A stretch of DNA of 64,000 bases from a virus (lineage: Duplodnaviria; Heunggongvirae; Uroviricota; Caudoviricetes): IMG/VR virus record IMGVR_UViG_3300042402_004854, positions 1 to 64,000 of that record, one strand, 5' to 3'. The notes below the pieces were generated by a model. That model had not been told where the DNA came from, searched no databases, and saw only the letters and a list, made by a program, of their open reading frames with translations. Positions within the stretch are counted from its first letter, which is position 1, and the number at the start of each line of letters is the position of its first letter. The position numbers and the translations under genes were made by a program. Below are positions 1 to 64,000 of the stretch, one piece after another.

Positions 1-159
1 TTTCCAATGATTAGAAATATGTGGAATCTTAGAGACCATGCACGATCCTATGGATACTTTGACACACTGGCGGAAGCACAAGCAGAAGCACAGCGTATTT
101 GGCCCGGTTGCGGATTCAAGACCCCGGAAGAATTTAGAGCAGAGGAGTGTGAAGTATGA
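1..159 (+). CDS. hypothetical small protein; frame is open from window edge, so the true start may lie upstream (internal ATG at 7)
   Basis: Frame open from position 1 to TGA at 157-159. The stop overlaps the ATG of the next ORF (ATGA), a typical phage translational coupling. Confidence 0.3.
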   Translation, partial: FPMIRNMWNLRDHARSYGYFDTLAEAQAEAQRIWPGCGFKTPEEFRAEECEV

Positions 160-374
160 ACGAACGAATTCGACAACTTTGGTCACAGGCTGGTGGTCAT
201 TATGATAGTGGCAATCAGCACACTTGGCCACAATATACGATTGACGATCCTAAAAAGTTCGCCGAGTTGATTGTGAAAGAATGTATGAATGTTTTAGATC
301 CAGGTGAGCATCAATTGATAGCACGGTTTCACGCAAGGAAATGGTTAGCAGAACATTTCGGAGTTGAAGAATGA
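156..374 (+). CDS. hypothetical phage protein (72 aa)
   Basis: ORF track; ATGA overlap with upstream and downstream ORFs. Confidence 0.5.
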   Translation: MNERIRQLWSQAGGHYDSGNQHTWPQYTIDDPKKFAELIVKECMNVLDPGEHQLIARFHARKWLAEHFGVEE

Positions 375-664
375 AAGCAGATTACAATTTACTGTGTCAA
401 ACCCGGACGTTGTACAATGAACCATATCATACGGTAAGACCAACTTTGGTATACAGGATGCAACACGGACCACGCATGATTGAGTGGGCTGAACAAGTAT
501 TTGGACCTGCAGGCCGAAGAGTTCGGGGCACTGTGGGTCAAACTGTAAAGGTTGAGCAACCTGGTCTACGATACTATGTGGATCCCACTGCATTTTGGTT
601 TAGAAACAGGCAGGATCGTGACGTTTTTGTTGAGCATTGGAGTCGGGAGTTGAATCATGTTTAA
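371..664 (+). CDS. hypothetical phage protein (97 aa)
   Basis: ORF track; start overlaps the previous stop (ATGA). Confidence 0.5.
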   Translation: MKADYNLLCQTRTLYNEPYHTVRPTLVYRMQHGPRMIEWAEQVFGPAGRRVRGTVGQTVKVEQPGLRYYVDPTAFWFRNRQDRDVFVEHWSRELNHV

Positions 665-833
665 AATCATATTGGCATTTTTGTTTGTGTTTTTTGTGTT
701 TTATTTTGGTATACAAGGCGTTAGATCAATGACTGGTCAAGACCAATTGGCATTGACTAAATTGCTGGTGTATAGTATAATGTGTGCATTGATGGCCGTA
801 GTGTCATTGATCATAATTGTTGTTTTATTTTAA
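657..833 (+). CDS. putative small membrane protein (58 aa, two hydrophobic segments); below the 60-aa cutoff of the ORF track
   Basis: ATG at 657 overlaps the stop of 371..664. Translates to MFKIILAFLFVFFVFYFGIQGVRSMTGQDQLALTKLLVYSIMCALMAVVSLIIIVVLF. Stop at 831-833, immediately before the AGGAG of the next gene. A promoter-like element lies inside it, so coding status is uncertain. Confidence 0.3.
   Translation: MFKIILAFLFVFFVFYFGIQGVRSMTGQDQLALTKLLVYSIMCALMAVVSLIIIVVLF
753..781 (+). promoter_or_regulatory. sigma70-like promoter: TTGACT - 17 nt - TATAAT
   Basis: TTGACT at 753-758, 17-nt spacer, TATAAT at 776-781. It lies about 60 nt upstream of the GTG start at 843, which is preceded by AGGAG at 833-837. 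Confidence 0.4.
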
Positions 834-842
834 GGAGATCCT

Positions 843-1637
843 GTGAAACGTTTTTTGACAATTTCTATTCTTGCTGTGGCAGTTCTTGCAACAGGTTGTA
901 CCCGTATTGAAACCGGTGAGGTGGGTGTGCGAATTGGCTTTGATCGCCAGATCAAACCTGGCGAGTTGTTGCCAGGCTCATTCAATCAAACCATGATTGG
1001 CGATGTGCTTACATTCCCCATCAAGGATGTGAACGTCACACTGGAGAACATGACTCCTGTGGCCAAAGACAATAGCACAATGAAAGACTTTGATGCTGTG
1101 GTTGTTTACAACATCAACCCGCAACAAGTGAGCGAATTGTATGCAACCAAGAACAAAAGTTTCCACGCTGAGTTTCGTGGTGACACTTATGTGATGTACA
1201 ACTACATTGTGCAAAATGCCAGAAATGCCATCTACAAGGCAGCTCGCAAGTACGAGGCTTTGGACATGGCAGACAATCGTACTGACATGGAAAACTTCAT
1301 CAAAGAGGAAATTGCTCGCAATCTTGGTGAAGAAAAACTGGATGGCTCAATCACTATTAGCCAGGTCATGATTCGTAATGTGTTGCCCAGTGACACAGTG
1401 GTCGAAAGTGCCAATGCCCTGGTACGTAGCAAAAACGAACTCAAGCAAAAGGAAGTTGAAGTCAAAACTGCCGAAGCAGAGAGTCGTAGAATGGCAGCAC
1501 TTGCCAACAATTCAGGTGCTAGTATTGCGTTCATGCAAGCACAGGCCATGTTGAATATCTCGGAAGGTATTAAGAACGGTCAAGTGCAGACCATTGTAGT
1601 GCCCAGCAACTTCAACGCATTGATGATGCCCAAGTAA
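843..1637 (+). CDS. SPFH/band-7 (prohibitin/HflK-like) domain lipoprotein
   Basis: GTG start with AGGAG 5 nt upstream. N-terminal signal with lipobox-like LATGC. The sequence GEVGVRIGFDRQIKPGELLPG...TFPIKDV...T.D..FDAVVVYNI fits the SPFH N-terminal pattern. Coiled-coil/Ala-rich C-terminus. Confidence 0.55.
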   Translation: MKRFLTISILAVAVLATGCTRIETGEVGVRIGFDRQIKPGELLPGSFNQTMIGDVLTFPIKDVNVTLENMTPVAKDNSTMKDFDAVVVYNINPQQVSELYATKNKSFHAEFRGDTYVMYNYIVQNARNAIYKAARKYEALDMADNRTDMENFIKEEIARNLGEEKLDGSITISQVMIRNVLPSDTVVESANALVRSKNELKQKEVEVKTAEAESRRMAALANNSGASIAFMQAQAMLNISEGIKNGQVQTIVVPSNFNALMMPK

Positions 1638-1638
1638 C

Positions 1639-1800
1639 ATGTGGGCGTTGATTATTGCACTGATGATGGACTCAACGCCCGCCGAGTTAAAGTTTACTCG
1701 GTTGGCTGAAGTCAAAACATATCAAGAATGTCGTGACCTTGCTAAGGTGTTGAAGGATCGTGGCTTGAATGCACACTTGTTTTGCGTGGAGCAACAATAA
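1639..1800 (+). CDS. hypothetical small protein (53 aa)
   Basis: ATG at 1639 two nt after the previous stop. The TAA at 1798-1800 is followed immediately by the ATG at 1801. Fills an otherwise uncharacteristic gap in a tightly packed block. Confidence 0.35.
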   Translation: MWALIIALMMDSTPAELKFTRLAEVKTYQECRDLAKVLKDRGLNAHLFCVEQQ

Positions 1801-2046
1801 ATGGGTAACCAGACTGAATACTTTGAACGTACGGGATACAAGCCCGAGTATTTCATAGGCGACAGGGTGTTTGGTCATTTCAATGGTATTCCTTTTGCGG
1901 GCACTGTAGGCAATGACACACTAATCAGTACTGCGGAAGGACCCAGGATCAGCATACACTTGGATTTGCCAATTCGATATGAAGGCATAGTGAAAACTAT
2001 GCTAATTGTCAAGCACAAAGATGTTCGACGCATGAAGGAGTTTTAA
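1801..2046 (+). CDS. hypothetical phage protein (81 aa)
   Basis: ORF track; tight spacing with neighbours. Confidence 0.5.
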   Translation: MGNQTEYFERTGYKPEYFIGDRVFGHFNGIPFAGTVGNDTLISTAEGPRISIHLDLPIRYEGIVKTMLIVKHKDVRRMKEF

Positions 2047-2274
2047 ATGGTATACAAAACTGTTTACACTGAAGTAGAAGTTGATGTAGATATTGAAGAT
2101 TTTGACACTGATGATCTCTTGGACGAACTTGAACGTCGTGGGGATTTGCCAGTGGAAGAGTCAGGCGCTGCCAAAAACATTGTGGAACAGATCTACTACC
2201 TGCGCAGACAAGGGCAATCATACGAGCATTTGATGGATTCATTGATGTATGCTGTCATGGGACGGGTGGTATGA
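2047..2274 (+). CDS. hypothetical acidic protein (75 aa)
   Basis: ORF track; begins at ATG after the upstream TAA; Asp/Glu-rich N-terminus. Confidence 0.5.
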   Translation: MVYKTVYTEVEVDVDIEDFDTDDLLDELERRGDLPVEESGAAKNIVEQIYYLRRQGQSYEHLMDSLMYAVMGRVV

Positions 2275-2399
2275 TTGAATTTGAATGGTTTGTGTACGGT
2301 GCTGTGACAGGACTTGTAGTGCCTTATGCATGGCCATTTATCCGCACTTGTATTGAAGAATTTCAAATAGCACGCCGAGACTGGAACAAGCGTGACTGA
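2271..2399 (+). CDS. hypothetical small hydrophobic protein (42 aa)
   Basis: ATGA overlap with the stop of 2047..2274. Translates to MIEFEWFVYGAVTGLVVPYAWPFIRTCIEEFQIARRDWNKRD. Ends in TGA at 2397-2399, overlapping the GTG start of the next ORF. Confidence 0.3.
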   Translation: MIEFEWFVYGAVTGLVVPYAWPFIRTCIEEFQIARRDWNKRD

Positions 2400-2601
2400 C
2401 ACAATTAAACAGGTACTGGATCGCATTCGTGGGCTAAAACAGTTTGTGGTGCGAGTGCCTGTTCCTGAAGAATTCCGCTTCACAGGTGCTGTGCCTTTTG
2501 ATCTGGAGATTGTGGGATCAATTGCCATGGTCACAGTGTGGGCCGCTGATCAAGCGGAAGCACAGCAACGTGCTGAGCAGTTCTTCCAAAATACTCCATA
2601 A
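2392..2601 (+). CDS. hypothetical protein (69 aa, GTG start)
   Basis: ORF track (GTG initiator at 2392). Confidence 0.45.
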   Translation: MTDTIKQVLDRIRGLKQFVVRVPVPEEFRFTGAVPFDLEIVGSIAMVTVWAADQAEAQQRAEQFFQNTP

Positions 2602-2638
2602 AATATTACACCAGCAAATCTCTGCCTTAAATATTTGC

Positions 2639-2860
2639 ATGGAACAAACAACTTTATCTGTAGCTGATTTAATCAGCCTACGCAACCTAATAGATGCTGC
2701 TTGCAGTCGTGGAGCTTTCAAAGCTGGTGAAATGACCTCAATTGGTGAGCTGTACAACAGACTTAACACATTTGTCGAACATGCTCAGCTACAAATAGAT
2801 CCACAGTCGCAGTCTGATCAAGATCAGACAAACCAAACACAAGGAGAACAAAATGCTTAA
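2639..2860 (+). CDS. hypothetical protein (73 aa); trimmed from track ORF 2444..2860
   Basis: The first 65 codons of the track ORF overlap 2392..2601 in another frame and read as low-complexity. The internal ATG at 2639 gives MEQTTLSVADLISLRNL..., ending with a TAA that overlaps the ATG of 2853. Confidence 0.4.
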   Translation: MEQTTLSVADLISLRNLIDAACSRGAFKAGEMTSIGELYNRLNTFVEHAQLQIDPQSQSDQDQTNQTQGEQNA

Positions 2861-3578
2861 ACATGTAGGACGACATGGTGACCGCAAGGTTGCAATCATA
2901 TTTAGAGAAATACCTGGCGAAGATCACATGTGTCTTGTCATCTACCCGGAAACATTACCAACACATTTTCACGACAGCATCATGCGAGTGATTGAAAGTG
3001 CACCAGGACAGCAAGAAAACACTCTGGCCAATGCTTTACATCGCAATTTATTGCCAGATGGCCGTGTGATTCTTGAAGCTCTTCACAAAGAAGGCATGCT
3101 TAAGAAGATTCCAACCAACCAAGTTATTGTTACTCCAACTTCAACTAGCTCGGTCAAACTTGACGAACTTAATCGTATTGTCAAGGAAATGGAATCAGGC
3201 GATGAAGCACGTAAGAAGATGCAACAAATTGACCAAAGTGCAGGGTTGGTTGATCCTGCAGTCAAACGCGAAAACGAACGTGAATTCAAACGTCAACAAT
3301 TAGAGCGTGAAGCGGCTGCACGTGCCAGGGGTGAGATCCCACAACCAACACAAACTACTGCATTGGATGACCGTGCATTGGCTGGCAATATGTTGACGCA
3401 AGCCCAGCGCATGGAATCCGAAGCGCAAGGACTTCTTGCAGAAGCAGCTCGTATGAAAAAAGATGCCGAGCGTATGTTTCCAGGAGTAATTGCTACTACA
3501 CCTGCCACAGAACCACAATTAAAAAAACGTGGGCGCATGGGTAAGAACAAAGTAGTGGCCACAGATGCAGTTCAGTAA
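2853..3578 (+). CDS. hypothetical protein with charged coiled-coil C-terminal half (241 aa)
   Basis: ORF track; long uninterrupted frame; Glu/Arg/Lys/Ala-rich helical region. Confidence 0.6.
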   Translation: MLKHVGRHGDRKVAIIFREIPGEDHMCLVIYPETLPTHFHDSIMRVIESAPGQQENTLANALHRNLLPDGRVILEALHKEGMLKKIPTNQVIVTPTSTSSVKLDELNRIVKEMESGDEARKKMQQIDQSAGLVDPAVKRENEREFKRQQLEREAAARARGEIPQPTQTTALDDRALAGNMLTQAQRMESEAQGLLAEAARMKKDAERMFPGVIATTPATEPQLKKRGRMGKNKVVATDAVQ

Positions 3579-3870
3579 TGAGTTCCTTGCTCGATGGGAA
3601 CACATTATTGATGACGTTGACATAACTGAAGTTCCTCTTGAGTGCATTAAAAAAATCATTATCAAATTAGGTAATAAAAAACAACGCACTATTAATCTTG
3701 CTATTTTGCGCAAACAAGGGTTGACCAGTGACGAGATTGAATATGTAATGAATAGAATTCTTGTTGGGTATGGTGACGAGGTCAATAATGTTGATTTTAT
3801 CGTTGATGTGGCGTTGGTTGCCACTATTGTACAACCCGAAACAGATAAACTACTTGATAAACTAAAATGA
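3565..3870 (+). CDS. hypothetical protein (101 aa)
   Basis: ORF track; overlapping start and stop with neighbours. Confidence 0.55.
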   Translation: MQFSNEFLARWEHIIDDVDITEVPLECIKKIIIKLGNKKQRTINLAILRKQGLTSDEIEYVMNRILVGYGDEVNNVDFIVDVALVATIVQPETDKLLDKLK

Positions 3871-4547
3871 ATGTTCGCTTACTCAGCTACAGTCAACCTA
3901 CCGAGGAATTTGCAAGCCAAGGCATTGCGGATGCACAAGAACTCATTGCGTACTGCGCCCGTGTCAGCAATCCCTCCAACCAATTCAACACAGACACTAG
4001 CGAAAAACTCATCCGGTATCTTGTTCGACACCAGCACTGGAGTCCCCTTGAAATGGTCAGTGCTTGCATGGAAATTACGACAACAAGAGATATTGCGCGG
4101 CAAATCCTCCGCCACAGAAGTTTCAGCTTCCAAGAGTTTTCGCAACGTTATGCTGACCCAACAAAGGATCTTGAATTCGTACTCAGAGAAGCCCGACTGC
4201 AAGACACCAAGAACAGACAAAACAGCATAGAAGTTGTGGCAGACAATCCTGAAGCACGTAGACTTGTACAAGACTGGGAACGTGCGCAGACCAGAGTCAA
4301 ACTTGCTGCCATTGAAGCCTACAACTGGGCCATAGAAAATGGTATTGCCAAGGAACAAGCTCGAGCTGTGTTGCCCGAAGGCATGATGAGCAGTCGCTTG
4401 TACATGAATGGCACATTGAGATCATGGATTCACTTTATTGAATTGCGCAGTGCAAATGGCACACAGAAAGAGCATCAGGAAGTTGCCAGAGCCTGTGCAG
4501 AAGCCATTGCAGCAATTTTCCCAATGGCATCGACACTAGCAGAGTAA
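3867..4547 (+). CDS. thyX: flavin-dependent thymidylate synthase
   Basis: Contains the ThyX signature RHRSFSFQEFSQRY (RHRxxSxxxxSxRY). Length of 226 aa is typical. ATGA overlap with the upstream gene. Confidence 0.9.
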   Translation: MNVRLLSYSQPTEEFASQGIADAQELIAYCARVSNPSNQFNTDTSEKLIRYLVRHQHWSPLEMVSACMEITTTRDIARQILRHRSFSFQEFSQRYADPTKDLEFVLREARLQDTKNRQNSIEVVADNPEARRLVQDWERAQTRVKLAAIEAYNWAIENGIAKEQARAVLPEGMMSSRLYMNGTLRSWIHFIELRSANGTQKEHQEVARACAEAIAAIFPMASTLAE

Positions 4548-4563
4548 TCTGCTACAATGTTGC

Positions 4564-4887
4564 ATGTCAACAACACGCGACCAATACCCCGAATATCAAC
4601 ACCGGCAGGCTGAAGAATACAAAATCATCAACGACCATGTAGTACGGTTTAGTGACATCTGTGTGCATGAGTTCGCCATGGGCGATGTAGAAGATCCAGA
4701 CTTGTATGCAGCCGGACCTATATTAGATTGGCAAAAAAGTCCAGCAGGCGAATTTGTAATGGCTCATGCCGTGGGGCAACCTTACTGGCTTTGTCAGGCA
4801 GATTACAGCAGTTACGGCTATCGGTATCGAATCATAGCCCGACTCAGCGAACAAAATCAAACATTTTTTAGGTTGAAATTTCAATGA
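4564..4887 (+). CDS. hypothetical protein (107 aa)
   Basis: ORF track; stop overlaps the start of the epimerase gene. Confidence 0.55.
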   Translation: MSTTRDQYPEYQHRQAEEYKIINDHVVRFSDICVHEFAMGDVEDPDLYAAGPILDWQKSPAGEFVMAHAVGQPYWLCQADYSSYGYRYRIIARLSEQNQTFFRLKFQ

Positions 4888-5852
4888 CATTTTTAGTAAC
4901 AGGCGGCCTAGGCCTTATTGGGCACAACATTGTGCAACGACTACAAGCACGTGAAGAACGGGTTGTGGTAGTGGATACCAAGACCACGTATGGTATTATC
5001 CCACAAGCAGAAATAGACTACTTGATGGCAGAACGTGAAAAAAAGATTGCACCAGACACACCAATCTATCTTTACGACATCACCGATGAGTCAGACATGG
5101 ATTTGCTTATAGGTGAACACCGGCCCCGGGTAATTGTCCACTGTGCAAGTTTTCCCCGACAAAAAGTTGTCAATGCCAACCCTGCGCTGGGTGCAGATGT
5201 CATGATGCGTGGCTTGATCAACTTGCTTGAGAGTGCCAAAAAGTATAAAGTTGAGAGGTTTGTGTACATCAGCAGCAGCATGGTGTACGGAGACTTTGAA
5301 GATGACGTGTTGGAAGATGATGAATGCCGTCCGCAAGGACAGTATGGAATAATGAAACTGTGTGGAGAAGACCTTGTTAAAGATTATAGCCGCCGTTGTG
5401 GTTTTGAGTATGTTATTATCCGCCCCAGTGCTGTATATGGCCCGCTGGACGTCGAAGACCGAGTCGTTGCCAAATTCATGCTCACAGCAATGCGCGGCGG
5501 AGTGCTCCGAGTTAATGGAGCGAACGAAACACTAGACTTTACCTATGTGGATGATGCCGCTGATGGCATTGTTGCTGCCGCAACACGTATCATGTGTCGC
5601 AACATGACATTCAACATTACCAAATCACACAGTGTGAGTCTGCTGGAAGCCGCAGAAATGATTGTGAAGATTGTAGGCAAAGGCACCATCGAAGTGCGTG
5701 ACAAGGATGCAGACTTTCCCAGTCGCGGTGCATTAAATATTGACCGGGCTAGAACCATCTTGGGTTATGACCCCAAAGTAGACGTTGAAGAAGGATTTCA
5801 AAAGTATTATGAGTGGTTAAGTCGATCCACATATTGGAATAAGAATGATTAA
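4884..5852 (+). CDS. NAD-dependent sugar epimerase/dehydratase (extended SDR)
   Basis: N-terminal VTGGLGLIGHNIV (GxxGxxG Rossmann motif). Catalytic YGIMK (YxxxK). 322 aa. Confidence 0.8.
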   Translation: MTFLVTGGLGLIGHNIVQRLQAREERVVVVDTKTTYGIIPQAEIDYLMAEREKKIAPDTPIYLYDITDESDMDLLIGEHRPRVIVHCASFPRQKVVNANPALGADVMMRGLINLLESAKKYKVERFVYISSSMVYGDFEDDVLEDDECRPQGQYGIMKLCGEDLVKDYSRRCGFEYVIIRPSAVYGPLDVEDRVVAKFMLTAMRGGVLRVNGANETLDFTYVDDAADGIVAAATRIMCRNMTFNITKSHSVSLLEAAEMIVKIVGKGTIEVRDKDADFPSRGALNIDRARTILGYDPKVDVEEGFQKYYEWLSRSTYWNKND

Positions 5853-6864
5853 TTCAAATTTTGGATTTACTCCGTTAAAAGAAGTATGGTTGGGAGATTG
5901 TTATCCAGAATTTTTTTACGATCATTTGCCAAACGAAATAGCAGACCCATTTCGGCAAATAACTGAATGGACCAAACAAGATACTAGCAAATTACAAAAA
6001 TTTTTAGAAAGTCGTGGAATAGTTGTTAGACGTCCGGTGTTTTCCTCAATTGATGATTACATCAATCAAAATGATATCTTAGTCAAGCCACCTATATGTC
6101 CAAGAGATCATTATCTTGTTTTAGATAAAACACTTTATAGTTTACACAACAACCTCAAAATAGATCCCTGGGACCACTGGTTAAAACATTATAAATCACA
6201 AGGGTTTGATGTACAGTCTCCTATGAATTTACCTATCAATTGTTTATGTCCTCCTGCGCTGGTTCGTGTTGGGAAGGACTTATATTTAGATCATGACAGT
6301 CATCCTCAGGTGTGGGGATTTATATGTCAGTGGATGGTTGAAGTATCGAAAAAGTACAGAGTCAATGTCTGTTCAACTTCAGGACACAGTGATGGAGTAT
6401 TTTGTCCTGTTGCACCCGGAATAGTCGTTTCAAGTCATTATAAAAATAATTACACTCAAAGTTTCCCCAATTGGGAAGTGTTTGGTATACCTAGTCAGTT
6501 AAATAATTTCAAGCACCTGAAGGATTGGTGGGTCAAGGATCAAGAAATCAACAACAATCAAACATTTAGTCGGCACATACAAACCCAAGCCGCAAATTGG
6601 ATTGGTAATTTTAAAGAGACAGTATACGAAGTCAACATGCTTGTACTTGATGAAAAAAATGTAGTAGCCATGAAAGACTATCCGCCACTGACACAATGGT
6701 TATACGATCGTGGTATTACTGTACACTTTTTTGATTTAAGGACTAGAAGTTTTTGGGACGGCGGATGGCATTGTTTTACATTGGATATTTGTAGAGAAGA
6801 TTCTCAAACAACTGATTTATTTCCAGAACGTGGCGAAAACGGGGTGTATTGGCGACTCAAATGA
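5845..6864 (+). CDS. amidinotransferase-family protein (glycine/scyllo-inosamine amidinotransferase-like)
   Basis: The C-terminus FWDGGWHCFTLDICRED matches the AGAT/StrB1 catalytic-Cys motif GGGFHCWTCDVRRRG. Paralogous to 12379..13419. Confidence 0.7.
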   Translation: MINSNFGFTPLKEVWLGDCYPEFFYDHLPNEIADPFRQITEWTKQDTSKLQKFLESRGIVVRRPVFSSIDDYINQNDILVKPPICPRDHYLVLDKTLYSLHNNLKIDPWDHWLKHYKSQGFDVQSPMNLPINCLCPPALVRVGKDLYLDHDSHPQVWGFICQWMVEVSKKYRVNVCSTSGHSDGVFCPVAPGIVVSSHYKNNYTQSFPNWEVFGIPSQLNNFKHLKDWWVKDQEINNNQTFSRHIQTQAANWIGNFKETVYEVNMLVLDEKNVVAMKDYPPLTQWLYDRGITVHFFDLRTRSFWDGGWHCFTLDICREDSQTTDLFPERGENGVYWRLK

Positions 6865-7952
6865 CAACTACCGGTCTTACTATCCCGTTTACTGGAATAC
6901 GAAAACAGTATAACAATCTCCGCACTGAGATCTTAGACGTCACAGACACAGTGTTGCGTTCGGGACAACTCATGAACGGCAACTATACCTATGAGTTTGA
7001 GGATTGGTTGGCCAGGCGCAACCGTCAGCCCTATGCTGTGACCTGTCACTCAGGCACCCAAGCACTAGAAATCATTGCTGAGTGGATGTTGTTACAAGCA
7101 GGTCGTCCTGATACGCCCACAGTAGCAGTACCCACGCTGACTTATCCTGCCACACTGAACGCATTTGTACGAGCAGGCTGGAACTTGCACATTGTGGACA
7201 CTGACCGATATGGTGTCATGGACATGACCAAACTTAAACACAGCACAGATATCCAGGCCATTTGTGCTGTGGGTCTGTATGGGCAAGCACTCAACGAAAT
7301 GAAACAAAGTGTGTGGTCCTTGACTCACCCCATCATAGAAGATGGCGCACAACACTGGCTCAGCAACAAATGTCAACGTGTAGGCGATTGTGCTATTAGT
7401 TTTGATCCCACCAAAAATCTAGCCAACTATGGCAATGGTGGTGCCATAATCACTGCCAGTCGCAACTTGATGGAGTTTGCTAGAAACTGGGTCAGCAATG
7501 GCAAACGCACCAACCATGCCGAGCCCGGAACCAACAGTAGAATGAGTGAAACGGATTGTGCGCAGATGTTGGTGAAAACACGCTACATTGATCAGTGGCA
7601 ACAACGCAGACGCACCATTGCTTATCACTGGATAGAAATGTTAAAAAAACATCCAGACGTCACTTGTCTAATTGATGATTCAAATCTTGAAACTCATTGC
7701 TTTCACAAGTTTGTGATCAACGTAGACAATCGAGACATTGTGCAAAGGAACATGTCTTTACGCAAGATTGAAACCCGAGTACATTATGCAACACCCATGC
7801 ATGAGTTGCCAGCATATCAACACTATCCTGCGCCTGACTTGCTCAGTGCCGGTAGTAGTTTAGCACGTAGATGTCTTTCACTTCCTATCTATCCTGAACT
7901 GTCAGACCTGGAAGTTGAATATGTTATTGACTCGTTGTTAGACTGCGTTTGA
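6849..7952 (+). CDS. DegT/DnrJ/EryC1-family PLP-dependent sugar aminotransferase
   Basis: N-terminal YEFEDWLARRNRQPYAVTCHSGTQALEI pattern. SFDPTKNL aligns with the SFHxxK PLP-lysine motif. 367 aa (TTG start at 6849 or ATG at 6861). Confidence 0.75.
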   Translation: MATQMTTTGLTIPFTGIRKQYNNLRTEILDVTDTVLRSGQLMNGNYTYEFEDWLARRNRQPYAVTCHSGTQALEIIAEWMLLQAGRPDTPTVAVPTLTYPATLNAFVRAGWNLHIVDTDRYGVMDMTKLKHSTDIQAICAVGLYGQALNEMKQSVWSLTHPIIEDGAQHWLSNKCQRVGDCAISFDPTKNLANYGNGGAIITASRNLMEFARNWVSNGKRTNHAEPGTNSRMSETDCAQMLVKTRYIDQWQQRRRTIAYHWIEMLKKHPDVTCLIDDSNLETHCFHKFVINVDNRDIVQRNMSLRKIETRVHYATPMHELPAYQHYPAPDLLSAGSSLARRCLSLPIYPELSDLEVEYVIDSLLDCV

Positions 7953-10131
7953 CAAACGCATACGTGGCCAACCAATCCCACTCATAACTTTTCTTCAGCG
8001 CCGCAAAGTCGCCCGCAACTGAGTCATAGTACTCTACTCCATCTTCGGCACCTTTGCGACTCCATTGCCCCGGTGTTGAATCAACAGTGAGCCATTTATT
8101 GAGTCTGTGTTCGCTTTCCACGTCAGGTAAACTGGCTTTTAATTTGAGCACTTCACGGAATGCAGTGCGCCAGCACATCCAGTCCGACTCATGATACATG
8201 GCTGTACCGCACACAATGGGCACAACTTCATGTGGTTGGTCTAGTGTGAAGTCCAAGCCCGCGCCTGTGTTCTCCAACACCAACTGTTTATTATACGCAA
8301 TCATGGCTTGGTGACCGTATACAAGTCCATTGATGGGATTGTGTGCATGAAAAATATAGTGCTTGGGTTGTTGCATGCGATCAGGTTGCCATGTCCAGTC
8401 AAAATCCGCAGTGACTTCTAGTTTGGCAAACACAGCAAAGAACCAAGGTGTTGTGCTTTGTCTAGCAGCCTCTTGATATGCTGCCACACGTCCATTGACA
8501 CCCGACACATGATGTATGCGATTCTTGTGGTCTTGTTCTGCTATGAATTTTAAATGTCTAAAGTAAAAGTCGGCATGTATTTCACCATTGCTGATAAACA
8601 CAATGTCCAAGGGCGGATCTTGTAGAGCACGTTGACTTCGATCTATATAAGGATAATCATACAACTGTGTCCGAATGTAAGGCACAGCGGTGCGTGGTAC
8701 TACAACTGTGCCAGCACCGTCACTGATGGGCACAATGGTTTTGGTTTGTTCACGCCACAGTGGCACAACTGCCATGATACCGGGGACATAATCGTGATTG
8801 GTAAATGTAGCAAGTGGACCTGCCCACTCAGTGTGTTTAATTGCTTCAACTTGACTGTCGTTGCTATGCACAATCACAGGCATGGGTCTACGTGGTACAC
8901 GTACATCAACAAAGTTTACATCATACCATTCCAACAGTTCTTTCTTTTCTGCTCTAGCAGCAAATGAGGGCACATGCATGAAGAATGTGTCACCAAACTT
9001 TTGATTGTTGGATCGAAACACATGCAACATTGTGGCCTGCCATTGTTCAGGATGCCAAGAGAAGTCAAAACCAGTGTAATCACAAATGCTGGAGCAAATC
9101 CAAACAAACTCATGTTGTGAACCTATGCTCTTGGCCAGGCGTATTAGTGTATCTCTATAGTTGTCAAAGTAACGCACAATCTTTGTGGTGTTTGGAATTT
9201 TGCCAGTACTGCCACACAAGTGATCTATTTCATATATGGCTGTGGCATTGCTGTCAACCCGCGCACGTATTTGATCCACGTACTTGATTTCTACAGCGCC
9301 AGGCACTGTATAGGTAGGGCCACCAGTGCGTTGGTGTTGCGTGGCAAACTGATATATGTACGGTGGATCACCTGGATCAGGCTGCCATGAAAAGTCCACA
9401 GTGGACTCATCTACGTTGGCAGGCACCGTCCAAGCAGTACGATCTTCCAGCAGTTCTGCTCTTGGCCAGTTCATGTACTTGCGTTCAGTTGCGCCCGGCA
9501 CATGATATTCTACTGTGGGCATTTTTTCTGCTGGCCACCATTGATTACCAAACACATACATGTAGGGTGGATCTCCTGGATCTGGGCACCAACTGCGATC
9601 CCACACACAGTCTACTAACGTATGCCAACGGTTAGCATGTTTTTCTGGCAGTCTTGCTTGAGGCGTGTCCATGTATTTGGTTTGCGTAGCACCTGGTACA
9701 TGATATTCCACTGTGGGCATTACATTACCCGGCCACCACTGATTGCCAAACACATAGTTGTAAGGCGGGTCATGCGGATGTGGAGCCCAAGACGTATCAA
9801 ACTCCGCAGCTTTTACCAAAAATTTGTAAGGCTTGGCATGTGGCCGATTGGGAATTGTCTGAGCATGAAAATGATAGTTATCTGTTGCACCCGATCTAGG
9901 CACAAGGTACGTGCCTGAATGATCATGCCATTGACTAGGCCATGCATGAGTAAATTCGCTTTGCCAAGGCACTGGTTCCCAAAGAAAATCAAAGCCAGTG
10001 TAATCTGCTAAGTATGTGATCCACCAGAAATATCTTGTGCGACTCAAACTCTGCGCATGTTCAAATGACTCCGCTGACTTTTCGTGTGCAAACACACCAG
10101 GTTTTTTTCCTGAATAAAATACATCAAACAT
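7924..10131 (-). CDS. hypothetical Trp-rich tandem-repeat protein (735 aa); possible glycan-binding or glycosyltransferase-associated function
   Basis: Long uninterrupted frame. Contains three to six copies of a ~45-aa module (D/F)FSWxPxPxDPPYxYxFGNQWWP...TVEYHVPGAxxxKYM. Only - strand gene inside the + strand block. Confidence 0.7.
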   Translation of the reverse strand: MFDVFYSGKKPGVFAHEKSAESFEHAQSLSRTRYFWWITYLADYTGFDFLWEPVPWQSEFTHAWPSQWHDHSGTYLVPRSGATDNYHFHAQTIPNRPHAKPYKFLVKAAEFDTSWAPHPHDPPYNYVFGNQWWPGNVMPTVEYHVPGATQTKYMDTPQARLPEKHANRWHTLVDCVWDRSWCPDPGDPPYMYVFGNQWWPAEKMPTVEYHVPGATERKYMNWPRAELLEDRTAWTVPANVDESTVDFSWQPDPGDPPYIYQFATQHQRTGGPTYTVPGAVEIKYVDQIRARVDSNATAIYEIDHLCGSTGKIPNTTKIVRYFDNYRDTLIRLAKSIGSQHEFVWICSSICDYTGFDFSWHPEQWQATMLHVFRSNNQKFGDTFFMHVPSFAARAEKKELLEWYDVNFVDVRVPRRPMPVIVHSNDSQVEAIKHTEWAGPLATFTNHDYVPGIMAVVPLWREQTKTIVPISDGAGTVVVPRTAVPYIRTQLYDYPYIDRSQRALQDPPLDIVFISNGEIHADFYFRHLKFIAEQDHKNRIHHVSGVNGRVAAYQEAARQSTTPWFFAVFAKLEVTADFDWTWQPDRMQQPKHYIFHAHNPINGLVYGHQAMIAYNKQLVLENTGAGLDFTLDQPHEVVPIVCGTAMYHESDWMCWRTAFREVLKLKASLPDVESEHRLNKWLTVDSTPGQWSRKGAEDGVEYYDSVAGDFAALKKSYEWDWLATYAFVKRSLTTSQ
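9262..9999 (-). repeat. in-frame tandem repeat region encoding W/P/Y-rich ~45-aa modules
   Basis: Protein positions ~45-290 of the 735-aa ORF. Copies DTSWAPHPHDPPYNYVFGNQWWPGNVMPTVEYHVPGATQTKYM, DRSWCPDPGDPPYMYVFGNQWWPAEKMPTVEYHVPGATERKYM and DFSWQPDPGDPPYIYQFATQ...TYTVPGAVEIKYV. DNA copies are diverged; compare 9540-9620 with 9700-9790. Confidence 0.6.
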
Positions 10132-11251
10132 GATTAGAATCGACGAAATTTACAACAATACATTTTGGCCTTGGCTTAAAGAGCATTATCCTGGTGTTAG
10201 AATGTTTTTTTGCGATCCATTTGGGAGAAGTGATCCGGATAGCATATTTAATTATGGCAATGATAAAATACACGAGTACAATTATATATTATTTTTTGAT
10301 CAAGAGCCAATAAATTTGGAAATTCATATACCAACTTTTGATACGGTATACGGAAGTAATCATGACATTTTTTGCATAAAAGACTGTACCTTAAATGGGT
10401 ATATTGTCACCAGTGAAAAAAACAGCGAGATTGTGAATTATATCTGCAAACGTTATAGATGGAAATCGTTGTATTATTTTTTCCATGGATGGGCTGCATT
10501 GGATTGGTATCGTGGATATGACCGAACTTTTTTGATCCAACCCTGGACCGAAAGAACTATTAACAAGACTTTTCTAGCACCCAATCGTATTGTGGCAGGA
10601 GAGCGTGAGCATAGATTAGAAATGCTGTATTGGATATTTCGACTGGGCATGACCGACAATCATGTGTCATGTCCTGCTGTGTGTCCTGCAGAAAATATTG
10701 CTATACTGGATGCTGTGCAACCTCTTAAAAGCAAGTATCCTGATATCGAAACAGTGTTTGCTGAACAGCCATTGCCACTAAACTTTGAGGGAGAAACCGA
10801 TCATCCCATGCATAGTTGTTGGCTCAGTTTGTTTGACCAAGCGGCTGAAAGTTTGTTATACTTGGTTACTGAAACTGTGGCCACAGGACGTAGACACCAT
10901 TTGACTGAAAAAACATTCAAACCCATTGCCTTGGGCATGCCTTTTGTGATGGTGGGCACACAAGGTAGTTTGAAGTATTTGCGCAGTTATGGTTTCCGAA
11001 CATTTGGTGACTTGTGGGATGAAAGTTATGATGACGAGCCAGATGATAGCCGACGCATAGAAAAAATTGCTCAACTATTAAAACAACTTGAAGGCAGTGA
11101 TCGTCAGGCCATATTTGACTCTGCACAAGAAATTATTGAACACAATTGGAATCACTTTTATGGCGGTGGGTTTGAAGCTGTACTGTGGCAAGAACTAAAG
11201 GGCATGCTAAATGAGCTTGAATTTGATAGCGGATCAAGTAGTACGGGGTAA
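10130..11251 (+). CDS. GT10-family (alpha-1,3-fucosyltransferase-like) glycosyltransferase paralogue 1
   Basis: HLTEKTFKPIALGMPFVMVG...GFRTFGDLWDESYD matches the FUT motif ITEKLWRN...PVVLG...FDE. Shares a paralogous C-terminal core with four other ORFs in the window. Confidence 0.6.
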   Translation: MIRIDEIYNNTFWPWLKEHYPGVRMFFCDPFGRSDPDSIFNYGNDKIHEYNYILFFDQEPINLEIHIPTFDTVYGSNHDIFCIKDCTLNGYIVTSEKNSEIVNYICKRYRWKSLYYFFHGWAALDWYRGYDRTFLIQPWTERTINKTFLAPNRIVAGEREHRLEMLYWIFRLGMTDNHVSCPAVCPAENIAILDAVQPLKSKYPDIETVFAEQPLPLNFEGETDHPMHSCWLSLFDQAAESLLYLVTETVATGRRHHLTEKTFKPIALGMPFVMVGTQGSLKYLRSYGFRTFGDLWDESYDDEPDDSRRIEKIAQLLKQLEGSDRQAIFDSAQEIIEHNWNHFYGGGFEAVLWQELKGMLNELEFDSGSSSTG

Positions 11252-12392
11252 AATATATCCTGCGCTGGCACGCCATCAAGCTGCACCTTACACACAGGCA
11301 TGGCGCGAGTTTGGTCAACATTGGCCGCATACCATTCCCATTCGACTACAAGAATATTGTGACCACCATAATATCAAAATCAACATCTATAATGTTCAAG
11401 ATCAGTTGCCCAACAACACATTTTATCCTGTTGGCTTAGGATTTTTTAATTTTGATATTGACTACTTTGAACTCATGAGCAGTGAGATCCGCCAGGCCTT
11501 GTGTGAACAGCGTGTGCGTGTGTTGTTTTACTATCATGAAGGTGACAATCCTGCACGTATCAAACTTCAACTAGACAAATTGGCCAGAAATCATCGATTG
11601 CCAACCGACTGTTATGTGTTTGTCAGTGCCAACACCGCTGCCAAACAGTTAAAGAACTTTGTGTACTTTACAGACTTTGAGATTTGGTATTATCAACGCA
11701 ATCGTGCTAGTCCTGCACTAAAAATACATTCGGAGCCGAGAGAGCGTGAATTTACTGTGCTTAACAGACTGCACAAATCATGGCGTGCATTGGCCATGGC
11801 AGATTTAAAAAGTCTTGAGTTGCTAGATAACTCATATTGGAGTTACTGTGAGTCTGGTGTGTTTGATGATGCAAAGTGCCCGATTGAAATTGATGCTATT
11901 GCCGGACTACGCACTGCTACTGAAGAGTTTTTAAAATCAGCCCCGTACATCAGTGATGAGTTGGATTTTGATCAACGCAATGATCACAGCACACTTGTGC
12001 CCAAGTACCATGTCAACAGTTATTGCAACATTGTGATGGAAACACATTTTGATGCTGATCAAAGTGGAGGTGCATTTTTAACTGAAAAAACATTCAAGCC
12101 TATCAAACACGGACAACTGTTTTTCATAGCGGGACCAGCAGGCAGTTTACAAGTGTTACGTGACTTGGGGTATCGTGTGTTTGATCATATACTGGACAAC
12201 AGTTATGATCTGGAAACTGATCACACACAACGTTGGCGGGCATTGACCCGAGCCATATACTTTGCTCAACCCGAACTGCCCCGACTGTTTGAACAGGCTC
12301 GAGCTGACATAGAACACAACCAACAGTTATTTCAAGCCACAAAGACCGATCGTTTAAATAGTTTGATCAAGGACATCAATGAACACCATTAA
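11211..12392 (+). CDS. GT10-family glycosyltransferase paralogue 2
   Basis: FLTEKTFKPIKHGQLFFIAGPAGSLQVLRDLGYRVFDHILDNSYD; overlaps the previous gene by 41 nt. Confidence 0.6.
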   Translation: MSLNLIADQVVRGKIYPALARHQAAPYTQAWREFGQHWPHTIPIRLQEYCDHHNIKINIYNVQDQLPNNTFYPVGLGFFNFDIDYFELMSSEIRQALCEQRVRVLFYYHEGDNPARIKLQLDKLARNHRLPTDCYVFVSANTAAKQLKNFVYFTDFEIWYYQRNRASPALKIHSEPREREFTVLNRLHKSWRALAMADLKSLELLDNSYWSYCESGVFDDAKCPIEIDAIAGLRTATEEFLKSAPYISDELDFDQRNDHSTLVPKYHVNSYCNIVMETHFDADQSGGAFLTEKTFKPIKHGQLFFIAGPAGSLQVLRDLGYRVFDHILDNSYDLETDHTQRWRALTRAIYFAQPELPRLFEQARADIEHNQQLFQATKTDRLNSLIKDINEHH

Positions 12393-13419
12393 CTCTTATA
12401 CCAGCTGGCAACCACTTGAAGAAGTTATTGTAGGTCGTGCTTACACCCCAGACTATTTTGATTTTATTGAAAATGCTCAAGTGCGCAATCAATTACAACA
12501 GATTCTCTCTGAGACTGAAGAAGACTTGGCCAACTTGCAAAAGACCATTGAGACTTATGGTGCAAAAGTACGCAGGCCCAAGCTACCCGACAAATACAAT
12601 TTTCAACGTGACCAAATGAAGGGCAACGGTGCACCACTGCCACCACTTACCCCAAGGGACTGGCAGATCACCCTGGGAGATAAACTGTTACGTGTGTTGT
12701 CTATTCCAGAATTAGATTCACTGTGCAACGAGTACGAAGCAGCACAACCTGGTAGTGTGATCAATCCACACGGTCCCACAGGCTGGGACGAAAACTGTAT
12801 CCTTAACCAAGCGTCAGCATCATGCATTGTACGTGTGGGACGTGATGTGTTCTTTGACAACTCAGATTTTTTACGTCCTGATCAGACTCGGTGGATCGTG
12901 GATCATGTGCTAGGACCAGAGTATCGCATACATGAAGCCATTACAGACGGTCATGGTGATGCGGTGTTTGCTATATTGAAACCTGGTGTGTTATTGAGTT
13001 CAAAACACGATGTTAACTTAGACTTAGCACGTGACTTTCCGGGATGGGATGTTTGCAAAATTTGGGATAGTAGTATCTGGGCCGCCATGGAAGTTGGCAA
13101 GTTCAAGTATGAACAAAGCCCGAGTGCTTGGTATGTACAAGGACAAACTCCCACACCAGAGTTTACAGACTTTGTGAACACTTATCTAACCAAGTGGACT
13201 GGATTTGTTGCTGAAACTGTGTTTGATGTCAACTGTTTGGTGCTGGATGAGTCACATGTTATCTTCTCAGCATACAACCGAGAAGTGTTTGACTACTGTC
13301 GCAAGCATAAGATTGAACCTATTATCTCAGAACTGCGTCACAGTTATTTCTGGGATGGTGGTATTAGTTGCTGTACGCAAGACATTCGACGCCGTGGCGG
13401 ACTTGAAACTTATCTCTAA
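12379..13419 (+). CDS. amidinotransferase (AGAT/StrB1-like) paralogue 2
   Basis: The C-terminus VLDESHVIFSAYNREVFDYCRKHKIEPIISELRHSYFWDGGISCCTQDIRRRGGLETYL aligns closely with the human AGAT C-terminus VLMLDEKRV...[24 protein letters not shown]. Confidence 0.8.
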   Translation: MNTINSYTSWQPLEEVIVGRAYTPDYFDFIENAQVRNQLQQILSETEEDLANLQKTIETYGAKVRRPKLPDKYNFQRDQMKGNGAPLPPLTPRDWQITLGDKLLRVLSIPELDSLCNEYEAAQPGSVINPHGPTGWDENCILNQASASCIVRVGRDVFFDNSDFLRPDQTRWIVDHVLGPEYRIHEAITDGHGDAVFAILKPGVLLSSKHDVNLDLARDFPGWDVCKIWDSSIWAAMEVGKFKYEQSPSAWYVQGQTPTPEFTDFVNTYLTKWTGFVAETVFDVNCLVLDESHVIFSAYNREVFDYCRKHKIEPIISELRHSYFWDGGISCCTQDIRRRGGLETYL

Positions 13420-14903
13420 CTGAAAACTTTTACACCATACAGTTTTTCAAACCGATCTGCATCTGCTCGATCGTTGACCATGGGCTCGCCACGTATGTTC
13501 AAACTGGTGTTCAGCAACATAGGACAACCAGTTATTGAATGCCAATACTCCAACAACTGTCTTATTCCTGATCCGCCCGCCTCCACCGTTTGTACTCTAC
13601 TGGTGCCATCAACATGACATATAGCAGGGTAAACGTCAGGTTGGCGACAACGAGCGACTGACTGCATATAATTGTGAGTATGCCAGCCAGGCTGCATGTC
13701 AAAGTAGTCATTAGCCAATTCAGCCAGTACCACAGGGGCGAAGGGTCTGAACTTTTGTCTGCGTTTGATTTCATTTACTCTGTCCTTGATTTCTGCACCA
13801 CGGGGGTCTGCAAGTAGGCTTCGGTTACCCAACGCTCTAGGACCGAATTCAGCACGGCCAGAGGCCACTCCAACAATGCCAGTGTCAAGTAGAGTACTGA
13901 CAATACGATCAACAGGATAAGGGCCAGGGATATTGTGACCAAGGTAAGCATTACGCCAATGCAACCTTTTGCCGTACGCAAGGGCAGCGGCTCCGAGGCT
14001 GCTTCCGGCATCGCCGGGGTTGGGCATGATCCAGATGTTTTCAAAGTATTTTCCTAGTCGTCTATTGGCCAAACAGTTGAGTGCAACGCCACCTTGATAC
14101 ACAAGATTTGTTGACCAGCCAAAATCTCTGGCCCGGCGCATGATATTACCAATCAAGCGTTCCAACATTCGTTGAGCAGCAGCGGCAATATCCACATGAT
14201 CAAGACCGCCCATGAAGGTGTCGCTGACTCCAGTGTGTAAGTTCTGTTTGAACTCTGCAGTATTTGGATCACTGATCAACACTGCTTCCATGAGATCATG
14301 ATAATGATCATCGCCATAAGCAGCCATACCCATGGTGATGTATTCTTCGTCTAGTGGGTGTAGGCCCACACGCTTAGTAATTGCACTATAAAAGAGACCC
14401 AGGCTGTGAGGGTATCGTTGTCCCCACAGTCGACGATATCTTGCTCGTCCTTGCTTGTCATACTCTGCTCCCCAGATTGTGATTGTGTCCCATTCACCTA
14501 TGGCATCGATTACCACAACTGTGGCCCGGTCGTATGGTGAAGTTTGAAAGCCACCAGCGGCATGTGAAAGATGATGATTGTAACTGTGATAGTGTTTGAT
14601 ATCCTGCCACCGGGCATGACCTATCTGCTGATGCACTATGCTTTTTACTCGTAACTTGTTCCACTCTATACCTTGGCCAGCATACAGTTGACGCAGTTGC
14701 TTGGCCCAAGGACGCTCATAATGTGCTACAGTATCAATAGGGTTGTAGTTTTCAAGTTCACGTATAAATGCACTGTCAAAGTCAGCGTCATTTTTGCGTT
14801 TGCTGTAGCGTTCTGCATGGCCGGCAAATAATATGTCGCCAGAGCGATTGATCACTGTGGCCGCGGCATCATGGAACCCAGCACTGATACCTAGTATGTT
14901 CAT
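13416..14903 (-). CDS. NodU/CmcH/TobZ-family O-carbamoyltransferase
   Basis: N-terminal MNILGISAGFHDAAATVI (Kae1/HypF-like carbamoyltransferase N-domain). C-terminal NTSLNIRGEPMVNDRADA motif. 495 aa. Confidence 0.85.
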   Translation of the reverse strand: MNILGISAGFHDAAATVINRSGDILFAGHAERYSKRKNDADFDSAFIRELENYNPIDTVAHYERPWAKQLRQLYAGQGIEWNKLRVKSIVHQQIGHARWQDIKHYHSYNHHLSHAAGGFQTSPYDRATVVVIDAIGEWDTITIWGAEYDKQGRARYRRLWGQRYPHSLGLFYSAITKRVGLHPLDEEYITMGMAAYGDDHYHDLMEAVLISDPNTAEFKQNLHTGVSDTFMGGLDHVDIAAAAQRMLERLIGNIMRRARDFGWSTNLVYQGGVALNCLANRRLGKYFENIWIMPNPGDAGSSLGAAALAYGKRLHWRNAYLGHNIPGPYPVDRIVSTLLDTGIVGVASGRAEFGPRALGNRSLLADPRGAEIKDRVNEIKRRQKFRPFAPVVLAELANDYFDMQPGWHTHNYMQSVARCRQPDVYPAICHVDGTSRVQTVEAGGSGIRQLLEYWHSITGCPMLLNTSLNIRGEPMVNDRADADRFEKLYGVKVFS

Positions 14904-15004
14904 TTGTAGATGAATGGGTCTCGTTTGCGAAGTTCTTTTAGTTTTTTACGATAGCGTATTTCCAGGATAATTTGATCGTATATTTTTTTCAACCATTTAA
15001 ACAT
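14900..15004 (-). CDS. conserved 34-aa small ORF (MFKWLKKIYDQIILEIRYRKKLKELRKRDPFIYK), translationally coupled upstream of carbamoyltransferase
   Basis: ATG at 15004, preceded by AAGGA 7 nt upstream. The TGA overlaps the carbamoyltransferase ATG (ATGA). Paralogue of 15683..15784 with conservative substitutions. Confidence 0.55.
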   Translation of the reverse strand: MFKWLKKIYDQIILEIRYRKKLKELRKRDPFIYK

Positions 15005-15686
15005 AATTTTTCCTTAAGACGTAAGTTACCAACCCACCGTTTTTAAAATTGAACAGTGCTGGCAACCAAAAATTTTGTAACATACTAGGGTAGGCTTTTT
15101 TGAGTTCAAAATCAGGTAGCATCGATTTAATCTTATCAAAGGTAAAACTCAACTCGAACGGATGTAATTCTTGATCTTGATACAATGTATGGCTATTGTA
15201 GTTTATTTTAAATACTTTTTTTAGTATTTTTCCTGCAGGATGATAAAGCCCTAAAATTATAGTACCACCTGGACGTGTCAGTTCACGTAGCTTTGTTATC
15301 ACTGTCATGTAGTCAGGAATATGGTGTAAAACACCTTGGCATACAACCACATCAAACGTTTCTGCAAGATTGAGTTGAGTTAAATCTTGCCGGTTGAATT
15401 CTACGTTGTTAATGTTGTGTTGTTTTTTAAATTGTTTCGCATAGTCAACTGAGTTTGAAAAATCCACGCCCATAAATTTTGATTGTGGATGTCTCAGCGC
15501 CATTAAATTTGTTATCAATCCGGTACCACAGCCAGCATCCAATACTGATTGATTGTTGTCAATTTGTGATTCGATAATGCGCAGATATCGGTTTTCAATT
15601 GGATGTCCGTACGCCAACAATTGCTCTATACTGTAAGGTCCTGGGAACGGAACCTCATTGTAAAACTCTTTGACTGTTTGTTTCAT
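14997..15686 (-). CDS. class I SAM-dependent methyltransferase
   Basis: VLDAGCGTGLITNLMA (motif I, GxGxG). 229 aa. Confidence 0.8.
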   Translation of the reverse strand: MKQTVKEFYNEVPFPGPYSIEQLLAYGHPIENRYLRIIESQIDNNQSVLDAGCGTGLITNLMALRHPQSKFMGVDFSNSVDYAKQFKKQHNINNVEFNRQDLTQLNLAETFDVVVCQGVLHHIPDYMTVITKLRELTRPGGTIILGLYHPAGKILKKVFKINYNSHTLYQDQELHPFELSFTFDKIKSMLPDFELKKAYPSMLQNFWLPALFNFKNGGLVTYVLRKNYV

Positions 15687-15784
15687 TTATAAAGGTAGGG
15701 ATCTTGTTTTGCTAATTCTCTTAGATGTTTTCTATACCGTATTTCTAGGGCGATTCGATTCCAAAGTCTGCGTATCCATTTCAT
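15683..15784 (-). CDS. conserved 33-aa small ORF (MKWIRRLWNRIALEIRYRKHLRELAKQDPYLYK), translationally coupled upstream of methyltransferase
   Basis: The ATG at 15784 overlaps the stop of 15781..16806 (ATGA). AAGGAG 6 nt upstream. The TGA overlaps the methyltransferase ATG. Paralogue of 14900..15004. Confidence 0.55.
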   Translation of the reverse strand: MKWIRRLWNRIALEIRYRKHLRELAKQDPYLYK

Positions 15785-16806
15785 CGTAGTCTCCTTATTT
15801 GTTGATCGGCATAATCTTGATCGCTCCAACAATACTCATATGTAGCTTCGGCGTCACTGGTGCGTATTTTATACACATCTAAATGAGTGCTAAGTTGATT
15901 CCAAATTTGATTATAATCTAACGTGCCAAAACTTTTATTCAAATTAACCTGTGCCACTTGAGGGTGGCCAATTGTTAACAATTTATCTTCTGGATCAAAT
16001 TCATTATCAATTAACCATTGTCGAAAATTTGCAATTTGTTTTTTTTGCCAAAAAAACGCCCCAGGATCTCTAGCCCATTCAATATCAAAATCACCAGCAG
16101 CCTCAGTTTGATTACGTAAACCAGTTGTCACTAGTTCATCTACACTGCGCCCTTCGTCGTTAAACACTTCCCAGTGCGTTTTTCCCACAGCCTTATTTAT
16201 TCCCACGTAAACTCCGCCCATTTGACGATTTAATGTTTCAACCCCAAACAGTTTGTAATCCTCTGTGTCTAATAGAAATCTTGGCGACTTGAGCCAACAC
16301 ATGAGTTGACTGGGTCTACGCCATTCGGGCGCTTGTATGACCTTGCGCATGCTGAGCACAAGACTTTCGTATTCATGGCACAACAAGTTGAGTTGACGTA
16401 TATGCCAGCGTGTTCGATCGTCTGCCTTGGTCCAATAAGGACTCATATGTCCTGAATGTCCTTGCAGATCTTCAAAGTAGCGATGTAGCCAGTTCATGCG
16501 GTCATGGTCAACATCTAAATTGTCCTGTATGGTGCCTTCTACAGTGAAATGATCTTGTATTACATAACCCAGGTTGGCTGAGTTAATAGCGGCAATGCTG
16601 GCATTGATCTGATTGACGATGTATTCGGCATTGCGTTCACTTTCAGTCCAGCCCAACCAGCAGTAGTTTTTTTCTAAATGCAAGTCGTTGCGTATGATGT
16701 CATTCAATGCACTCAACCATTTGCGACTGAGACTGTTGTCTGTGACATCAATGTGCAGTGTGAGCGTGTCTGCACCACGCAGGTCTATTTCGATTCTATC
16801 AAGCAA
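15781..16806 (-). CDS. hypothetical protein (341 aa; TTG start as drawn)
   Basis: ORF track; long frame in the co-directional block. No motif recognised. The start codon is uncertain: TTG at 16806 overlaps the stop of the upstream rSAM gene. Confidence 0.55.
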   Translation of the reverse strand: MLDRIEIDLRGADTLTLHIDVTDNSLSRKWLSALNDIIRNDLHLEKNYCWLGWTESERNAEYIVNQINASIAAINSANLGYVIQDHFTVEGTIQDNLDVDHDRMNWLHRYFEDLQGHSGHMSPYWTKADDRTRWHIRQLNLLCHEYESLVLSMRKVIQAPEWRRPSQLMCWLKSPRFLLDTEDYKLFGVETLNRQMGGVYVGINKAVGKTHWEVFNDEGRSVDELVTTGLRNQTEAAGDFDIEWARDPGAFFWQKKQIANFRQWLIDNEFDPEDKLLTIGHPQVAQVNLNKSFGTLDYNQIWNQLSTHLDVYKIRTSDAEATYEYCWSDQDYADQQIRRLR

Positions 16807-18076
16807 TGTTGTTCCACCATTCTAGCACCGCGGGACGACCAGCCAGTATTTCAGCCATGGTGATCGGTTGTGTGCGTATACTTTCTAATTGTAACACACG
16901 TGCCTTGCCTTTTGCAATGCCTTTGGAGTACTGATCCGGCCATTGCTCAGCAAATGTGGGCCGTTGTTTTAGTTGTAATAACACATCACGTAGCGCACCG
17001 TCCACTTGTGGCACAAGTTCATCGATCCACGGATCTAGCAATGACCTGGGCATGGACAAGGGACTCATCACAATGTCTGGTGAGAACGAGAACATTACTT
17101 TAGCAAGGACTTCGACTCCGAATTCCTGGGCAAGTTGTCTAATGTGTGTAACTTCGAACATTCCGGGCAGAGTGAGCGTAAAGTCAATTCGTACTTGACG
17201 TCTGTTACGTTGGATCTCAACTGCTTGACCAAAATGCTCAAGCCACTGATCATACTCAAGGCCTGTTCTAATGTATTCACCAATTGCGCCCGTGCCGTCG
17301 AGACTTGCACATATCTGCCAATCGCGCAGCCCGCTGAGAATATCGCGATATAAGTTAACACCTCGATAATCCACTCTGGATAAATTTGTATTGTATCTAG
17401 CATATACCTTTGGCCCGTCCCCTAATTCAACTATGCGTCGCATATAACGCCAATGTTGTTCGTACATCAAGGGCTCGCCACCTACCCAGTATACTTCTTC
17501 AACACGATGCTGTTCTACTGCTTCGGCAAACTCAGCCTCGATCTGACTGTCCTGAAATGCTGAGATATCTCGACGCACTTCAGGACGCATCCAGGTGTTC
17601 TTGGGATTGGACCAGTCAACCATGTTGTGTTGTTTCTGTTCGGTTTCCCAACTACTACTCAGCATGTCACCACATGTACGACATTTGAAATTGCACAGGT
17701 TGGAGAATCTATAATCCCAACTCACCGGCTGCATTGTGGTGTAGCCTGCTGTATCAGTGGTTTCCCAGATGTCAGGATACTTATGTTTGAACAACTGCCA
17801 AAAATATGTGCGGTAAACATTAGTGTTCAGCAGTTTGTCATTGCACACTTCGCACTCAGGTAGAGTTTCTCCAGCCATCATTCTACTGCGCACACTCCGC
17901 ATGTGCGGCGAGTTCCAGTGTTGTTCCAGTGTGATGGGAATGTATCGACCAGTGCCTGCGGCTGTGTCTATGTACTGCTCAAAGTTCTGTGCAGGTTCAC
18001 GACTCGCACAACACATGCGCCGTTCTGTTTGTGGACTCAAATAGGTATGCACCCAAGGTGCCATGCATAGGCTCAT
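16799..18076 (-). CDS. radical SAM enzyme, Cys/Trp-rich N-terminal extension (family member 1)
   Basis: CNFKCRTCGDMLSSSW (CxxxCxxC then SSxW). N-terminal CMAPWVHTYL...CC...CEVC. Confidence 0.75.
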   Translation of the reverse strand: MSLCMAPWVHTYLSPQTERRMCCASREPAQNFEQYIDTAAGTGRYIPITLEQHWNSPHMRSVRSRMMAGETLPECEVCNDKLLNTNVYRTYFWQLFKHKYPDIWETTDTAGYTTMQPVSWDYRFSNLCNFKCRTCGDMLSSSWETEQKQHNMVDWSNPKNTWMRPEVRRDISAFQDSQIEAEFAEAVEQHRVEEVYWVGGEPLMYEQHWRYMRRIVELGDGPKVYARYNTNLSRVDYRGVNLYRDILSGLRDWQICASLDGTGAIGEYIRTGLEYDQWLEHFGQAVEIQRNRRQVRIDFTLTLPGMFEVTHIRQLAQEFGVEVLAKVMFSFSPDIVMSPLSMPRSLLDPWIDELVPQVDGALRDVLLQLKQRPTFAEQWPDQYSKGIAKGKARVLQLESIRTQPITMAEILAGRPAVLEWWNNIA

Positions 18077-19008
18077 GACTTTTCTGCATAATGTAAAATA
18101 GGCTCCACAATCTGTTTTAAAATTTGATTAATTACAAATTCACGATTGTAAAAATGATCTCGATTGTGTTGCAATCGACGCAAAGTTTCTGCGTCATGGT
18201 CTTTTATAATTATTTCAGATAATATTTTAATTACAGCATCGCGACGTTGGTCTACATCCACAATTTCGTCGTAGCTTTCATCCCACAAATTATCAAATGT
18301 TTCAAAACCCCATGATTTTAGTGTTCGTAATACACCACGATTTCCATATATTATTAATGGATGTTGGAATGCCAGAGGCTTCATGGTTTTTTCTGTAATG
18401 AATATAGGTGTGTATTTGCTCAGTGGACACACAACAGTCTCTACCACCATGCTGCAATACGTCTGATCATACCATTCAGGATCGAAGCGCCTCTGTGTAT
18501 TCCAATCAGTCATATCTCCATCATTAGGAAGTTGGCGGCCTGTACCAACATAACTCCACATCATGTTTTTTAGTAAATGCTGCACAGACTTTACAAACTC
18601 AGTTCTGTGCGGTCTTAATAGGTTCATGGGCATCAGCGCCTGATATACAGGCCTGTACTGTGGTTGGTATCGATCATATTCAAGGTGTTGATACCAGAGA
18701 CTTTCATTATACCAAAACCAAGAATCGCAATGCACTTGGTGCGTATTTGGTATAAGATCTAATATGGCTTCCCATAATGTGTCTATAATAACACGAAACC
18801 CACGATCTACTAACTCTTCCACGGTAACAGGCAACACATTGTTATAGTTAGGAAAGTCTAAACAATTTAAATAAAACCCAGTTCCCGGGTCATATGTACG
18901 TGATGGATCCCAGGGCTCAAATTCTAAATATTGATCAAAAATAGGACGTAACCAATCGCTACCAAATGAACTTATGGGTTTGGCATGTACTATTTTGAAT
19001 CGTTTCAT
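18073..19008 (-). CDS. GT10-family glycosyltransferase paralogue 3
   Basis: SMVVETV...FITEKTMKPLAFQHPLIIYGNRGVLRTLKSWGFETFDNLWDESYDEI. Confidence 0.6.
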   Translation of the reverse strand: MKRFKIVHAKPISSFGSDWLRPIFDQYLEFEPWDPSRTYDPGTGFYLNCLDFPNYNNVLPVTVEELVDRGFRVIIDTLWEAILDLIPNTHQVHCDSWFWYNESLWYQHLEYDRYQPQYRPVYQALMPMNLLRPHRTEFVKSVQHLLKNMMWSYVGTGRQLPNDGDMTDWNTQRRFDPEWYDQTYCSMVVETVVCPLSKYTPIFITEKTMKPLAFQHPLIIYGNRGVLRTLKSWGFETFDNLWDESYDEIVDVDQRRDAVIKILSEIIIKDHDAETLRRLQHNRDHFYNREFVINQILKQIVEPILHYAEKS

Positions 19009-19009
19009 G

Positions 19010-20233
19010 TTAGTTTTGGAAATAGTAATTAATCAGTGAGGCCATTTCTGGAGATACTGCTCTAAAATCTGTTGATCGCTTGCGATCTAAATCTGCAGTT
19101 TTCATGCGCAACATAAATCCATCTGTACTTGCACCACGATTCATAAAGTCAATGATGCGATCAAATTCCTCACGATACTGCGGTGGTATATCTGCTGAAC
19201 GCAAGTATTCTGTAATACCAGTTTTGGCAGTGTCTGGCAATGTGGCTATTGAAAAGTGCCAAGGATCATGCATCATATTCCAGTATACAAAATTAAAACT
19301 TTCTTTGTTTTGGTCAATCCATTGTGCCACTTGATCTAGATAACGTACATTGAACACGTTTACTGTGGTACAAATTTGGAGAACTATATTGCTGTGACAT
19401 TCTTTGAGGTCTCTAAAACGATCTAAATTTGTGCAGACTTCTTGCCAGTCTGCATTGGTGCGTTGATATTCAAATCTCTCACCAATATCATCAATGCTAA
19501 ATGCAATTTCAACAGTTTTAAAATGGCGCCAAATTGCTTCACCACGTTCAGGCCAGTGTGTGCCATTGGTATTGTAGTGTATTTCAACTTGGTGCGCAAT
19601 ACCGCAATCAACAATGCCTTGCAACATGTCAAAGTGTTCGTCAATCATGAATGGTTCACCGCCAGTGAATTCAATATAGCGTATATCTGTTAATACTGTG
19701 TTAATTTCATCCCAGAATTTTTTATTCTCTCTAGGCCATGCGCCGGCTCGAAGCATGAAGTAATGATAATTGTTCTTTTTATCTACGTCCCGGGGCAGTG
19801 CATTTAGTTCTTCTGTGGCGTATTGACTGCTCGACCATGACCCGCAGATACGGCATTTTAAATTACAGATGTTGCCTAGTTTCAAATCCAAAAACATTAG
19901 CGGTTTGGCGTCTGCTGTCCACTCCTGATCAGGTACTATGTGTTTGAGTCTGTTTAACGTGTGCATGCGTTTGCTGGTACGACCTGAACGTTCCTCACTC
20001 CAACAACGCCTACATGTTTGCGGTTTTTCGCCGGCCAAGAACTTTTCTCGTAACTGTCGCATGTGGTTGCTGTTTTGTACATCAATAAACGATGCTGTAG
20101 AGAGTTCAAACTTTTCGCCATTGTTATTTAATATTTCATCATCAGCAAGACAACACGGTCGCACAGTACCAATAGGACTGGCTTCAAGGCTGACCCAGGG
20201 CAGTACACAAAATTTATCATGTGGAATATTCAT
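19010..20233 (-). CDS. radical SAM enzyme, Cys/Trp-rich N-terminal extension (family member 2)
   Basis: CNLKCRICGSWSSSQY. N-terminal FCVLPWVSLEASPIGTVRPCC...CRRCW. Confidence 0.75.
   Translation of the reverse strand: MNIPHDKFCVLPWVSLEASPIGTVRPCCLADDEILNNNGEKFELSTASFIDVQNSNHMRQLREKFLAGEKPQTCRRCWSEERSGRTSKRMHTLNRLKHIVPDQEWTADAKPLMFLDLKLGNICNLKCRICGSWSSSQYATEELNALPRDVDKKNNYHYFMLRAGAWPRENKKFWDEINTVLTDIRYIEFTGGEPFMIDEHFDMLQGIVDCGIAHQVEIHYNTNGTHWPERGEAIWRHFKTVEIAFSIDDIGERFEYQRTNADWQEVCTNLDRFRDLKECHSNIVLQICTTVNVFNVRYLDQVAQWIDQNKESFNFVYWNMMHDPWHFSIATLPDTAKTGITEYLRSADIPPQYREEFDRIIDFMNRGASTDGFMLRMKTADLDRKRSTDFRAVSPEMASLINYYFQN
20202..20233 (-). repeat. 32-bp direct repeat copy 1 (covers start codon and first 9 codons of rSAM member 2)
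   Basis: agtacacaaaatttatcatgtggaatattcat is 31/32 identical to 20950-20981. Confidence 0.8.
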
Positions 20234-20925
20234 AGTTTTGTTATAAATTGTTTATTGGTTTCAGTTAAAAAATATTGCTGCTCTGACATCAACCACTTGC
20301 AAGCTTTGTCAAAATTTTCTTTAACCAAAAATGGAATTTTAATATTTTTCAATGTGCAAATTGCATGGCACCAGGCAAGCCAGGGGATATTATTAGTTAT
20401 ATCAATCCGGTCTAATGTCCAACAAGATTTTTTATAATTGTCAATGGATTCAAGTACAAATCTTGTGTTGGGGGTGTGTTTTACTTTGTACCGATCTAAG
20501 CATGCAAAAACTTGTTGGGCAAATATTGTTGGGTTGTCAAACATCAGATCAGCATCAATTATAATGTTGTCAAGATAATCTTGAAAAAACTGCCCGTTGG
20601 TTTCCATGCGCCAACGTGCATTGTTAGACAATGCATACAGTAATTCTGCATTTTTAAGATTTGCCATACTTCCCTCAGTGGTGTAGGATTTATAATAGGC
20701 ATTCAAATAAGTTACGAATTGTGATTTAAAACTTGCAAAAGATCCTACTACCATGCCTTGAGGATTGTTTTCATGACTAAAATAAATTTGATTACTTTTT
20801 GGGTATTTGTGAAAGTTTTTAGACGTGGGCACTATATCAAAATTATTTGTTTCCAATGAATACATTAGATTGGATAGCCAATTCCCTCCCTGACCAGTGG
20901 GATATGTAATACAAATTTTGGTCAT
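20230..20925 (-). CDS. hypothetical protein (231 aa), flanked by 32-bp direct repeats
   Basis: ORF track; N-terminal ITYPTGQGGNW. No family recognised. Confidence 0.55.
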   Translation of the reverse strand: MTKICITYPTGQGGNWLSNLMYSLETNNFDIVPTSKNFHKYPKSNQIYFSHENNPQGMVVGSFASFKSQFVTYLNAYYKSYTTEGSMANLKNAELLYALSNNARWRMETNGQFFQDYLDNIIIDADLMFDNPTIFAQQVFACLDRYKVKHTPNTRFVLESIDNYKKSCWTLDRIDITNNIPWLAWCHAICTLKNIKIPFLVKENFDKACKWLMSEQQYFLTETNKQFITKL

Positions 20926-20949
20926 TTAAGCACTGTCAATTCAGAAGAT

Positions 20950-20981
20950 AGTACGCAAAATTTATCATGTGGAATATTCAT
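20950..20981 (-). repeat. 32-bp direct repeat copy 2 (encodes orphan MNIPHDKFCV fragment then stops)
   Basis: agtacgcaaaatttatcatgtggaatattcat. Its ATG overlaps the TAA of the B12-rSAM gene (TAATG), exactly as copy 1 abuts the stop of 20230..20925. Confidence 0.8.
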
Positions 20982-22741
20982 TAACAATCCAGTAACATTG
21001 TTTTTAATTCAAGATATTTGTCATTATCAAATTGTATATCATCATTTATGTTTGCATGCATGTTTGTAATTTTTTCAATCAGCGTTGGGTTAGCCATGAG
21101 ATGTGCATGTATCAACGTTTGTATTTCCACGGGCATCAATACGGGCTCTGTTCCCAATAACCCATAATGATCAGGGTAAACCTTGATGGCTAATGGTGTG
21201 CCAAAAAAATTGTCTATGTCTGAACGATGTAATCGTAGACTGTCTATCAATTGATTGAGTTCAGGAGTGTTTCTACTCATGGGCAGTCTCAACGCTGTGG
21301 CCACTTCTTGTAAAATCAGTCTGCGACGACACCTTTCAAAAAATGTCAATTCTGGATTGGTTTCTAATAGCCAGAGTATGTCTGATCCTCGACCAAAATT
21401 CAACCCAATTTGTTCTTGCATGTTCCACAGCGGGGTCTGTGGATGATGAGTGTATGGAGTTCCCAGAGTAATTTTGTACACTGTACCTGATGCACAATAT
21501 TGTTGATATCGTACAAACATGTTCACGGTGTCTAAAAAATCCGCCCAGGTTTCTGTGGGATAACAACTAAAAAATAGCAACACACAAACAATACCACGAC
21601 GATCAAATTCTGCTAGTTCATGATCAATATCTGCTGTAGTAAATTGTTTTTTCATGTGATCACGAACTGCATCACTACCGCTTTCCACACCAATAGTTAA
21701 CCCTTCTCCGCCGCTGAGTTTGAGCAGGTCATAGTATTCATCGTTGAGCACGTTTGATCTAGATCTAGTGATGTATTGCCCTACCCATTTGATAGCACTG
21801 TCTGGGTTGGCAGTGTTGTGCTGAGCCAATGTTGAAATAAAATTTTGAAATGCTGTCAAGCTACCATTCACCAAGCTGTCGCTCATGTAAAATTTTTTAA
21901 CACCATGGCGATGATACAAATGAATCATTTCCCGTGCAATATGGTCACCTGATCTAAATTTAAATTTAGGCCACAGCACTGGTATATCACAAAACGTACA
22001 TTTACGAACACAACCTTTACTGCCAGTGATGGGAATTATAGGTTCGTTTACATAATTATATTCTGTTAATTCGTAGTCATCAAAATCTACAAATGGTATT
22101 GCTTCAATGTCAATTTTTTCAACACTACCAGTTATACTGGATTCGGTTGATCCCGACAACAAATCTACAATAGCTTGCTCTCCATCGCCTTGTATAATTG
22201 AATCTACTACTTGATAAAACAACAATGTCTCGCTGAAATTTTTGTGAGGGTATGACCCAAAAAAACTTTTCATTTTATTGACAAATCGCCTGTGATCAGG
22301 GCCTAATGCATAACTACTGGCTCCTCGACCACCTAATACAATACGAATATCAGGCAATAGTCGTTGCACTTCTAAACACAAAGCCAAAGTGGCTTTGTGA
22401 CTTTTATAACTAAACACACTGATCCCTAGCCAACGTGGATTTTTTTCAGCAATTAGTTTGATGCTGATATCCAGCCATTGACGTATTAACTCTAAATCAT
22501 TGTCAAAAAATGCCAGCACAGGATCTATGGTATCATTTACATGTGTGCTTACGTTTTCAAAATTGTATTGTACTTGAAAAAATCGGTCGTTAGTTTTACA
22601 AATCTTTTTCAGTTCTAAATTTAAGTCAAGAGTGTTTGCAGTAAATCCTGCTGCAATTGCACAGCTTTTAATTACAGCAGGACTACTGGGTGGATATTGT
22701 AAGTCCAGCACAGGAACTGAGACTACTAATAAATCTAGCAT
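20981..22741 (-). CDS. large radical SAM enzyme, probable B12-binding (class B) type, paralogue A
   Basis: 586 aa. CVRKCTFCDIPVLW (CxxxCxxC) about 230 aa from the N-terminus. The N-terminal ~200 aa is consistent with a cobalamin-binding domain preceding the rSAM core. Paralogous to 27803..29620. Confidence 0.6.
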   Translation of the reverse strand: MLDLLVVSVPVLDLQYPPSSPAVIKSCAIAAGFTANTLDLNLELKKICKTNDRFFQVQYNFENVSTHVNDTIDPVLAFFDNDLELIRQWLDISIKLIAEKNPRWLGISVFSYKSHKATLALCLEVQRLLPDIRIVLGGRGASSYALGPDHRRFVNKMKSFFGSYPHKNFSETLLFYQVVDSIIQGDGEQAIVDLLSGSTESSITGSVEKIDIEAIPFVDFDDYELTEYNYVNEPIIPITGSKGCVRKCTFCDIPVLWPKFKFRSGDHIAREMIHLYHRHGVKKFYMSDSLVNGSLTAFQNFISTLAQHNTANPDSAIKWVGQYITRSRSNVLNDEYYDLLKLSGGEGLTIGVESGSDAVRDHMKKQFTTADIDHELAEFDRRGIVCVLLFFSCYPTETWADFLDTVNMFVRYQQYCASGTVYKITLGTPYTHHPQTPLWNMQEQIGLNFGRGSDILWLLETNPELTFFERCRRRLILQEVATALRLPMSRNTPELNQLIDSLRLHRSDIDNFFGTPLAIKVYPDHYGLLGTEPVLMPVEIQTLIHAHLMANPTLIEKITNMHANINDDIQFDNDKYLELKTMLLDC

Positions 22742-23997
22742 AGTGCCTTTAATTCCGGAATAGTTTCCATTATGTTTTCTCTCCTGATGTTATCCAACTC
22801 ATGTGTTTTACGCCAGAATGTATCTATCAAGTGTGTGTTGTCTGTGGCCATCATAAACTTGACGGCGCTTTCAAATCCTGTTGTGGCACGTTGCAAAGGA
22901 TCTTGATCACGCAACCACATGATGTGATTCAGATACCTTGTGCCCAGTTCTTGTTTGTATTCAGCTGGTGCAATATCTATTCTGTAGTATGCAGGATCTT
23001 GCAATATATTTACGTTCAAATCTTGTGGTCGGATTAGGCCTTTTTCTACCCATTCACGATGGAACTCAGGCAAATGGTGTGCATTTAATATGCTCAACGT
23101 AGGGCTGATATAAAAGTCTACTTCTGGACATATCTCTAACATGTCTCTGCGATTTTGTTCTACCACTGCCCAATCTGTACCTTTGCGAATGTACTCTCCT
23201 CGTGTGCCCGAGTCGTCCAAACTTGCTCCCACTGCCACACTATCAAACTGTTTCCAGTATTCAAATACGCTTTTACCTCGGAGTTCAGTGTGTGTAAAGT
23301 TTGTGTTGTAGATCAATCGTACATCAAAACGTTTTCTTCGAACTAACTCCTCCAAGATGTTGTAGTGTTCTTCCATCAGCAAGGGTTCACCGCCAGCAAA
23401 GTAAATTTGCTCTACATAGTCCAAATGTGGTTCCAATTGTTCCCACATGTCTAGTTCAGTGCGCCCTGCGTAATTTAATACTGTGTTGCGATCTTTCCAG
23501 TTACCGCCGGCTAGTTTCGCCTGATCTTGGTACCATTGACTGCTGAATATATGCCCACAACTGCGGCATTTTAGATTGCACAAGTTACTGAAACGAATAT
23601 CCCAGTACGTCATTTCAAACGGATTTGTGTTAAGTTTTTTAATATGATGCCCGTGATGTTTGTTTGCACTCTTTCGTCCACTGAAGAATCCATTTGCTTC
23701 TTGCTCATAGCAACGACCGCAGGCAGCATTGGGTGTTTCCGTCAACATGTCCTGGCGCAGTTGTTGCATGGGCACATCAGTCCAGATTTCTGCCAAGGTA
23801 TTTTTACGGCAGTTGCCCACTTGTCCCACACTCATCTCAGCATGGCAGCATGGGTATGCTTCTCCTGTGGGATAGGCGTGCAAATGTATCCAAGGATACA
23901 TGCAAAATGTTTTTGATTCAGTCAGCAAGAATTGTTCACGTTGTGTGAGTTCAGTAGGGCGTACTAAATCGGTGCTGTTATACTTGTATTGAGTCAT
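22735..23997 (-). CDS. radical SAM enzyme, Cys/Trp-rich N-terminal extension (family member 3)
   Basis: CNLKCRSCGHIFSSQW. N-terminal FCMYPWIHLHAYPTGEAYPCC...CGRCY. Confidence 0.75.
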   Translation of the reverse strand: MTQYKYNSTDLVRPTELTQREQFLLTESKTFCMYPWIHLHAYPTGEAYPCCHAEMSVGQVGNCRKNTLAEIWTDVPMQQLRQDMLTETPNAACGRCYEQEANGFFSGRKSANKHHGHHIKKLNTNPFEMTYWDIRFSNLCNLKCRSCGHIFSSQWYQDQAKLAGGNWKDRNTVLNYAGRTELDMWEQLEPHLDYVEQIYFAGGEPLLMEEHYNILEELVRRKRFDVRLIYNTNFTHTELRGKSVFEYWKQFDSVAVGASLDDSGTRGEYIRKGTDWAVVEQNRRDMLEICPEVDFYISPTLSILNAHHLPEFHREWVEKGLIRPQDLNVNILQDPAYYRIDIAPAEYKQELGTRYLNHIMWLRDQDPLQRATTGFESAVKFMMATDNTHLIDTFWRKTHELDNIRRENIMETIPELKALC

Positions 23998-25321
23998 ACC
24001 ATTCTGCTAGATTAGGAAATGACACAGCAAAGTTTTTGTCTCTGCGTTGGTCGTACTGTGTGTAGAACTGTTTAAAGTCATTCAATAGTTTGGGCAATTC
24101 AAATGCTTCCGAGTGTGGAGTTTTTACCACGTCAAGATAATCAATCAGCCGTTGTACATGGTTTACTTCGTGTTCGTGCAAACAGGGATTTTCTCTATTG
24201 TGAAACAACCATGCTTCTAACTGCAAGCGATAACGATTGCGTAGGTGATCAGGCAATACTAGAGCACTTTGAAAACTGGGGAAACGTAAAATGTTCAAGG
24301 TAAAGTTGACTTGGTCCCGCCCGTAACGTTGCTTCAATGTCAACATCATGTTGAGATGATCCACAAGACTATCCAAACACACTGCATTGATAGTACACAT
24401 CACATGCACAGCACTGACAAATCGACCTTCCAACAAAAACAACACATTGTTGAGCCATTGATCATAATCCAAACCATCTCTAATATACTCTGCTTGTTTC
24501 CACGTGGCTTCCATTGAAGTATATAGATCCACCCGGGGCAATGTGGCAATTGCTGCGGCAAAGTCTTTGATCTTTTCCAACTCAATACCAAGATTTGAAT
24601 TGATGGCCAACTGGGTGTTACTGCGTCCTTGATTGGCTTTGAACCACTCAATCAGTTTCCAAGTATAGCCTGACATTAGTGGCTCGCCGCCGGTTATTCG
24701 GAGTTCTTGCAAGGTTCTGTGGAGGTCTCGTTCCCACCAGTCAAAGAAGGCGTCCACGTAAGGATTAGTCTCACCGAATTTATAAAGTTGACTACTATCA
24801 TGAGTGTGAGTAAAATGGTTCCTACCATCGCTAACCAGCCCGTTGTAGGGTCCATGCTTGCGTATATCATTGACCCAAGTGGAACTAAAAGCAGGATTGC
24901 AATAAGAACAAGCAAATTGACAAGTGCGATCGAAACTGATTTCCAGTGTTCTAAGATTGACATCATCTTGGATGGGAGTTTTAACTGCTTCATGTAGTGC
25001 CTTTATAGGATAAATTTTACTTTTGTACACACGGTCACTCACAGCGTCAGTGTGCATGTCTTCAATCTTCCAGCAGTATTCACAGCCTGCTGGACGTTCG
25101 CCGGCTAGCATTTGCTGCCGGTCCGCTTTCTTTTGATCAGTATTGTGCAACAGCCTAGAGTTGAGCCGGACTTTATCAATGTCTACCAAATGGGCTGGCG
25201 GGTGATGGCAACTTGTGGTCTGCCCACTTCCTAACCAAATGGTAGCATTGTACCATTTCGCTGCACAAAAACTCGGGGATACAGGATCTAACACCTGTTG
25301 TTTAAATTCTAAATCATTCAT
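23978..25321 (-). CDS. radical SAM enzyme, Cys-rich N-terminal extension (family member 4); start trimmed to Met41 of track ORF 23978..25441
   Basis: CQFACSYCNPAFSSTW. N-terminal FCAAKWYNATIWLGSGQTTSCHHPP...CEYCW. The ATG at 25321 abuts the stop of the GT10 gene at 25314; the longer track ORF would overlap it by 128 nt. Confidence 0.7.
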   Translation of the reverse strand: MNDLEFKQQVLDPVSPSFCAAKWYNATIWLGSGQTTSCHHPPAHLVDIDKVRLNSRLLHNTDQKKADRQQMLAGERPAGCEYCWKIEDMHTDAVSDRVYKSKIYPIKALHEAVKTPIQDDVNLRTLEISFDRTCQFACSYCNPAFSSTWVNDIRKHGPYNGLVSDGRNHFTHTHDSSQLYKFGETNPYVDAFFDWWERDLHRTLQELRITGGEPLMSGYTWKLIEWFKANQGRSNTQLAINSNLGIELEKIKDFAAAIATLPRVDLYTSMEATWKQAEYIRDGLDYDQWLNNVLFLLEGRFVSAVHVMCTINAVCLDSLVDHLNMMLTLKQRYGRDQVNFTLNILRFPSFQSALVLPDHLRNRYRLQLEAWLFHNRENPCLHEHEVNHVQRLIDYLDVVKTPHSEAFELPKLLNDFKQFYTQYDQRRDKNFAVSFPNLAEWYDSIQV

Positions 25322-26426
25322 TGATGTATTGGGCCAAACGTTGGGGGAGTTCTGCACGTTCGCGACGATTGTGTTCACGAAGTTGTTGATAGTTGTATTT
25401 ACAAACTGATCGGGCTGCCTCCAAGAATTCAGCAGCACCATTATAACATATATCTGCTACTGTGTCTACTATTCTATTGGCGCGGTCTGTGGGATCATCG
25501 ATCTGATCAAAACTTTCATCAATCAGTTTCCCAAATGTTTGGAATCCTGCTGAATGTAAATCTCTGTAGTATCCCGGGTTGGCTGCTGCCACAAACGGAT
25601 GCCCCATGATCATAGGCTTCCAAATTTTCTCTGTGCGGAATGTGTGTGGATAATCAAATATGGTTTCTGTTACCACTGAGAAGTATGTGTCAATATAGGG
25701 TGCAGGATTGATTTCAGCATCACCCCAGGTGTTGTTGAACAGTCGATGTTTTACAAATCCTGTGGGCACTGTGTCCATATTGGGCAGTGCGCGGTCAATT
25801 TCGTATTGACGAGGTAACAATCGCACAGGCTCAGCATTGCCAGTTTGCAAACGACTGCTCCAGGCCATTTCCACACGATCATTGAGATTGGTCCACAGCG
25901 CTCGATCCAACAACTGTCGATCACGCATGGCATCAATCAAGTACTTGCGATGTGGACGCAGCCGTCCATTTAGGAACAGGAAGTCATAAGGTTTGTTTTG
26001 TTTGTGATACACCTGTGGGTAAGACTCGTGCGCACGTAAGTTTTCCAAATACTCCACAATGTTGGAGAAGTAGCAGTCTGTTTTACAGTACTTCCAGCCT
26101 GGTTCCAAGTCACCTGATGTCAGCAACAAGATGTCACCCCGACGAACTTGTTCTTTAATGCGCAGGCGTGTGAGTTGCAACAATATGGTTTCACTGCCTT
26201 CTGCAGGATTTGAAAACACAATACGTCCAGGATATTGTTGTGCCCACTCTGTTATTTCTATCCAATTGTCTTTTAATATCACACGCCCAACAATGTAAAT
26301 ATTGTCTGGGTCAAGCACAACGTCTGACCATTGCCAAAAACTGCCATCCGCATGTGTCTTGAGTAAGTCCCATACTTCGGCCCACTCATCCACAATGATT
26401 TTACGATTGCCTAGCATGGTATGCAC
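25314..26426 (-). CDS. GT10-family glycosyltransferase paralogue 4
   Basis: FRTEKIWKPMIMGHPFVAAANPGYYRDLHSAGFQTFGKLIDESFDQ. Confidence 0.6.
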   Translation of the reverse strand: MHTMLGNRKIIVDEWAEVWDLLKTHADGSFWQWSDVVLDPDNIYIVGRVILKDNWIEITEWAQQYPGRIVFSNPAEGSETILLQLTRLRIKEQVRRGDILLLTSGDLEPGWKYCKTDCYFSNIVEYLENLRAHESYPQVYHKQNKPYDFLFLNGRLRPHRKYLIDAMRDRQLLDRALWTNLNDRVEMAWSSRLQTGNAEPVRLLPRQYEIDRALPNMDTVPTGFVKHRLFNNTWGDAEINPAPYIDTYFSVVTETIFDYPHTFRTEKIWKPMIMGHPFVAAANPGYYRDLHSAGFQTFGKLIDESFDQIDDPTDRANRIVDTVADICYNGAAEFLEAARSVCKYNYQQLREHNRRERAELPQRLAQYINE

Positions 26427-27801
26427 ACTCCTCCCACCACGACCGCATCTCTGGGAATGTCTTCAAAAAGTCTGTGCCACGACGTCGATCATGTTCACTG
26501 AAGAAACGATAGAAGTCTGCCTTTGTACGTGAGTGATCTGTCAACTGTGCAGATCGCATCCAGGCAATGTCACGGTCCAGTCTGTGCAGTTCATAATCTT
26601 TGAATCCTTTGAACGGTTCCGCTTCTGTTTCGATCTGTCGCACCATCCATGCCCACAGCCATTCCAGTTTCTCTGCATAACTTTCGGGCAAGATCTGTAG
26701 GCTTTGCCACGCAGGCTCACGCAACACCGGTGTGTCAAACCACACACGTTGATAGGTGTTGCTGTATACTTTTCTCAAGCCCAATATACCAGCAAACAGT
26801 TTATCTAAACTAGTTACACTGAGATTGTTCATAGTGACAATAAATGTAAGACTTGAGTAGTTGGGCACTTCGGTAAGGAATTGATTTACTCGGTCCCACA
26901 GCAAGTCAAAGTCTAACCCATACCGCATGTATTCTGCTTGCTCGCCCCAACCATCAAGACTCACATACTGCATGAAGTGTTCGATGCGTCCGTCACAGAT
27001 TTGTTTTACATAGCCCAAGTACTTCTGCCATGACTTCTCATCTACTGAAAAGTTGCTTGTGACATTCAAGTGCAACTTGGGACTGGGATTCTCCAACACA
27101 TAATCAAACACACGATACGTGTTCCGATCCAGCAGTGGCTCGCCACCGGTCATGCGGAAATGTTCTAGGTGAGGGTACAGGCTTGGCCACCAAGACCAGA
27201 AGGCCTCAACATAAGGGTTTGATTCTCGAACGGGAATAGCACGGCGACTGCCAGTGAAATGCTCAGGAGCATTATGAGGCACCAGGGTAGGATATGCTCC
27301 GTGTCTAGCGACTTCATCTGCCCATGCACTACTAAACTGAGGGCTGCAATAACTACACCGCAGATTGCAAACGTGATTAAAATTAACTTCAACATAACTG
27401 GGAATGACATTTTCCGCTCCTGTGCTATTTTTTATCTGTTCAAAATCCACTGCGGCCCAAGGTTCACCTGAACGGTAGTGCCGATCACTTAGTTTGCCTT
27501 CATCTTCCATGTTCCAGCAGTACTGGCATTCTGCAGGTTTCTCCCCGGCCAACATCATTCGGCGTTGTTGTTTTTTATACTCAGTGTTGTGCAATGCCGA
27601 AACATCTATGGCAATCTCTTCAGGGTTGATCGAGTGCAAGGGCGGATGATAGCATGAATTGTTCATGCCTGTGGTAAGATGTAGGCTAACCTGCCTCCAC
27701 TTGGCCAGGCACAGTGCAGTCCCTAGTTGCTGTTTCATCTGCTCAGCAGAGTTTAAAAACTTGCTTTTGCCGTCTACAGATTCGTTGCCCTTTTGTTGCA
27801 T
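26401..27801 (-). CDS. radical SAM enzyme, Cys-rich N-terminal extension (family member 5)
   Basis: CNLRCSYCSPQFSSAW. N-terminal LCLAKWRQVSLHLTTGMNNSCYHPP...CQYCW. Closest paralogue of member 4. Confidence 0.75.
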   Translation of the reverse strand: MQQKGNESVDGKSKFLNSAEQMKQQLGTALCLAKWRQVSLHLTTGMNNSCYHPPLHSINPEEIAIDVSALHNTEYKKQQRRMMLAGEKPAECQYCWNMEDEGKLSDRHYRSGEPWAAVDFEQIKNSTGAENVIPSYVEVNFNHVCNLRCSYCSPQFSSAWADEVARHGAYPTLVPHNAPEHFTGSRRAIPVRESNPYVEAFWSWWPSLYPHLEHFRMTGGEPLLDRNTYRVFDYVLENPSPKLHLNVTSNFSVDEKSWQKYLGYVKQICDGRIEHFMQYVSLDGWGEQAEYMRYGLDFDLLWDRVNQFLTEVPNYSSLTFIVTMNNLSVTSLDKLFAGILGLRKVYSNTYQRVWFDTPVLREPAWQSLQILPESYAEKLEWLWAWMVRQIETEAEPFKGFKDYELHRLDRDIAWMRSAQLTDHSRTKADFYRFFSEHDRRRGTDFLKTFPEMRSWWEECAYHARQS

Positions 27802-27802
27802 A

Positions 27803-29620
27803 TTATATTTTGTTGTTAATAAGTTTAATTTTATTTTTCAATAACCCTTTTCGTCGATTCATATAAAAATCAAATTCTTCAGTTAATGAAGCTACAGGAA
27901 TTACTATGTATTTGTGTTGCGCATCTTGCCAAGTATCAATATCAAAATCTAAATCTAACATTACAGGGTACTGATGATCTTTATCTACTATCGAGTGTTG
28001 CTGCAATGCTTTTATGCCCGGGTCAATATCTGTTAGTTCTTCTAACACCTGTTGCGACAACTTGTATACATGTTTTCGATTTTCATAAACAAATAGTCCA
28101 CCTACAGATTGTAACCCATGACCGCCGCGGCTGTGATTTTCAAAATCCAACATCTTTCCGGTAGTTAGGTAATGTTGCACAACGTTTTTAATTTGTGCGA
28201 GGTACAACTGGAACGGTTCAGAGTTGTTTATTTTGTTAAACAGATTATCATAAAACGTCTTATAAGAAATATTTTTTTTGTATCTAGCGTACTTGGATAG
28301 GTACTGTGTGTATCCAACAATATGAAAATGCAAAATCATCCAAGCGTACATAAATCCTTCTACAATATCGTTTGTAGACATGGTATTTGTGGCGCATATT
28401 AATTCAATGCTTTCGTCAGTAATACCTTTATAATCATTAGCATTAGAAAAGCCCGAGTAATCACTGGCGTTGATTGTTAATATCCCGTATTTTTTTCTGC
28501 TGTGTTCTTGTGCTAGCTCACTGTTTTCTAGTATCTGGGCAAACCATATATCAATTGATTTATGTTGTCCAAGTTCTAGTAATTCAGTAAGTCCTCTTTT
28601 CCATGTTTCTAGTGTTTCTAGCGGTAGCCCTAAAATTACTTCTGTATAGGTACCAACATCGGTTTTGTCACTTATCTCCATTAGTTTGGCAATATTGTTT
28701 ACGTCAAGATTATCTCTCTTGATAGCTGTTAGGGTGTCGGGATTCATGCTCTGAACACTTACGGTAATGCCTCTACTGTACGGGCCTATAATTTTTGCAA
28801 TTTCAAAAACTTCGTCAGTAGAGTTTTTAGCGTACTGTATATTAATTGCATCTACCCTGCTACGGTCTGCAACAGATCTAATCATTCGAGCTATTTCTAA
28901 ATCACGTTGTTTAAAAATGCCAAAATTTGCATCAGCTAAAAAAAGAAAGCTAACTGGATTATTAACTGCCCATTCTAGATCTGCTTGAACATGCTCTAGA
29001 CTGAACTTTTTAATTTTACTATATGTTACCCCGCCCCAATCACAAAATGTACAAGCATACGGGCATCCACGGTTGGTTTCAAAAGTCATGCTCCATAATA
29101 CGTCAGGATTGTCAGCAACAATAGTATTAAATACTCCACTGGTATAAGGGCTAGGTATATCTAACTTCTGTAGACGTTGTTTTTGACTCAACATCTGAAC
29201 AGGTTGATTTGCTAAAATTGCTCGCAGAGTTTCGACAAATTTTTCTTCGCCTTCGCCGCATACAATACTATCTACAAACTTGTACTTTATATGACGACCG
29301 CTTACGTGCGGTCCGCCAAATTGGATTATACATTGTGGCCAGCGTTTTTTAATCATTTCTGCAAGAATCAAGCAATATTGAGCATTCCAAACATAAACAC
29401 TGAATCCACAGTATACTGGGTCCTCGATACGATCTAATATGTCCGCTGGATCTTCTCGTCGAAATATTAGATCTGCCAGTACAAAATTATTTGTTATATC
29501 ATCAAACTGACTAGCATAACTCCATAAGCACCCTGAACTGTACGGTAGCCAGTAGTTTGGTTCTTTCCTAAAATCCACAGAGTACTGCGGCTGGAACAAA
29601 TAGATATTTTTTTTATGCAT
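27803..29620 (-). CDS. large radical SAM enzyme, probable B12-binding (class B) type, paralogue B
   Basis: 605 aa; NRGCPYACTFCDWGGV (CxxxCxxC); same architecture as 20981..22741. Confidence 0.6.
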   Translation of the reverse strand: MHKKNIYLFQPQYSVDFRKEPNYWLPYSSGCLWSYASQFDDITNNFVLADLIFRREDPADILDRIEDPVYCGFSVYVWNAQYCLILAEMIKKRWPQCIIQFGGPHVSGRHIKYKFVDSIVCGEGEEKFVETLRAILANQPVQMLSQKQRLQKLDIPSPYTSGVFNTIVADNPDVLWSMTFETNRGCPYACTFCDWGGVTYSKIKKFSLEHVQADLEWAVNNPVSFLFLADANFGIFKQRDLEIARMIRSVADRSRVDAINIQYAKNSTDEVFEIAKIIGPYSRGITVSVQSMNPDTLTAIKRDNLDVNNIAKLMEISDKTDVGTYTEVILGLPLETLETWKRGLTELLELGQHKSIDIWFAQILENSELAQEHSRKKYGILTINASDYSGFSNANDYKGITDESIELICATNTMSTNDIVEGFMYAWMILHFHIVGYTQYLSKYARYKKNISYKTFYDNLFNKINNSEPFQLYLAQIKNVVQHYLTTGKMLDFENHSRGGHGLQSVGGLFVYENRKHVYKLSQQVLEELTDIDPGIKALQQHSIVDKDHQYPVMLDLDFDIDTWQDAQHKYIVIPVASLTEEFDFYMNRRKGLLKNKIKLINNKI

Positions 29621-29621
29621 G

Positions 29622-30587
29622 TTATTCGATGGGATAGATTTCTGTTTTATACTCTTGTGACTTTAGTAGATTGTAATTGTGGTCCAACACATACTGCATA
29701 TCCCAATACATTTCTTCTAGCTGCTTGTTAGATTTTTTGGATAATTGATCAATCACTGCTAGTATTTTTATATATCGATCTTTTCCTTCGTAGCCATCGT
29801 AATCCTCGGACCAAAAGTCGTTGAATGTTTTAAACCCTTGTTGGCGTAGGTAACAAAGATAGTCCCTAGACGCAAATATAACAAACGGTTTTTTAAGCCA
29901 CATTGGTCGAGCTGTTTTTTCTGTTGGATAGAATGTTTTTCCTGCTACATGACTTTCAGACACTATATCAACAAAAATATCACGGTACATTGAGATTCCG
30001 TTGTCAATTTCGTAGTCGTACCATCCGCGATTCTCAATTGTGTTAACATCATTTTGGTCGTACGCAAGCAACGGCATGTGCGGTAACATAGTAGAGACTT
30101 CTCCAATACTTTCCATTCTAAGCATTGCTACCTTGTCAAATTCGTACAGTTGCAGCCGGTCAATGGTTGTGTCATAACTAAAATGTATCACACTCTGCTG
30201 TTGGTAATGGTTAAACAGATATGCACCAATGCCTAATCTACTTGCAGTGGGTCTATGGTAAAACGCCAAAAATGTTTTTGCACCTGTCCAGTCATGTAAG
30301 CTAGGGTGAATATTAGGTTGGTGTGCTAACCAACGATTGTTTTTGTTAACAATGATGTTGTACTTACTGTGTTGCTCTAGTTGATTCTCTGTGTATATCC
30401 TTACACTTGCAAACTCAAAATTATCCAGTAACTGATATATTCCCAAGGTCTCGAGGCATATTGCTTCAGGATTTATTATTAACGAAATACGACAATGCTG
30501 ATTACGTACTAGATAGTTAGTCAGCTCTTGAAAGTTCCAAAGTTTATTATTGGTTCCAGTGATTACAAATTTTTGAGTTTTTTCCAT
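29622..30587 (-). CDS. GT10-family glycosyltransferase paralogue 5 (most divergent)
   Basis: VSESHVAGKTFYPTEKTARPMWLKKPFVIFASRDYLCYLRQQGFKTFNDFWSEDYD. Confidence 0.55.
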   Translation of the reverse strand: MEKTQKFVITGTNNKLWNFQELTNYLVRNQHCRISLIINPEAICLETLGIYQLLDNFEFASVRIYTENQLEQHSKYNIIVNKNNRWLAHQPNIHPSLHDWTGAKTFLAFYHRPTASRLGIGAYLFNHYQQQSVIHFSYDTTIDRLQLYEFDKVAMLRMESIGEVSTMLPHMPLLAYDQNDVNTIENRGWYDYEIDNGISMYRDIFVDIVSESHVAGKTFYPTEKTARPMWLKKPFVIFASRDYLCYLRQQGFKTFNDFWSEDYDGYEGKDRYIKILAVIDQLSKKSNKQLEEMYWDMQYVLDHNYNLLKSQEYKTEIYPIE

Positions 30588-31486
30588 ATTTCAATAGTTT
30601 TATCAAGTCCGTCACTCAAGGACACAGTTGGTTTCCATCCAGTAAGTCTTGTTAATTTTTCTGCACTGCTATTCAGTACCCAAATTTCACCCGGGCGTTT
30701 GGGTTTTGTGTCCCAGTTAATGCGGCCGTGCCAGTTAAGTTTGTTAGCAATGAGTTTAGCATATTCGTTGATGCTGATGGCATTGTTTGGTCCAAGTGTA
30801 AATATGTTATTTGCAATTAGATCAAACTGATCAATCATAGTTTCCCAGGCATCTAATAGATCAGTGATGAAAATAAAATTCCTGTACGGTTCCTGATATC
30901 CTAAATTACATTTATCGGGATTATCAAGCATCTGTGTAATAATTTGTTCTGTGACAAAAAAATCATTATCTTGACGACCGTAGGAATTAGTTTGTCGAAC
31001 TATTATGTATTGTAACCCATAACTGCGATGTGCGTACTCGATATACTTTTCGCAGCCAAACTTTGCCACAGCATACGGTGCATTAGGGTTAGGAATAGTT
31101 GTGTCAGGGTCAAATGCTGGAATAATTTCTGGAGTCTTGCCATTTCTAACTAAATCGCTAACTGGCTGCCAACCATATACTTCCATAGTGCTGGCAAAAA
31201 TTAATTTTGGAATTTTTTTGCATTGTAATATAGATTCTATTAGATTAACCGTACCCACATAATTAATTTCAGAAAACTCAACCTGTTGATAGAAACTTTG
31301 CTCTACTTCTGTTCTAGCTGCTAAGTGTACCACCAAATCTGGGTTAAATGATTGAACTTCGGTGTTAACTGCCTTGTAATCTTTCAAATTGCTTTTCAAG
31401 CAATATATTTCAAATTTGTTCTGCAATCTAAGTAACATATGTTGCCCAATGAACCCGCTACTGCCAGTAATTAATATCTTTTTCAT
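30563..31486 (-). CDS. NAD(P)-dependent sugar epimerase/dehydratase/reductase (SDR)
   Basis: MKKILITGSSGFIGQHM (GxxGxxG); YAVAKFGCE (YxxxK); 307 aa. Confidence 0.8.
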   Translation of the reverse strand: MKKILITGSSGFIGQHMLLRLQNKFEIYCLKSNLKDYKAVNTEVQSFNPDLVVHLAARTEVEQSFYQQVEFSEINYVGTVNLIESILQCKKIPKLIFASTMEVYGWQPVSDLVRNGKTPEIIPAFDPDTTIPNPNAPYAVAKFGCEKYIEYAHRSYGLQYIIVRQTNSYGRQDNDFFVTEQIITQMLDNPDKCNLGYQEPYRNFIFITDLLDAWETMIDQFDLIANNIFTLGPNNAISINEYAKLIANKLNWHGRINWDTKPKRPGEIWVLNSSAEKLTRLTGWKPTVSLSDGLDKTIEIWKKLKNL

Positions 31487-32425
31487 TTACCAACCTTCTT
31501 GCTGTCTAATGACGTCAATTTCTCGCACCATGATGCCACGATTCGACCAATTTGATCGATAGTGTTGTTTAAAGAATCGGCTCTGTTCGCCTTCAAAGAT
31601 GGCCATGGGCAAATCTAATTGGCTATGCAAATTGTCTGCCACACGCCCGCCCAACAGTCTTGGGTCTGAATTTTTTACTGTGTCCCAAATTTCAGCCAGG
31701 GCATCAAAGTCTTGCACTAGTCGATGATCCCAGTTTGTGAGCATGGTCATGTAAGTGCCTTGCCTGGCACCAGCCATGGCCCAGTAGCCGTTGTTGACGT
31801 CTGCACCAATGTTGTGCCATATGGTCAGGTGACCTAAGTTACGTTTGTGTACTTGTTGTTGGAATTGTTCCACTGTGGGCTTTGCACCTCGGTTCAGGCA
31901 CATCTTTACACCTTCACGGAAGCCGGCACGCCAGGCTTGAAATGCACTTCCGTTGGGGTATGTGGTTGAGTAGCAGTCGTGCATGGCCCAGTACATGGGA
32001 TCAAAACAAAACTCCACTTCAGTTTCCGCCCGGCCATCGGTGGCTTCGTGTGTGCGCATGTTCATCACAAACTCACGTGTCCATGAACTCAAGCCACCAT
32101 TGCCGTACATGAGTCCATTGATGTGATTTCTAGCACGCCAACGAAACACTGCCTGTTCCCAGTCTGGTGTGTCAAACGTCAGTGTTTGATTGAAGAAGGC
32201 GGCATCAGGAATGTTGTCGCCATCGATCAAGATAAAACGCTCAGTGGTACTGGCTGCAGCAGCAGCTTTGTGTGCCGCATCTGACCCTTTGATGCCATCC
32301 ACTCTGGTGGCCCAAGGCACCATGTTCTTGATCCGTACCCAGAACTCTTCTTTTTCGGGCTCGTCGTAACTCAAGTATACACAGTCCAAGTCTGCAATGT
32401 CAATTTGATTCATAAATTTCCTCAA
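31487..32425 (-). CDS. hypothetical protein, possible GT-A-like glycosyltransferase (DxD: FILIDGDNIPD)
   Basis: ORF track; the single DGD motif is weak evidence. GC-richer than the flanking genes. Confidence 0.45.
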   Translation of the reverse strand: MRKFMNQIDIADLDCVYLSYDEPEKEEFWVRIKNMVPWATRVDGIKGSDAAHKAAAAASTTERFILIDGDNIPDAAFFNQTLTFDTPDWEQAVFRWRARNHINGLMYGNGGLSSWTREFVMNMRTHEATDGRAETEVEFCFDPMYWAMHDCYSTTYPNGSAFQAWRAGFREGVKMCLNRGAKPTVEQFQQQVHKRNLGHLTIWHNIGADVNNGYWAMAGARQGTYMTMLTNWDHRLVQDFDALAEIWDTVKNSDPRLLGGRVADNLHSQLDLPMAIFEGEQSRFFKQHYRSNWSNRGIMVREIDVIRQQEGW

Positions 32426-33113
32426 TTTTTGGTTGTATTAATTGTGCCCAAGTTTTGTGCGCTATGTGTCCTGGATGTACGAGATCTGTATCCAACCAGT
32501 TGTTTGTTTTAGCAATATTGTTAATATTTTCTTTGTTGTATATTTGATTTTGATCTAGTAGACTATATAAATTTAAATTTATTTTTAAATCATTTTCGTA
32601 ATCATTATAAAAAGTAAACAAATATGGAATTTGCATTTGTTTGAGTGTGTTTTGCAATGAAATCATTTTAATTAAAAATCCGTCAATAAATTGGAGATAT
32701 CCAACGTGTTTGTACACACTTTCAAATAATTTAGATTGTTTTAATGCAAACTCATTGTTGACATGTCCACAACCAAATACCCAATTTTTTTCAACATAGT
32801 CCTGATCATTTATTGGTTCTATTATTTTTTCTGGCCAATCATTTTTTTGATGTTGATATTGACTAGTATAAGTTGAATCAGAAAATAAATCTATATTTGA
32901 AACTTTGAAATCTACTCGATGAATTCCTGTCCACATTACAATAACAAAATCATAATTTCGTTGCGATAATTCTGCTATGGTTGTTTCGCTTATGTAAGTG
33001 TTTCCTGCTCCTGCTTGTGCTAAATTTACAATATTTTGATATTTTAAGTGGTATGGCCAAGAGCCCGGGCCTCGGCTAAAACTGCATCCATTTACTAGTA
33101 AATTTTTAATCAT
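32400..33113 (-). CDS. hypothetical protein (237 aa), AT-rich
   Basis: ORF track; N-terminal LLVNGCSFSRG. Possible hydrolase- or transferase-like, but no confident family. Confidence 0.5.
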   Translation of the reverse strand: MIKNLLVNGCSFSRGPGSWPYHLKYQNIVNLAQAGAGNTYISETTIAELSQRNYDFVIVMWTGIHRVDFKVSNIDLFSDSTYTSQYQHQKNDWPEKIIEPINDQDYVEKNWVFGCGHVNNEFALKQSKLFESVYKHVGYLQFIDGFLIKMISLQNTLKQMQIPYLFTFYNDYENDLKINLNLYSLLDQNQIYNKENINNIAKTNNWLDTDLVHPGHIAHKTWAQLIQPKIEEIYESN

Positions 33114-34237
33114 CTTAAGTTATCTATTTTTATCACACGTTCCCTATGACCAAACGCTGTTTTTGACTTGCCATGAATGATATTGCTACAACTTTTGTTG
33201 CACACTGGATGCATGGTGTTTTGATGTTTTAGGGTTTCATTAAATTTTTTTCCAAAATAATTTTTAAATATATGATCCATTTCATTGTAGTACAATGAAA
33301 TATTATCAAAAGTTCCGCCAACTAACTCTTTAAAAGCTGTTGTTCCAAAATAATTGTTAGTGGTCTCGTGTGTCATCATACAACACGGCATCAATTGTCC
33401 TAGTACATTGATGTATGCTTGATTATTTTTTGCCCAAGGACACAAAATATCTAGCTGTTTTCTGCTGTAATTTGATATATTTTTTTTTGCTATAAAAGTT
33501 TCTGACTTTGAATTAATCTTTGCCTGACTAAGGCTACTAGGTGCAATTTCATGTATAACTTTGCCTTCAACCATGACTGGCCAATTGGTTAAATTTTGAA
33601 ATCTATAGTCATACGCTCTTAGAAATTTTACACTACTAAAACCCAACAATTTTGACACTTTTGTTATTTCGTCAATTTGGTGTTCGTTGTGTTTGAATAC
33701 TATACATTTCCAAACAGCATTGCCGCCAGCAGATATAAATGCGCTAGCATTTTCCATAATTTTGTTGTAATCTGTACCAACTCTATAAAGATGATTGGTA
33801 TCTTCTAACCCATCAATTGACCAAATCACTTGCAAATTAGAAAATTTTGCTAACTCTTGCCACCAATTTTTGTTTCGCAAACTGCCATTAGTATCTACAG
33901 TAACTAGCGGTACAAAATCAAAAAAGTTTATTAAATCTTCAATCCAAGGATTCATCATAGGATCACCAGTAGCGCCAGCAAACTCTACAGTTTGAAGATT
34001 TATTAATAATTCTGGTGTCAACCCATGTTTAAATGCATCTATTGTTAGGTGCTCTTCAGGGATATAATCATGTAAAAATCCATCGTCGGTGTATCTTGGA
34101 CAATGTGGGCACTTGGCATTACAAAATCCTGTTGGCTCTATCAGCAGTTGAGTCAAGGAATTACTTGAAAGATAAGAATTATCAATTTGATTCATATGTT
34201 TGTTTGCTCCAGCAAGTATGAGGTTGGTCCTCGGCAA
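33110..34237 (-). CDS. radical SAM enzyme with C-terminal Cys motif (CPW...PCC), SPASM/twitch-like candidate
   Basis: FCNAKCPHCPRY (CxxxCxxC) near the N-terminus. C-terminal LDILCPWAKNNQAYINVLGQLMPCCMM plus CNKSCSN resembles an auxiliary-cluster domain. Confidence 0.7.
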   Translation of the reverse strand: MPRTNLILAGANKHMNQIDNSYLSSNSLTQLLIEPTGFCNAKCPHCPRYTDDGFLHDYIPEEHLTIDAFKHGLTPELLINLQTVEFAGATGDPMMNPWIEDLINFFDFVPLVTVDTNGSLRNKNWWQELAKFSNLQVIWSIDGLEDTNHLYRVGTDYNKIMENASAFISAGGNAVWKCIVFKHNEHQIDEITKVSKLLGFSSVKFLRAYDYRFQNLTNWPVMVEGKVIHEIAPSSLSQAKINSKSETFIAKKNISNYSRKQLDILCPWAKNNQAYINVLGQLMPCCMMTHETTNNYFGTTAFKELVGGTFDNISLYYNEMDHIFKNYFGKKFNETLKHQNTMHPVCNKSCSNIIHGKSKTAFGHRERVIKIDNLR

Positions 34238-34517
34238 CGATTACAGCGACATTGTCAGGGTGACAAGGGGATCCAGAGTTGCCAGGGACCAGTTTAGCGG
34301 TGGTTGACCAAGTGACTTCTACTAACTTGCCGTTGCGCACACGCACGTTGGAAGCACTACGAGCAAAAGTCTCTTGATCAATCTCAATGTATGTACCAGG
34401 AACATCCTCCATGCTGTAGAATAGTGGTGTACCATTTGCATCATAGTACAGCCTAAAGAATGGCTCAGGTGGTTCTGGTATCGCATGCAGTATGGACCAA
34501 AACTCTTCGGGTATCAT
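34182..34517 (-). CDS. hypothetical protein (111 aa; start trimmed to Met30 of track ORF)
   Basis: The ATG at 34517 overlaps the cupin gene TGA (ATGA). The longer track ORF would overlap the cupin gene by 90 nt. Confidence 0.4.
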   Translation of the reverse strand: MIPEEFWSILHAIPEPPEPFFRLYYDANGTPLFYSMEDVPGTYIEIDQETFARSASNVRVRNGKLVEVTWSTTAKLVPGNSGSPCHPDNVAVIVAEDQPHTCWSKQTYESN

Positions 34518-34873
34518 TGCTGACTGTCTCCGGGCAACACACGATAGTTGTCTTCCACACTGTCTGCTGTGCTGACTTCTAATATGGTTCCTGCTTCTAT
34601 ACACACCACCTGATGAGGTTTAAGTGGTGCAATATGAAATATCTTGCCTTCTGTACCCTCATACTCCCATACCTTTGCATCGTTGGTGTCAATAAATCTC
34701 AGTAAAAATTTACCACTCATTACTCGCCATGTTTCTTGCTTGTCACGATGGAAGTGCATGCTGAATTTTGCACCTGTATTGAAGTGCATGAACTTGCTAC
34801 AGTACCGGTCGTTGGTTGCCCAGATTTCTTCCGAACCCCAACCTTTTTCTACTAGACCTGTTAGTCTGGTCAT
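34514..34873 (-). CDS. cupin-fold protein (sugar isomerase/epimerase-like)
   Basis: Canonical cupin motif 1, G-x5-H-x-H-x4-E-x6-G, in GAKFSMHFHRDKQETWRVMSG. Also KGWGSEEIW. Confidence 0.65.
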   Translation of the reverse strand: MTRLTGLVEKGWGSEEIWATNDRYCSKFMHFNTGAKFSMHFHRDKQETWRVMSGKFLLRFIDTNDAKVWEYEGTEGKIFHIAPLKPHQVVCIEAGTILEVSTADSVEDNYRVLPGDSQQ

Positions 34874-35625
34874 TTGATTTCCTCCAGTCTTGGGGCATAC
34901 ACACCCACATGTTGCACTGTTACCGCGGCTGCCTTGTTTGCAAACTTTACTGCGTCAGACATGCTGTTTGTCACTAGAAACTGATAGGCCAGTGCTGCTA
35001 AAAATGTATCACCTGCTCCACATACATCAGTTACATCACCTGCTGTTTCTGCAGGGAATCCCCAACCATTCCATGTTGCACCATGATGTCCTTGTGTGAC
35101 AATCAAATAATCTATTTTGGGTAAACTTGTTGCACGACTTTTTTCCAGTGCATTGATTTTTACATAACAGCCGGACAAACGAGCCAAGTCAGTTTTCTTT
35201 GTGTCAACAAAAATGGGCACCGTTACTTCTTTGATCAAGTCTTCGATCAACTCATAGCTGACTGTGCCTTTGTTGTAGTCGCTGATCACTATTGCATCAT
35301 ACACTGGAGGGATCACTGTTTCAAATGTGATGGGCTCACTTTTGGCATCGTGGTCTATGCGCAGAATCTGTTGCTTGGTACGATGATCAATCAGTCGATT
35401 CTTTTTGCTCACTGCACCATGCAGGAAGTTGACTCGGCATTCCAGTGCTTCTAAATTCTTGCACACATTGCCGGCCATGCCATCTTTGTAGATGGTAGAG
35501 TGTGGCTCAAACACAGGCACAGGTGCTTCAGGACTGATACGATCTACATAACCGTATGTGTAAGTGTCCTCGCAGGCATCACCGATTAACAATATGTTGA
35601 ATTTTTTCTGTTGTTGAGTATCCAT
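34870..35625 (-). CDS. D-glycero-beta-D-manno-heptose-7-phosphate kinase (HldE N-domain/RfaE1-like, PfkB family)
   Basis: RISPEAPVPV, GMAGNVCKN, ISDYNKG, DVCGAGDT and ANKAAAVTVQHVGV align with the E. coli HldE kinase motifs RISPEAPVPV, GGAANVAMN, LSDYAKG, DVTGAGDT and ANAAAGVVVGKLGT. Confidence 0.8.
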   Translation of the reverse strand: MDTQQQKKFNILLIGDACEDTYTYGYVDRISPEAPVPVFEPHSTIYKDGMAGNVCKNLEALECRVNFLHGAVSKKNRLIDHRTKQQILRIDHDAKSEPITFETVIPPVYDAIVISDYNKGTVSYELIEDLIKEVTVPIFVDTKKTDLARLSGCYVKINALEKSRATSLPKIDYLIVTQGHHGATWNGWGFPAETAGDVTDVCGAGDTFLAALAYQFLVTNSMSDAVKFANKAAAVTVQHVGVYAPRLEEIK

Positions 35626-35983
35626 TTAATCTTTCGAAAAAAACTATTTCTTTGCAAACATCCGCACCAACTATGTGTTTGTCTCGGTAATCTGAACCTT
35701 TGACCATGGCATCGTGTTGGCTAATCAGTGTTATCAATTCTTCATCTGTGTTAAATACCACCACTTGATCAACTGCTCGCAAATGCCGTAACAAGTCGGC
35801 ACGTTCTGCCATGCTATTGATGGGACGGCTGTGCCCTTTTAGTTGTTTTACTCGTCGATCGCTGTCAATGGCCACTGTCAACCAGTCACCTTGCCTTCGC
35901 GCAAATGTCAGCAATTCCAAATGCCCTCGATGTAAGATATCAAATGTGCCATTCACAAATATTTTTTTCATTGTGCCTGCCAA
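35579..35983 (-). CDS. D-beta-D-heptose-1-phosphate adenylyltransferase (HldE C-domain/RfaE2-like cytidylyltransferase fold)
   Basis: KKIFVNGTFDILHRGHLELLTFARRQGDWLTVAIDSDRRVKQLKGHSRPIN aligns with the HldE C-terminus [50 protein letters not shown]. Confidence 0.8.
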   Translation of the reverse strand: MAGTMKKIFVNGTFDILHRGHLELLTFARRQGDWLTVAIDSDRRVKQLKGHSRPINSMAERADLLRHLRAVDQVVVFNTDEELITLISQHDAMVKGSDYRDKHIVGADVCKEIVFFERLNGYSTTEKIQHIVNR

Positions 35984-36771
35984 TCTTTAACATGGTAATG
36001 AAATGCACCTGTTTGTGGCACAGTTTGTATGCGCAGTCGTAGGTCCTGGTATTCCCAAACTAGTTCTTTGGGCCAGGCTTCAGTACGTGTACCGGCTATG
36101 TGTCGTTTCATGTGTACAATCTTTGGGTATGTGCTGAATGGCATTGTCACACGGTCTGGCCCCATGATTTCGGCGGCCATAGCGTACACCAGGTCAGTTG
36201 ACGGTACTTCGTCAGGAAACTTTATGAGTTTTTTAAACTCTGCCCAATTGGCAAATATATCTCGTACCCAGCCAAAAAACTCTTTTGCAGTTTCACTGCG
36301 CCGCCAGTACGTGACAGCATTGTACACGTCGGGCAAGTTGTTGACATCAAACACTCTGCGGTAATGTCTTGCTGTGCTGATGTTATCTTTCCAATCTCTA
36401 CAGCCTGTTGATATCACAACGTCACGATGTCTAAGCTGTGTCCACCAATGGTCAATGGGACTCACAATCAACATGTCTGCTTCTAGTTTGATGGTCTCAC
36501 GAAATGGTGTGAGTCTGAACAGTTGTGCATCATTGGCAAATGGATTCACATCAGGCACAATCTGTCTATGATGATCATACAAGGGGTCGGTGTAAGGGCT
36601 GTCTGTGACTAGACAAATACGTGCCGAAGGATCCCAATATCTTATAGTCTTGGCCAAGGTGCGGGCGCAGTCCTGGTAATCCACTGTGTCGCTGTTGACT
36701 GCAACAATCACATAACCTTGTTCATCTGCTGGCTGCAACAATGGCCTCCAGGTGTTTTTTGCACATGGCAT
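35968..36771 (-). CDS. hypothetical protein, GT-A-like nucleotide-sugar transferase candidate (paralogue of 36722..37579)
   Basis: GYVIVAVNSDTVDYQDCARTLAKTIRYWDPSARICLVTD parallels VLIFAFNNGATDYLAMAAWSAKNISRHLNLPVAVVTD in the neighbouring gene. Confidence 0.45.
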   Translation of the reverse strand: MPCAKNTWRPLLQPADEQGYVIVAVNSDTVDYQDCARTLAKTIRYWDPSARICLVTDSPYTDPLYDHHRQIVPDVNPFANDAQLFRLTPFRETIKLEADMLIVSPIDHWWTQLRHRDVVISTGCRDWKDNISTARHYRRVFDVNNLPDVYNAVTYWRRSETAKEFFGWVRDIFANWAEFKKLIKFPDEVPSTDLVYAMAAEIMGPDRVTMPFSTYPKIVHMKRHIAGTRTEAWPKELVWEYQDLRLRIQTVPQTGAFHYHVKDWQAQ

Positions 36772-37579
36772 GAAAATCCAAGCCCTGCCAACTCATGGTT
36801 TTCAATTTGCCTTCTGCATTGGTGTATTCAATTTCGTAACTGTCTGGGTCGACACAAGTTAATCGATGTTCGGGCAGGACATTGAGCATGGGTCGAAATA
36901 TAGTATGCACCGATTGTTCTGACCCTGCTACCAGGCCCAAGGCGATACTCAGCGCATAGTCATTGCGATAGTTGCTTTGATGGATACCGTACAGATCTCG
37001 GTAGTGTTGCCAGTTGGCTCGTATCATTTGCATGCTATCAAATATGTATTGACTGACGTTGCCACGACGGAACATCATCACAGTGGCCCACCACATGGGC
37101 ATGTTGTACTCACCAAATGTTTCAAGATTGGACATGTTGCTGGGGTCAAATGCATCCTGAAAGGCTGCAAACTGTTGTGGTAATTTCAATACATCCAATA
37201 GTGAGTCACTGGCCACAACATAGTCAGCGTCTAGTACCAGAGTTTGATCAAAGGGTGACAGTTCGTAAGCATTGATGCGTCCAGCATTGTGCCAGGTCAC
37301 TGTGGTACCGTAGTCTGCAAAGTGTCTTGATCCGCCAGTGTCTGGCACCGTGGCAATGATGTGTTCAAATCGGTGTTGTGCCGCAGCCGCTTCGGGTGCA
37401 TCTGTGACCACTGCCACAGGCAAGTTCAAGTGGCGACTAATATTCTTTGCACTCCATGCTGCCATGGCAAGGTAATCTGTTGCCCCATTGTTAAAGGCAA
37501 AGATCAACACACCTTGACTCAACGTTTTTTGTTTAACTCGTCCCATTCCACTTTCCATGCGTTCATTTGTTCTTGCCAA
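36722..37579 (-). CDS. hypothetical protein, GT-A-like glycosyltransferase candidate with DxD (LVLDADYVV)
   Basis: N-terminal Rossmann-like segment followed by a DAD motif; 285 aa. Confidence 0.5.
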   Translation of the reverse strand: MARTNERMESGMGRVKQKTLSQGVLIFAFNNGATDYLAMAAWSAKNISRHLNLPVAVVTDAPEAAAAQHRFEHIIATVPDTGGSRHFADYGTTVTWHNAGRINAYELSPFDQTLVLDADYVVASDSLLDVLKLPQQFAAFQDAFDPSNMSNLETFGEYNMPMWWATVMMFRRGNVSQYIFDSMQMIRANWQHYRDLYGIHQSNYRNDYALSIALGLVAGSEQSVHTIFRPMLNVLPEHRLTCVDPDSYEIEYTNAEGKLKTMSWQGLDFHAMCKKHLEAIVAASR

Positions 37580-37827
37580 CGTTCGTGTGCTCGAGCAAAC
37601 AAGTCTGTTACTGTAATTTTAACAGGAGTCTCATACAAGTCTAGTATCACAACATCCTTGTCTTGTGCGCAGGCCAATAGTACAGTCAGCAGTTCTGGAC
37701 CAGCACGCCACATTCCACCGGCGTGGGCAAAAACCATTTTGGCTTCGTATTTTTCTTTGAGCACACGTCGGGCGGCTGCATGATCAAATCGGGCTCGTGC
37801 GTGAGCAACTAGGGCATCAGTATCCAT
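37519..37827 (-). CDS. hypothetical protein (102 aa), first gene of the biosynthetic block downstream of the terminator
   Basis: ORF track; 61-nt overlap with the next gene. Confidence 0.45.
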   Translation of the reverse strand: MDTDALVAHARARFDHAAARRVLKEKYEAKMVFAHAGGMWRAGPELLTVLLACAQDKDVVILDLYETPVKITVTDLFARAHERWQEQMNAWKVEWDELNKKR

Positions 37828-37856
37828 AATTGATTGTACAGGAAAAGCAGAGAAAA

Positions 37857-37880
37857 GTCTAGGGGCAACTGCCCCTTTTG
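37857..37880 (-). terminator. GC-rich hairpin (AGGGGCA-N2-TGCCCCT) flanked by A- and T-tracts; candidate intrinsic (bidirectional) terminator
   Basis: aggggcaactgcccct at 37861-37876, with tttt on the + side and cttttctctgctttt on the - side. Sits in the only ~54-nt gap between the structural and biosynthetic gene blocks. Confidence 0.35.
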
Positions 37881-37881
37881 A

Positions 37882-38832
37882 TTAAGTTGTTGTAGCGGCC
37901 ACAGTGGGTGTGCCCCAGGTATTGGTTAAATTGGTTATTTCTGGTGGGAAATAGGTAACAATGGTACAAGGTGCTGTGCCAGGTGTGGCACCGGTTGGCG
38001 CTGTGCCACCGGTGATTGGATCACCGTCACTGGCAGACCAAAGAGTGGTGATTGTTAACGCTGTTGAACCGGCGTTTTTGGCAATGGTGTGTTGGATAAA
38101 GTTGGCGGTATAAGGTGCTGTGTCAGCAAACTGTTTGTACACAATGGTACCAGCTGCGCCGGCCACAAGGGCGTCCCACCCTGTACCAGTGCTGAGTGTG
38201 TTTGGTGTGCCGGTGCCACCAACTTTGGTTGTTCCAGTATAAGCAGTTCCGGCTATAGTGTGCGAGGTGGCCAGACCAGAAATGTAAATATCTCCACACA
38301 ATGTACTAGCCAAATCATTCCATTCTGGATCTCCAGTAGCACCAGTTGAGCTTTTTGCCACGTCAATTTTGACCAGCCCGCCGGCATTGAAAAAATAACT
38401 TGCCGCTGCTGAACTAGCAAATGTTACCGTGTTGGTAAATGTGATGGTCCATGTTGCGCCCGAAGTGGCTGTGGTTTTGCTGTTGGTTCCGGTCCAGGCA
38501 GTGTATTGAGTGCCCAGTGCATAAGCGTTGTACCGATTGGTATACACACTGTTTAGGTCAGTCTGTACATTGGCTAAAATGCCAATGATATTCCCAGTAA
38601 CTGGTGCTGTTCTTGATGTAATAGTTGTGTTTGTATGTGTACCGTAGCTGCTGATTTTGTTAACCAAGTTTGCCCATTGAGTTGCAGTCACAGTGCCTGT
38701 GGCTGTGACCGCAGCAACTACAGTTTGCCCGTATGCGTTACCAATTGCATTGACACTGTTGGTACCAGCTGTGACAAAAGTGTTGTAGTCTGTTGCTTGA
38801 ATTAAACCGCCTGAACTGTACGTCATTACCAA
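37882..38832 (-). CDS. Thr/Gly/Ala-rich virion structural (fibre-like) protein
   Basis: 316 aa, very high T/G/A/N content typical of beta-rich fibre proteins; co-oriented with tail-fibre and baseplate genes. Confidence 0.6.
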   Translation of the reverse strand: MVMTYSSGGLIQATDYNTFVTAGTNSVNAIGNAYGQTVVAAVTATGTVTATQWANLVNKISSYGTHTNTTITSRTAPVTGNIIGILANVQTDLNSVYTNRYNAYALGTQYTAWTGTNSKTTATSGATWTITFTNTVTFASSAAASYFFNAGGLVKIDVAKSSTGATGDPEWNDLASTLCGDIYISGLATSHTIAGTAYTGTTKVGGTGTPNTLSTGTGWDALVAGAAGTIVYKQFADTAPYTANFIQHTIAKNAGSTALTITTLWSASDGDPITGGTAPTGATPGTAPCTIVTYFPPEITNLTNTWGTPTVAATTT

Positions 38833-38840
38833 TTACCTCG

Positions 38841-40568
38841 TTATTTTATTGTTACAATTGCTTCTATTGGGCCTGTGTTTTGTGATAATTTATCTTCTAA
38901 CGCACGACCTATTGTGTTAAATGCAGTTGCTTCGCCAGGTGCTGCTGCTCGGGCTATGCCATTACCTGCACTAACCAGTCGGTCACCCTTTTTAACCGAG
39001 CCAACAACTGTGACCGGAACTCGTCCAGTCATAGCTACTTTGGGGTGGGTATCATCGTCACCAGCGCCGCCGTTCATTGTGTATGCTGGTCTGGTACTTA
39101 TCACTCCAAACACATTTTCACTCAATGGCGTGCGCGAACGAGTAATTTCTTTTGTGCCTCCTAATTCAACCACAGTACCTGGTTCTAAAAATTCATCAGC
39201 AGCAAAACGTTCTGCAACGTCAGCATAAAGTGCTGTGGTTGCTGTGGCAAATATTTGATTGAAATAGTTAGAGCTTGATCCAATGTTGCCAACAGCATTA
39301 GCACCCACTTTGGATATGCTTGATACACTGAGTATGTTGGCATACATTGTGGTTGAATCAACCACAATAACATTGGCAGTTCCAGCAACCGACATACTGA
39401 TGTTACCGTCGGCAACTCCAATACGCACATTCGAAGTTCCGTTTTCAATTTTACTAACAGAAATAGCTGCACTGATACCAGTTAGCTGACTTCCGTTACC
39501 AATAAAATATGTAGCGGCTGCATTTCCAGCACTGGTAATGTTTCCAGTTGAACTAATCAATCCAGTGGTGCGTACATTGCCAGCTTGTACATTTCCAACC
39601 ACTGTGACCAGCCCACTCATGATCAAATTTGCACCTGCAATGTTGGCTGATGATGTTATGTTACCTGCTGCTGTGATCAGTCCAGAAGTATCAATATTGC
39701 CGCCGGTGATATTGCCAGTAGAATTTATAATACCGCCGGTTAAAATGTTGCCACCGGTTACATTGCCAGTGGCGCTTACAAATCCTGACAAACTTGCATT
39801 GGCTGTGGTCAAATTACCTGTGGAAGAAATTTGTCCAACTGTTCGTATGTTTCCACCAGCAACATTACCAGTCACATTTAACGAACTAACAATGTTACCA
39901 GACAAGCTGGCTCCAACTCCATTGAAGTAACTGCCAGTTACATTACCAGTCACGCTGACCACATTGCCAGCATAAGTGGTACTATTTGCCAAGGCCACAT
40001 TTAATGTTATTCCAGCATAAATGAAAGGAAAAGATGTATTAATTGGAGCAGCAGGAGTAAAAGCATCTTGGCTGATTACAGCAACTCTGACATTGTTCAC
40101 ATAGATTGTGGTCACAAGATGTGGTGCAGCAGTGTTATCATTGATGGTTTCAGGGATTGCACCAGCTGTGCCGGTTGCACTTGAGTAAGCAGGTCCCACG
40201 GTCAAAAACGTAGCACCGGTCCATACTTTGAGCTGTTGATTACTGGTGTCATACCATAACTCGCCGGTTACATTGTTGCCGGGAGCAGTGGAAGAAGCAG
40301 TGGCTGCGTTGACAACTTTCCACGCAGTCCCTTGATATACTTTGAGTAAGTTGTTGGTCTTGTCCCACCAAAGTTGCCCTGTAAGTGGTGCGGGCGGTGC
40401 TGTTGGGTTACTAGAATTTTCTAGCGCATGTATAAAATTTTCATCTAAAAACTCTCCGTACCCGGCATAGTTTTTACCTACCAAAATCATACTTGAGGCG
40501 GTATTAACGGTGCCATCTGGAATGGTAGCAAAAATTGTACCATCTGTTAAATTAATTGTATATGCCAT
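38841..40568 (-). CDS. tail fibre protein with N-terminal phage-fibre repeats and central ~18-aa tandem repeats
   Basis: N-terminal twin motifs GQLWWDKTNNLLKVYQGTAWKVV and GELWYDTSNQQLKVWTGATFLTV (phage tail-fibre repeat type). Central (S/T)TGN(I/V)TGGNI periodic repeats. Confidence 0.65.
   Translation of the reverse strand: MAYTINLTDGTIFATIPDGTVNTASSMILVGKNYAGYGEFLDENFIHALENSSNPTAPPAPLTGQLWWDKTNNLLKVYQGTAWKVVNAATASSTAPGNNVTGELWYDTSNQQLKVWTGATFLTVGPAYSSATGTAGAIPETINDNTAAPHLVTTIYVNNVRVAVISQDAFTPAAPINTSFPFIYAGITLNVALANSTTYAGNVVSVTGNVTGSYFNGVGASLSGNIVSSLNVTGNVAGGNIRTVGQISSTGNLTTANASLSGFVSATGNVTGGNILTGGIINSTGNITGGNIDTSGLITAAGNITSSANIAGANLIMSGLVTVVGNVQAGNVRTTGLISSTGNITSAGNAAATYFIGNGSQLTGISAAISVSKIENGTSNVRIGVADGNISMSVAGTANVIVVDSTTMYANILSVSSISKVGANAVGNIGSSSNYFNQIFATATTALYADVAERFAADEFLEPGTVVELGGTKEITRSRTPLSENVFGVISTRPAYTMNGGAGDDDTHPKVAMTGRVPVTVVGSVKKGDRLVSAGNGIARAAAPGEATAFNTIGRALEDKLSQNTGPIEAIVTIK
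39519..39971 (-). repeat. in-frame periodic repeat (~18 aa: xTGNVTGGNIxTGGIINS) within the tail fibre gene
   Basis: Protein positions ~200-350: SATGNVTGGNILTGGIIN / STGNITGGNIDTSGLITA / AGNITSSANIAGANLIMS / VVGNVQAGNVRTTGLISS. The DNA shows matching periodicity (ttgccagt, ttaccagt). Confidence 0.5.
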
Positions 40569-40590
40569 GACTGCTTACCTATTCCTTGTT

Positions 40591-41196
40591 TTACACTGCA
40601 TTAATATTGCTCAATGTTTGTATTCGCAATGTGTAATCTATTTGAATTTGTCTATTCAAACTTTTTTGCACTGGGTGGAATACCACATGTGTAATTAAAC
40701 GCAAATTACTGGCCGAGCCATTCCAGGCTTTTAGCCCCAATTCATCAAACACAAATTCTCCATTGAAATTAGTGCTGTTGTCAAATGCTTGTTGCCCTGC
40801 TGGTTCACCGTAATCAAGCAAGCAGGTAACCAAAATGTCTGAGTATGCTGTGCCAGCAGTATGAAGCACTGTTAGTTTGTTATTTTCTGGATCGGTGTCT
40901 GCTGCAGAATTATCATCTACTACTTTTGCATAAGTTTGATTGTACAATGCTGCATTTTGTCCAGTGGTATTTGGAGGCAAATATGTAATGACACCAGTGG
41001 GATCAACTGAACTACCGCCGTTGCCAAATGCCATTTGATAAATGTAACCCAATTCTCTATCAGCTAGGCACTGAGCCATTGCAATGCTCATATTTTCATA
41101 ATGGATAGCATTTGTTTTATCCACAAAAATTTCGCCTGAACTTGGGTCAAAAATTTTAACAAACCCTTGAATTTTACATAGTCCCGGAGTGATCAT
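40591..41196 (-). CDS. virion structural protein (201 aa)
   Basis: ORF track; position between the giant structural gene and the fibre gene. Confidence 0.5.
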   Translation of the reverse strand: MITPGLCKIQGFVKIFDPSSGEIFVDKTNAIHYENMSIAMAQCLADRELGYIYQMAFGNGGSSVDPTGVITYLPPNTTGQNAALYNQTYAKVVDDNSAADTDPENNKLTVLHTAGTAYSDILVTCLLDYGEPAGQQAFDNSTNFNGEFVFDELGLKAWNGSASNLRLITHVVFHPVQKSLNRQIQIDYTLRIQTLSNINAV

Positions 41197-41357
41197 CCTC
41201 GAGTCTCCACAATAGTTTTATTTGTAATTGGGTCAAAAATACGCATATGAGCTTGCAAACTTATGGTGCCCGTTTCGTTAGGCCGTCGTGGGGCTGGTGT
41301 TTTAACAACTGTTGGTTGAGTATTTTCCAAATTTTTTGGTGTATTTGACATGGTCAT
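41193..41357 (-). CDS. hypothetical small protein (54 aa; MTMSNTPKNLENTQPTVVKTPAPRRPNETG...)
   Basis: ATG at 41357, twelve nt after the giant gene stop. The TGA overlaps the ATG of 40591..41196 (ATGA). Below the ORF-track size cutoff. Confidence 0.4.
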   Translation of the reverse strand: MTMSNTPKNLENTQPTVVKTPAPRRPNETGTISLQAHMRIFDPITNKTIVETRG

Positions 41358-41369
41358 TTATTTATCCGC

Positions 41370-44300
41370 TTATAATCCACGTAGAAATCTTGCGGGGATA
41401 GTGTTAGTCTCCTGCAATGCTATACCGTCACTGGGTGTTGTGGTGCCCGGTGCATACCAAGTTACCCCACGGCGTTGCAAAATAGTAACTTCTACCCCGT
41501 TTGGTGGAGGAGTCAGTTGTGGTGTCACATCGTAATTTACCACAAATTCAATTTGTGCTGGTGTACCCGAAACCACGTTGTACCGATACTGGCTTGTTGC
41601 AGTGGTATCGCTGTATGCATACTGTCTAGTGCCGCCAACATACACTTCCAGACTTCTAGCAAATGAATCAAAAGTGCCACTGAATGTGCTTGTTGTGATA
41701 TTGTCTGCGGAGAACACTGTGGTTGCACCGTTGGCCACCGTGGTTTTGCTGACCACATAGTCTTGATATTGTGCTTGCATCAAATTGTCTACTCCAAAGC
41801 TATAAACATTTGCGGCAGCAGTGTGATCAGCCGCGCCAGTGCCACCGGTGCCTCGTTGTAAACCGCTCAAGGTGTTGTTGGCAAGATCGCGCACACGATA
41901 AAGAATACGTTCGCCATCAATGCTGATTGCACCAAAAAGTCCTTGTGCCAAGTCTGGTTCATTGAGAGCTCCAGCATCATCAACATAAATTACATCAGCT
42001 GTGGCTGATAAATCTTGTGCCAGTGTTGTGGTAGTTGTGGCTGTTATTCTGTAGGTTGCTTGTACTCCACGCATGTCTTGGAAAATTCTAAATGTCAGTG
42101 CATCTGGCACAAGATTTTCTGTAAATTCAGTCACTGCCAAAACTTGTGCAGGCCCAATCGCTCCCGAACTCAATATTAGATATTCTCCACTGACCGTAAA
42201 ATCAATACCCTCACTTAGACGATACCCGTCAAGTGTGACCCACAAACGGTTTGCAGTTGCATATCGATTCAAGAAAAAGTCGTTGTTGGCGGTTACTACA
42301 CCAATTTGATAAGAGAATGTACCAGGACCACCAGACACTGTGCCTTCGTCAAACAGTGTGTCATCAAAGCCTTCTTCGATTGTTACACCACTGTATACCG
42401 GGCCCTCGAATACCAGGGTTGAAATGTCTTGTTGTGCAGTGTCATTCCAGGTTGTCACAGCCACTTGATCATTTTGGTTCAATGGTGCTGAAATTTCCAA
42501 TAAATTACCGGTCACATAATAATCTGCTACTGTGCTCACACTGATTAAAATTATGGCTCCAGATTCTGGTGGTGTGTTGAATACCACTTGACGGCCTGGT
42601 ACGTTGCTACCACTCCAGTTGGTAACTACATAATCGCCCACTACACTACCAACGCTTTGAACTTGCAACGCATTGTCAATCCAGACTGTGATGTCTGTTG
42701 CAGAATTAATAATTTGTTGGCTGTACCCACCGCGTTGTGGTAATCCAAAGCTGATAGAACTGTCATCACCAAACCACTCAATACATTCATATGGACGCAA
42801 TCTCAAACCATTGCGTGTAACCACCATGTTGGCGGGATTTGATCCGCCAACATAATTTGATAATGTTATAGTTTTTGTTGATGCAATGGTGCTGTCAACC
42901 ACAACATTTTGAGTCTGTGGTGTGCTCCAACCGTATTGAACTGGCGTAGTGTATCCTAGGGCTGCAACAAAAACTCCGTCAGAGGCCGAGTAAGAATTGT
43001 TGAATTCAATCAATGACAAAGTGGTTGGCACAAACAGTGTCCAATAAACAGTGTTGGTTATTTCAATGCCAACTGGAACATCAACAATGGCCCTAAAATA
43101 TGAACCACTGTATGTGACCACATCTAGTCTAGAATAACTATTTGTAATTGCCCAAGCAGTGTTTGGGTAGTATGCACTCCATGTTGCTCCAGTTTCAGCT
43201 TGACCATTTACAATCACAGCAAGTTGTTGTATTTGCGCAGCATTGACTGGAATTATAACTGTGTCATTTGCAAAGTCAGCACCGGTATAATTCTGTCTAA
43301 ACAATTCGCTGCCACCACCTAAACTGTATATTTGAATATTGATGATGTCGTCGGTTGAGGCGTTTAACACTGTGACTGTTTGATTGGTATAGTCAACAGT
43401 GTAATCAGTGCCCAAGAACAGGTCAGTTTGAGTTGTTGCGTTATAAACCAAGGCCACAACAGGCGCAGTGATTTTGGCATCTCCCCAAAAATATGTTGGC
43501 TCAGCAACATCGTAAAAATAACGAGCAGTACGAATTGCAAAGCCGTGTCCATCACCGGTCCAATCACTGCCGGGGCGTGTGTACACTCGGAAATCCATGG
43601 TGTCATATTCACTGCCATTGATCAATTCTTCAGGTGCATGACCTTCATATGGCCCAATAAATTCACCACCATTGACATTTATATCAGTTGGTCTAGTTCC
43701 AAGATATTGATCGGTAAAACTACTGGCATAAACAGCGTCAAGCGGAGTACTACTTAAAAAATCTGGGCCAAATACTTGAACTCCCGGATAGTCAACCCCA
43801 TTTACCAACAAAGGAAGGTCTATACCCGGCTGGTCAACACCAGGATTATAAAAGCCCATGGTGCGATCTATACCACTCAGTGCGCTGGCAGGTACAGGTG
43901 TCCAGTTTGTAAGGTCAAACGTGGGCCCTTCAACAGCAGTGCTGCCATCAGAGCTTTCAGCTTCCCAAACAGTGTTGTTGTATCTCACCAAGGTACCATT
44001 GTCATAACTGACATTTGGTTGCCAGTCAGTGATTTGACTTTGATATTGGTAACGGTCATATTTGATAACTGTTTTAAATGATCGTACCAAACCATTTGTC
44101 ATGACTGGATATGCAGTGGCACTGGTACCATTGCCACCAACAAAACTTATTGTGGGTGTGGTCAAATACCCAGATCCGCTGGTTAATACAGTAACGCTGA
44201 TCACTGCACCACTATCATTTATGGTTGCGTACATTGTAGCTGACTCAGTGGCATCCCCAGTTATTACCACCAGTGGTGCGGTAGTGTACCCGCTGCCGCC

Positions 44301-47300
44301 ATTGATAATAACCACACTGTCAACATGGAGAGTGTAATTGTTATACCACTGACTCCAAGGCCAAGCAGTCCAAATTGGGTCATTTGATTCTGTATCACTA
44401 TTGATATTGCCGGGCTGGGCTGTTGCGTGAGTGTAAGGCAGCAGCACCGGGCTGGTAAATTGCGGCACTTCTAGATTGTTGTTCCAATATGCTGGCAAAT
44501 CAAAGTCAGTTAGGTCTCCAGCAAATGGATCAGTACCGTTGTAAGTTAAATTAAATTCACGCACCTGTACATGATAAGGTTTTACTTCTTGAATATAATC
44601 AGTCACAAACTCCTGATTGTCTTGAACATAGTTTGGAAAGGGCAATAATGCTCGTATTCTATGATCAACATCAATTAAACTGGTCTTGATTAGCCATTCA
44701 GGTGCTTGAAATTCACTTAAAATAAAGTCAAACATTAAAATCAAGTTTTTGTTTCTTTCAAGCAACAAATCTTCAATGAAAAGCTGTTGATTTATGGCCT
44801 GAAGAATTTTTCGTGTTTCAATAACAGGTTCTTCATCAAAATATTGTGCATCAAAGACTTCAATATCAAATCCAAAACGTCCAAGTGCATAATCGTATAT
44901 TACTGCTGCAATTGCAATGGTACCATCTTGTAAACCAACTCTATCCCAGCTCACCACAGTTCTAATATATATTTCCCATTTGCCGTCACTGTTTGCTGTG
45001 ACTTTGACGCTGCTTCCAATTGGGGCTTCAGCCAATGTTAGAGATGAAAGATTTGCATACAGTGGAACTTCAGCAATAATTTGTGTGCTAGAATTATAAC
45101 CAACTTGATACCAATTGATGTAGTTCCAATAATCTTGTGTGACATAATTTTGAACTCGTGTCAGCACAAGTTCTCTTATTGAAGGGTTTGCTTGACTGGT
45201 TGTTACCGTGTATATTGTCCAACGACCATTGTTGTCACTGTCGGAGTCAACAAGATATTTGTATCCAATTGGCACAGTGTAGATATTTTGATATCCAAGT
45301 ACATCCAAATTAGTTACTTGAAAATTCCATGCACCCGAGCCAGCCGCTGGTATTGGTTCACTACTGTTTAGCAACTCAAAACTTCTGGTTTCGCTAACAG
45401 GATATTGTGCAAGAATTCTATTGGTTCTTAGAATATAGTTTTTCAATGCAAGATATCTGTCAGCAAACATGCTTTGACGTGGACGGAATTGAACACCGTA
45501 ACGTTGACTCACAGGCAAATTTGGATCTGGTACTAGATTACCGGCTGCATCTACACCGCAAAAAGAGTCAAGAAATTTTCTGTAAAGTGTTGAACTTAGG
45601 AAAGCATCATCTCGCCCTTGAGCTATCAATTCATACTCTGTGTGTACGTTTGCATCAGTCAACTGCTGATCAAATTCAATGCTTATGATAGTATCTTGTG
45701 CTTCTATATATTGTAAACCATTGTAAATTGCAATGGTGCTGCTGTTTACTGGAGCCACATATGATATGCCGCTGCTGCGCGGATTTGAAATATATTGTGC
45801 TACGGAACTTGCACTCAATGTTTTACCAAGCAAGGTACTAGTAGTGGTGATGTTTTTTACCCAAAAATAGTAAGTTGTGGCAAAAATTCCTTCTCCAGTC
45901 AAACTGGTATTAATTGTGTAATTGTTTACATTGGCCACAGTCCCAGTTCCAGTGTAGTTTGCTGGAGGTACCGAGCTGGCTACCCATTGATAGATGTCTA
46001 CACTTGATCCTGGGAAAATTTGCCCCCATCGACGACTTGCATACACAATATCATCTTGATTGGGATCAATAAAACGCACAGTCCCTATGTCCCACCATAT
46101 CTCACCAACATGGTCAGGCCCCCAAGGCATATTGGTATTGTTTAGTGGGCCAACGTTGTATCCAGCAGGATCTATGGCGCCAATGTAATCAATATTTTCT
46201 TGTGCAGCGCCCAACACTTTGCCTTGAAGTGGGTCAAAGAAATCAAAATATTCAGTATTTGCTCCAGTAACTCGATCATACATGAATACTGAATTTAATA
46301 ATCGAATATCAACCACTGGTTGTTGCAAACGACTCACGGTCCATGCGGGACTTTCTGTTGCATTGTCAAACAAAAACACAGCACCAAATGCTGCTGCGCT
46401 GTCGCCAGCGTCATTGCCTGGAGCACCCACTGCCAACAACCCAGATTTATAATCAACTGCAATACCAAAAGTATCAAGTGGTTGCACTTGGTTATTGCCA
46501 ATTTGTTGACCAAATATGTATTTGCCATTGCTGGTAATGTCGGCAACATCTGCATCTGGTAAAAAATCATAAGTGTAAACTACACCACTTTGAATTTTAA
46601 GAGAATAAAATTCTGTACCGTTTCCATCAAATGTTGTGGTTGGTTCTTGCAGTATTTCATCATAGTCAAACGTTGTTGGCAGCAACAAAGTGCCTTCAGG
46701 TGCTCCCACAACCAAGGCAGTGCCAGTGGCATCTGCACTCAAGCTATATCCAAACGCAGCAAAATCATTGGCTGTTGGACTGAAAATAGTTTGAGTGTAT
46801 ACGAATACATCAAACCCTAAATCATCCCAAGCTGTGCCAATTGCTCCTGGTGCAATCTGAAGTTTATTACGTAGTGGCACAGCATCAACATTTTTTATGG
46901 CAATGGTTAGCAGGCCGTTGGCGCTGGACGTTGCTGTTACATTAGGAACTTCTGCTGATATTGCCGCTGCCAGTCCAGCCACAGTGCCAGCTGCTGGTAC
47001 AGCAACTTCTTGATAGTTTATTTGAATTGTATCACCCGCCGTCAGCGCCGGAAGAATGTTTTTACTGGTGATTGTTCCAAATATTTGTGGTTGGCTTAGA
47101 TTGCGCTGAACTGCCCCACCTTTCCAAGATTGCTCACTGCTTTGAGGAGCACCAATATATAGGCTACTGCCATTGTTGACAATATCTACCGACTGACCAA
47201 AATTTGTAAATTCCGTTGGATTATCAACAGTTGTTCCAGAAGAATCATACGACTGTTGAATTATTTCTTGTACCAGCGTAAATTGATTGGTGTCAATATC

Positions 47301-50300
47301 AATTATATCACCAACGTTGAGATCTGTCAGAATGGTCACAGTATTTCCAAGCACTGTGAAACTGTTGGGTTGATTAATCACCCCGTATTGCTCGTTTATT
47401 AACGGAATGTTATTGACTGAGACTGCAACTGGTTCAGTCAATGTGCCATTGATTGTGAATGTCACTGAACTGGTATCTTGCCCGTAAATAAAACGTTGAA
47501 CATTACGATTGTACACATAACTTTTGCCAGCTTCAACCAATCCATCCACAGTTTCATTTTTTGAACCAATTATAACTTGCCGGCCATCTGCTGTACAACT
47601 TAGACTGTGTCCAAATCTTGCATTATTTGCAAGACCCTGTGGTTGGATAGTGTCAACCAATTTGAAATAACTCTCTGCTCTTGCTACTATTTTTGCACCT
47701 TGTGCAGGAGAATTATAGAATTTAAGATCGTTTAAATCAAGGCTACTGTAATCTCCTTGATATTCATAATCAATGTTGGGACGTTGTATTATACCGTCAA
47801 CCAATATGGTAAACGAATACACATTATCAGCACTGAAAAGATATGGCCAAAGCTCAAACTCTGAAGCCAATGTTGTTGGAGGAGTGTAGCTGGTAACTGA
47901 CACCGCAGTTATTGCTCCGCCAGTGCCAATGTTGACTACTGTGATTACCAGGTCCGATGATCCTGCCCCGCCACCATCAAAGTCATTCTTGCTAATAGTC
48001 AGTGTGTTTCCAACAATATAACCATTGCCGCCATTGGAGACGCTGACTCCGCCAAATGTTGCGCCAGGTTGACCAACCTCACCACGTTGGCGTATCACTG
48101 TGAATTCTGCACCCGAGCCCGACCCGCCAGTGGCTGAAACATTTAGATAGACTCCATAGTCTAATTGTTTTTCAAAGTTTCTTAATACAGTGACCAATTT
48201 GCCACTGAGTGGCGGAATCGTAAACACCACAGTGCCAAAATCAACTGAGACTGTGTAATCTGTGCCTAACACCAATGCTGTATTGTCAACAGTTATACTA
48301 AGTTGATTTGCATTGTTTATTTGTATAGATGCCCCAATATACACTGAACTTGTTGTTCCATCAGCAGTGTATCTTAAAAATTGATTGGTTACTGGAACTT
48401 TTCCGTATGCATACACTTGGTTAAAACCTGGTGCGCTGGCATAAAACCAATTTTCATCTTGACTCATTGTTACTGCATATCCAAATTCTCCTGCGTTGGT
48501 ATTGTTTGGATATTCAGGCGATGTAAGCAATTGCCAAAATTTATAGGGGTTTTGACCCAATCCAGTGCTGGCAAAATCTTGATATATCACAGTGACATAT
48601 CCGTTGTCGGCTTCGCCATTTGGTCCTAGACTCTGACTGGCTCCTGCAACTGCCCAATCTCTAAAACCAGCACTTAAAGAATTGCCAAGACCTTTGACAC
48701 CAGTGGTGTCTAAACTCATTATTGTGTCAGAATTTTCTGCAATAGTGACCGGGGTATATTGACTGCTTGTACCCTTGAAATACACATAGATGCCGCCCTT
48801 TTGATTGTTGCCAATGGCAAAACCATATCGCGGACTGCCAACAAACAACGAATTTTTATTGAGTGTCTGTGCAATGCTGGCACCATATTGCTCGGTTGCA
48901 TCCAACCATTTTGGGCGCAACAAATATTGTGGATCTCTAAATACAAATGGGTCTTGTTTTTCTAAAACTTCCCAGAGCCCTGCACCGTTGTCGTCAACCC
49001 AGACCTTGGCACCTGGAAGAATTTTTTTGGCAAATGGTAAATTGATGATGTCGCTGGCTTGCGCTACTCTTTGGGTTTGCAAGGTAAATCCAACACCAAC
49101 TCCGGTTATTACTGTTTGACCGCCTGTCAAAACCAGTGCTACTGAGACTTCAGTTAATGTTGGCACAGATAATACAGTATAGACTCCATCAACTCTGTTA
49201 TCAAAAAATCTAATTACCAAAGTATCGCCAGTAGTTAATCCGTGTTGATCGCTGAAAATAACTCGACAAGTTGAATTTAAATTGTCGCAAACATGTTCGA
49301 TTCTTCCAGGAACATTTTCAATACGATAAACATTCCAGTCGTAACTGTTAATTTTGGCAACCCAAACTGATGCACCAACATTGATTTTGTTGATGCTTGC
49401 TCTCAAATCGTTTAAATCGTCAATGCTAAACACCGTGATGTCAACATCATCAACATTGACATAGCCTGCAGTTGGCAAAGAAATATCTGTAGGTAATGTC
49501 AATGTTGTTGGTAATATATCAGGAGTGGTTAGTTTAAAGCTACTCTTCCAAACATCCGGCAACAAAATACTTTGATCGGCCAGACTGGTTTCATCAGGAT
49601 TAATAACTTGAACCAAACAAGGGTCGCTGGTTAGTAATCCTTTGTTTAGGCGCAGGTCAAAATAACTTCTATTGGCATTGGCACCATAGGTGGCACGCAA
49701 AATTGCCCAGTTTTCATATATTGAATAGTCAGCCGTTTCTTTACCAAAGTCAGCAGGTGCCAGTAATTGTACGCTGCCAAGTGTGCCTTTGGTGCCAGTA
49801 AATTGTTTGTACAAGTTGACCTGACTCACGTCGTCAAGATTTAATGCTGCAAAATAAGTTCTTGGTCGAAAACCAATCAATCCATAGCTTAATAAATCAT
49901 TGTCTACTTCTAAATTGGCAACATTTACATTGTAGCTGTTGGCTAACTGGTCAGCCTTGTTAGCAATGTTTGGCAACAGCCCGCGTTGAATCAGCGTGTA
50001 ATCACTTTGTGTCCAATCAGCGTAATTGAATGTTGCACTTGGTTGTATAATAGTCAATGCACTCCAATAAACATTTTTATACTTGACCAATTCTCCTTTG
50101 GTGTATTTTTTAACAGGATCCCATGCAGATACAGTATCCTGATTTAAAATAAATCCCTTGGCATCAACTGTGCCGTTCCATTCTGATGACACGCTTCCTA
50201 TCAATAGCAGCCTGCTTTGTCTTGCTCCAGTGGTGGGGTCAAGAACCAAATCACCAAAAACGCTAGCATTGTTAAACACTATGATGTGTTCGTAACTGGT

Positions 50301-53300
50301 GTAGCGCAAATCTGCATAACTCAAACTCTGATCATTCAATGGTTGTAATGTCAAGGTGTTGTCTAATCTAACAATGTTAATATTCCGTGTTGCAAATTCG
50401 TTTTTGTTTTGATCCAGCAACAATTTTTCTTGAGTTTGTGTATTAATGTTATCTACTACTGCTTGTTCTTTGGTAATTTCTAAACCAGAGGCCAAGGGAT
50501 TTAAATTAATTAGACTACCAACACCCCAACCTTGATTGCTCCAGTATAAAAATTCATCTACCATTTGCGGCCAATCTAGGATGTAGCCATTTTCATAATC
50601 TTTAAATTCAAATCCAAGAGTATCTAGATATCTACCGTAACTCAACAAAAAATCAGAAACTTGAGCAGTAGTATTAAATGTGTAACCATAAGGGATCTGA
50701 ATTATTGTATCAGTGTATGATGTTGGCACTGACACAGTGACTCCCCCACTGAAAAATGTTCTGAATGTGCCCACAGGAACACTTTGATACGCATTAAAGA
50801 ATGGCTGTGTATTGCTGTATCCATACACGCTGTATCCAGTGGGCTCGCGTTTTATAATAACACTACTGTAAACACTGCGATCAAACGGTTGATTTTTATA
50901 AACAAACAAATCGTAGGTGTCATCTGGCAGTAGCAAACTTGTGTTTGTTGTTGTAGGGCTGGATTTTTCTGTGTAAATTTTTAAATACTGTTTGTCACTG
51001 AATCCCCCAAGTCTATAACAGAGTCTGACATCAATATTTTTCAAAGACAATTCAAGATCAGCAGTGCTGTTGACTCCGAGCACACGATTGTAGTCAATTA
51101 TCCAATCTATGTAGCTGGCTTTGCTTACTCCATCACCGTAGACTTGGACGCCGTTGGCATCAAGACGATAACGATCATTGTACAAGTATTGGTCAAACGC
51201 TGTGTTATAACGATACAAGTCTCGGTCAGCAAACAAAGAGAAAAACTTTGCTGGACGAGTCAATGCCAGCAGTCTCATGACTGCAAAAGGATAGTCACTG
51301 GAATTCCACCAAGATGCTTCAACCGGTCCTCCATCGCCAACTGCCCAACTCTGTCTAAACTTGTTGTTCTGATACCCACTCATTACTGTTTGAAATGGGG
51401 GCAACAGTTCGCCATTGGAATTCACTGGCAAAACTTTTAACAATTCGGGTCTAATGTAATTTGGATCTACATAAGAACCGTCAGGGTCGCGGATGATACC
51501 AGCTGCTAGATCATCCCATAAAACAGTGTTGTCTGAAGTATACGGCGCTGGACCGTAGGTAATTTCCCACCAGGTTGGTTTTTGTGTTAGACCCAGCATC
51601 TCCCAAGGTGACAATTCAGGTTGTTGAGTATCATAAAAATATCGATAAATGCCACGCCACGCGCCCAATAAGTTTTGATTGTCTAACTTGTTTTGTGCAT
51701 TGCTGTAATTGTAAGAAAATTCATTCGCGGCATTGTATTGTTGAGTGGTGTAGTCAAGTTTGTTCCAACTCACATAACTTAAAAAACTTTCTCCTAAAAT
51801 GCCATTTATGGTTTGATATGTGTATCCAGTGTTTCTAAATTGTCCAGGAATAACATCCACTGCTGTGAGTGGCACTGGGTTGTTGTCCAGTTTTAAATTA
51901 CTAAAAACTCTTGTTTCAAATTCCAACAGCACTTGATCTCGAACATCTCCAAACACTGGTGTTTGACTGCCATCGTGTCCTCGAATCATTTCTTGGGTAC
52001 CAGTTGTGGTTTTAACAGTTATGATTTCTGGTTTCCAGGCAGGATATAATCCCAATTTGGTTGGGGTGTTTGGAACAAAATTTCCATAGGTAGCTGAAAA
52101 TTCTTGCAGCAATAGTACATCATCTAATGATAAATCTACCAACAAAGTTATACGTGGGCCATCAGTTGCCACAGTGTAATCATATCCACGAATCAACAAT
52201 TGATTGTTTAGATAAACGTTCATGCCTAAGAAATTTGCACTGCTGTAATTGTAAACTTGCAAAGTATCAAATACTGTGGTTGTGGTGTTGCTGATCACGT
52301 AAGTTGTATTTGTTACGGTACTACCAGCTGGAATCATGTCACTCCAGTAAAAAGGACTTTGTTCTATTTTCCCGTAAATTACTTCGGCCAATGCACCGTC
52401 AAGAATCTGCCCTGGTGTTTCAAAATTCAAAGTCAGTGAATTTACTGCATTGAGCAATTGATTTTTAAATTTTGCATATTCCTGACTGGCAAATTGCAAT
52501 GAATTAAAAATGTTGTATTTTTCACTGCGTAAAAAATATCCGGCCAAGGTCAGTGGGGCACTTTGTTGAAGTATTGTTAGTCCATAACGAACTATATTTC
52601 CAAGATCTCTAGTGTTGTTGGCACCATTTATTATGCCAGAAAAGTTATTTAAATTCTGACAAATCGATTCATAGTGTGTGCGAATAGTTCCCAAGGTAAA
52701 CCCTGAGCTGTTGTTGTTAAAAGGATTGTCCTCTAGGTTAATTGGAATTTGATAAAAGCCAGATTTACTGACTTGACCGGTTATGACCTCAACAATTATG
52801 TTGCTATCAATCACTGGTTCAATCAAAAATCTAATTTGTGTTGAGTCAGTGCCAATTGTAACCACGTATGTTGAAGGATCTTGAAAAACATTTTCAATAA
52901 AAACTTTGACTGCAGGTATAGATGTTTCTTGCGAGGCAGCAACATCTAAAACCAATGGTATTCCTTGATAAGTGAATTCTAGTTGCTGTGGGGAAAAACT
53001 GTTAATGATACCAGTTTGCCATCCCAATAATGGAGTATAGGATGTTCTATTGCTGTATTCCCTTGGAGTCCCAGTACTGATGTTTACTACAGAACTGGTG
53101 TTGCCGGTCACATAGACAAACGTATCGTTGTAAAGATTGTTGGTAAAAACAATATCACCAATACTACCAAGTGCGCTGTATTCAAGTTGGAACCCAAGAA
53201 CGCTGTCAACTGTGCCAACACCAGGCGCATAACTGAACAGTTTTGATCCAACAAAAGTCGAACTGGGGTACTTGACTCTATTTGACAAACTTATACCGGT

Positions 53301-55901
53301 TGAGTCAGGGCTGTCAAATATATCAAACAGCGGAGCCTGTTGCACTGCTGTTTTTTGTTGCGCTTCAATCCATGTTATCCCGTTAAACCAATATGTTTCG
53401 CCGGCTTGATTGCCGCCAAGGCAAATCACACAATTGTCAATTTCGGTCACCCCATCATCGGCTAGAGTAAGCACAATAATTGGTTGGGGGATCAATGGGG
53501 CAACTGTATCGGGCGTGACAAATTCTACTTGATAAATGTTATTTCGAACTTGAGAATCATCATCATTGGCAAAAATTATTCTGCTGCCTTCTACCAATGT
53601 GTAGCCATTGACGCTGTAACTGGTACTACCTTCAATATTGCTAAAGGCATCAGTCTCAGAAAAATCAATAATGTCAATGGGAGCCTTGGCTTCGGTACCC
53701 ATGTTAAACAGCCTGATTCCAGGTCGAAACTCCAATATTGGTCTCTTGGCACGTTGATCATTATCAAGTATCAGCTCAATGTTATTGTAGGCTGCTGTGG
53801 CTTTGATGACTTCTAAATGAAACCATCGATTACTTCTGGTCCAGGCATTTTGATCTTTTGATGCTCGATCTATGGTTAAATAATCTTGGTCGGTTGGTTC
53901 ACCACCAGCTGACGAATCTTCTGCAGGTACCACATAACTCTCAGGAGTTATAAAATTGTCAACAGGCAGTAACTCAATTGAAGATCCAACTCCGCTGACA
54001 TAAAATTCACGATTGCTACTGGCTGTTCCGGTCATTGAACCAAAAGAACTTGTAACCGGGACAATAAATCCAAATGGCACTTGACTTATTGTAAATTGAC
54101 TGCTGTTGACAATTTCTTTGATGTAGTAAACTGCATTGGCAGTTAGTCCCCCAAAAACATCTCCAGTGAATATGATTTGTTGACCAACAATTAAATCAGC
54201 TGTGCTTAAACAAGTAATAAAATTAATTGTTTCAGTTGTCTGTGTACAGGTTATCACAGTTTCAACACTGCTGTAAATGTTTGGAGATGTGGGTGCAGTA
54301 AATCTGACTTTAAGGCCATTGGTGAACACCACGCCGTTGGGACCAGTGTAATTTTGTTTGCCAAGAATTTCGTCTATAAAAATTTTGCCTTGGTCAGCAG
54401 GTTCAATCAATCGTATGATGCCATAAAAAGACGGATTCTCACTGTCTTGATAGTACAATGTATCTTGTACTGCACTCAGCAATGGAATTTGGCTGAAAAC
54501 ACCAGAATTTAATTTGTACCATTGTGTGTTTGCGTATTCATCGCCAAACAAAATATCAAATTTTTGTTGTAGTCCTATTATGCCAACATTGGATAGTTGT
54601 AAAAATACTGTGTCACCAACAGTTTGATAGTTGATTCTCCAAACTTGATATCGCAAAGACAGTGGCACTGTCCCCCATCCATTGGCACTAGTGAACACAA
54701 TTGTGCGGCCTTGAAGGTTAGTAATCCCATCAATTCCCCCGTAACTGTTGATAAATGTTGTCAGTTCGATGCCATTGATTTGATCATAATCAAGTCCGGT
54801 CAACAAGTCGACTGATCCATAATAATCAAGATCATAGTAAAACTGTTGTGCGGTTTTGCTTGGCGCATTAAGTGTTATTGTACCAAAATCAATTCCATTG
54901 TTGACTGCTCCATATACATTTCTAACATTGATATTTGGTGTGCTTGGATCTTGTCCATCAACGCTGGGCTTTGACTGTATCCAAAATTTTGGTCCAGTGT
55001 TTGTAGTAGGATCAATTATGGTCAATTGACCGCGCATGGTATATTCATTACCGGCTTGGTAATACAACACATCTGGTGCAGTGGCAGGCACTGTAAAGGT
55101 CACCGTGGTTGTGGCTGAACCGTTATTGAGCACCCCGTCATTGAATTGATCGGCTGTTCCCAGGGTATAACTTGTTTTAATGTAGAATGGAAAATTGCCA
55201 ACACAATCCATGGTAAACACATAAGTGTTACCACGAACCAAAGTCAATGTTGGATTTTGTTGTTGCTCGATAACGTAGGCCACTGTTCCATTGTTGCTTA
55301 CACGATAATTAATTGTTGCTGTGGGTATCTGATCAATTGAAAAATTGTACGACCCACCGCGCACCAAGGTAATTGTGGGGTTGTTTCCTACTATGCCATC
55401 AAATTGATAACCTGTGCTGGTTCGATTGACTGTAAAAGTTGACCCAATTGGAACAGGGTCAGCGTCAACGTTTACTACCTTTGGCCCACCAGGCAACCAA
55501 TAGTACTGGCTGTAATTTACAAATGAATCATAGTTGATAAACGGGTCAAACGTGTAGTATTCGCTGCTGTACAATTCTGTTTGTTGACTGACGTCAGCGC
55601 CGTTGGTTTCCAAGGCGTCGACCATTCCTGGATAGGTGATTACATCTAGGGTATCGCCAGTATTTGAATCCAAAGATACCACGCCTGGTTCAAGTTGATA
55701 GTTTGTTCGAACAGGAGTTAGTTCTTGTATGTATTTGCCTGTTGGATCAACACCAGGACCTAGTCGACGACCAATATATCCTTGAGTTTGTTTAAATTTT
55801 GGTTCTTGTGTTAATTGATCAAGTGTGGCTGCTAAAAATTGTTTGTTAGCATCCGTTTGAAAAATTTCTGGTAAAAAGTTTACAGATCGCATCTGAGCCA
55901 T
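41370..55901 (-). CDS. giant virion structural protein (4843 aa), beta-rich; in gp7-like baseplate position
   Basis: Single uninterrupted 14.5-kb frame rich in T/N/G/Y/V/S. Start overlaps the stop of the gp6-like gene (TAATG). Giant structural ORFs at this position occur in marine T4-like cyanophages. Confidence 0.85.
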   Translation of the reverse strand: MAQMRSVNFLPEIFQTDANKQFLAATLDQLTQEPKFKQTQGYIGRRLGPGVDPTGKYIQELTPVRTNYQLEPGVVSLDSNTGDTLDVITYPGMVDALETNGADVSQQTELYSSEYYTFDPFINYDSFVNYSQYYWLPGGPKVVNVDADPVPIGSTFTVNRTSTGYQFDGIVGNNPTITLVRGGSYNFSIDQIPTATINYRVSNNGTVAYVIEQQQNPTLTLVRGNTYVFTMDCVGNFPFYIKTSYTLGTADQFNDGVLNNGSATTTVTFTVPATAPDVLYYQAGNEYTMRGQLTIIDPTTNTGPKFWIQSKPSVDGQDPSTPNINVRNVYGAVNNGIDFGTITLNAPSKTAQQFYYDLDYYGSVDLLTGLDYDQINGIELTTFINSYGGIDGITNLQGRTIVFTSANGWGTVPLSLRYQVWRINYQTVGDTVFLQLSNVGIIGLQQKFDILFGDEYANTQWYKLNSGVFSQIPLLSAVQDTLYYQDSENPSFYGIIRLIEPADQGKIFIDEILGKQNYTGPNGVVFTNGLKVRFTAPTSPNIYSSVETVITCTQTTETINFITCLSTADLIVGQQIIFTGDVFGGLTANAVYYIKEIVNSSQFTISQVPFGFIVPVTSSFGSMTGTASSNREFYVSGVGSSIELLPVDNFITPESYVVPAEDSSAGGEPTDQDYLTIDRASKDQNAWTRSNRWFHLEVIKATAAYNNIELILDNDQRAKRPILEFRPGIRLFNMGTEAKAPIDIIDFSETDAFSNIEGSTSYSVNGYTLVEGSRIIFANDDDSQVRNNIYQVEFVTPDTVAPLIPQPIIVLTLADDGVTEIDNCVICLGGNQAGETYWFNGITWIEAQQKTAVQQAPLFDIFDSPDSTGISLSNRVKYPSSTFVGSKLFSYAPGVGTVDSVLGFQLEYSALGSIGDIVFTNNLYNDTFVYVTGNTSSVVNISTGTPREYSNRTSYTPLLGWQTGIINSFSPQQLEFTYQGIPLVLDVAASQETSIPAVKVFIENVFQDPSTYVVTIGTDSTQIRFLIEPVIDSNIIVEVITGQVSKSGFYQIPINLEDNPFNNNSSGFTLGTIRTHYESICQNLNNFSGIINGANNTRDLGNIVRYGLTILQQSAPLTLAGYFLRSEKYNIFNSLQFASQEYAKFKNQLLNAVNSLTLNFETPGQILDGALAEVIYGKIEQSPFYWSDMIPAGSTVTNTTYVISNTTTTVFDTLQVYNYSSANFLGMNVYLNNQLLIRGYDYTVATDGPRITLLVDLSLDDVLLLQEFSATYGNFVPNTPTKLGLYPAWKPEIITVKTTTGTQEMIRGHDGSQTPVFGDVRDQVLLEFETRVFSNLKLDNNPVPLTAVDVIPGQFRNTGYTYQTINGILGESFLSYVSWNKLDYTTQQYNAANEFSYNYSNAQNKLDNQNLLGAWRGIYRYFYDTQQPELSPWEMLGLTQKPTWWEITYGPAPYTSDNTVLWDDLAAGIIRDPDGSYVDPNYIRPELLKVLPVNSNGELLPPFQTVMSGYQNNKFRQSWAVGDGGPVEASWWNSSDYPFAVMRLLALTRPAKFFSLFADRDLYRYNTAFDQYLYNDRYRLDANGVQVYGDGVSKASYIDWIIDYNRVLGVNSTADLELSLKNIDVRLCYRLGGFSDKQYLKIYTEKSSPTTTNTSLLLPDDTYDLFVYKNQPFDRSVYSSVIIKREPTGYSVYGYSNTQPFFNAYQSVPVGTFRTFFSGGVTVSVPTSYTDTIIQIPYGYTFNTTAQVSDFLLSYGRYLDTLGFEFKDYENGYILDWPQMVDEFLYWSNQGWGVGSLINLNPLASGLEITKEQAVVDNINTQTQEKLLLDQNKNEFATRNINIVRLDNTLTLQPLNDQSLSYADLRYTSYEHIIVFNNASVFGDLVLDPTTGARQSRLLLIGSVSSEWNGTVDAKGFILNQDTVSAWDPVKKYTKGELVKYKNVYWSALTIIQPSATFNYADWTQSDYTLIQRGLLPNIANKADQLANSYNVNVANLEVDNDLLSYGLIGFRPRTYFAALNLDDVSQVNLYKQFTGTKGTLGSVQLLAPADFGKETADYSIYENWAILRATYGANANRSYFDLRLNKGLLTSDPCLVQVINPDETSLADQSILLPDVWKSSFKLTTPDILPTTLTLPTDISLPTAGYVNVDDVDITVFSIDDLNDLRASINKINVGASVWVAKINSYDWNVYRIENVPGRIEHVCDNLNSTCRVIFSDQHGLTTGDTLVIRFFDNRVDGVYTVLSVPTLTEVSVALVLTGGQTVITGVGVGFTLQTQRVAQASDIINLPFAKKILPGAKVWVDDNGAGLWEVLEKQDPFVFRDPQYLLRPKWLDATEQYGASIAQTLNKNSLFVGSPRYGFAIGNNQKGGIYVYFKGTSSQYTPVTIAENSDTIMSLDTTGVKGLGNSLSAGFRDWAVAGASQSLGPNGEADNGYVTVIYQDFASTGLGQNPYKFWQLLTSPEYPNNTNAGEFGYAVTMSQDENWFYASAPGFNQVYAYGKVPVTNQFLRYTADGTTSSVYIGASIQINNANQLSITVDNTALVLGTDYTVSVDFGTVVFTIPPLSGKLVTVLRNFEKQLDYGVYLNVSATGGSGSGAEFTVIRQRGEVGQPGATFGGVSVSNGGNGYIVGNTLTISKNDFDGGGAGSSDLVITVVNIGTGGAITAVSVTSYTPPTTLASEFELWPYLFSADNVYSFTILVDGIIQRPNIDYEYQGDYSSLDLNDLKFYNSPAQGAKIVARAESYFKLVDTIQPQGLANNARFGHSLSCTADGRQVIIGSKNETVDGLVEAGKSYVYNRNVQRFIYGQDTSSVTFTINGTLTEPVAVSVNNIPLINEQYGVINQPNSFTVLGNTVTILTDLNVGDIIDIDTNQFTLVQEIIQQSYDSSGTTVDNPTEFTNFGQSVDIVNNGSSLYIGAPQSSEQSWKGGAVQRNLSQPQIFGTITSKNILPALTAGDTIQINYQEVAVPAAGTVAGLAAAISAEVPNVTATSSANGLLTIAIKNVDAVPLRNKLQIAPGAIGTAWDDLGFDVFVYTQTIFSPTANDFAAFGYSLSADATGTALVVGAPEGTLLLPTTFDYDEILQEPTTTFDGNGTEFYSLKIQSGVVYTYDFLPDADVADITSNGKYIFGQQIGNNQVQPLDTFGIAVDYKSGLLAVGAPGNDAGDSAAAFGAVFLFDNATESPAWTVSRLQQPVVDIRLLNSVFMYDRVTGANTEYFDFFDPLQGKVLGAAQENIDYIGAIDPAGYNVGPLNNTNMPWGPDHVGEIWWDIGTVRFIDPNQDDIVYASRRWGQIFPGSSVDIYQWVASSVPPANYTGTGTVANVNNYTINTSLTGEGIFATTYYFWVKNITTTSTLLGKTLSASSVAQYISNPRSSGISYVAPVNSSTIAIYNGLQYIEAQDTIISIEFDQQLTDANVHTEYELIAQGRDDAFLSSTLYRKFLDSFCGVDAAGNLVPDPNLPVSQRYGVQFRPRQSMFADRYLALKNYILRTNRILAQYPVSETRSFELLNSSEPIPAAGSGAWNFQVTNLDVLGYQNIYTVPIGYKYLVDSDSDNNGRWTIYTVTTSQANPSIRELVLTRVQNYVTQDYWNYINWYQVGYNSSTQIIAEVPLYANLSSLTLAEAPIGSSVKVTANSDGKWEIYIRTVVSWDRVGLQDGTIAIAAVIYDYALGRFGFDIEVFDAQYFDEEPVIETRKILQAINQQLFIEDLLLERNKNLILMFDFILSEFQAPEWLIKTSLIDVDHRIRALLPFPNYVQDNQEFVTDYIQEVKPYHVQVREFNLTYNGTDPFAGDLTDFDLPAYWNNNLEVPQFTSPVLLPYTHATAQPGNINSDTESNDPIWTAWPWSQWYNNYTLHVDSVVIINGGSGYTTAPLVVITGDATESATMYATINDSGAVISVTVLTSGSGYLTTPTISFVGGNGTSATAYPVMTNGLVRSFKTVIKYDRYQYQSQITDWQPNVSYDNGTLVRYNNTVWEAESSDGSTAVEGPTFDLTNWTPVPASALSGIDRTMGFYNPGVDQPGIDLPLLVNGVDYPGVQVFGPDFLSSTPLDAVYASSFTDQYLGTRPTDINVNGGEFIGPYEGHAPEELINGSEYDTMDFRVYTRPGSDWTGDGHGFAIRTARYFYDVAEPTYFWGDAKITAPVVALVYNATTQTDLFLGTDYTVDYTNQTVTVLNASTDDIINIQIYSLGGGSELFRQNYTGADFANDTVIIPVNAAQIQQLAVIVNGQAETGATWSAYYPNTAWAITNSYSRLDVVTYSGSYFRAIVDVPVGIEITNTVYWTLFVPTTLSLIEFNNSYSASDGVFVAALGYTTPVQYGWSTPQTQNVVVDSTIASTKTITLSNYVGGSNPANMVVTRNGLRLRPYECIEWFGDDSSISFGLPQRGGYSQQIINSATDITVWIDNALQVQSVGSVVGDYVVTNWSGSNVPGRQVVFNTPPESGAIILISVSTVADYYVTGNLLEISAPLNQNDQVAVTTWNDTAQQDISTLVFEGPVYSGVTIEEGFDDTLFDEGTVSGGPGTFSYQIGVVTANNDFFLNRYATANRLWVTLDGYRLSEGIDFTVSGEYLILSSGAIGPAQVLAVTEFTENLVPDALTFRIFQDMRGVQATYRITATTTTTLAQDLSATADVIYVDDAGALNEPDLAQGLFGAISIDGERILYRVRDLANNTLSGLQRGTGGTGAADHTAAANVYSFGVDNLMQAQYQDYVVSKTTVANGATTVFSADNITTSTFSGTFDSFARSLEVYVGGTRQYAYSDTTATSQYRYNVVSGTPAQIEFVVNYDVTPQLTPPPNGVEVTILQRRGVTWYAPGTTTPSDGIALQETNTIPARFLRGL

Positions 55902-58900
55902 TAAATTACTCCACTACCTGGTGCTGTACGTAAATTGGTACTAGTCAAGGCTTCAATTACTTCAATATTTTCAATCAACGCGGCGTTGGCAAAAATTTCA
56001 CTTGGTTCGCTGCGAATTTCATACAAATCTCCAAAACTTTTTTGCGTGTTCAATGGCACAAGAACCACAGTGCTGATAATGGTTCCCAATTGTTGATGTA
56101 GATATGCTGCTAACTCGCTGAAATAAAATGTGTCGCCAAAATTCCATTTGTCAATACTAAAATAGTCATTCATTGCTGTCAACACTGAGTTTTTAATTTC
56201 GCTGGAACTGGCCGTAGATCCTTGGGCCCGAATAACTTTGATAGTTGCCTGCAGGCTTGAGTCTGCCTTGGGACCAAACAAGGGTTTAAACACCACACTG
56301 TTCAATACAATATTGTCACTTAACATTTTGTAATCATTAAGCCCTTGGTAAGCAGTGTTTAATTCATCCATGGTTGGTATACTTGGCTGTGCAACTGTGC
56401 CAGTGATGTCTCGCAACCAGTTTTGATATGCTGTGTAATATCCTTGAGTCACCACATACAAATCAATTATGTTTGTTGTGCCAGGATCAATTCGATGAGT
56501 CAATGGTGAGTTATGACGATACTGAAAATACAGTGCTTGTCGGCCAGTTCGAGCTATCCATGTGCTTAATTCAACAAGTTCTCTAGCACCAGTGGTGGTT
56601 AATGTTAGCTCGTAAAAAATTTGATCGGTTGTGGTGTAAAAGATCTGACCGGGCGTCCACTCAGTTTTTACCAATTCAAGTTGTGTCAATGTGGTGTAAT
56701 CAGTGTTTACTCGACCGGGTTCGACCAACACATATCTTTGTAAATTATCAAAGTCTACAATTTGCTCAAAAAACACCAGCTTTGATGTTGGGTTCACTGT
56801 GGGTGCAACAATTTCTGTAAAGAAATCTGGATTGTCAGGGACTCCATCACTGTCATTGTCACGATAACTTACCAGCACTTGAAAGTCATCAACATACCCA
56901 TCGCTTTCAACTGGCTGTCCAATGATAGTCATATAGATGTTGCTTTGCAATGAATCTGTGCTGTCGGGTTGAGAATTCATGGCCAGCACATTGATAAAGT
57001 CTTTTATAACAGTGCCACTACGACTGTCATATATTGGCGATCCATCGTAATAAAAAAATCTTGTCTGCAGCACACTGCCAAAATAATACGCCAAGCCACG
57101 AGTGGTCACTGTGTAATTGTTGTTTTGCGTAACAAATTGTACCAACCAACTTGCGTCAAGTACACCCGGTGTGGTGGACCCAGCATTGGCCAGGCTCCAA
57201 GTGGCATCAACATCTAAATTTGTGCTTGGTATCAGGTACCATGTTGCAGCAGTGCCGGTTATTGTGCCATCGTTATCATAACCAAGTCCAAAATTTCTAT
57301 AAAGCAACATTTGCTCAACCACTTGAGTTTGTAACTCAGTTGGCAAGGTGGTTACAAACACTGGGATTATGGTACTCACTATTGCACCTGTTGGCACAAA
57401 ATTATTCAAAGCCACTGGGCCTTGACCATTGGTCAAGTTTCCTATCCCGTTGTTGCTACCATCTCCCACAATTGCTGTTGGTGAGGCCCAAATTTCTAAT
57501 TTTTCATCGGGACGTGTTGGTGTTCCGGAGCGTAATTTGTTGTTGGCATCAAAATAGTATCCAGCTGGTGGTACAAATTTTATCAAACTTTGAAGCACCA
57601 CATATTTGAATCCTGTGTTGCTGTAAGTTGGTCCCACGGGAATTGGAGCCAAATTAGCATTTTTAAAGTATCCAGTAGTTTCGTTGGCAATGGTTGTGCT
57701 TTGTGTCCAAGTACTGAATGCGGTTACGCCGGTGTTGATGTTTATTCTGGGATAGTTAGCATAGTAGAATTGCTTGACTACTTCGTTGAGCAGAGTGGGT
57801 TGTACCTGATTAGAGATAAAATCACTAATTTCATTACGGTTGGTATAATTGAACAACAGTGTGGGCAGTATGTTATCTTCCCATAACCCACCATCGCTGG
57901 CAAATGAATTGGTGCTGCTGTATTTGCCGGTGTTGTCCACAAGATCCAACCAGCGACTGGTACCAATGCTGGCACGATTTACTGCTTTAGATTTTATGAT
58001 TGAATTGTACTGTGTATAAGGAAACAAGTTGTAATCTTCGCCGTTGACCATGCGGTTCTGCGTGTAGTACCGTGCCGGCGCACGTTGTTTGATCTGATCA
58101 AGACTTTCGCGTGTTTGTGAATTAGTTACTGGTTGTGTAATGCCGCAGGTGAATGTAATGGTTTGTAGGTTTCCGTTGCGATCAATATAGCTGATGGGCA
58201 GCACAACGTTTTGCATTTCTTCAGGGTTGATAATGTATTGCAAGCCATTGGAACTGCGAACATATGCGCGAAAAGTTCCAACTGGTATCTCAGAAAAAAC
58301 ACCATCACCAAACACCATGGTTATTTGATCATTTGCACGGCTTGTGGTTGTATAAATTGGGCGTAGCTGCGTTTCAAGTTGTTCAGCGCCGGCGGCATAG
58401 ATGTTTTCAACATATGTCCATTCTCGATTTATATTTCCCACATTGTCTAATTGAAATAACCAACGATCTTGATTGTTGATTCCTTCAATGTTGATATTCA
58501 CTGTACGGTTGGCGATGCGTTCAGGCAAGTTGAAATCTTGATTCAACAATGTTCCTTGTTTGAACAAGAAAAAAAATCCATTGTTAACGCTGTTATAACC
58601 CAGTTGATCATTTCGATACAAAATATTAAACACTGTGTCTGGCACTGGGCTGGGTTCATACACATAGTCACGCCCAACCGAAGTTGATGCCACTGCTTCA
58701 AACGGCATGTTGACTCCGTCAACAATGGCAGTGTAAGGAATCACTGGGATAAATCCAGGCACCAAATTGATTGCGTACTCGTCGGTTTTTATACCCAAAA
58801 CAGTTTGACTATTGCCCGGTCTCCCTACTTTTTGACTGTCGATCAAAGCAGCATTGACAATTGTGGTCCACTGTTCCAGCCAGTCTAAATTGGTTGGGTC

Positions 58901-59335
58901 CGCCCATGTAACTGTTACATTGGACAAATTTATGCCGTTGTAATCTACAACATTTTCAGTTGTGCTTACACTGAATGCTTTTAGATATCCTGATGCTTCA
59001 GTATTGCGCTTGGGGGTATAACTCACAAGATTGGCCAGGCGAACTGCGCTGTCGCGGCGCTCTGCTGTGTCTAGGTAATTTTCACGAGTGTTTAAATCTG
59101 TGCGGAAAGCTAAACTTTGCCCCATGAATGCAATGATGTCAAGCAATGCAATGAATTCACTTGATTCAATATAGTCATTGAATGTTTCTGGGTAATACAA
59201 TCGCAGATAATCAACAAAACTTTTTCGTAAAGTTTCAAAATCATAACTTTGAAAATCGGCTTCGCGATAGGTTTGATAGATCTGTTTCCAGTCTTCAACT
59301 CCAAATATTGCTGTTTGTCTTGTGGTTTTAGCCAT
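55901..59335 (-). CDS. baseplate wedge protein, gp6/baseplate-J-like (1144 aa)
   Basis: N-terminal ...DWKQIYQTYREADFQSYDFETLRKSFVDYLRLYYPETFNDYIESSEFIALLDIIAFMGQSLAFRTDLN resembles the conserved N-terminal region of T4 gp6/baseplate-J. Sits directly downstream of the gp25-like gene, the conserved myovirus order. Confidence 0.65.
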   Translation of the reverse strand: MAKTTRQTAIFGVEDWKQIYQTYREADFQSYDFETLRKSFVDYLRLYYPETFNDYIESSEFIALLDIIAFMGQSLAFRTDLNTRENYLDTAERRDSAVRLANLVSYTPKRNTEASGYLKAFSVSTTENVVDYNGINLSNVTVTWADPTNLDWLEQWTTIVNAALIDSQKVGRPGNSQTVLGIKTDEYAINLVPGFIPVIPYTAIVDGVNMPFEAVASTSVGRDYVYEPSPVPDTVFNILYRNDQLGYNSVNNGFFFLFKQGTLLNQDFNLPERIANRTVNINIEGINNQDRWLFQLDNVGNINREWTYVENIYAAGAEQLETQLRPIYTTTSRANDQITMVFGDGVFSEIPVGTFRAYVRSSNGLQYIINPEEMQNVVLPISYIDRNGNLQTITFTCGITQPVTNSQTRESLDQIKQRAPARYYTQNRMVNGEDYNLFPYTQYNSIIKSKAVNRASIGTSRWLDLVDNTGKYSSTNSFASDGGLWEDNILPTLLFNYTNRNEISDFISNQVQPTLLNEVVKQFYYANYPRININTGVTAFSTWTQSTTIANETTGYFKNANLAPIPVGPTYSNTGFKYVVLQSLIKFVPPAGYYFDANNKLRSGTPTRPDEKLEIWASPTAIVGDGSNNGIGNLTNGQGPVALNNFVPTGAIVSTIIPVFVTTLPTELQTQVVEQMLLYRNFGLGYDNDGTITGTAATWYLIPSTNLDVDATWSLANAGSTTPGVLDASWLVQFVTQNNNYTVTTRGLAYYFGSVLQTRFFYYDGSPIYDSRSGTVIKDFINVLAMNSQPDSTDSLQSNIYMTIIGQPVESDGYVDDFQVLVSYRDNDSDGVPDNPDFFTEIVAPTVNPTSKLVFFEQIVDFDNLQRYVLVEPGRVNTDYTTLTQLELVKTEWTPGQIFYTTTDQIFYELTLTTTGARELVELSTWIARTGRQALYFQYRHNSPLTHRIDPGTTNIIDLYVVTQGYYTAYQNWLRDITGTVAQPSIPTMDELNTAYQGLNDYKMLSDNIVLNSVVFKPLFGPKADSSLQATIKVIRAQGSTASSSEIKNSVLTAMNDYFSIDKWNFGDTFYFSELAAYLHQQLGTIISTVVLVPLNTQKSFGDLYEIRSEPSEIFANAALIENIEVIEALTSTNLRTAPGSGVI

Positions 59336-59363
59336 GCTCAGTTAACCTTGGGTTATAGTCATG

Positions 59364-59371
59364 TATTTATT
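59364..59371 (-). promoter_or_regulatory. late-promoter-like box AATAAATA (T4/cyanophage late consensus NATAAATA) upstream of gp6-like gene
   Basis: The - strand reads caATAAATAcatgactataacccaaggttaactgagcATG. The box lies ~30 nt upstream of the start codon at 59335. Confidence 0.3.
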
Positions 59372-59375
59372 GACT

Positions 59376-59397
59376 GTATAAACCATGTGGTTTATAC
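59376..59397. repeat. perfect AT-rich inverted repeat gtataaacca-tg-tggtttatac (10-bp arms)
   Basis: Palindrome spanning the stop codon of the gp25-like gene, in the 56-nt gap before the gp6-like gene. Possible hairpin, RNA-processing site or protein-binding site. Confidence 0.5.
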
Positions 59398-59784
59398 GTA
59401 ACTGGCATTGCGTGTTTGTAGGTCAAAGAAAATACTGAGTATTTCAGCGTTGGTTGTGTTCACTTGTTGTAGAAGTAATTCAATTAAAATTCCGTGTTCT
59501 TGGGGGAATGTGTTAATTTCACTCACATACAATCGTGGGTCACCGCCGGCCAAACGTTGTATTTCTGTAACAATACCTTCGCTAGTTTCTTCCAATTGAT
59601 TTTCAAACAAAAAATCCCAGACCACAGTGCCATACCCTGGTCGGCCTGGCAATTCCCCTTGACGAATATTAAAAGCATTGAGCAAATCGCGCTTGATCAA
59701 TTCAAAATCTGTCAGGGTAAATTTTTTGTACTGTTTTTGCGTATTGAAACCAATGTAAGTAGTCATGTCAATATTTATAGCCAA
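59392..59784 (-). CDS. baseplate wedge protein gp25-like (GPW/gp25 lysozyme-like family)
   Basis: 130 aa. NIRQGELPGRPGYGTVVWDFLFE matches the gp25/GPW GER..P.FG....LFE core. Size and position (immediately upstream of the gp6-like gene) are canonical. Confidence 0.7.
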   Translation of the reverse strand: MAINIDMTTYIGFNTQKQYKKFTLTDFELIKRDLLNAFNIRQGELPGRPGYGTVVWDFLFENQLEETSEGIVTEIQRLAGGDPRLYVSEINTFPQEHGILIELLLQQVNTTNAEILSIFFDLQTRNASYV

Positions 59785-61221
59785 TTACATTGGGCGTGTT
59801 GATAGGTTTTGCAATATTTTACCAATTAATTTTGCAATGGCTTCTTCAAGTTGAATCACCGTGGTCTCTGCTTTGGACACAGCATTTTTAACAATTTCAA
59901 CTGCTGAGCTGCTGTCAACAGTTGATGCAAAAATTGTTTGTTGTGCCAATTGATACAGTGTATTAAATCTAGTGTTGAATGTTGATTTTATATTTGAATA
60001 GTCTTGTCTTATGGTGTCGTAATAATCTTGTGCTATTGTACCACTGATTTGAAATGATATTAATCTATCTCGTATTTTGATCAAGCTGGTCTCGTACTCG
60101 TTTACAAAAGACAACAACGCTGTGGCCGATGCTGTGCTTGTAGCAAAATTATTTGCGTTAGATATTGTACTAGGAATCTTGCTGTTGCCTATAACTCGTA
60201 TTGATGCAGCATCAACTGTTTCTCGATTTACAGTATCAACTGCTGGAATTTCAAGCTTGATTCTTTTTGTGGCATCATTCAAAGATGATATCACTAGATC
60301 TATACCAAATGCAGCAGCGCGGCCCAAAGAATTCAAATACGCCATGGTATTGGTTTGCAATGCAGAGTTTGTGGCCCAGGTCGCAGTGTTTGCAACATCC
60401 TTGGCGGCGTTGACTGCCAATGCCCCAGCAACAGACGGTGTCATTGATGAAATGTTTATGCCCAACTGCAAGAGTTGTTGGGTGCCGGTTGTCATAAGAT
60501 CTTGTTGAATTTGCGTTTGTAATGCACCATTGCTGGTGATGCCTTCAACATTTTTAACACCGTCTTTTCCGGTCCACACAGCAGAGCTTGCCAAAACTAT
60601 GGTTGTCAGATTTTGATCCTGTGTTAAAAATTTTGCTGCTGTTCCTAATTTTATGTATCCTGCACGTTCAAGTTGTTCGCACGTTAACGCATATTTTCCA
60701 ACACCACTGTTGCTTACAGTTTCAGCTGTTTGACCAAGTACTTTTTCAACAGCTGCCATGGCAGATGTAATTTCTGCAACTGACAGATTTCCAACTGTGG
60801 CAGCCACAGCCGGTGTAGCCTTGGCATAATCACCAATTGACAATGGATTGTTTATTGTTGTGGTTCTTAATCTAGCACCAACAATGGCAGCAACTGTGTC
60901 AGTTATGCCTGTGGATGAAGTTACATTTATTGCACCTGAAATTTGTGCTGACAAAGATTTTGTGTTATAATTTAATTCAATACCAAGTGAATTGTTTTTT
61001 ATACCTGCAAGTTCTTGTGAAAAATTTGCTGTGGCGCTGGTCAATCCAGCTGTTGTTTGTGTAAAAGCACTCAACACATCACCTGCAGAAAATCCAGCCA
61101 ATGCACCAGTAGCAACTTGTTTGTCAAAAATAGCCTTAGCTTGTTCATAAGTCAGGCCTGCAGGACCTTTGACTTCAAAAGTTTTTGTTGTACCACTTAT
61201 AACAAAATTAAAAACTGCCAT
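59785..61221 (-). CDS. virion structural protein (478 aa), Ala/Thr/Ser-rich
   Basis: ORF track; abuts neighbours without gaps in the baseplate module. Confidence 0.5.
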   Translation of the reverse strand: MAVFNFVISGTTKTFEVKGPAGLTYEQAKAIFDKQVATGALAGFSAGDVLSAFTQTTAGLTSATANFSQELAGIKNNSLGIELNYNTKSLSAQISGAINVTSSTGITDTVAAIVGARLRTTTINNPLSIGDYAKATPAVAATVGNLSVAEITSAMAAVEKVLGQTAETVSNSGVGKYALTCEQLERAGYIKLGTAAKFLTQDQNLTTIVLASSAVWTGKDGVKNVEGITSNGALQTQIQQDLMTTGTQQLLQLGINISSMTPSVAGALAVNAAKDVANTATWATNSALQTNTMAYLNSLGRAAAFGIDLVISSLNDATKRIKLEIPAVDTVNRETVDAASIRVIGNSKIPSTISNANNFATSTASATALLSFVNEYETSLIKIRDRLISFQISGTIAQDYYDTIRQDYSNIKSTFNTRFNTLYQLAQQTIFASTVDSSSAVEIVKNAVSKAETTVIQLEEAIAKLIGKILQNLSTRPM

Positions 61222-61222
61222 T

Positions 61223-62722
61223 TTATTTTGCTGTAATCTCTACCCCGGCTGGAATAGGAACTGCTCCCGGGGGTGGGGGTGGAGTTCCAGGCTCAAATTT
61301 GACTTTGGTTTTAACACCTTTGTTGTGCCAAGGATATGGTTCATGTGTGGGAGCCCGACTCACAATGCTTTTCAATGATCCTTGATTTACCTTCCAACCA
61401 GTGCTGTTATCAAATTCAGTGTCATCAAGTGTGGTTTCTTCAAGTGCTTTTGGAGCAGACACCGAGTCAGCTGAGCCACTGTTCAAGTCAATCCCCCCGG
61501 CGTTTAATGAAATACTTCCGCCACCTGCCCAGCTGCCGTTTGAACTTTGCAATGCAATAGACCCGTCAGATTTTACACCTATGCCTGCTTTGCTGTACAC
61601 AGTCATTTTGTCCTTGGCAGTAAGTGTCATGGTTTTTGTTGCTTCAATTTGAGTGTTCTCAGTTGATTTAATGTTGATGTTTCTTTTGGCATACATGTTG
61701 ATGTCTTGATCAGCATGTAGATTAATATCGCCTTGAGTTCTAAAATTAACGGAATTAGATGCATAAACATCCACAGTGCCTTCACTGCCTAGCTCAATCC
61801 AGGTTTGACCATTTGCATGAATAAAGTACATGAAGTTGTCACTGTCGCTCATTAAAATTTGATGACCGCTTGAAGTTCTAAATCTTACCAGTTTGTCTTT
61901 ACCGTCAATGTCGCCATCATCCATGACAAAAGTATGACCGCCCATGCGTCCAATGACTCGCATGTCACTGGGTTTGAGTGAGTTACTGTCTGCTTTACTT
62001 TTGATATTTTGAGGAGTCATGCCACCTTGATAGATTGCAGTTCCGGGTGTGCTAATACCGTAACACTGGCTGGGACTCTCGCGTTGGCTACTTGATGCAA
62101 TAGGCCCACGTGCAATGTCTTTGACGATACCTTGTTGAAACATCACTGCTGCTGATACACTTTGAACTGGCTTTGGTTTGTCAACAAATTTGCCATCTTC
62201 TTCATATCCAATATTGTTGATATTGATTTCAGTGACCGGCAATTGAGAGGCGCCTTCAAAATAAGACTTTTGATTGGTGTTGTCTGTGGAAAAGTGTTTG
62301 CTGGCACCTATTGCAGGAACCATGTAGCCAACTGTTTGCTCGGGAACAACACCAATATAAAAACCTTGGCTTCGGTCTCCATTGGCAAATATGCACAACA
62401 CAACTACTCCAATATCAGGAGGAGTAAACCACATGCCATAACTGTTGGTGTTGCCAGGGTATGAGCCGTTGCCCGAGCTGCCTGCATAGTTGCCTGTGTA
62501 TCCAAAAAATCCTGGCAAATAACTCACGGTGGTCCACTTGCTGCTGTCTTCAGAGTCTCCGTCTGCAAATGTTGCAATATACACTTCTAACCGACCTGAT
62601 CTTGTGGGGTCAATGTTGTTTTTGACCACGCCATAAAATGGGCCAAAATCTGTGGGCACGTTGCCCCGGTCCATTTTGTAATTGACCGGACGACCGCGAC
62701 TTCTTTGAATATCATCTGCCAT
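61223..62722 (-). CDS. baseplate hub/central spike-like protein (gp5/gpV-like; no lysozyme domain evident)
   Basis: N-terminal YGVVKNNIDPTRSGRLEVYI (OB-fold-like hub N-domain). Central VIGRMGGHTFVMDDGD...SGHQILMSDSDNFMYFIHANG resembles spike beta-structure. C-terminal PPPPPG. Confidence 0.45.
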   Translation of the reverse strand: MADDIQRSRGRPVNYKMDRGNVPTDFGPFYGVVKNNIDPTRSGRLEVYIATFADGDSEDSSKWTTVSYLPGFFGYTGNYAGSSGNGSYPGNTNSYGMWFTPPDIGVVVLCIFANGDRSQGFYIGVVPEQTVGYMVPAIGASKHFSTDNTNQKSYFEGASQLPVTEININNIGYEEDGKFVDKPKPVQSVSAAVMFQQGIVKDIARGPIASSSQRESPSQCYGISTPGTAIYQGGMTPQNIKSKADSNSLKPSDMRVIGRMGGHTFVMDDGDIDGKDKLVRFRTSSGHQILMSDSDNFMYFIHANGQTWIELGSEGTVDVYASNSVNFRTQGDINLHADQDINMYAKRNINIKSTENTQIEATKTMTLTAKDKMTVYSKAGIGVKSDGSIALQSSNGSWAGGGSISLNAGGIDLNSGSADSVSAPKALEETTLDDTEFDNSTGWKVNQGSLKSIVSRAPTHEPYPWHNKGVKTKVKFEPGTPPPPPGAVPIPAGVEITAK

Positions 62723-62723
62723 G

Positions 62724-64000
62724 TTAGAACTCTTTGTTAATTAATTGCCGCAACTGAGTTGCAGTGATTGACTGTGTGTTTAATAAATTACTGTTGGTAA
62801 GTCTATTTACAGTGGATGTGTTGGGCACACCAACCACTTCAGTCCCGCCGCCTGAACCGGAAGTTGCTGGTAATGGTGAGTCTGCATATGCAATGATACC
62901 TGGCGTTGCCAGCTCACTTACATTGGTAGGGCTTCCTTCATCAAATCTTGGATTTCCGTTAAATGGCGGGGTTGCCAGCATGGGCAAATTGGCCTTGCCA
63001 AACTTTGTTGCAGCAGAGAATGTGTTTGGATTGGCTTTTATTCCAAGTGATTGTGCAATTCGTTGCACTCCCAAGTTGGGTGCAGTTGGAACTCTATTGA
63101 TATTGGTTCCACTTATGCCAATACCTTCTTGATTCAATCTAGAAGTGTCTTCTGGTGCGTCTATTGAGTTTGGTGTTGGCGCTGTCACAGCTTTGTTTGT
63201 GGCATTGGGTTTGAGATACAAAAACAAACTGCCTTCTATATTTTGTTCAAACTTGCCTTGTTTGAATTCACTTACAACTTTGCGACATTGATACACTCTT
63301 GATTGTACAGTTTGATTTTGCCGCCCGGTGGCTGACGTAGGATCAATCAGTCCTGAATTGATGTCATAATCATATGGTCTAGTCCAAACAACTTCAAACA
63401 TCACTTGAGAACTTTCGAAGTTTATGCTGCCGTCGGGGTTAAACGGCCCGTAATCAAAACTGTTGCTTTGAATTCCGCCGGCCACTGCACCTTGTTGAAT
63501 CCATGCAGGATCACCAACAATTCGCATTTTGCAGTTGGCCAAATCCCCCGGACTATACAAGCTGTCTGCAATACTGGCAGAAACTTCGTTGCCGCGGCCT
63601 TCGCTGCCTTGTCTGGTGTCATTGCTGGCTGCTTGATAATTGTAAAACGGTTGATCTCGTTGGGCAGCAATGAGTTTTCTACGTTGTTGTTCTGCTAGGC
63701 TGTTTTTGGGATTACTGCCACTTACTGTGACATTGAACAGGCTGTTGAGTTGTTCTTGATATTCTAGCACTGCTGTGTTTTGACCGGTGAACCAGTAAGG
63801 ATAACTTTTGTGTACACCTTTGAATTTGGCCGGTGGAAAATACTTGCTTTCGTAATTTTGCAGAGGATATTTACTGACTGTGTAAGTTATGCGTTGAGCG
63901 TAATCATTTCTCAGTTCATCATAAGGCTCAATCGGCTCACTGGTGACACTGACATTGAACCAATTGACAGGATCACCGTTGTTGGCCTTGGCAATTGCTT
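62724..64000 (-). CDS. virion structural protein, 5' end beyond window (track ORF 62724..63770 is truncated at an internal GTG)
   Basis: The reading frame stays open from 63771 through 64000 with no stop (...WFTGQNTA then LEYQEQL...), so the gene starts outside the window. Confidence 0.55.
   Translation of the reverse strand, partial: AIAKANNGDPVNWFNVSVTSEPIEPYDELRNDYAQRITYTVSKYPLQNYESKYFPPAKFKGVHKSYPYWFTGQNTAVLEYQEQLNSLFNVTVSGSNPKNSLAEQQRRKLIAAQRDQPFYNYQAASNDTRQGSEGRGNEVSASIADSLYSPGDLANCKMRIVGDPAWIQQGAVAGGIQSNSFDYGPFNPDGSINFESSQVMFEVVWTRPYDYDINSGLIDPTSATGRQNQTVQSRVYQCRKVVSEFKQGKFEQNIEGSLFLYLKPNATNKAVTAPTPNSIDAPEDTSRLNQEGIGISGTNINRVPTAPNLGVQRIAQSLGIKANPNTFSAATKFGKANLPMLATPPFNGNPRFDEGSPTNVSELATPGIIAYADSPLPATSGSGGGTEVVGVPNTSTVNRLTNSNLLNTQSITATQLRQLINKEF

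What the first reader, a model, noticed from the sequence alone, without database searches (positions are those of the whole stretch)
10130..30587. Five-fold expansion of GT10 (alpha-1,3-fucosyltransferase-like) genes
ORFs 10130, 11211, 18073, 25314 and 29622 all carry the (V/S)E(T/S)...TEKxxKP...P(F/L)(V/I)xxG...GFxTF...DESYD core. This matches the eukaryotic/Helicobacter FUT motif FENS...ITEKLWRN...PVV.G...FDE. GT10 enzymes are rare in viruses. Five diverged copies, several directly paired with rSAM genes, indicate stepwise elongation of a branched deoxyhexose-containing glycan and repeated cassette duplication.
Basis: partly seen in the sequence, partly recalled or inferred. Interest (0 to 1): 0.6.

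Follow-up and report, generated by a model that had tools for sequence, protein, structure and literature searches.

The report
Conserved phage glycosyltransferase–radical SAM module
Five old, diverged copies of an unannotated sugar-transferase-like enzyme that distantly resembles fucosyltransferases sit with five radical-SAM enzymes in a gene block shared by many uncultured large phages, and the block probably builds an elaborate glycan whose target is still unknown.

Summary
The five ORFs are true paralogs (19-28% identity, pairwise E down to 1e-19), share the stated C-terminal motifs, and there is no sixth copy.

Two AlphaFold models (pLDDT 96-97) show a GT-B glycosyltransferase fold. Profile-profile comparison aligns the family's Arg, V-x-E-[TS] and TEK motifs with R195, E239 and E249/K250 of Helicobacter FucT (P about 2e-4; 200 shuffles never reach the real score). 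A GT10 HMM also ranks family members above decoys.

However, none of 94 members scanned matches Pfam Glyco_transf_10. Whole-structure ranking does not single out GT10. No GDP-fucose pathway is recognisable. I read this as a GT10-like sister family, not as fucosyltransferases.

The "expansion" is not specific to this phage. The five copies are five ancient orthologous groups inside a syntenic module found on dozens of viral contigs. The module has 5 GT10-like genes, 5 N-terminal-twitch radical SAM genes, a carbamoyltransferase and three unknowns. The GTs evolve about twice as fast as their partners. No protein in the module has a membrane segment.

The most likely role is stepwise assembly of a tailored glycoconjugate in the cytoplasm, possibly on virion proteins. 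Donor and acceptor are unknown.

The parts
10130..11251 (+). GT10-like GT-B paralog, positional group E, 373 aa. N-domain Glu at E59; VTET at 246; TEKTFKP at 259; DESYD at 297.
   Evidence: Orthologs of 72-80% identity are abundant. A natural fusion with the next gene exists (P0238).
11211..12392 (+). GT10-like GT-B paralog, positional group D, 393 aa. E110; VMET at 275; TEKTFKP at 291; DNSYD at 329.
18073..19008 (-). GT10-like GT-B paralog, positional group C, 311 aa. E80, R135, E190, E206-K207, D247, R255, N282. This copy was modelled.
25314..26426 (-). GT10-like GT-B paralog, positional group B, 370 aa (367 aa if it starts at the ATG at 26417). E76; VTET at 252; TEKIWKP at 265; DESFD at 303. 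This copy was modelled.
29622..30587 (-). GT10-like GT-B paralog, positional group A, 321 aa. This is the most diverged copy. E41; VSES at 209; TEKTARP at 222; SEDYD at 260.
16799..18076 (-). Radical SAM enzyme with an N-terminal twitch domain (NCBIfam NF033640). Part of the module core.
   Evidence: 270 bits against a cut-off of 170. Pfam Radical_SAM. Orthologs have a median identity of 74%.
19010..20233 (-). N-terminal-twitch radical SAM enzyme. Part of the module core.
   Evidence: 345 bits against a cut-off of 170..
22735..23997 (-). N-terminal-twitch radical SAM paralog. Part of the module core.
   Evidence: Pfam SPASM (N-terminal) plus Radical_SAM. Paralogous to 19010 at E 6e-43. Synteny.
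23978..25441 (-). N-terminal-twitch radical SAM paralog. Part of the module core. It probably ends at about 25321 (447 aa).
26401..27801 (-). N-terminal-twitch radical SAM paralog. Part of the module core.
   Evidence: Paralogous to 23978 at E 5e-69.
15781..16806 (-). Conserved module protein of unknown fold, 341 aa.
   Evidence: No Pfam or NCBIfam hit. Present in 37 loci. Always lies between rSAM16799 and the carbamoyltransferase.
13416..14903 (-). NodU/CmcH-type carbamoyltransferase. Part of the module core.
   Evidence: Pfam Carbam_trans_N and Carbam_trans_C, E 6e-36 and 6e-48. Present in 36 loci.
31487..32425 (-). Conserved module protein of 312 aa. It is homologous to the C-terminus of the 735-aa protein and contains a DGD motif, so it is a possible GT-A-like transferase. 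That reading is my own, from the sequence.
   Evidence: median ortholog identity 72%.
7924..10131 (-). Conserved module protein of 735 aa. It has three W-x-PDPxDPPY-x-Y-x-F repeats, and its C-terminus is related to ORF 31487.
   Evidence: No Pfam hit.
12379..13419 (+). Frequent module member of 346 aa, paralogous to 5845-6864. Its C-terminal motif looks amidinotransferase-like. That reading is mine and is not supported by an HMM.
   Evidence: Paralogy at E 4e-36. Present in 14 loci. phrog_25854.
20981..22741 (-). B12-binding radical SAM enzyme (methyltransferase-type). An accessory insertion specific to this lineage.
   Evidence: Found in only 1 locus.
27803..29620 (-). B12-binding radical SAM enzyme, KedN5-like C-methyltransferase type. 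Accessory.
   Evidence: Found in 0 other loci.
14997..15686 (-). Class I SAM methyltransferase. Accessory.
   Evidence: Found in 1 locus.
30563..31486 (-). SDR-type NDP-sugar epimerase/dehydratase. Accessory. No equivalog assignment.
4884..7952 (+). SDR epimerase/dehydratase (4884-5852), amidinotransferase-like paralog (5845-6864) and DegT/PseC-type sugar aminotransferase (6849-7952). These look like an amino-sugar supply arm.
   Evidence: DegT and SDR lie next to the module in other loci.

Best explanation
The five ORFs are five ancient paralogs of a very large, unannotated family of soluble, acidic GT-B fold enzymes. So far the family has been seen mainly on viral contigs.

They are most likely inverting, nucleotide-sugar-dependent glycosyltransferases that are distant relatives of CAZy family GT10. 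The conserved C-terminal domain keeps the GT10 donor-site residues: an Arg at the start of the first C-domain helix, the Glu of the F-E-N strand, and the T-E-K helix cap. A Glu just after a strand of the N-domain, in the position pattern of the GT10 catalytic base, is conserved. The N-terminal domain is different in each paralog, which implies a different acceptor for each.

The five copies do not work alone. They are fixed components of a conserved syntenic module: u31487, GT, rSAM, GT, rSAM, rSAM, rSAM, GT, rSAM, u15781, carbamoyltransferase, (amidinotransferase-like), GT, GT, u7924, then aminotransferase/SDR.

I infer that this module assembles a tailored oligosaccharide or glycoconjugate step by step in the cytoplasm of the infected cell. 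Each GT would add one sugar. The N-terminal-twitch radical SAM enzymes, the carbamoyltransferase and lineage-specific extras (B12-rSAM C-methylases, a methyltransferase, SDRs) would modify it. The module lies beside baseplate and fibre genes, so the most likely acceptor is a virion protein.

What is shown: paralogy, fold, motif correspondence, synteny, orthology and absence of membrane segments. What is inferred: transferase activity, inverting mechanism, stepwise logic and acceptor. The donor sugar is unknown.
For: Paralogy and exactly five copies.

Link to GT10:
- hhalign of family profiles against a profile of 124 PF00852-annotated C-domains gives P 0.008 (A2) and 2.9e-4 / 1.8e-4 (A4). R135 aligns with R195, E190 with E239, and E206-K207 with E249-K250.
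- The reversed template scores 12.4. Two hundred column shuffles average 11.9 (sd 2.8, maximum 25.5), against 34.4 for the real template.
- A GT10 C-domain HMM puts family members in 16/26/40 of the top 20/50/100 of 1,241 sequences (2.5/6/12 expected). A GT4 control gives 3/5/13.
- The best Foldseek hits are GT47 and GT10.

Conservation pattern typical of a GT: E190, E206, K207, G234, D247, R255 and N282 are invariant, and R135 is present in 88 of 90 diverse members. The N-domain is variable except for E80, which is Glu in 76 of 90.

Module:
- Identical gene order on 12 of 12 multi-copy loci inspected.
- Of 39 loci of at least 16 kb, 37 have N-twitch rSAM genes, 33 have three or more, and 33 have the carbamoyltransferase.
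- 79 of 183 GT copies abut a same-strand rSAM gene.
- The same module appears around a 33%-identical subfamily.

Ancient orthologous groups: the nearest neighbour from another locus belongs to the same positional class in 91 of 97 cases.

The two adjacent GTs act together: a natural 738-aa fusion, P0238, joins them in the same order.

Soluble pathway: no protein of the island has a convincing transmembrane segment; the only window above threshold is a single marginal one in rSAM 23978.

Cellular relative in a glycan locus: a Methylocystis plasmid protein (hhalign probability 99.9%) lies next to GT4, another GT, methyltransferase and epimerase genes.

Location: baseplate wedge, hub and virion structural genes start a few kb beyond the island, at 38.8 kb and from 55.9 kb.
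Against: - No biochemical evidence exists for any member of the family.
- No Pfam, NCBIfam, PHROG or PDB-sequence match at any threshold tried.
- hhalign probability is only 5-40%. The shuffle control does not exclude signal shared by all Rossmann-like GT-B C-domains. The only non-GT10 control was a single GT4 sequence, not a profile.
- The Asn of the GT10 F-E-N motif is Thr or Ser here.
- I could not obtain residue-level structural superpositions, so the equivalence of the N-domain Glu with HpFucT E95 rests on a sequence and secondary-structure pattern only.
- The acceptor assignment (virion protein) rests on gene neighbourhood and on the absence of membrane or export genes.
Confidence: 0.6

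Rival explanations
1. They are genuine GT10 alpha-1,3/4-fucosyltransferases that use GDP-L-fucose, or a related GDP-6-deoxyhexose, to build a fucosylated branched glycan.
For: The TEK, Arg and Glu correspondence with GT10. A cellular homolog on a Methylocystis plasmid lies about 10 kb from an annotated GDP-L-fucose synthase.
Against: PF00852 is not matched by any of 94 sequences. No GDP-mannose dehydratase or GDP-fucose synthase equivalog in the window passes its cut-off; the best scores are 81 and 65 bits against a cut-off of 500. The Asn of F-E-N is replaced. In the Methylocystis locus a transposase gene lies just upstream of the homolog, and a stretch with no listed genes separates the homolog from the fucose synthase gene. 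Five separate fucosyl additions in one conserved pathway would be unusual.
Confidence: 0.1
2. They are DNA glycosyltransferases like T4 beta- and alpha-glucosyltransferase, and the module hypermodifies phage DNA bases to evade host nucleases.
Confidence: 0.07
3. The module is a small-molecule pathway, aminoglycoside- or nucleoside-antibiotic-like. The GTs would glycosylate a pseudo-oligosaccharide scaffold that the phage uses against competitors or to manipulate the host.
For: The enzyme set echoes aminoglycoside biosynthesis as I know it: a DegT-type aminotransferase, an amidinotransferase-like pair, a TobZ/NodU-type carbamoyltransferase, twitch-domain rSAM enzymes, B12-rSAM C-methylases with a weak AprD4-family hit, and SDRs. 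All are soluble. A cyanophage paper labels a similar trio "antibiotic synthesis genes" (PMC12801897).
Against: The same enzyme families also decorate O-antigen, capsule and flagellin sugars. No resistance, export or scaffold-forming enzyme (for example an inositol or 2-deoxy-scyllo-inosose synthase) was recognised. In a fixed small-molecule pathway I would expect the GTs to be as conserved as the rSAM enzymes, but they evolve about twice as fast. The module sits among virion genes.
Confidence: 0.13
4. The module alters the host cell surface (LPS, capsule or S-layer glycan) to block superinfection, as proposed for glycosyltransferases in pelagimyophage host-recognition clusters.
For: PMC7029224 describes GT and radical SAM cassettes in the hypervariable tail-fibre region of T4-like marine phages and proposes O-chain modification. 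The cellular homolog lies in a polysaccharide-type locus.
Against: No polyprenyl-phosphate transferase, flippase, polymerase or any membrane protein is present in the island. Building five linkages on a host-specific lipid-linked acceptor is hard to reconcile with a module conserved across very different phages.
Confidence: 0.07
5. The proteins have a GT-B fold but are not sugar transferases. They might, for example, transfer a phospho-alcohol as TagF does, or act on the nucleotide rather than transferring the sugar.
For: No family assignment exists. TagF, an epimerase and a selenosugar synthase appear among weaker structural hits. Extra invariant residues (D247, R255, N282) have no GT10 counterpart that I could map.
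Against: The specifically conserved residues coincide with the GT10 nucleotide-sugar site. The strongest structural neighbours are all glycosyltransferases.
Confidence: 0.03

Closest known systems
CAZy GT10 / Pfam PF00852 alpha-1,3/4-fucosyltransferases (H. pylori FucT 2NZW/5ZOI, human FUT9 8D0O, plant FUT11/FUT13)
   Different: No PF00852 match in 94 sequences. Thr or Ser replaces the Asn of F-E-N. The family has an extra invariant block, G-F-x-T-F...D-E-S-Y-D...R...H-N, with no GT10 equivalent. There are no membrane anchors or C-terminal heptad repeats. The donor is unknown. The family occurs on viral contigs in a module with radical SAM enzymes.
T4 beta-glucosyltransferase (GT63) and alpha-glucosyltransferase (GT72)
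GT47 exostosin domain (EXT1/EXT2)
   Same: Best Foldseek E-values, 4e-4 to 1.5e-3. It is an inverting GT-B with a broadly similar C-domain layout.
Glycosyltransferase and radical SAM cassettes in the host-recognition cluster of T4-like pelagimyophages and cyanomyophages (PMC7029224; PMC5332604; PMC12801897)
   Same: Large aquatic myoviruses with many radical SAM, GT, aminotransferase and amidinotransferase genes near tail-fibre genes. One environmental genome has 12 radical SAM genes.
   Different: Those papers describe gene categories (GT8, "radical SAM") only. They do not describe this family, its GT10 likeness or the fixed 5+5 synteny. I did not test whether their genomes carry the same module.
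Virus-encoded virion glycosylation systems (mycobacteriophage capsid/tail glycosylation; chlorovirus capsid glycans), cited from my own knowledge and via PMC12801897 ref. 61
   Same: Cytoplasmic, virus-encoded soluble GTs that build glycans on structural proteins without host export machinery.
   Different: Those systems use GT-A or GT2/GT4-type enzymes and involve no radical SAM enzymes. No virion glycan has been shown here.

Membership tests
GT10 (Pfam PF00852 Glyco_transf_10) | Sequence match to the family HMM at or near the gathering threshold | tested here: not met
   The five ORFs give no hit at E<=10. The 90 sequences of alignment A4 (ORF 18073 plus 89 diverse relatives) give no hit at E<=1. 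True GT10 fragments all carry PF00852.
GT10 | GT-B fold (two Rossmann-like domains) | tested here: met
GT10 | C-terminal donor-site motif: Arg (HpFucT R195), F-E-N (E239, N240), Y-x-T-E-K (E249, K250) | tested here: inconclusive
   Arg, Glu and T-E-K align in register (hhalign P 0.008 to 2e-4; shuffle maximum 25.5 against 34.4) and are invariant or nearly so. The Asn is Thr or Ser, and hhalign probability is only 5-40%.
GT10 | GT10 structures are the closest structural neighbours | tested here: inconclusive
   Ranks 1, 3, 8 and 10 for ORF 18073, but ranks 7, 9, 11 and 12 for ORF 25314. The margins are about 1 Z unit or less. Foldseek ranks GT47 first and GT10 next.
GT10 | N-domain catalytic Glu (HpFucT E95) | tested here: inconclusive
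   All five paralogs have a Glu one to four residues after a hydrophobic N-domain segment; in the two modelled copies that segment is a strand, and in ORF 25314 the Glu lies at its end. This position is Glu in 76 of 90 diverse members. No residue-level superposition was available.
GT10 | GDP-L-fucose donor and alpha-1,3/4 linkage | not testable with these tools
   The only indirect test was negative: no GDP-fucose pathway equivalog in the window passes its cut-off.
GT-B glycosyltransferase superfamily | Two-domain Rossmann-like architecture with a conserved C-terminal nucleotide-sugar domain and a variable N-terminal acceptor domain | tested here: met
   Conservation is concentrated in the C-domain.
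NCBIfam NF033640, N-terminal twitch radical SAM (the partner genes) | HMM score above the curated cut-off of 170 bits | tested here: met
   ORF 16799 scores 270 bits and ORF 19010 scores 345 bits. The other three were assigned by paralogy and Pfam N-terminal SPASM plus Radical_SAM matches. They were not scanned against NCBIfam.
Phage DNA glucosyltransferases (GT63/GT72) | DNA as acceptor, with a companion base hydroxymethylase | tested here: inconclusive
   The structural similarity is as good as to GT10. The proteins are acidic and no hydroxymethylase is present in the 64-kb window. The rest of the genome was not seen.

The most novel reading that the evidence does not exclude
The conserved block is an undescribed, widespread phage pathway. 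It comprises five N-terminal-twitch radical SAM enzymes, five GT10-like transferases, a carbamoyltransferase and three proteins of unknown fold. In this reading, radical chemistry on sugars alternates with glycosyl transfer to build a heavily tailored, rapidly diversifying glycan on virion proteins. The GT10-like proteins would found a new CAZy-level family with more than 10,000 sequence clusters.
Probability: 0.3. Interest if true: 0.8.

Novelty: new variant of a known kind. Interest (0 to 1): 0.6.

Why it matters
The family is very large. It has 13,447 clusters at 50% identity with E<=1e-3, and at least 496 IMG/VR loci. Yet it has no Pfam, NCBIfam or PHROG model, no solved relative detectable by sequence, and no member found in about 50,000 deposited phage genomes by tblastn with three of the paralogs.

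Recognising it as a GT10-like GT-B transferase annotates thousands of "hypothetical proteins". It also exposes a conserved phage module that couples five radical SAM enzymes to five glycosyltransferases. This gives two fields a concrete, testable system:
- Phage glycobiology, where the open question is what large aquatic phages glycosylate and why.
- Radical SAM enzymology, where the N-terminal-twitch subfamily has, as far as I could find, no assigned chemistry.

The contrast between fast-evolving GTs and slowly evolving rSAM partners suggests selection on glycan structure. That would be relevant to host recognition or to evasion of defence.

Tried and rejected
- Pfam, PHROGs and NCBIfam scans of the five ORFs gave nothing relevant.
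- PDB sequence searches with family profiles A1 and A4 at E<=10 gave nothing.
- The AFDB50 fold library was unavailable.
- Megablast of the region against deposited phages gave no match.
- tblastn of ORFs 18073, 10130 and 25314 against deposited phages gave no match.
- tblastn of the rSAM gene against plasmids gave no match.
- The GTDB genome scan used one narrow peptide pattern and returned only four MAG contigs. Two of these carry the whole module and are probably mis-binned phage, so it says little about how common the family is in cells.
- A Pfam scan of ten longer family members, looking for informative domain fusions, found none. The long forms are GT-GT tandems.
- Literature searches for the module, the rSAM subfamily accession, and jumbo-phage GT/rSAM combinations found no description of it.
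- "Cassette duplication" was rejected. The rSAM similarity tree is ((23978,26401),((19010,22735),16799)), while the GT similarities are star-like with no congruent pairs.
- "Lineage-specific five-fold expansion" was rejected on synteny and nearest-neighbour analysis.
- A midpoint-rooted NJ tree recovered only two of the five positional classes as clean clades. I therefore rely on the nearest-neighbour statistic instead.

Full report
**1. Observation**

The window is a 64-kb piece of a large myovirus. Its baseplate wedge protein (55901-59335) is 33-34% identical to those of Rak2/121Q-, Atu_ph07- and SCTP-2-type jumbo phages. Orthologs of its genes sit on metagenomic contigs of up to about 354 kb.

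Their translations carry the stated motifs. In a MAFFT alignment the other four copies are 25-28% identical to ORF 10130. All pairs except 11211/29622 are individually significant, with BLASTP E from 1e-6 to 5e-17 and phmmer E down to 1e-19. A profile of the family finds exactly these five among all six-frame ORFs; the next best score is E 0.11.

One detail needs correcting. ORF 25314 probably starts at the ATG three codons in. The apparent overlap with the upstream rSAM gene is a longest-ORF artefact, because the genes are called at 367 and 447 aa on another contig that encodes the identical ORF-18073 protein.

**2. Sequence-level classification**

No curated library recognises the family:
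- Pfam at E<=10, PHROGs and NCBIfam give nothing relevant for the five ORFs.
- A Pfam scan of alignment A4 (ORF 18073 plus 89 diverse relatives, 19-42% identical to it) at E<=1 returns only scattered noise and no PF00852.
- Family profiles find no PDB chain at E<=10.

The family is nevertheless very large. An exhaustive profile search of 1.84 billion cluster representatives gives 13,447 hits at E<=1e-3 and 10,258 at E<=1e-10. The word-indexed search returned more than 5,000 hits. None of the 237 listed in the two searches has a Pfam domain, and those that carry a name at all are called "hypothetical protein".

**3. Fold**

ORF 18073 was modelled with a 142-sequence alignment and ORF 25314 with a 114-sequence alignment. 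Mean pLDDT is 96.9 and 96.4, with pTM 0.93 for both.

- Foldseek ranks the GT47 domain of EXT2 first (E 4e-4), then FUT13 and FUT9.

The GT-B fold is therefore secure. Structure alone does not single out GT10.

**4. Is the TEK motif coincidental?**

I recovered real GT10 sequences by querying the PDB with a recalled H. pylori FucT sequence and reading the deposited chains from the output. I then collected 120 PF00852-annotated C-domain fragments.

hhalign of the family against this GT10 profile improves as the profiles deepen:

| Comparison | P | Aligned region |
|---|---|---|
| A2 vs four GT10 sequences | 0.076 | TEK helix only |
| A2 vs 124-sequence GT10 profile | 0.008 | 108 columns |
| A4 (more diverse) vs 124-sequence GT10 profile | 2.9e-4 / 1.8e-4 | 68 columns |

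The register is the same each time:
- R135 aligns with R195.
- E190 of V-V-E-T aligns with E239 of F-E-N.
- T205-E206-K207 aligns with T248-E249-K250.
- P217...G222 aligns with the P-I-Y-W-G strand.

From my own recollection of the HpFucT literature, R195, N240, E249 and K250 are the GDP-fucose-binding residues and E95 is the proposed base.

Controls:
- The reversed template scores 12.4.
- Two hundred column shuffles average 11.9 (sd 2.8, maximum 25.5), against 34.4 for the real template.
- An HMM of the GT10 C-domain, run without filters on 154 family members mixed with 1,087 other ORFs from the same loci, places family members in 16, 26 and 40 of the top 20, 50 and 100. Chance would give 2.5, 6 and 12. 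The best E-value in that set is 1.6e-4.
- A GT4 protein used the same way shows no enrichment (3, 5, 13). The HpFucT C-domain alone gives 1, 15 and 36, with a family member as its top hit.

The same residues are the most conserved in the family. E190, E206, K207, G234, D247, R255 and N282 are invariant in 90 diverse members, and R135 is present in 88 of 90.

In the N-domain the only well-kept residue is a Glu shortly after a hydrophobic, strand-like segment. It is E80 in ORF 18073, is Glu in 76 of 90 members, and is present in all five paralogs. This is the pattern of the GT10 base ("RVFYTGE95"), but I could not superpose residues.

I conclude that the motif match reflects distant homology with GT10, or at least a shared donor-site design. 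The family fails the operational test for GT10 membership. It also has its own invariant block, G-F-x-T-F...D-E-S-Y-D...R...H-N, and Thr or Ser in place of the F-E-N asparagine.

**5. Context: a conserved module, not a local expansion**

Pfam and NCBIfam annotate the neighbours as follows:
- Five paralogous radical SAM enzymes with an N-terminal twitch/SPASM-like domain. Two were scanned against NF033640 and score 270 and 345 bits against a cut-off of 170.
- Two B12-binding rSAM enzymes and an rSAM-SPASM protein.
- A NodU/CmcH carbamoyltransferase.
- A class I methyltransferase.
- Two SDR sugar epimerase/dehydratases.
- A DegT/PseC-type aminotransferase.

In the 87 loci held at that point, up to six family copies lie within 10 kb either side of the matched gene.

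Labelling every ORF of these loci by its best window match shows the same order on all 12 multi-copy loci inspected:

u31487 | GT(29622) | rSAM26401 | GT(25314) | rSAM23978 | rSAM22735 | rSAM19010 | GT(18073) | rSAM16799 | u15781 | carbamoyltransferase | (u12379) | GT(11211) | GT(10130) | u7924 | DegT | SDR

Further figures:
- Of 39 loci of at least 16 kb, 37 contain N-twitch rSAM genes, 33 have three or more, and 33 have the carbamoyltransferase.
- 79 of 183 GT copies directly abut a same-strand rSAM gene.
- A subfamily only 33% identical to ORF 18073 sits in the same kind of block.

I also classified GT copies by their flanking genes rather than by similarity. The nearest neighbour from a different locus belongs to the same positional class in 91 of 97 cases, and each window paralog's three nearest relatives are its positional orthologs. 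The five copies are therefore five old orthologous groups. The duplications predate the divergence of phages whose rSAM orthologs are now 50-74% identical.

The GTs evolve faster than their partners:

| Gene class | Median ortholog identity |
|---|---|
| GT10-like paralogs | 35-53% |
| N-twitch rSAM enzymes | 50-74% |
| Carbamoyltransferase | 66% |
| u31487 | 72% |

The adjacent pair 10130/11211 occurs fused, in the same order, as a 738-aa protein (P0238). Many other tandem fusions of 700-1,000 aa exist.

The rSAM similarities form the tree ((23978,26401),((19010,22735),16799)), with no matching GT pairs. This argues against duplication of GT-rSAM cassettes.

The B12-rSAM genes, the methyltransferase, SDR 30563 and ORF 20230 are absent or rare in other loci. 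They are lineage-specific add-ons.

**6. Donor and acceptor**

No GDP-fucose or other defined NDP-sugar pathway can be named. All SDR and aminotransferase hits are far below equivalog cut-offs; GDP-fucose synthase scores 81 and 65 bits against 500, and PseC scores 129 against 423.

No protein between 2.8 and 41 kb has a convincing transmembrane segment, and the five GTs have none at all. There is therefore no lipid-carrier transferase, flippase or polymerase, and assembly must take place on a soluble acceptor.

The family is acidic. The five copies have pI 5.0-6.1, the median of 149 relatives is 5.8, and under 1% exceed pI 8. This weighs weakly against DNA as the acceptor, even though T4 BGT and AGT are strong structural neighbours.

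The module lies near virion genes. A virion structural protein is encoded at 38841-40568, a 4,843-aa ORF at 41370-55901, and baseplate wedge and hub genes from 55.9 kb.

One cellular member was found. WP_281932125.1 on a Methylocystis iwaonis megaplasmid (hhalign probability 99.9%) lies beside GT4, another GT, methyltransferase and epimerase genes, and about 10 kb from a GDP-L-fucose synthase, with a transposase gene just upstream of it. This supports a glycan-building role. It supports fucose only weakly.

**7. Literature**

Three papers bear on the module:
- Pelagimyophage genomes carry glycosyltransferases and "radical SAM cassettes" in a hypervariable host-recognition cluster beside tail fibres. 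The authors propose host O-chain modification (PMC7029224).
- A T4-like marine viral genome with 12 radical SAM genes has been reported (PMC5332604).
- Cyanophage S-SCSM2R has an aminotransferase, rSAM and amidinotransferase trio that its authors call "antibiotic synthesis genes" (PMC12801897).

None of these describes this GT family, its GT10 likeness or the fixed 5+5 synteny. Six searches found no other account. tblastn with three paralogs finds no member in 50,697 deposited phage genomes. Distant N-twitch rSAM homologs do occur in KVP40-like Vibrio phages and in RsoM2USA.

**8. Verdict**

The finding is real and more interesting than a local gene expansion, but the label is only partly right. 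These are GT-B, probably inverting, nucleotide-sugar transferases of a new GT10-like family. They are fixed parts of a widespread phage module with five N-twitch radical SAM enzymes.

Rough confidence for each element:

| Claim | Confidence |
|---|---|
| GT-B fold | about 0.97 |
| Glycosyl transfer | about 0.75 |
| Distant GT10 kinship | about 0.6 |
| Fucosyltransferase activity | about 0.1 |

The stepwise glycan-assembly reading and the virion-protein acceptor are inferences. The chemistry of the radical SAM partners and the identity of the product remain open.

Noticed in passing
window 41370-55901 (-): A single 4,843-aa ORF lies directly upstream of the baseplate wedge gene. Its only Pfam signal is a short CBM_5_12 carbohydrate-binding match at residues 3960-3981. 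It is presumably a giant baseplate or fibre protein, and it could be a candidate acceptor or partner for the glycan.
   Followed up: partly
window 5845-6864 (+) and 12379-13419 (+): These are two paralogs (E 4e-36) with no Pfam or NCBIfam hit. They end in ...FWDGG(W/I)(H/S)C(F/C)T(L/Q)DI.R, which looks to me like the catalytic Cys motif of amidinotransferases. A cyanophage paper annotates an "inosamine amidinotransferase" next to an aminotransferase and an rSAM gene.
   Followed up: partly
window 7924-10131 (-) and 31487-32425 (-): The 735-aa module protein contains three repeats of W-x-PDPxDPPY-x-Y-x-F...PT-x-(E)Y-x-VPGA. Its C-terminal part is homologous to ORF 31487 (E 9e-9). ORF 31487 contains an I-D-G-D-N motif, so it may be a GT-A-like transferase. 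Neither protein has a family match.
   Followed up: no
window 16799-27801; loci L004-L087: The five N-terminal-twitch radical SAM paralogs are far more conserved between phages (median 50-74% identity) than the five GT paralogs (35-53%). ORF 19010 also gives a weak hit on its radical SAM core to prokaryotic viperin (E 8e-8).
   Followed up: partly
window 34870-37579 (-): A PfkB-family sugar kinase at 34870-35625 looks RfaE/HldE-like to my eye. Next to it is a pair of unannotated paralogs, 35968-36771 and 36722-37579 (E 4e-7). These accompany the module in the jumbo-phage loci. They may be further sugar-activation or transfer genes.
   Followed up: no
window 37882-40568 (-): A 316-aa ORF extremely rich in Thr, Ala and Gly (37882-38832) lies beside a virion structural protein (38841-40568). 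The structural protein has a sub-threshold "Chlorovirus glycoprotein repeat" match (E 5e-4). Both sit at the edge of the glycan island and are possible O-glycosylation targets.
   Followed up: no
L004 and L006 (Haliscomenobacter sp. MAG EUL_031, contigs of 148 and 183 kb): Both contigs of this bacterial MAG carry the complete phage module in the same gene order. They are probably jumbo-phage contigs binned with a bacterial genome, or possibly a hint to the host.
   Followed up: no
L088 (Methylocystis iwaonis plasmid pSS37A-Re-1, 189762-191057): This is a cellular member of the family (431 aa, "hypothetical protein"). It lies in a polysaccharide-type locus interrupted by a transposase gene, and no N-twitch rSAM gene is annotated nearby. 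So the GT family can occur outside the phage module.
   Followed up: partly
window 843-1637 (+) and 3867-4547 (+): An SPFH/Band-7 protein and a ThyX flavin-dependent thymidylate synthase lie upstream of the glycan island.
   Followed up: no
window 32400-33113 (-) and 20230-20925 (-): ORF 32400 begins ...LLVNGCSFSRG..., which resembles the SGNH/GDSL hydrolase block I. A GDSL-like gene occupies a similar place in a related module. ORF 20230 has no match and is found in only 3 other loci.
   Followed up: no

Follow-up and report, generated by a model that had tools for sequence, protein, structure and literature searches.

Two peptide ORFs in the window

We asked whether two very short basic ORFs in a 64,000-nucleotide stretch of phage DNA (the whole stretch that was analyzed, hereafter the window) encode genuine proteins and what such proteins might do. 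The initial annotation had described two paralogous ORFs of 33-34 aa with approximately 60% identity. Both were recovered on the minus strand (pepA and pepB; Table 1), and their products share 18 of 33 residues (55% identity, 88% positives, E=3e-14) in BLASTP and are 58% identical by MAFFT. A six-frame tblastn search revealed that they are the sole two copies in the whole window (reciprocal E about 5e-12); no third copy was found in the 64 kb, where the next-best matches had E>0.2.

Table 1. Positions of the peptide genes, their Shine-Dalgarno (SD) sites, and neighboring genes in the window
Feature	Position	Strand	Remarks
346-aa family	12379-13419		grouped with the sugar-nucleotide enzymes of the island
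NodU/CmcH-type carbamoyltransferase, 495 aa	13416..14903	(-)	canonical downstream partner; no own SD; starts on pepA stop
pepA, 34-aa microprotein	14900..15004	(-)	MFKWLKKIYDQIILEIRYRKKLKELRKRDPFIYK
Class I SAM-dependent methyltransferase, 229 aa	14997..15686	(-)	between the peptide copies; no own SD; starts on pepB stop
pepA SD, AAGGA	15011..15015	(-)	6 nt before ATG, within final methyltransferase codons
pepB, 33-aa microprotein	15683..15784	(-)	MKWIRRLWNRIALEIRYRKHLRELAKQDPYLYK
U, 341 aa	15781..16806	(-)	invariant upstream neighbor; about 5,169 homologue clusters
pepB SD, AAGGAG	15791..15796	(-)	6 nt before ATG, within C-terminal codons (QQIRRLR) of U
N-terminal-twitch radical SAM (rSAM) enzyme (NF033640)	16799..18076	(-)	first of the tandem rSAM genes preceding U
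Second N-terminal-twitch rSAM paralogue	19010..20233	(-)
Further N-terminal-twitch rSAM copies	22735-23997, 23978-25441, 26401-27801

The AAGGA(G) SD sites that had been reported were likewise found, each at the same short distance from its ATG. An ATGA overlap had been claimed for every junction; it is present at three of the four (U/pepB, pepB/methyltransferase, and pepA/carbamoyltransferase), and pepB carries it at both ends, whereas the methyltransferase and pepA genes share 8 nt at their junction (ATGTTTAA). Between pepA and pepB, 11 codons are identical, 8 differ synonymously, and 14 differ nonsynonymously, with differences at the three codon positions of 10/9/15. The purifying selection that had been proposed is therefore not apparent between the two copies, but it is found in the wider family described in the following sections.

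A widespread phage peptide family

pepA and pepB belong to a phage microprotein family that is very widespread but had not been annotated. A family search using a 49-aa TTG-extended ORF as the first alignment row yielded 5,954 metagenome protein clusters at 90% identity and 161 clusters at 50% identity, with the 33-34-aa consensus MNWIKNLYNRIxLEIRYRKKLKELRKRDPFIYK. The members lie on phage contigs of 4-374 kb, and the carriers are T4-like and jumbo phages, mostly metagenome-derived; one exact peptide sequence occurs on 591 contigs. Nearly all of the 161 representatives at 50% identity are 27-100 aa long with the motif at the C-terminus, and the small number that exceed this length reflect mis-called starts or frameshifted joins. 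The suggestion that the peptides are fission remnants, or are fused elsewhere to transferase N-termini, thus received no support from any of these representatives. A cellular origin was also rejected, because a search of genomes from 185,579 species of bacteria and archaea gave only six matches, all on MAG contigs with the same cassette.

Searches with pepA, pepB, and the consensus returned zero families at E<=1 (hmmscan with Pfam-A; PHROGs v4; NCBIfam 20). A tblastn search of 50,697 phage records with pepA, a short query run with the low-complexity filter on, gave no match at E<=10, and divergent relatives were found in RsoM2USA and AG-345-D19 by reading the ORFs beside carbamoyltransferase matches. 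Both adjoin SGNH and carbamoyltransferase genes, and the relative in the cultured Ralstonia phage RsoM2USA, a 36-aa ORF at complement(125891..126001) of MG752970.1, had been left unannotated. The literature contained nothing on the string DPFIYK or on DUF5989, and where papers on environmental T4-like phages mention the rSAM-rich islands, they make no reference to the peptide. The family represents an annotation blind spot of about 6,000 clusters: it is conserved beyond the adjacent enzymes, yet Pfam, PHROGs, and NCBIfam contain no model for it.

Selection on the encoded amino acids

The initial annotation had set a conserved reading frame against conservation of the nucleotide motif only. The frame proved to be what is kept, in more than 150 related phage loci and with synonymous variation at nearly every codon. 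The dN/dS-type comparison across related phages that had been proposed gave a pN of 0.036 and a pS of 0.68 for the 21-residue core (Nei-Gojobori), third positions being near saturation, and pairwise comparisons of core codons revealed a synonymous difference in 25,811 cases and a nonsynonymous one in 3,460. Entropy at the three codon positions was 0.52/0.32/1.13 in 77 unique CDS, and the pattern repeated (0.50/0.36/1.01) in loci picked through U alone. Family-wide, Pro29 is encoded by 4 codons, Leu24 by 5, and Arg27 by 6. By the same method, pN was 0.42 for the last 100 codons of U and 0.32 for the carbamoyltransferase; the peptide is about ten times more constrained than the neighboring enzymes. 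The peptide is of fixed length, and its conservation peaks in the 21 residues preceding the stop. DP[FY][IL]Y is invariant in the family, and K-versus-R identity is strictly kept in the basic stretch, a strictness that would also fit RNA or ribosome binding.

According to one alternative, no functional peptide exists, and the ORF is a mere coupling device or a conserved RNA or DNA element that is open by chance. The ORF does lie exactly between stop/start overlaps and carries an SD, and the peptide copies flank inserted genes like direct repeats. However, the amino acids are conserved while the nucleotides vary, the 40-nt flanks are only 35-40% identical compared with 74% in the CDS, and Rfam yielded no match. 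The family-wide codon patterns refute this alternative as far as sequence analysis can, and we consider it exceedingly improbable. We regard pepA and pepB as real paralogues that are translated into small proteins, evolve under purifying selection, and are tightly coupled to the genes on either side.

The cassette surrounding the peptide

Synteny was compared in 89 sequence sources, comprising 88 loci and the window. The cassette runs from N-terminal-twitch rSAM genes through U and the peptide to a NodU/SxtI-type carbamoyltransferase, and its genes recur throughout the set (rSAM in 87 sources, carbamoyltransferase in 85, U in 82). NF033640 rSAM genes lie at most 5 kb from the peptide in 87 of the 89 sources, usually as 2-4 tandem paralogues, and in 85 the carbamoyltransferase follows the peptide by no more than two genes. 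When loci were picked through U alone, the peptide was present in 77 of 78, the sole exception being truncated right after U. SGNH hydrolase, methyltransferase, or MetK genes are occasionally inserted beside the peptide, and the gene that follows it is a carbamoyltransferase in 42 cases, SGNH in 36, MetK in 3, a methyltransferase in 1, and another gene in 1. This variety argues against a one-to-one subunit. Beyond the window, methyltransferase-type cassettes were found on one other contig only (L105).

The peptide can serve as a marker of a large, little-studied phage cassette of multiple rSAM enzymes, the 341-aa U, and a carbamoyltransferase. The island in the window also holds a short-chain epimerase/dehydratase-like gene. 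Surface glycans of the phage or its host are the probable target of the cassette product. U itself matched nothing in Pfam, PHROGs, or NCBIfam, had no sequence relative in the PDB, and was not found in deposited phage genomes. Its AF2 model, for which the input homologues were only those at least 81% identical to the U of the window, was poor (pLDDT 58).

We also considered whether the peptide is a general companion of phage carbamoyltransferases and rejected this idea, because the peptide is absent in C48C1, S-CAM8, Sf-FS3, and AG-345-L05. Cyanophage carbamoyltransferases about 30% identical to that of the window occur without it, which indicates that the peptide is no general requirement of the enzyme.

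Ribosome-binding sites and translational coupling

The ribosome-binding site of the peptide is the strongest in the operon. The anti-SD duplex energy at the peptide start averages -6.3 kcal/mol, with 86% of starts reaching -5 or lower, whereas the coupled downstream gene averages -2.3 kcal/mol and none reaches -5; the mean for all long ORFs in the loci is -2.15 kcal/mol. An ATGA junction joins the peptide to the next gene in 76 of 84 pairs, irrespective of which gene follows. Neither sigma-70-like promoters nor the T4 late-promoter motif was enriched, and terminator-like sites were only in slight excess (13 found, 7.7 ± 3.1 expected from shuffling).

Such an arrangement could reflect a cis-acting leader or arrest peptide. 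The nascent chain of 33 residues, about one exit-tunnel length, would contact the ribosome at the stop codon and gate reinitiation on the SD-less downstream start, possibly in response to a metabolite. SpeFL (34 aa) and TnaC (24 aa) are ribosome-arresting leaders located directly upstream of the gene that they control. The phage peptide resembles them in its length, in its position directly upstream of a gene that it possibly controls, and in its C-terminally concentrated conservation at a fixed distance from the stop. The ATGA overlap in about 90% of loci whatever the following gene, the downstream gene that never has a strong SD, and the K-versus-R identity, which fits a universal target such as rRNA, are also consistent with a leader.

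The loci with two peptide copies also bear on this possibility. There are three (the window, L078, and L105), and all have the order U, diverged copy, inserted gene, canonical copy, such that each inserted gene has its own upstream peptide copy, as expected of a leader. In all three, however, the U-proximal copy retains its ORF, SD, and overlaps but no longer has residues that are otherwise invariant. In the window, pepA is the canonical copy, with a core (LEIRYRKKLKELRKRDPFIYK) identical to the family consensus, and pepB is the diverged duplicate, with K20H, K22R, R25A, R27Q, F30Y, and I31L at otherwise near-invariant positions. Comparison of the window with L105 revealed that the canonical copies have an identical 22-residue core, whereas the diverged copies are only 45% identical; the neighboring U and methyltransferase are 82% and 61% identical, respectively. 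If both copies acted as arrest sequences on the same ribosome, the constraint would be expected to persist in each of them, and the loss of core residues in one thus counts against a leader.

Other observations point in the same direction. The peptide is followed by genes of various unrelated types, unlike SpeFL and TnaC, and the U-p-S-C and U-S-p-S-C layouts place no peptide directly upstream of the carbamoyltransferase. Overlapping start and stop codons abound in these operons, with 122 ATGA junctions counted in 754 ORFs. The N-terminal half has an amphipathic helical periodicity and a conserved Trp3, features more usual in a helix that folds or docks, and no Pfam, PHROGs, or NCBIfam family was matched. 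On balance, we regard both arrest at the stop codon and gated reinitiation as improbable.

Predicted structure and physical character

AF2 predicted the monomer as one helix spanning residues 3-28 (mean pLDDT 84). The N-terminal half of this helix is amphipathic and contains the conserved Trp3, the RYRKKLKELRKR stretch is polybasic, and the C-terminus forms a DPFIY(K) hook. The hydrophobic moment of the N-terminal 16 residues is 0.58-0.71, and only there does amphipathicity exceed that of shuffled controls (p about 0.03-0.06); for the whole helix it does not. The net charge is +7 to +9, with 10-12 K/R among 33-34 residues. The peptide is without a transmembrane segment and is probably soluble.

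A small cationic helix of this type might act in trans on a target outside the cassette, either as an arginine/lysine-rich RNA- or DNA-binding peptide or as a membrane-active helix directed against a host component; its co-expression with the tailoring genes would then be incidental. Its charge is consistent with such a role, its strong SD implies a high copy number, and the conservation of its core above that of any neighboring enzyme suggests a target more conserved than phage proteins. Nevertheless, on hundreds of contigs the peptide gene holds strictly to its place in a single operon, and the peptide occurs in no other context, the remainder of the window included. These two observations indicate that its function is tied to the cassette pathway, and we consider an outside target quite unlikely.

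Possible modification by radical SAM enzymes

A function within the pathway could be that of a RiPP-like or cofactor-like precursor. The peptide would then be the substrate or scaffold of the adjacent rSAM enzymes, an unlikely possibility, and we hold it no likelier that the invariant DPFIYK (Tyr32, Lys33) is cross-linked or modified and then decorated by carbamoyl-, methyl-, acyl-, and glycosyl-transfer enzymes. PqqA with PqqE, and MftA with MftC and the glycosyltransferase MftF, are rSAM-modified precursor peptides of cofactors, and the mycofactocin product is further glycosylated and methylated. Like these precursors, the phage peptide is short, has an invariant Tyr near its C-terminus (as in MftA, …GVY, and PqqA), and is encoded beside SPASM/twitch-type rSAM enzymes, which lie within the 5 kb described above in nearly all sources. 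Precursor genes are highly expressed and often have the strongest SD of their operon; high expression of the phage peptide is predicted from its strong SD. MetK, which supplies SAM, is at times inserted right after the peptide, and a single good copy per genome would suffice.

The adjacency of rSAM genes alone is nevertheless no proof that the peptide is their substrate, and several features differ from those of the PqqA and MftA systems. When the rSAM proteins and 19 U homologues were searched with Pfam and NCBIfam, neither an RRE/PqqD-like domain nor a peptidase or transporter family emerged, no peptidase or exporter recurs in the core cassette on the synteny map, and the cassette is without a detected dedicated oxidase. 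The phage peptide is polybasic and nearly invariant along its whole length, including the basic helix, instead of having a conserved leader and a separate core. Furthermore, the island also carries sugar-nucleotide enzymes, sugars are the usual substrates of NodU-type carbamoyltransferases and SGNH enzymes, and the divergent members in RsoM2USA and AG-345-D19 adjoin genes of precisely these two types. It is unlikely that the peptide is the ribosomal starting material of a phage rSAM-dependent product, modified at DPFIYK and then decorated, with U as a new peptide-handling partner. If true, T4-like and jumbo phages would gain their first widespread pathway of the RiPP-like or cofactor-like kind. 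U may still contain a cryptic RRE, because its structure model is of too low a quality to argue against one.

A putative accessory subunit and its bacterial analogue

Our tentative preference, based on the combined comparisons, is that the peptide may be a trans-acting helical accessory or adaptor subunit of a carbamoyltransferase-centered tailoring machinery. Docking would occur through the invariant charged stretch together with the DPFIYK end. Because the peptide stop overlaps the SD-less start of the next gene, translation of the peptide may also deliver ribosomes to that start through termination-reinitiation coupling. In these respects the peptide resembles the short coupling ORFs of compact phage operons, which likewise combine a strong SD, a short ORF, an ATGA overlap, and an SD-less downstream cistron; pure couplers, however, are unconstrained in amino-acid sequence, whereas the phage peptide is strongly constrained. 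In the window, the methyltransferase gene may have been inserted along with a second peptide copy, with pepA retaining the sequence-specific function and pepB drifting and being retained mainly as a coupler for the methyltransferase. A canonical copy beside a drifting one would neatly separate the sequence-specific role of the peptide from its role as a translational coupler.

The closest functional analogue of such a subunit would be SxtK/DUF5989, a protein of about 50 aa that bacteria encode together with SxtI-type carbamoyltransferases and a hydrolase of the GDSL type. The saxitoxin cluster has the order sxtI-sxtJ-sxtK-sxtL, in which sxtL is GDSL-like (PMC2679770), and we infer from operon position and size that DUF5989 corresponds to SxtK. 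Both the phage peptide and SxtK/DUF5989 are very small proteins genetically tied to a NodU/SxtI-family O-carbamoyltransferase in glycan or tailoring clusters, both combine an L-K-D-L-W…RKK segment at the N-terminus with a PFIY motif near the C-terminus, and both share their module with a GDSL/SGNH-type hydrolase (sxtL). This parallel ties the peptide to the role of tiny proteins beside SxtI-type carbamoyltransferases. In the literature, SxtK is only proposed to act "in conjunction with" the carbamoyltransferase, so that any mechanism suggested by the analogy is itself putative.

Assignment of the peptide to the DUF5989 family (PF19451) was rejected. When an alignment of 121 peptide sequences (119 representatives plus pepA and pepB) was compared with 120 DUF5989 members by using hhalign, only five PFIY columns aligned, with a probability of 22% in local and 0.6% in global mode. 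The DUF5989 Pfam model did not match pepA or pepB at E<=1 (hmmscan), and no DUF5989-like protein was among the 150 best matches of an exhaustive HMMER search. DUF5989 members have a central transmembrane helix (…WLLPIILVLLLLGALIVL…) where the phage peptide has the charged LKELRKRD, and they are 50 aa long and encoded after the carbamoyltransferase, whereas the phage peptide is 33 aa long and encoded upstream of it. SxtJ was not found in the phage loci (best E-value 1.1, phmmer). Because the phage peptide is probably soluble, it may prove more tractable than the membrane-bound DUF5989 of bacteria. The bacterial operon order of carbamoyltransferase, SxtJ, and DUF5989 was confirmed in the glycosyltransferase clusters L089-L092, and the bacterial carbamoyltransferase is 31% identical to that of the window (E=4e-77).

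Two small ORFs adjoin the transferase genes

The two small ORFs of the initial annotation, pepA and pepB, were both present on the minus strand, and the gene order was U (a 341-aa protein gene), pepB, SAM methyltransferase, pepA, and carbamoyltransferase. Their products were 55% identical (88% positives, E=3e-14; about 60% identity had been estimated), and a six-frame search of the 64-kb window revealed no third copy. An AAGGA(G) Shine-Dalgarno (SD) site was located 6 nt 5' of the ATG in both, as had been proposed. The predicted ATGA overlaps were found at three junctions, but the methyltransferase/pepA junction was ATGTTTAA, an 8-nt overlap. Taken alone, this pair does not bear out the claim of mainly synonymous DNA differences: 8 codons differ synonymously and 14 nonsynonymously.

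Features of the window and of comparison loci
Feature	Coordinates	Strand	Remark
pepA	14900..15004	minus	MFKWLKKIYDQIILEIRYRKKLKELRKRDPFIYK
pepB	15683..15784	minus	MKWIRRLWNRIALEIRYRKHLRELAKQDPYLYK
U	15781-16806	minus	341 aa
SAM methyltransferase	14997-15686	minus	
Carbamoyltransferase	13416-14903	minus	
N-terminal-twitch radical SAM (NF033640)	16799-18076, 19010-20233, 22735-23997, 23978-25441, 26401-27801	minus	five paralogues
B12-binding radical SAM	20981-22741	minus	
TEKT-motif family, 310-390 aa	10130-11251 (+), 11211-12392 (+), 18073-19008 (-), 25314-26417 (-), 29622-30587 (-)		five paralogues, unannotated
Repeat protein	7924-10131	minus	735 aa
Paralogue of repeat protein	31487-32413	minus	shorter
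Single giant ORF	41370-55901	minus	4,843 aa
Baseplate wedge and hub genes	55901-59335, 61223-62722		
Second contig with window-type layout	L105 5023-5908		IMGVR_UViG_3300023174_000045
RsoM2USA family member	L001 5026-5136 = MG752970.1 complement(125891..126001)		36 aa, unannotated, …IRKQDPFIYK
Peptide-coupled MetK	L030, L054, L062, about 5102-6205		

A large peptide family

Inspection of the ORFs beside the closest phage carbamoyltransferases revealed related peptides in Ralstonia jumbo phage RsoM2USA (MIQKLVNWLKSFFVKEKTEAEKIRDQIRKQDPFIYK, unannotated) and Marine virus AG-345-D19 (…MFNKLIQKFRNWQKMRKLRKSDPYIYEE); cyanophage carbamoyltransferases approximately 30% identical to that of the window had no such peptide. 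An IMG/VR pattern scan with these two sequences, pepA, and pepB yielded at least 273 confirmed relatives, and a 33-34 aa ORF was present in 80/80 retained loci (consensus MNWIKNLYNRIxLEIRYRKKLKELRKRDPFIYK). A collection of 5.8 billion proteins contained 5,954 peptide clusters at 90% identity, all labelled "hypothetical" and devoid of Pfam domains; a single exact sequence recurred on 591 contigs, which reached 350 kb. When 1.84 billion representatives were searched exhaustively with HMMER, 161 clusters emerged at 50% identity, nearly all 27-100 aa long with the motif at the extreme C-terminus. The few longer proteins were mis-called starts or frameshifted joins; therefore, the suggestion that the peptides are fission remnants, or are fused to transferases elsewhere, was unsupported. 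No model in Pfam, PHROGs, or NCBIfam matched, and the family had no precedent in any curated library or in the searchable literature. Genomes of 185,579 bacterial and archaeal species yielded only six matches, all on MAG contigs with the same phage cassette. RsoM2USA was the sole cultured phage found with a member, which lies between the paralogous SGNH-like genes RsoM2USA_201 and _200, with a carbamoyltransferase two genes downstream.

Selection acts on the protein

In 77 unique coding sequences, the codon-position entropy was 0.52/0.32/1.13, and pairwise codon differences in the 21-codon core, the conserved C-terminal stretch, were synonymous in 25,811 cases versus nonsynonymous in 3,460; Pro29 used four codons, Leu24 five, and Arg27 six. 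Nucleotide identity was 74% in the ORF versus 35-40% in the 40-nt flanks. Because peptide similarity had guided the choice of these loci, the test was repeated on loci fetched through the U protein alone. A same-strand peptide was present in 77/78, the sole exception ending 34 bases past U, and the entropy exhibited the same pattern (0.50/0.36/1.01). In 41 unique canonical loci, Nei-Gojobori estimates were pN 0.036 and pS 0.68 for the core (codons 13-33), 0.42 and 0.76 for the last 100 codons of U, and 0.32 and 0.79 for carbamoyltransferase codons 11-110. The core thus changes approximately ten times more slowly than the surrounding enzymes, and silent sites are close to saturation. The purifying selection initially read from the two ORFs therefore holds family-wide: amino acids are kept, whereas third positions and flanks vary, the opposite of conservation of a nucleotide motif only. 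With pN far below pS and no Rfam match, sequence analysis excludes, within its own limits, an RNA or DNA element. The initial interpretation was essentially right; what was observed is real and goes far beyond chance.

The peptide belongs to a conserved cassette

All ORFs of the first 88 comparison loci (L001-L088) and the window (89 sources) were clustered. The order was nearly fixed: N-terminal-twitch radical SAM genes (87/89 sources, 2-4 genes each), U (82/89), peptide, and NodU-type carbamoyltransferase (85/89). SGNH/GDSL-like hydrolase genes were frequently inserted before and/or after the peptide, and MetK, a methyltransferase, or an unknown gene more rarely; further downstream followed the unannotated TEKTxKP-motif family, an APS-kinase-like protein, and more unknown families. 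U comprised about 5,169 homologue clusters and was always immediately upstream of the peptide. It had no relative in Pfam, PDB, or PHROGs and was absent among deposited phage genomes; the quality of its AlphaFold2 model (pLDDT 58) was insufficient for fold comparisons to be informative.

Like PqqA and MftA, precursors modified by radical SAM enzymes, the peptide adjoins radical SAM genes, which would suit a RiPP-like substrate; however, searches for an RRE, a peptidase, or an exporter were negative. This reading is unlikely.

Predicted structure and likeness to DUF5989

AlphaFold2 predicted a single helix spanning residues 3-28, with the DPFIYK end after it (pLDDT 84). The first 16 residues were amphipathic (hydrophobic moment 0.58-0.71; 3-6% of shuffles attained as much), unlike the helix as a whole. 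The net charge was +7 to +9. That the peptide is a small protein directed at the host or at nucleic acids appears somewhat less probable than a RiPP-like substrate.

Linkage to a carbamoyltransferase and the C-terminal PFIY motif brought DUF5989 into consideration. A consensus sequence matched PF19451 (DUF5989) at 97 bits. Actual members stand in the order carbamoyltransferase, SxtJ, DUF5989, amid glycosyltransferases. The saxitoxin cluster carries sxtI (carbamoylation), sxtJ, the 165-bp sxtK without assigned function, and the GDSL-like sxtL (PMC2679770). Profile-profile comparison with the phage peptide aligned five PFIY columns only (probability 22%), and, in contrast to DUF5989 and its bacterial operons, the peptide lacks a transmembrane segment and the phage loci contain no SxtJ. 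Membership was therefore rejected, and the peptide is an analogue rather than a demonstrable member.

Translation signals and two-copy loci

The mean anti-SD duplex energy was -6.3 kcal/mol at peptide starts (86% at or below -5), -2.3 kcal/mol for the gene starting on the peptide's stop (0%), and -2.15 kcal/mol for all long ORFs in the loci (15%). The peptide's SD was retained regardless of the upstream gene, within …QQIRRLK of U, whose conserved C-terminus …QQIRRL(K/R) encodes it, or …LMQEKF of the SGNH gene. The final codon was AAA in 76/77 sequences and the stop TGA in 70/77, giving AAATGA with the next start. ATGA was nearly universal at the peptide's 3' end (76/84); start/stop overlaps are common across these operons, whose 754 ORFs form 122 ATGA junctions. 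Ribosomes that have just completed the peptide would translate the downstream gene.

Two copies occurred in three loci (the window, L078, and L105), and the layout in 3/3 was U, diverged copy, inserted gene, canonical copy. The window's arrangement of U, diverged copy, methyltransferase, canonical copy was found on one further contig only, L105; there, a 114-aa ORF follows the canonical copy, instead of the carbamoyltransferase directly. Between the two, U was 82% and the methyltransferase 61% identical, and the canonical copies shared an identical 22-residue core, whereas the U-proximal copies were only 45% identical. pepB carries K20H, K22R, R25A, R27Q, F30Y, and I31L at positions otherwise 90-100% conserved. 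In L078, the U-proximal copy has five core changes, and both copies agree in the otherwise variable N-terminus, indicating a recent duplication.

The ORF, length, SD, and two overlaps of the extra copy thus persist, whereas its sequence does not. An arrest peptide would be expected to stay constrained in every copy, whereas the extra copies have lost core residues; a cis-acting leader peptide is the least probable of the four peptide readings. The pattern fits a sequence-specific function that each genome needs once and that would hence act in trans, together with a sequence-independent role as a cis coupler. We tentatively favour, as possible, a trans-acting accessory or adaptor peptide of a carbamoyltransferase-centred tailoring pathway, its ORF doubling as a translational coupler.

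Genome context

The window derives from a T4-like myophage, with baseplate wedge and hub genes directly upstream of the 4,843-aa ORF, which probably encodes a giant virion or fibre protein. Downstream of this ORF, on the same strand, is the tailoring island, whose six radical SAM genes fall within 11 kb. The 310-390 aa family shares an (L/I)TEKT(F/M)KP…G motif, was present in 54/89 sources, had no Pfam match, and may be a novel glycosyltransferase-like family. The 735-aa protein contains three internal repeats (SW.PDP.DPPY.Y.FGNQWWP…PTVEYHVPGA); its family occurred in 27 loci, without any family match. In three loci, the peptide-coupled gene was a full S-adenosylmethionine synthetase (MetK), near SAH/MTA-nucleosidase-like and DUF59/PaaD-like Fe-S assembly genes, apparently a phage-borne aid to radical SAM chemistry. 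An APS-kinase-like P-loop protein (approximately 144 aa) lay 3' of the carbamoyltransferase in 22 loci (L005-L012 and others), echoing sxtO (adenylylsulfate kinase) of the saxitoxin cluster.

What the first reader, a model, noticed from the sequence alone, without database searches (positions are those of the whole stretch)
16799..27801. Six-member radical SAM paralogue family with the Cys-rich auxiliary-like motif placed N-terminal to the rSAM core
ORFs 16799..18076, 19010..20233, 22735..23997, 23978..25321 and 26401..27801 share two features. The first is CN(F/L)(K/R)C(R/S)xC...SSxW. The second is an N-terminal ~70-aa region of the form C-x2-(P/K)W-x8-12-G-x3-5-(P/S)C(C/H)-x25-35-CxxC(W/Y). 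The CxxPW...G...PCC pattern resembles the start of SPASM/twitch auxiliary-cluster domains, which normally sit C-terminal. The sixth rSAM, 33110..34237, carries CPW...PCC C-terminally, the canonical place. This suggests a permuted or novel architecture repeatedly duplicated next to GT10 genes as rSAM-GT cassettes.
Basis: partly seen in the sequence, partly recalled or inferred. Interest (0 to 1): 0.85.

Follow-up and report, generated by a model that had tools for sequence, protein, structure and literature searches.

The report
Phage radical SAM enzymes, N-terminal twitch domain
An uncultivated jumbo phage carries five divergent radical SAM enzymes whose extra iron-sulfur-binding "twitch" domain sits in front of the catalytic barrel instead of behind it; this layout is real but already catalogued as NCBIfam NF033640, and no member has a known function.

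Summary
Five minus-strand ORFs (16799-18076, 19010-20233, 22735-23997, 23978-25321, 26401-27801) share a CX3CX2C radical SAM motif. They also share an N-terminal four-Cys motif, C-x17/18-C-x41-51-CxxC.

The reading of that motif as a displaced SPASM/twitch domain is also right:
- Pfam SPASM hits the N-termini.
- A profile of the N-domain finds the C-terminal twitch domain of BtrN, with all four Cys aligned.
- A confident AlphaFold model (pLDDT 92.9) places the Cys around a beta-hairpin and helices, as in twitch domains.

The layout is not new. All five score 270-388 bits, full length, on NCBIfam NF033640 "N_Twi_rSAM" (cut-off 170). That family has more than 5,600 50%-identity clusters in bacteria and aquatic phages.

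The five are not recent duplicates. They are 22-30% identical to each other, and each is 51-69% identical to its own subfamily.

The sixth rSAM is an ordinary C-terminal twitch/SPASM enzyme, and two more are B12-binding rSAMs. The "GT10" neighbours are three orphan paralogues with no detectable glycosyltransferase homology.

The genes lie in a roughly 32-kb sugar-tailoring island beside the baseplate genes. The most likely role is radical tailoring of a sugar or glycan, which is inferred and not shown. Interest is moderate.

The parts
16799..18076 (-). N_Twi_rSAM paralogue 1 (425 aa). Twitch Cys at 4, 22/23, 75, 78; CX3CX2C at 128-135.
   Evidence: NF033640 at 270 bits, residues 2-403. Cys positions. 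Best subfamily representative P0267, 56% identical.
18073..19008 (-). Orphan paralogue A (311 aa). Function unknown.
   Evidence: 34% identical to 25314-26426. No Pfam, PHROG, PDB or phage-database hit.
19010..20233 (-). N_Twi_rSAM paralogue 2 (407 aa). Twitch Cys at 9, 27/28, 74, 77; CX3CX2C at 123-130.
   Evidence: NF033640 at 345 bits. Pfam SPASM at 26 bits on residues 9-78. P0269 is 55% identical.
20230..20925 (-). ORF of unknown function (231 aa) in a variable slot of the island.
   Evidence: No family hit. Absent from L001 and L002.
20981..22741 (-). B12-binding (class B-type) radical SAM enzyme, 586 aa, PhpK-like. A putative methyltransferase.
   Evidence: Pfam Radical_SAM at 48 bits plus a weak B12-binding hit. 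TIGR04479 at 88 bits, below its cut-off. CVRKCTFC at residue 244.
22735..23997 (-). N_Twi_rSAM paralogue 3 (420 aa), the one closest to the family consensus. Twitch Cys at 32, 50/51, 93, 96; CX3CX2C at 140-147.
23978..25321 (-). N_Twi_rSAM paralogue 4 (447 aa). Twitch Cys at 19, 38, 80, 83; CQFACSYC at 134-141.
   Evidence: NF033640 at 288 bits. Start codon checked. 30% identical to paralogue 5.
25314..26426 (-). Orphan paralogue B (370 aa). Function unknown.
   Evidence: Shares TEK..KP..P..GF.TF..E motifs with A and C. AF2 pLDDT 33. No hit anywhere.
26401..27801 (-). N_Twi_rSAM paralogue 5 (466 aa). Twitch Cys at 31, 50, 92, 95; CNLRCSYC at 145-152.
   Evidence: NF033640 at 321 bits. P0253 is 61% identical.
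27803..29620 (-). B12-binding radical SAM enzyme, 605 aa, KedN5-like. A putative C-methyltransferase.
   Evidence: NF033712 at 176 bits, below the 700-bit cut-off. Pfam Radical_SAM at 37 bits and B12-binding at 26.8 bits, the latter below its 32.1-bit gathering score.
29622..30587 (-). Orphan paralogue C (321 aa).
   Evidence: 22% identical to B, with the same C-terminal motifs. No family hit.
33110..34237 (-). Conventional radical SAM enzyme with a C-terminal twitch/SPASM-like domain (375 aa). Not a member of NF033640.
   Evidence: NF033640 at only 39.8 bits, on the core. Pfam SPASM at 19.4 bits on residues 266-350. The family HMM matches it in permuted order.
4884..37579 (.). Surrounding sugar-tailoring island. 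It holds NDP-sugar epimerase/dehydratases (4884-5852 and 30563-31486), a DegT aminotransferase (6849-7952), a carbamoyltransferase (13416-14903), a SAM methyltransferase (14997-15686), a cupin, a PfkB kinase and a nucleotidyltransferase (34514-35983).
   Evidence: Pfam hits. Pfam calls on the L001 orthologues.

Best explanation
The five ORFs are members of five old, distinct subfamilies of the curated family NF033640 (N_Twi_rSAM). Each protein has three parts:
1. An N-terminal twitch domain of about 75 residues. Its four invariant Cys (one before a beta-hairpin, one just after it, and a CxxC after a helix) should bind one fully ligated auxiliary [4Fe-4S] cluster.
2. A partial TIM-barrel radical SAM core with CX3CX2C and GGEP motifs.
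3. A C-terminal helical domain.

Proposed mechanism, by analogy with BtrN and anSME. The core cluster cleaves SAM to give a 5'-deoxyadenosyl radical, which abstracts an H atom from the substrate. The substrate radical is then resolved. Because the auxiliary cluster has no open iron site and there is no conserved H-donor Cys, the cluster most plausibly acts as an electron sink or relay. That points to dehydrogenation, elimination or decarboxylation chemistry.

In this jumbo myophage the five enzymes sit with two B12-rSAMs, one conventional rSAM-twitch enzyme, NDP-sugar enzymes, a carbamoyltransferase and methyltransferases in a single-strand island. They most likely each perform a different radical tailoring step on an unusual sugar or glycan made during infection. 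The glycan may decorate virion proteins or the host surface.

Shown: family membership, domain order, Cys conservation, fold, genomic context.
Inferred: cluster binding, chemistry, sugar substrate.
For: Membership and architecture:
- NF033640 at 270-388 bits, full length.
- Pfam SPASM hits on the N-termini.
- The N-domain profile hits BtrN residues 167-238 at E 1.3e-3. The four family Cys align with the only four Cys of that segment.
- The BtrN auxiliary cluster is ligated by four Cys and is proposed to be an electron acceptor (PMC9012708).
- The canonical twitch is a hairpin plus helix, with Cys before and after the hairpin and after the helix (PMC6231123).
- The AF2 model has pLDDT 92.9, strands 38-41 and 46-48 flanked by C32 and C50/51, and C93/C96 after helix 75-85.
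- No invariant Cys exists beyond the seven.

Old subfamilies:
- 22-30% identity between paralogues against 51-69% to their own subfamilies.
- All five orthologues are kept in the related phage contigs L001 and L002.
- Fused two-module proteins follow the gene order seen here.

Sugar context:
- Pfam hits.
- Bacterial multi-copy loci carry the same toolkit: extra rSAM 9/91, B12-binding 2, methyltransferases 4, DegT 2, epimerase 1.
- GT2, GDSL, DegT and a 404-aa ABC ATPase appear in some single-copy loci.
Against: - No member of the family has a known substrate. No solved structure is closer than a core-only match, and no paper in the library discusses the family.
- 45 of 78 bacterial loci hold a single copy among unrelated housekeeping genes, with no conserved partner. 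The sugar link therefore rests mainly on this phage island and a minority of bacterial loci.
- No recognisable glycosyltransferase lies next to the rSAM genes.
Confidence: 0.6

Rival explanations
1. The enzymes modify a protein or peptide rather than a sugar. Possible reactions are cross-links, epimerisation or formylglycine-type oxidation. Possible targets are virion proteins such as the neighbouring 4843-aa protein, or a small precursor peptide.
For: - The island abuts structural genes, namely the baseplate genes and a giant ORF.
- No glycosyltransferase homology was found for the interleaved ORFs.
Against: - No RRE or peptide-binding domain was seen in the Pfam/NCBIfam scans or in the secondary structure of the model.
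- No small Cys-rich precursor ORF was noticed, although this was not searched systematically.
- The surrounding genes are sugar-nucleotide enzymes.
- The closest twitch match is the aminocyclitol dehydrogenase BtrN.
Confidence: 0.2
2. The enzymes act on nucleotides or DNA (viperin- or MoaA-like chemistry, or DNA hypermodification), and the sugar genes build a DNA-linked sugar.
For: - Weak core hits to viperin, MoaA and QueE models.
- thyX lies nearby at 3867-4547.
- Jumbo phages often modify their DNA (general knowledge).
Against: - The hits are core-only and far below the cut-offs.
- Four Cys fully ligate the auxiliary site, unlike the open site in MoaA that binds GTP.
- No DNA glycosyltransferase, hydroxymethylase or kinase signature was found among the roughly 45 ORFs scanned against Pfam; several ORFs of 100 aa or more were not scanned.
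Confidence: 0.1
3. The N-terminal Cys form a structural zinc site unrelated to Fe-S auxiliary domains.
For: Four Cys including a CxxC pair could in principle bind Zn. Metal identity cannot be read from sequence.
Against: - The region matches Pfam SPASM end to end, model positions 1-67 of 67.
- It aligns with the BtrN twitch domain with all four Cys matched.
- The spacing C-x17-C-x41-51-CxxC and the hairpin-helix layout are those of a twitch domain, not a zinc ribbon.
Confidence: 0.05

Closest known systems
NCBIfam NF033640, N_Twi_rSAM (twitch domain-containing radical SAM protein)
   Same: All five ORFs match the model full length, well above the curated cut-off. They share its N-terminal twitch, radical SAM core and C-terminal helical region.
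   Different: Nothing architectural. What is new is the setting: five different subfamilies side by side in a jumbo phage. The family has no assigned function.
BtrN (butirosin 2-deoxy-scyllo-inosamine dehydrogenase, PDB 4M7T), the archetypal twitch enzyme
   Same: Four-Cys twitch motif with near-identical spacing: BtrN C169-x17-C187-x44-C232-x2-C235, against C-x17/18-C-x41-51-C-x2-C here. Both have a fully ligated single auxiliary cluster and a SPASM/twitch-class core.
Canonical C-terminal SPASM/twitch radical SAM enzymes (anSME, BlsE, SkfB, MoaA, SuiB)
   Different: The domain order is swapped. SPASM enzymes carry seven or eight Cys and two clusters, whereas these proteins carry four or five Cys and presumably one cluster. 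No RRE is present.
Phage genomes rich in radical SAM genes, for example the T4-like marine EVG TARA_ERS488813_N000010 with 12 rSAM genes (PMC5332604)
   Same: A large myophage that carries many rSAM genes; the window has 8 in 17.4 kb. Structural relatives exist in uncultured aquatic phages, KVP40 and phi-pp2. Sequence homologues are in Vibrio phages K566/K567 and Ralstonia phage RsoM2USA.
   Different: That report did not resolve subfamilies or architecture. I did not check whether its genes belong to NF033640.
Aminoglycoside- and deoxysugar-type radical tailoring sets (KedN5/GenK-type B12-rSAM C-methylases, AprD4, DesII)
   Same: Class B B12-rSAMs occur together with twitch-type rSAMs, NDP-sugar dehydratase/epimerases, DegT aminotransferases and methyltransferases.
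   Different: All matches to those equivalog models fall far below their cut-offs. The host is a phage, not an actinomycete gene cluster. The product is unknown.

Membership tests
NCBIfam NF033640 N_Twi_rSAM | Whole-protein HMM score at or above the curated cut-off of 170 bits, with full-length coverage | tested here: met
   Scores of 270, 345, 388, 288 and 321 bits, covering about model positions 1-398, for the five ORFs. ORF6 scores 39.8 bits on the core only and is not a member.
NCBIfam NF033640 N_Twi_rSAM | Twitch-type Cys motif N-terminal to the CX3CX2C radical SAM motif | tested here: met
   Cys positions. Invariance. Pfam SPASM hits on the N-termini.
Radical SAM superfamily | CX3CX2C cluster motif, GGE SAM-binding motif and a partial (beta/alpha)6 barrel | tested here: met
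Twitch domain (as defined in PMC6231123 and PMC9012708) | Beta-hairpin followed by a helix, with Cys ligands before the hairpin, after the hairpin and after the helix; three or four Cys for one cluster | tested here: met
   AF2 secondary structure places C32 | strands 38-41 and 46-48 | C50/51 | helices | C93, C96. The profile aligns to BtrN 167-238 with four of four Cys matched. Definition.
Twitch domain (as defined in PMC6231123 and PMC9012708) | Located as a C-terminal extension of the radical SAM barrel | tested here: not met
   The domain lies about 43-50 residues upstream of CX3CX2C in all five. The family HMM matches the conventional ORF6 in swapped order. The proteins therefore have a homologous domain in a permuted order.
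Twitch domain (as defined in PMC6231123 and PMC9012708) | Actually binds an auxiliary Fe-S cluster | not testable with these tools
   Needs metal analysis or spectroscopy.
SPASM domain | Seven-Cys motif CX9-15GX4C-gap-CX2CX5CX3C-gap-C that binds two auxiliary clusters | tested here: not met
   Only four or five Cys lie upstream of the core, and there is no CX2CX5CX3C motif. Motif definition.
GT10 fucosyltransferases (claimed for ORFs 18073-19008, 25314-26426, 29622-30587) | Match to the Pfam Glyco_transf_10 model, or a GT-B fold | tested here: not met
   No Pfam hit to any GT family, even at E<=10. A profile search of the PDB gave nothing at E<=10. The AF2 model was unusable at pLDDT 33, so the fold remains untested. 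A 'TEK' motif resembles GT10, but that is from my memory only and is a lead, not a test.
Class B (B12-binding) radical SAM methyltransferases (ORFs 20981-22741 and 27803-29620) | N-terminal B12-binding Rossmann domain plus a radical SAM core | tested here: inconclusive
   The Radical_SAM domain is clear. The B12-binding hits are below the gathering score (19.1 and 26.8 bits against 32.1). The subfamily models (PhpK, KedN5) are far below their cut-offs.

The most novel reading that the evidence does not exclude
The island could be a phage-encoded, largely radical assembly line. It would combine eight radical SAM enzymes, five of them N-terminal-twitch enzymes of different subfamilies, with three orphan partner proteins. 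The product would be a heavily tailored sugar or glycan of a kind not yet described, used to decorate the virion (for example the adjacent 4843-aa protein) or to remodel the host surface. The N_Twi_rSAM family as a whole would then be a large, unrecognised class of carbohydrate-tailoring radical enzymes.
Probability: 0.3. Interest if true: 0.7.

Novelty: new member of a known kind. Interest (0 to 1): 0.42.

Why it matters
NF033640 is a large family: at least 5,649 clusters at 50% identity score E<=1e-30 against the five-paralogue profile. No member has a known substrate, a solved structure or any discussion in the searchable literature.

This phage island, and its conserved relatives on contigs of about 350 kb, puts five subfamilies next to sugar-nucleotide enzymes. 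That gives a concrete context for choosing substrates to test. It also offers a natural example of a swapped domain order for the twitch auxiliary-cluster module. Finally, it adds to the evidence that large aquatic phages invest heavily in oxygen-sensitive Fe-S radical chemistry.

It does not reveal a new protein architecture.

Tried and rejected
- Megablast of the region against 50,697 phage records found nothing. tblastn found only Vibrio phages K566/K567 and Ralstonia phage RsoM2USA.
- The search for related loci with the five-paralogue alignment failed because it had no conserved stretch. It worked with a 34-sequence alignment.
- An alignment that included the fused double proteins misaligned the ORF1 orthologues and was discarded.
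With the three window paralogues alone it gave pLDDT 33, which is unusable.
- Profile comparison of the orphan family with the interleaved hypothetical proteins of Vibrio phage K566 showed no relationship.
- For the orphans, Pfam at E<=10, PHROGs, a PDB profile search and tblastn against the phage database were all negative.
- BLASTP of the ORF3 N-domain against the ORF6 C-terminus gave nothing, and a single-sequence PDB search with the N-domain gave nothing. Only the profiles worked.
- A census of bacterial neighbourhoods found no conserved partner gene.
- Literature searches for the family name, for 'N-terminal twitch/SPASM', for jumbo-phage rSAM plus glycosyltransferase, and for twitch plus nucleotide sugar returned nothing relevant.
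- The afdb50 fold library was unavailable.
- Recent tandem duplication was considered and rejected on identity grounds.
- A zinc-ribbon reading was considered and rejected.


Full report
**What is there**

All genes between 13.4 and 36.8 kb lie on the minus strand with short overlaps, like an operon. The window comes from an uncultivated jumbo myophage:
- The baseplate wedge protein (55901-59335) is about 33% identical to those of Sinorhizobium phage Phosso, Agrobacterium phage Atu_ph07 and the coliphage 121Q group.
- There is no nucleotide-level match in 50,697 phage records.
- Orthologues of the rSAM genes at 85-92% identity occur on metagenome contigs of up to about 356-362 kb.

**Observation**

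Each carries a CX3CX2C motif followed by SS. Upstream of that lies a C-x17/18-(C)C-x41-51-CxxC motif. These seven Cys are invariant among the five. They are also invariant in a 34-sequence alignment with diverse relatives, except that three rows start after the first Cys.

The details need small corrections:
- The long spacer is 41-51 residues, not 25-35.
- ORF4 reads CQFACSYC.
- ORF2 reads SSSQY.

An HMM scan of all six reading frames finds exactly five such genes in the window. ORF6 (33110-34237) has its CX3CX2C at residue 39 and its CPW...PCC...CxxxC motif at residues 266-350.

**Is the N-terminal region a displaced twitch/SPASM domain?**

Yes. Five lines of evidence agree.
- Pfam SPASM (PF13186) matches the N-termini end to end. 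ORF3 residues 32-97 score 41 bits and ORF2 scores 26 bits, against a gathering score of 21.5. ORF1 scores 17 bits, below threshold.
- Several NCBIfam models of C-terminal SPASM enzymes align their C-terminal regions to ORF3 residues 37-108.
- A profile built only from the N-domains of 30 family members finds BtrN as its sole significant match in the PDB (E 1.3e-3). It aligns to BtrN residues 167-238, the C-terminal twitch domain. The four invariant family Cys fall on the only four Cys of that segment. The BtrN auxiliary [4Fe-4S] cluster is ligated by four Cys (PMC9012708; PMC6231123).
- The full-length family HMM matches the conventional ORF6 in swapped order. Model positions 126-273 align to residues 39-170, and model positions 15-51 align to residues 267-306.
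- An AlphaFold2 model of ORF3 is confident (pLDDT 92.9, pTM 0.89). It shows C32 before a hairpin (strands 38-41 and 46-48), C50/51 just after it, and C93/C96 after the following helices. That is the canonical ligand layout described for twitch domains.

**Is it new?**

No. All five proteins are full-length members of the curated NCBIfam NF033640, 'N_Twi_rSAM, twitch domain-containing radical SAM protein'. They score 270-388 bits against a cut-off of 170. The RadicalSAM.org paper had already noted that some members of the SPASM/twitch megacluster carry their extra conserved Cys N-terminal to the barrel, and that no structures were available (PMC9477430).

The family is large and widespread:
- The five-paralogue profile finds 5,649 clusters at 50% identity with E<=1e-30, including many two- and three-module fusions.
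- Members occur in Bdellovibrionota, Bacteroidota, Elusimicrobia, Alphaproteobacteria, Paenibacillus and others.
- Predicted structures with full-length similarity are common in uncultured aquatic phages, with weaker relatives in Vibrio phages KVP40 and phi-pp2.
- Vibrio phage K566 has three members in a row.
- Phages with many rSAM genes have been reported before: a T4-like marine genome carries 12 (PMC5332604).

What is missing is function. No solved structure is closer than a core-only match. No paper in the searchable library names the family or an 'N-terminal twitch'.

**Duplication?**

The five are not recent local duplicates. They share 22-30% identity with each other. Each is 51-69% identical to a different 50%-cluster representative. 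All five orthologues are conserved in the related phage contigs L001 and L002. The slots between them vary. L001 carries a sixth, divergent family member where the window has a B12-rSAM and a 231-aa ORF.

Fused proteins in related phages join ORF2-like with ORF1-like modules, and ORF5-like with ORF4-like modules, in the same order as the genes here. This suggests the enzymes work together.

Multi-copy arrays are also a bacterial habit of this family. 30 of 78 loci hold 2-9 copies within ±8 kb.

**The 'GT10' neighbours**

ORFs 18073-19008, 25314-26426 and 29622-30587 are true paralogues, 22-34% identical, with shared TEK..KP..P..GF.TF..E motifs. Each sits directly upstream of an rSAM gene. None of the following found anything:
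- Pfam, even at E<=10
- PHROGs
- a profile search of the PDB
- tblastn against the phage database

Their AlphaFold model was unusable. Homologues were found only in the related phage contigs, not next to bacterial family members. The glycosyltransferase label is therefore unsupported. The cassette pattern (orphan gene followed by an rSAM gene) is real.

**Context and likely function**

The rSAM genes sit in an island of about 32 kb. Its recognisable members are:
- two NDP-sugar epimerase/dehydratases
- a DegT aminotransferase
- a NodU/CmcH-type carbamoyltransferase
- a SAM methyltransferase
- a cupin
- a PfkB kinase plus a nucleotidyltransferase
- two B12-binding rSAMs with weak similarity to KedN5- and PhpK-type methylases

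The island ends next to a 4843-aa ORF and the baseplate genes.

Bacterial multi-copy loci carry a similar toolkit: extra rSAMs, B12-binding rSAMs, methyltransferases, DegT and an epimerase. Some single-copy loci hold GT2, GDSL, DegT or a 404-aa ABC ATPase. Most single-copy loci, however, show no informative neighbour.

Three features bear on the chemistry:
- the fully Cys-ligated auxiliary site
- the absence of a conserved extra Cys that could act as H-donor
- the specific resemblance of the twitch domain to that of the aminocyclitol dehydrogenase BtrN

On this basis I favour radical H-abstraction followed by oxidation, elimination or decarboxylation on a sugar or sugar-nucleotide, with one step per paralogue. 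This is inference. Peptide or protein modification (about 0.2) and nucleotide or DNA chemistry (about 0.1) are not excluded.

**Verdict**

The structural interpretation is correct. The claims of novelty, of repeated duplication and of GT10 identity are not supported.

These are new members of a known but uncharacterised family, in an unusually rSAM-dense phage sugar island: 8 rSAM genes in 17.4 kb. Interest is moderate. The value lies in pointing experimentalists to a tractable context for a large orphan family, not in a new architecture.

Noticed in passing
window 41370-55901 (-): A giant ORF of 4843 aa lies between the sugar island and the baseplate genes. Its only Pfam hit is a weak CBM_5_12 match near residue 3960. 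It could be a fibre or decoration protein and a possible glycan target.
   Followed up: partly
L002 (NZ_JBBAKG010000003.1, 'MAG: Haliscomenobacter sp.'), 1-17257: A 148-kb contig binned as a Haliscomenobacter MAG is syntenic with the window. ORF3 is 80% identical, and all five N_Twi orthologues, the orphan paralogues and the carbamoyltransferase are present. It is probably a phage contig placed in a bacterial bin, and it may hint at the host.
   Followed up: partly
proteins P0121-P0131 and P0241-P0262 (metagenomic): Natural fusions of two or three N_Twi_rSAM modules, 790-1466 aa long. P0245 joins an ORF2-like module to an ORF1-like module. P0241 joins an ORF5-like module to an ORF4-like module. 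Both follow the gene order in the window.
   Followed up: partly
L001 11215-12660 (+), compared with window 20230-22741: The related 356-kb phage contig has a sixth, divergent family member (82 bits, with its first twitch half missing or diverged). The window has a B12-rSAM and a 231-aa ORF at that position, so the island is modular.
   Followed up: no
L081 (Vibrio phage K566) 9010-14499: A cultured 255-kb Vibrio phage has three family-type rSAM genes in a row, with interleaved hypothetical proteins of 311 and 361 aa. These are not detectably related to the window's orphan paralogues.
   Followed up: partly
window 38841-40568 (-): A 575-aa protein with a sub-threshold Chlorovirus glycoprotein repeat hit and PHROG 'virion structural protein' matches, directly downstream of the sugar island.
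   Followed up: no
window 843-1637 and 3867-4547 (+): An SPFH/Band 7 protein and a ThyX flavin-dependent thymidylate synthase lie upstream of the island.
   Followed up: no
L066, L068, L079, L020 (Bdellovibrionota MAGs): Bacterial arrays of 5-9 N_Twi_rSAM genes within 17 kb, on both strands, interleaved with ORFs of about 300-350 aa. The family tends to form paralogue arrays outside phages as well.
   Followed up: partly
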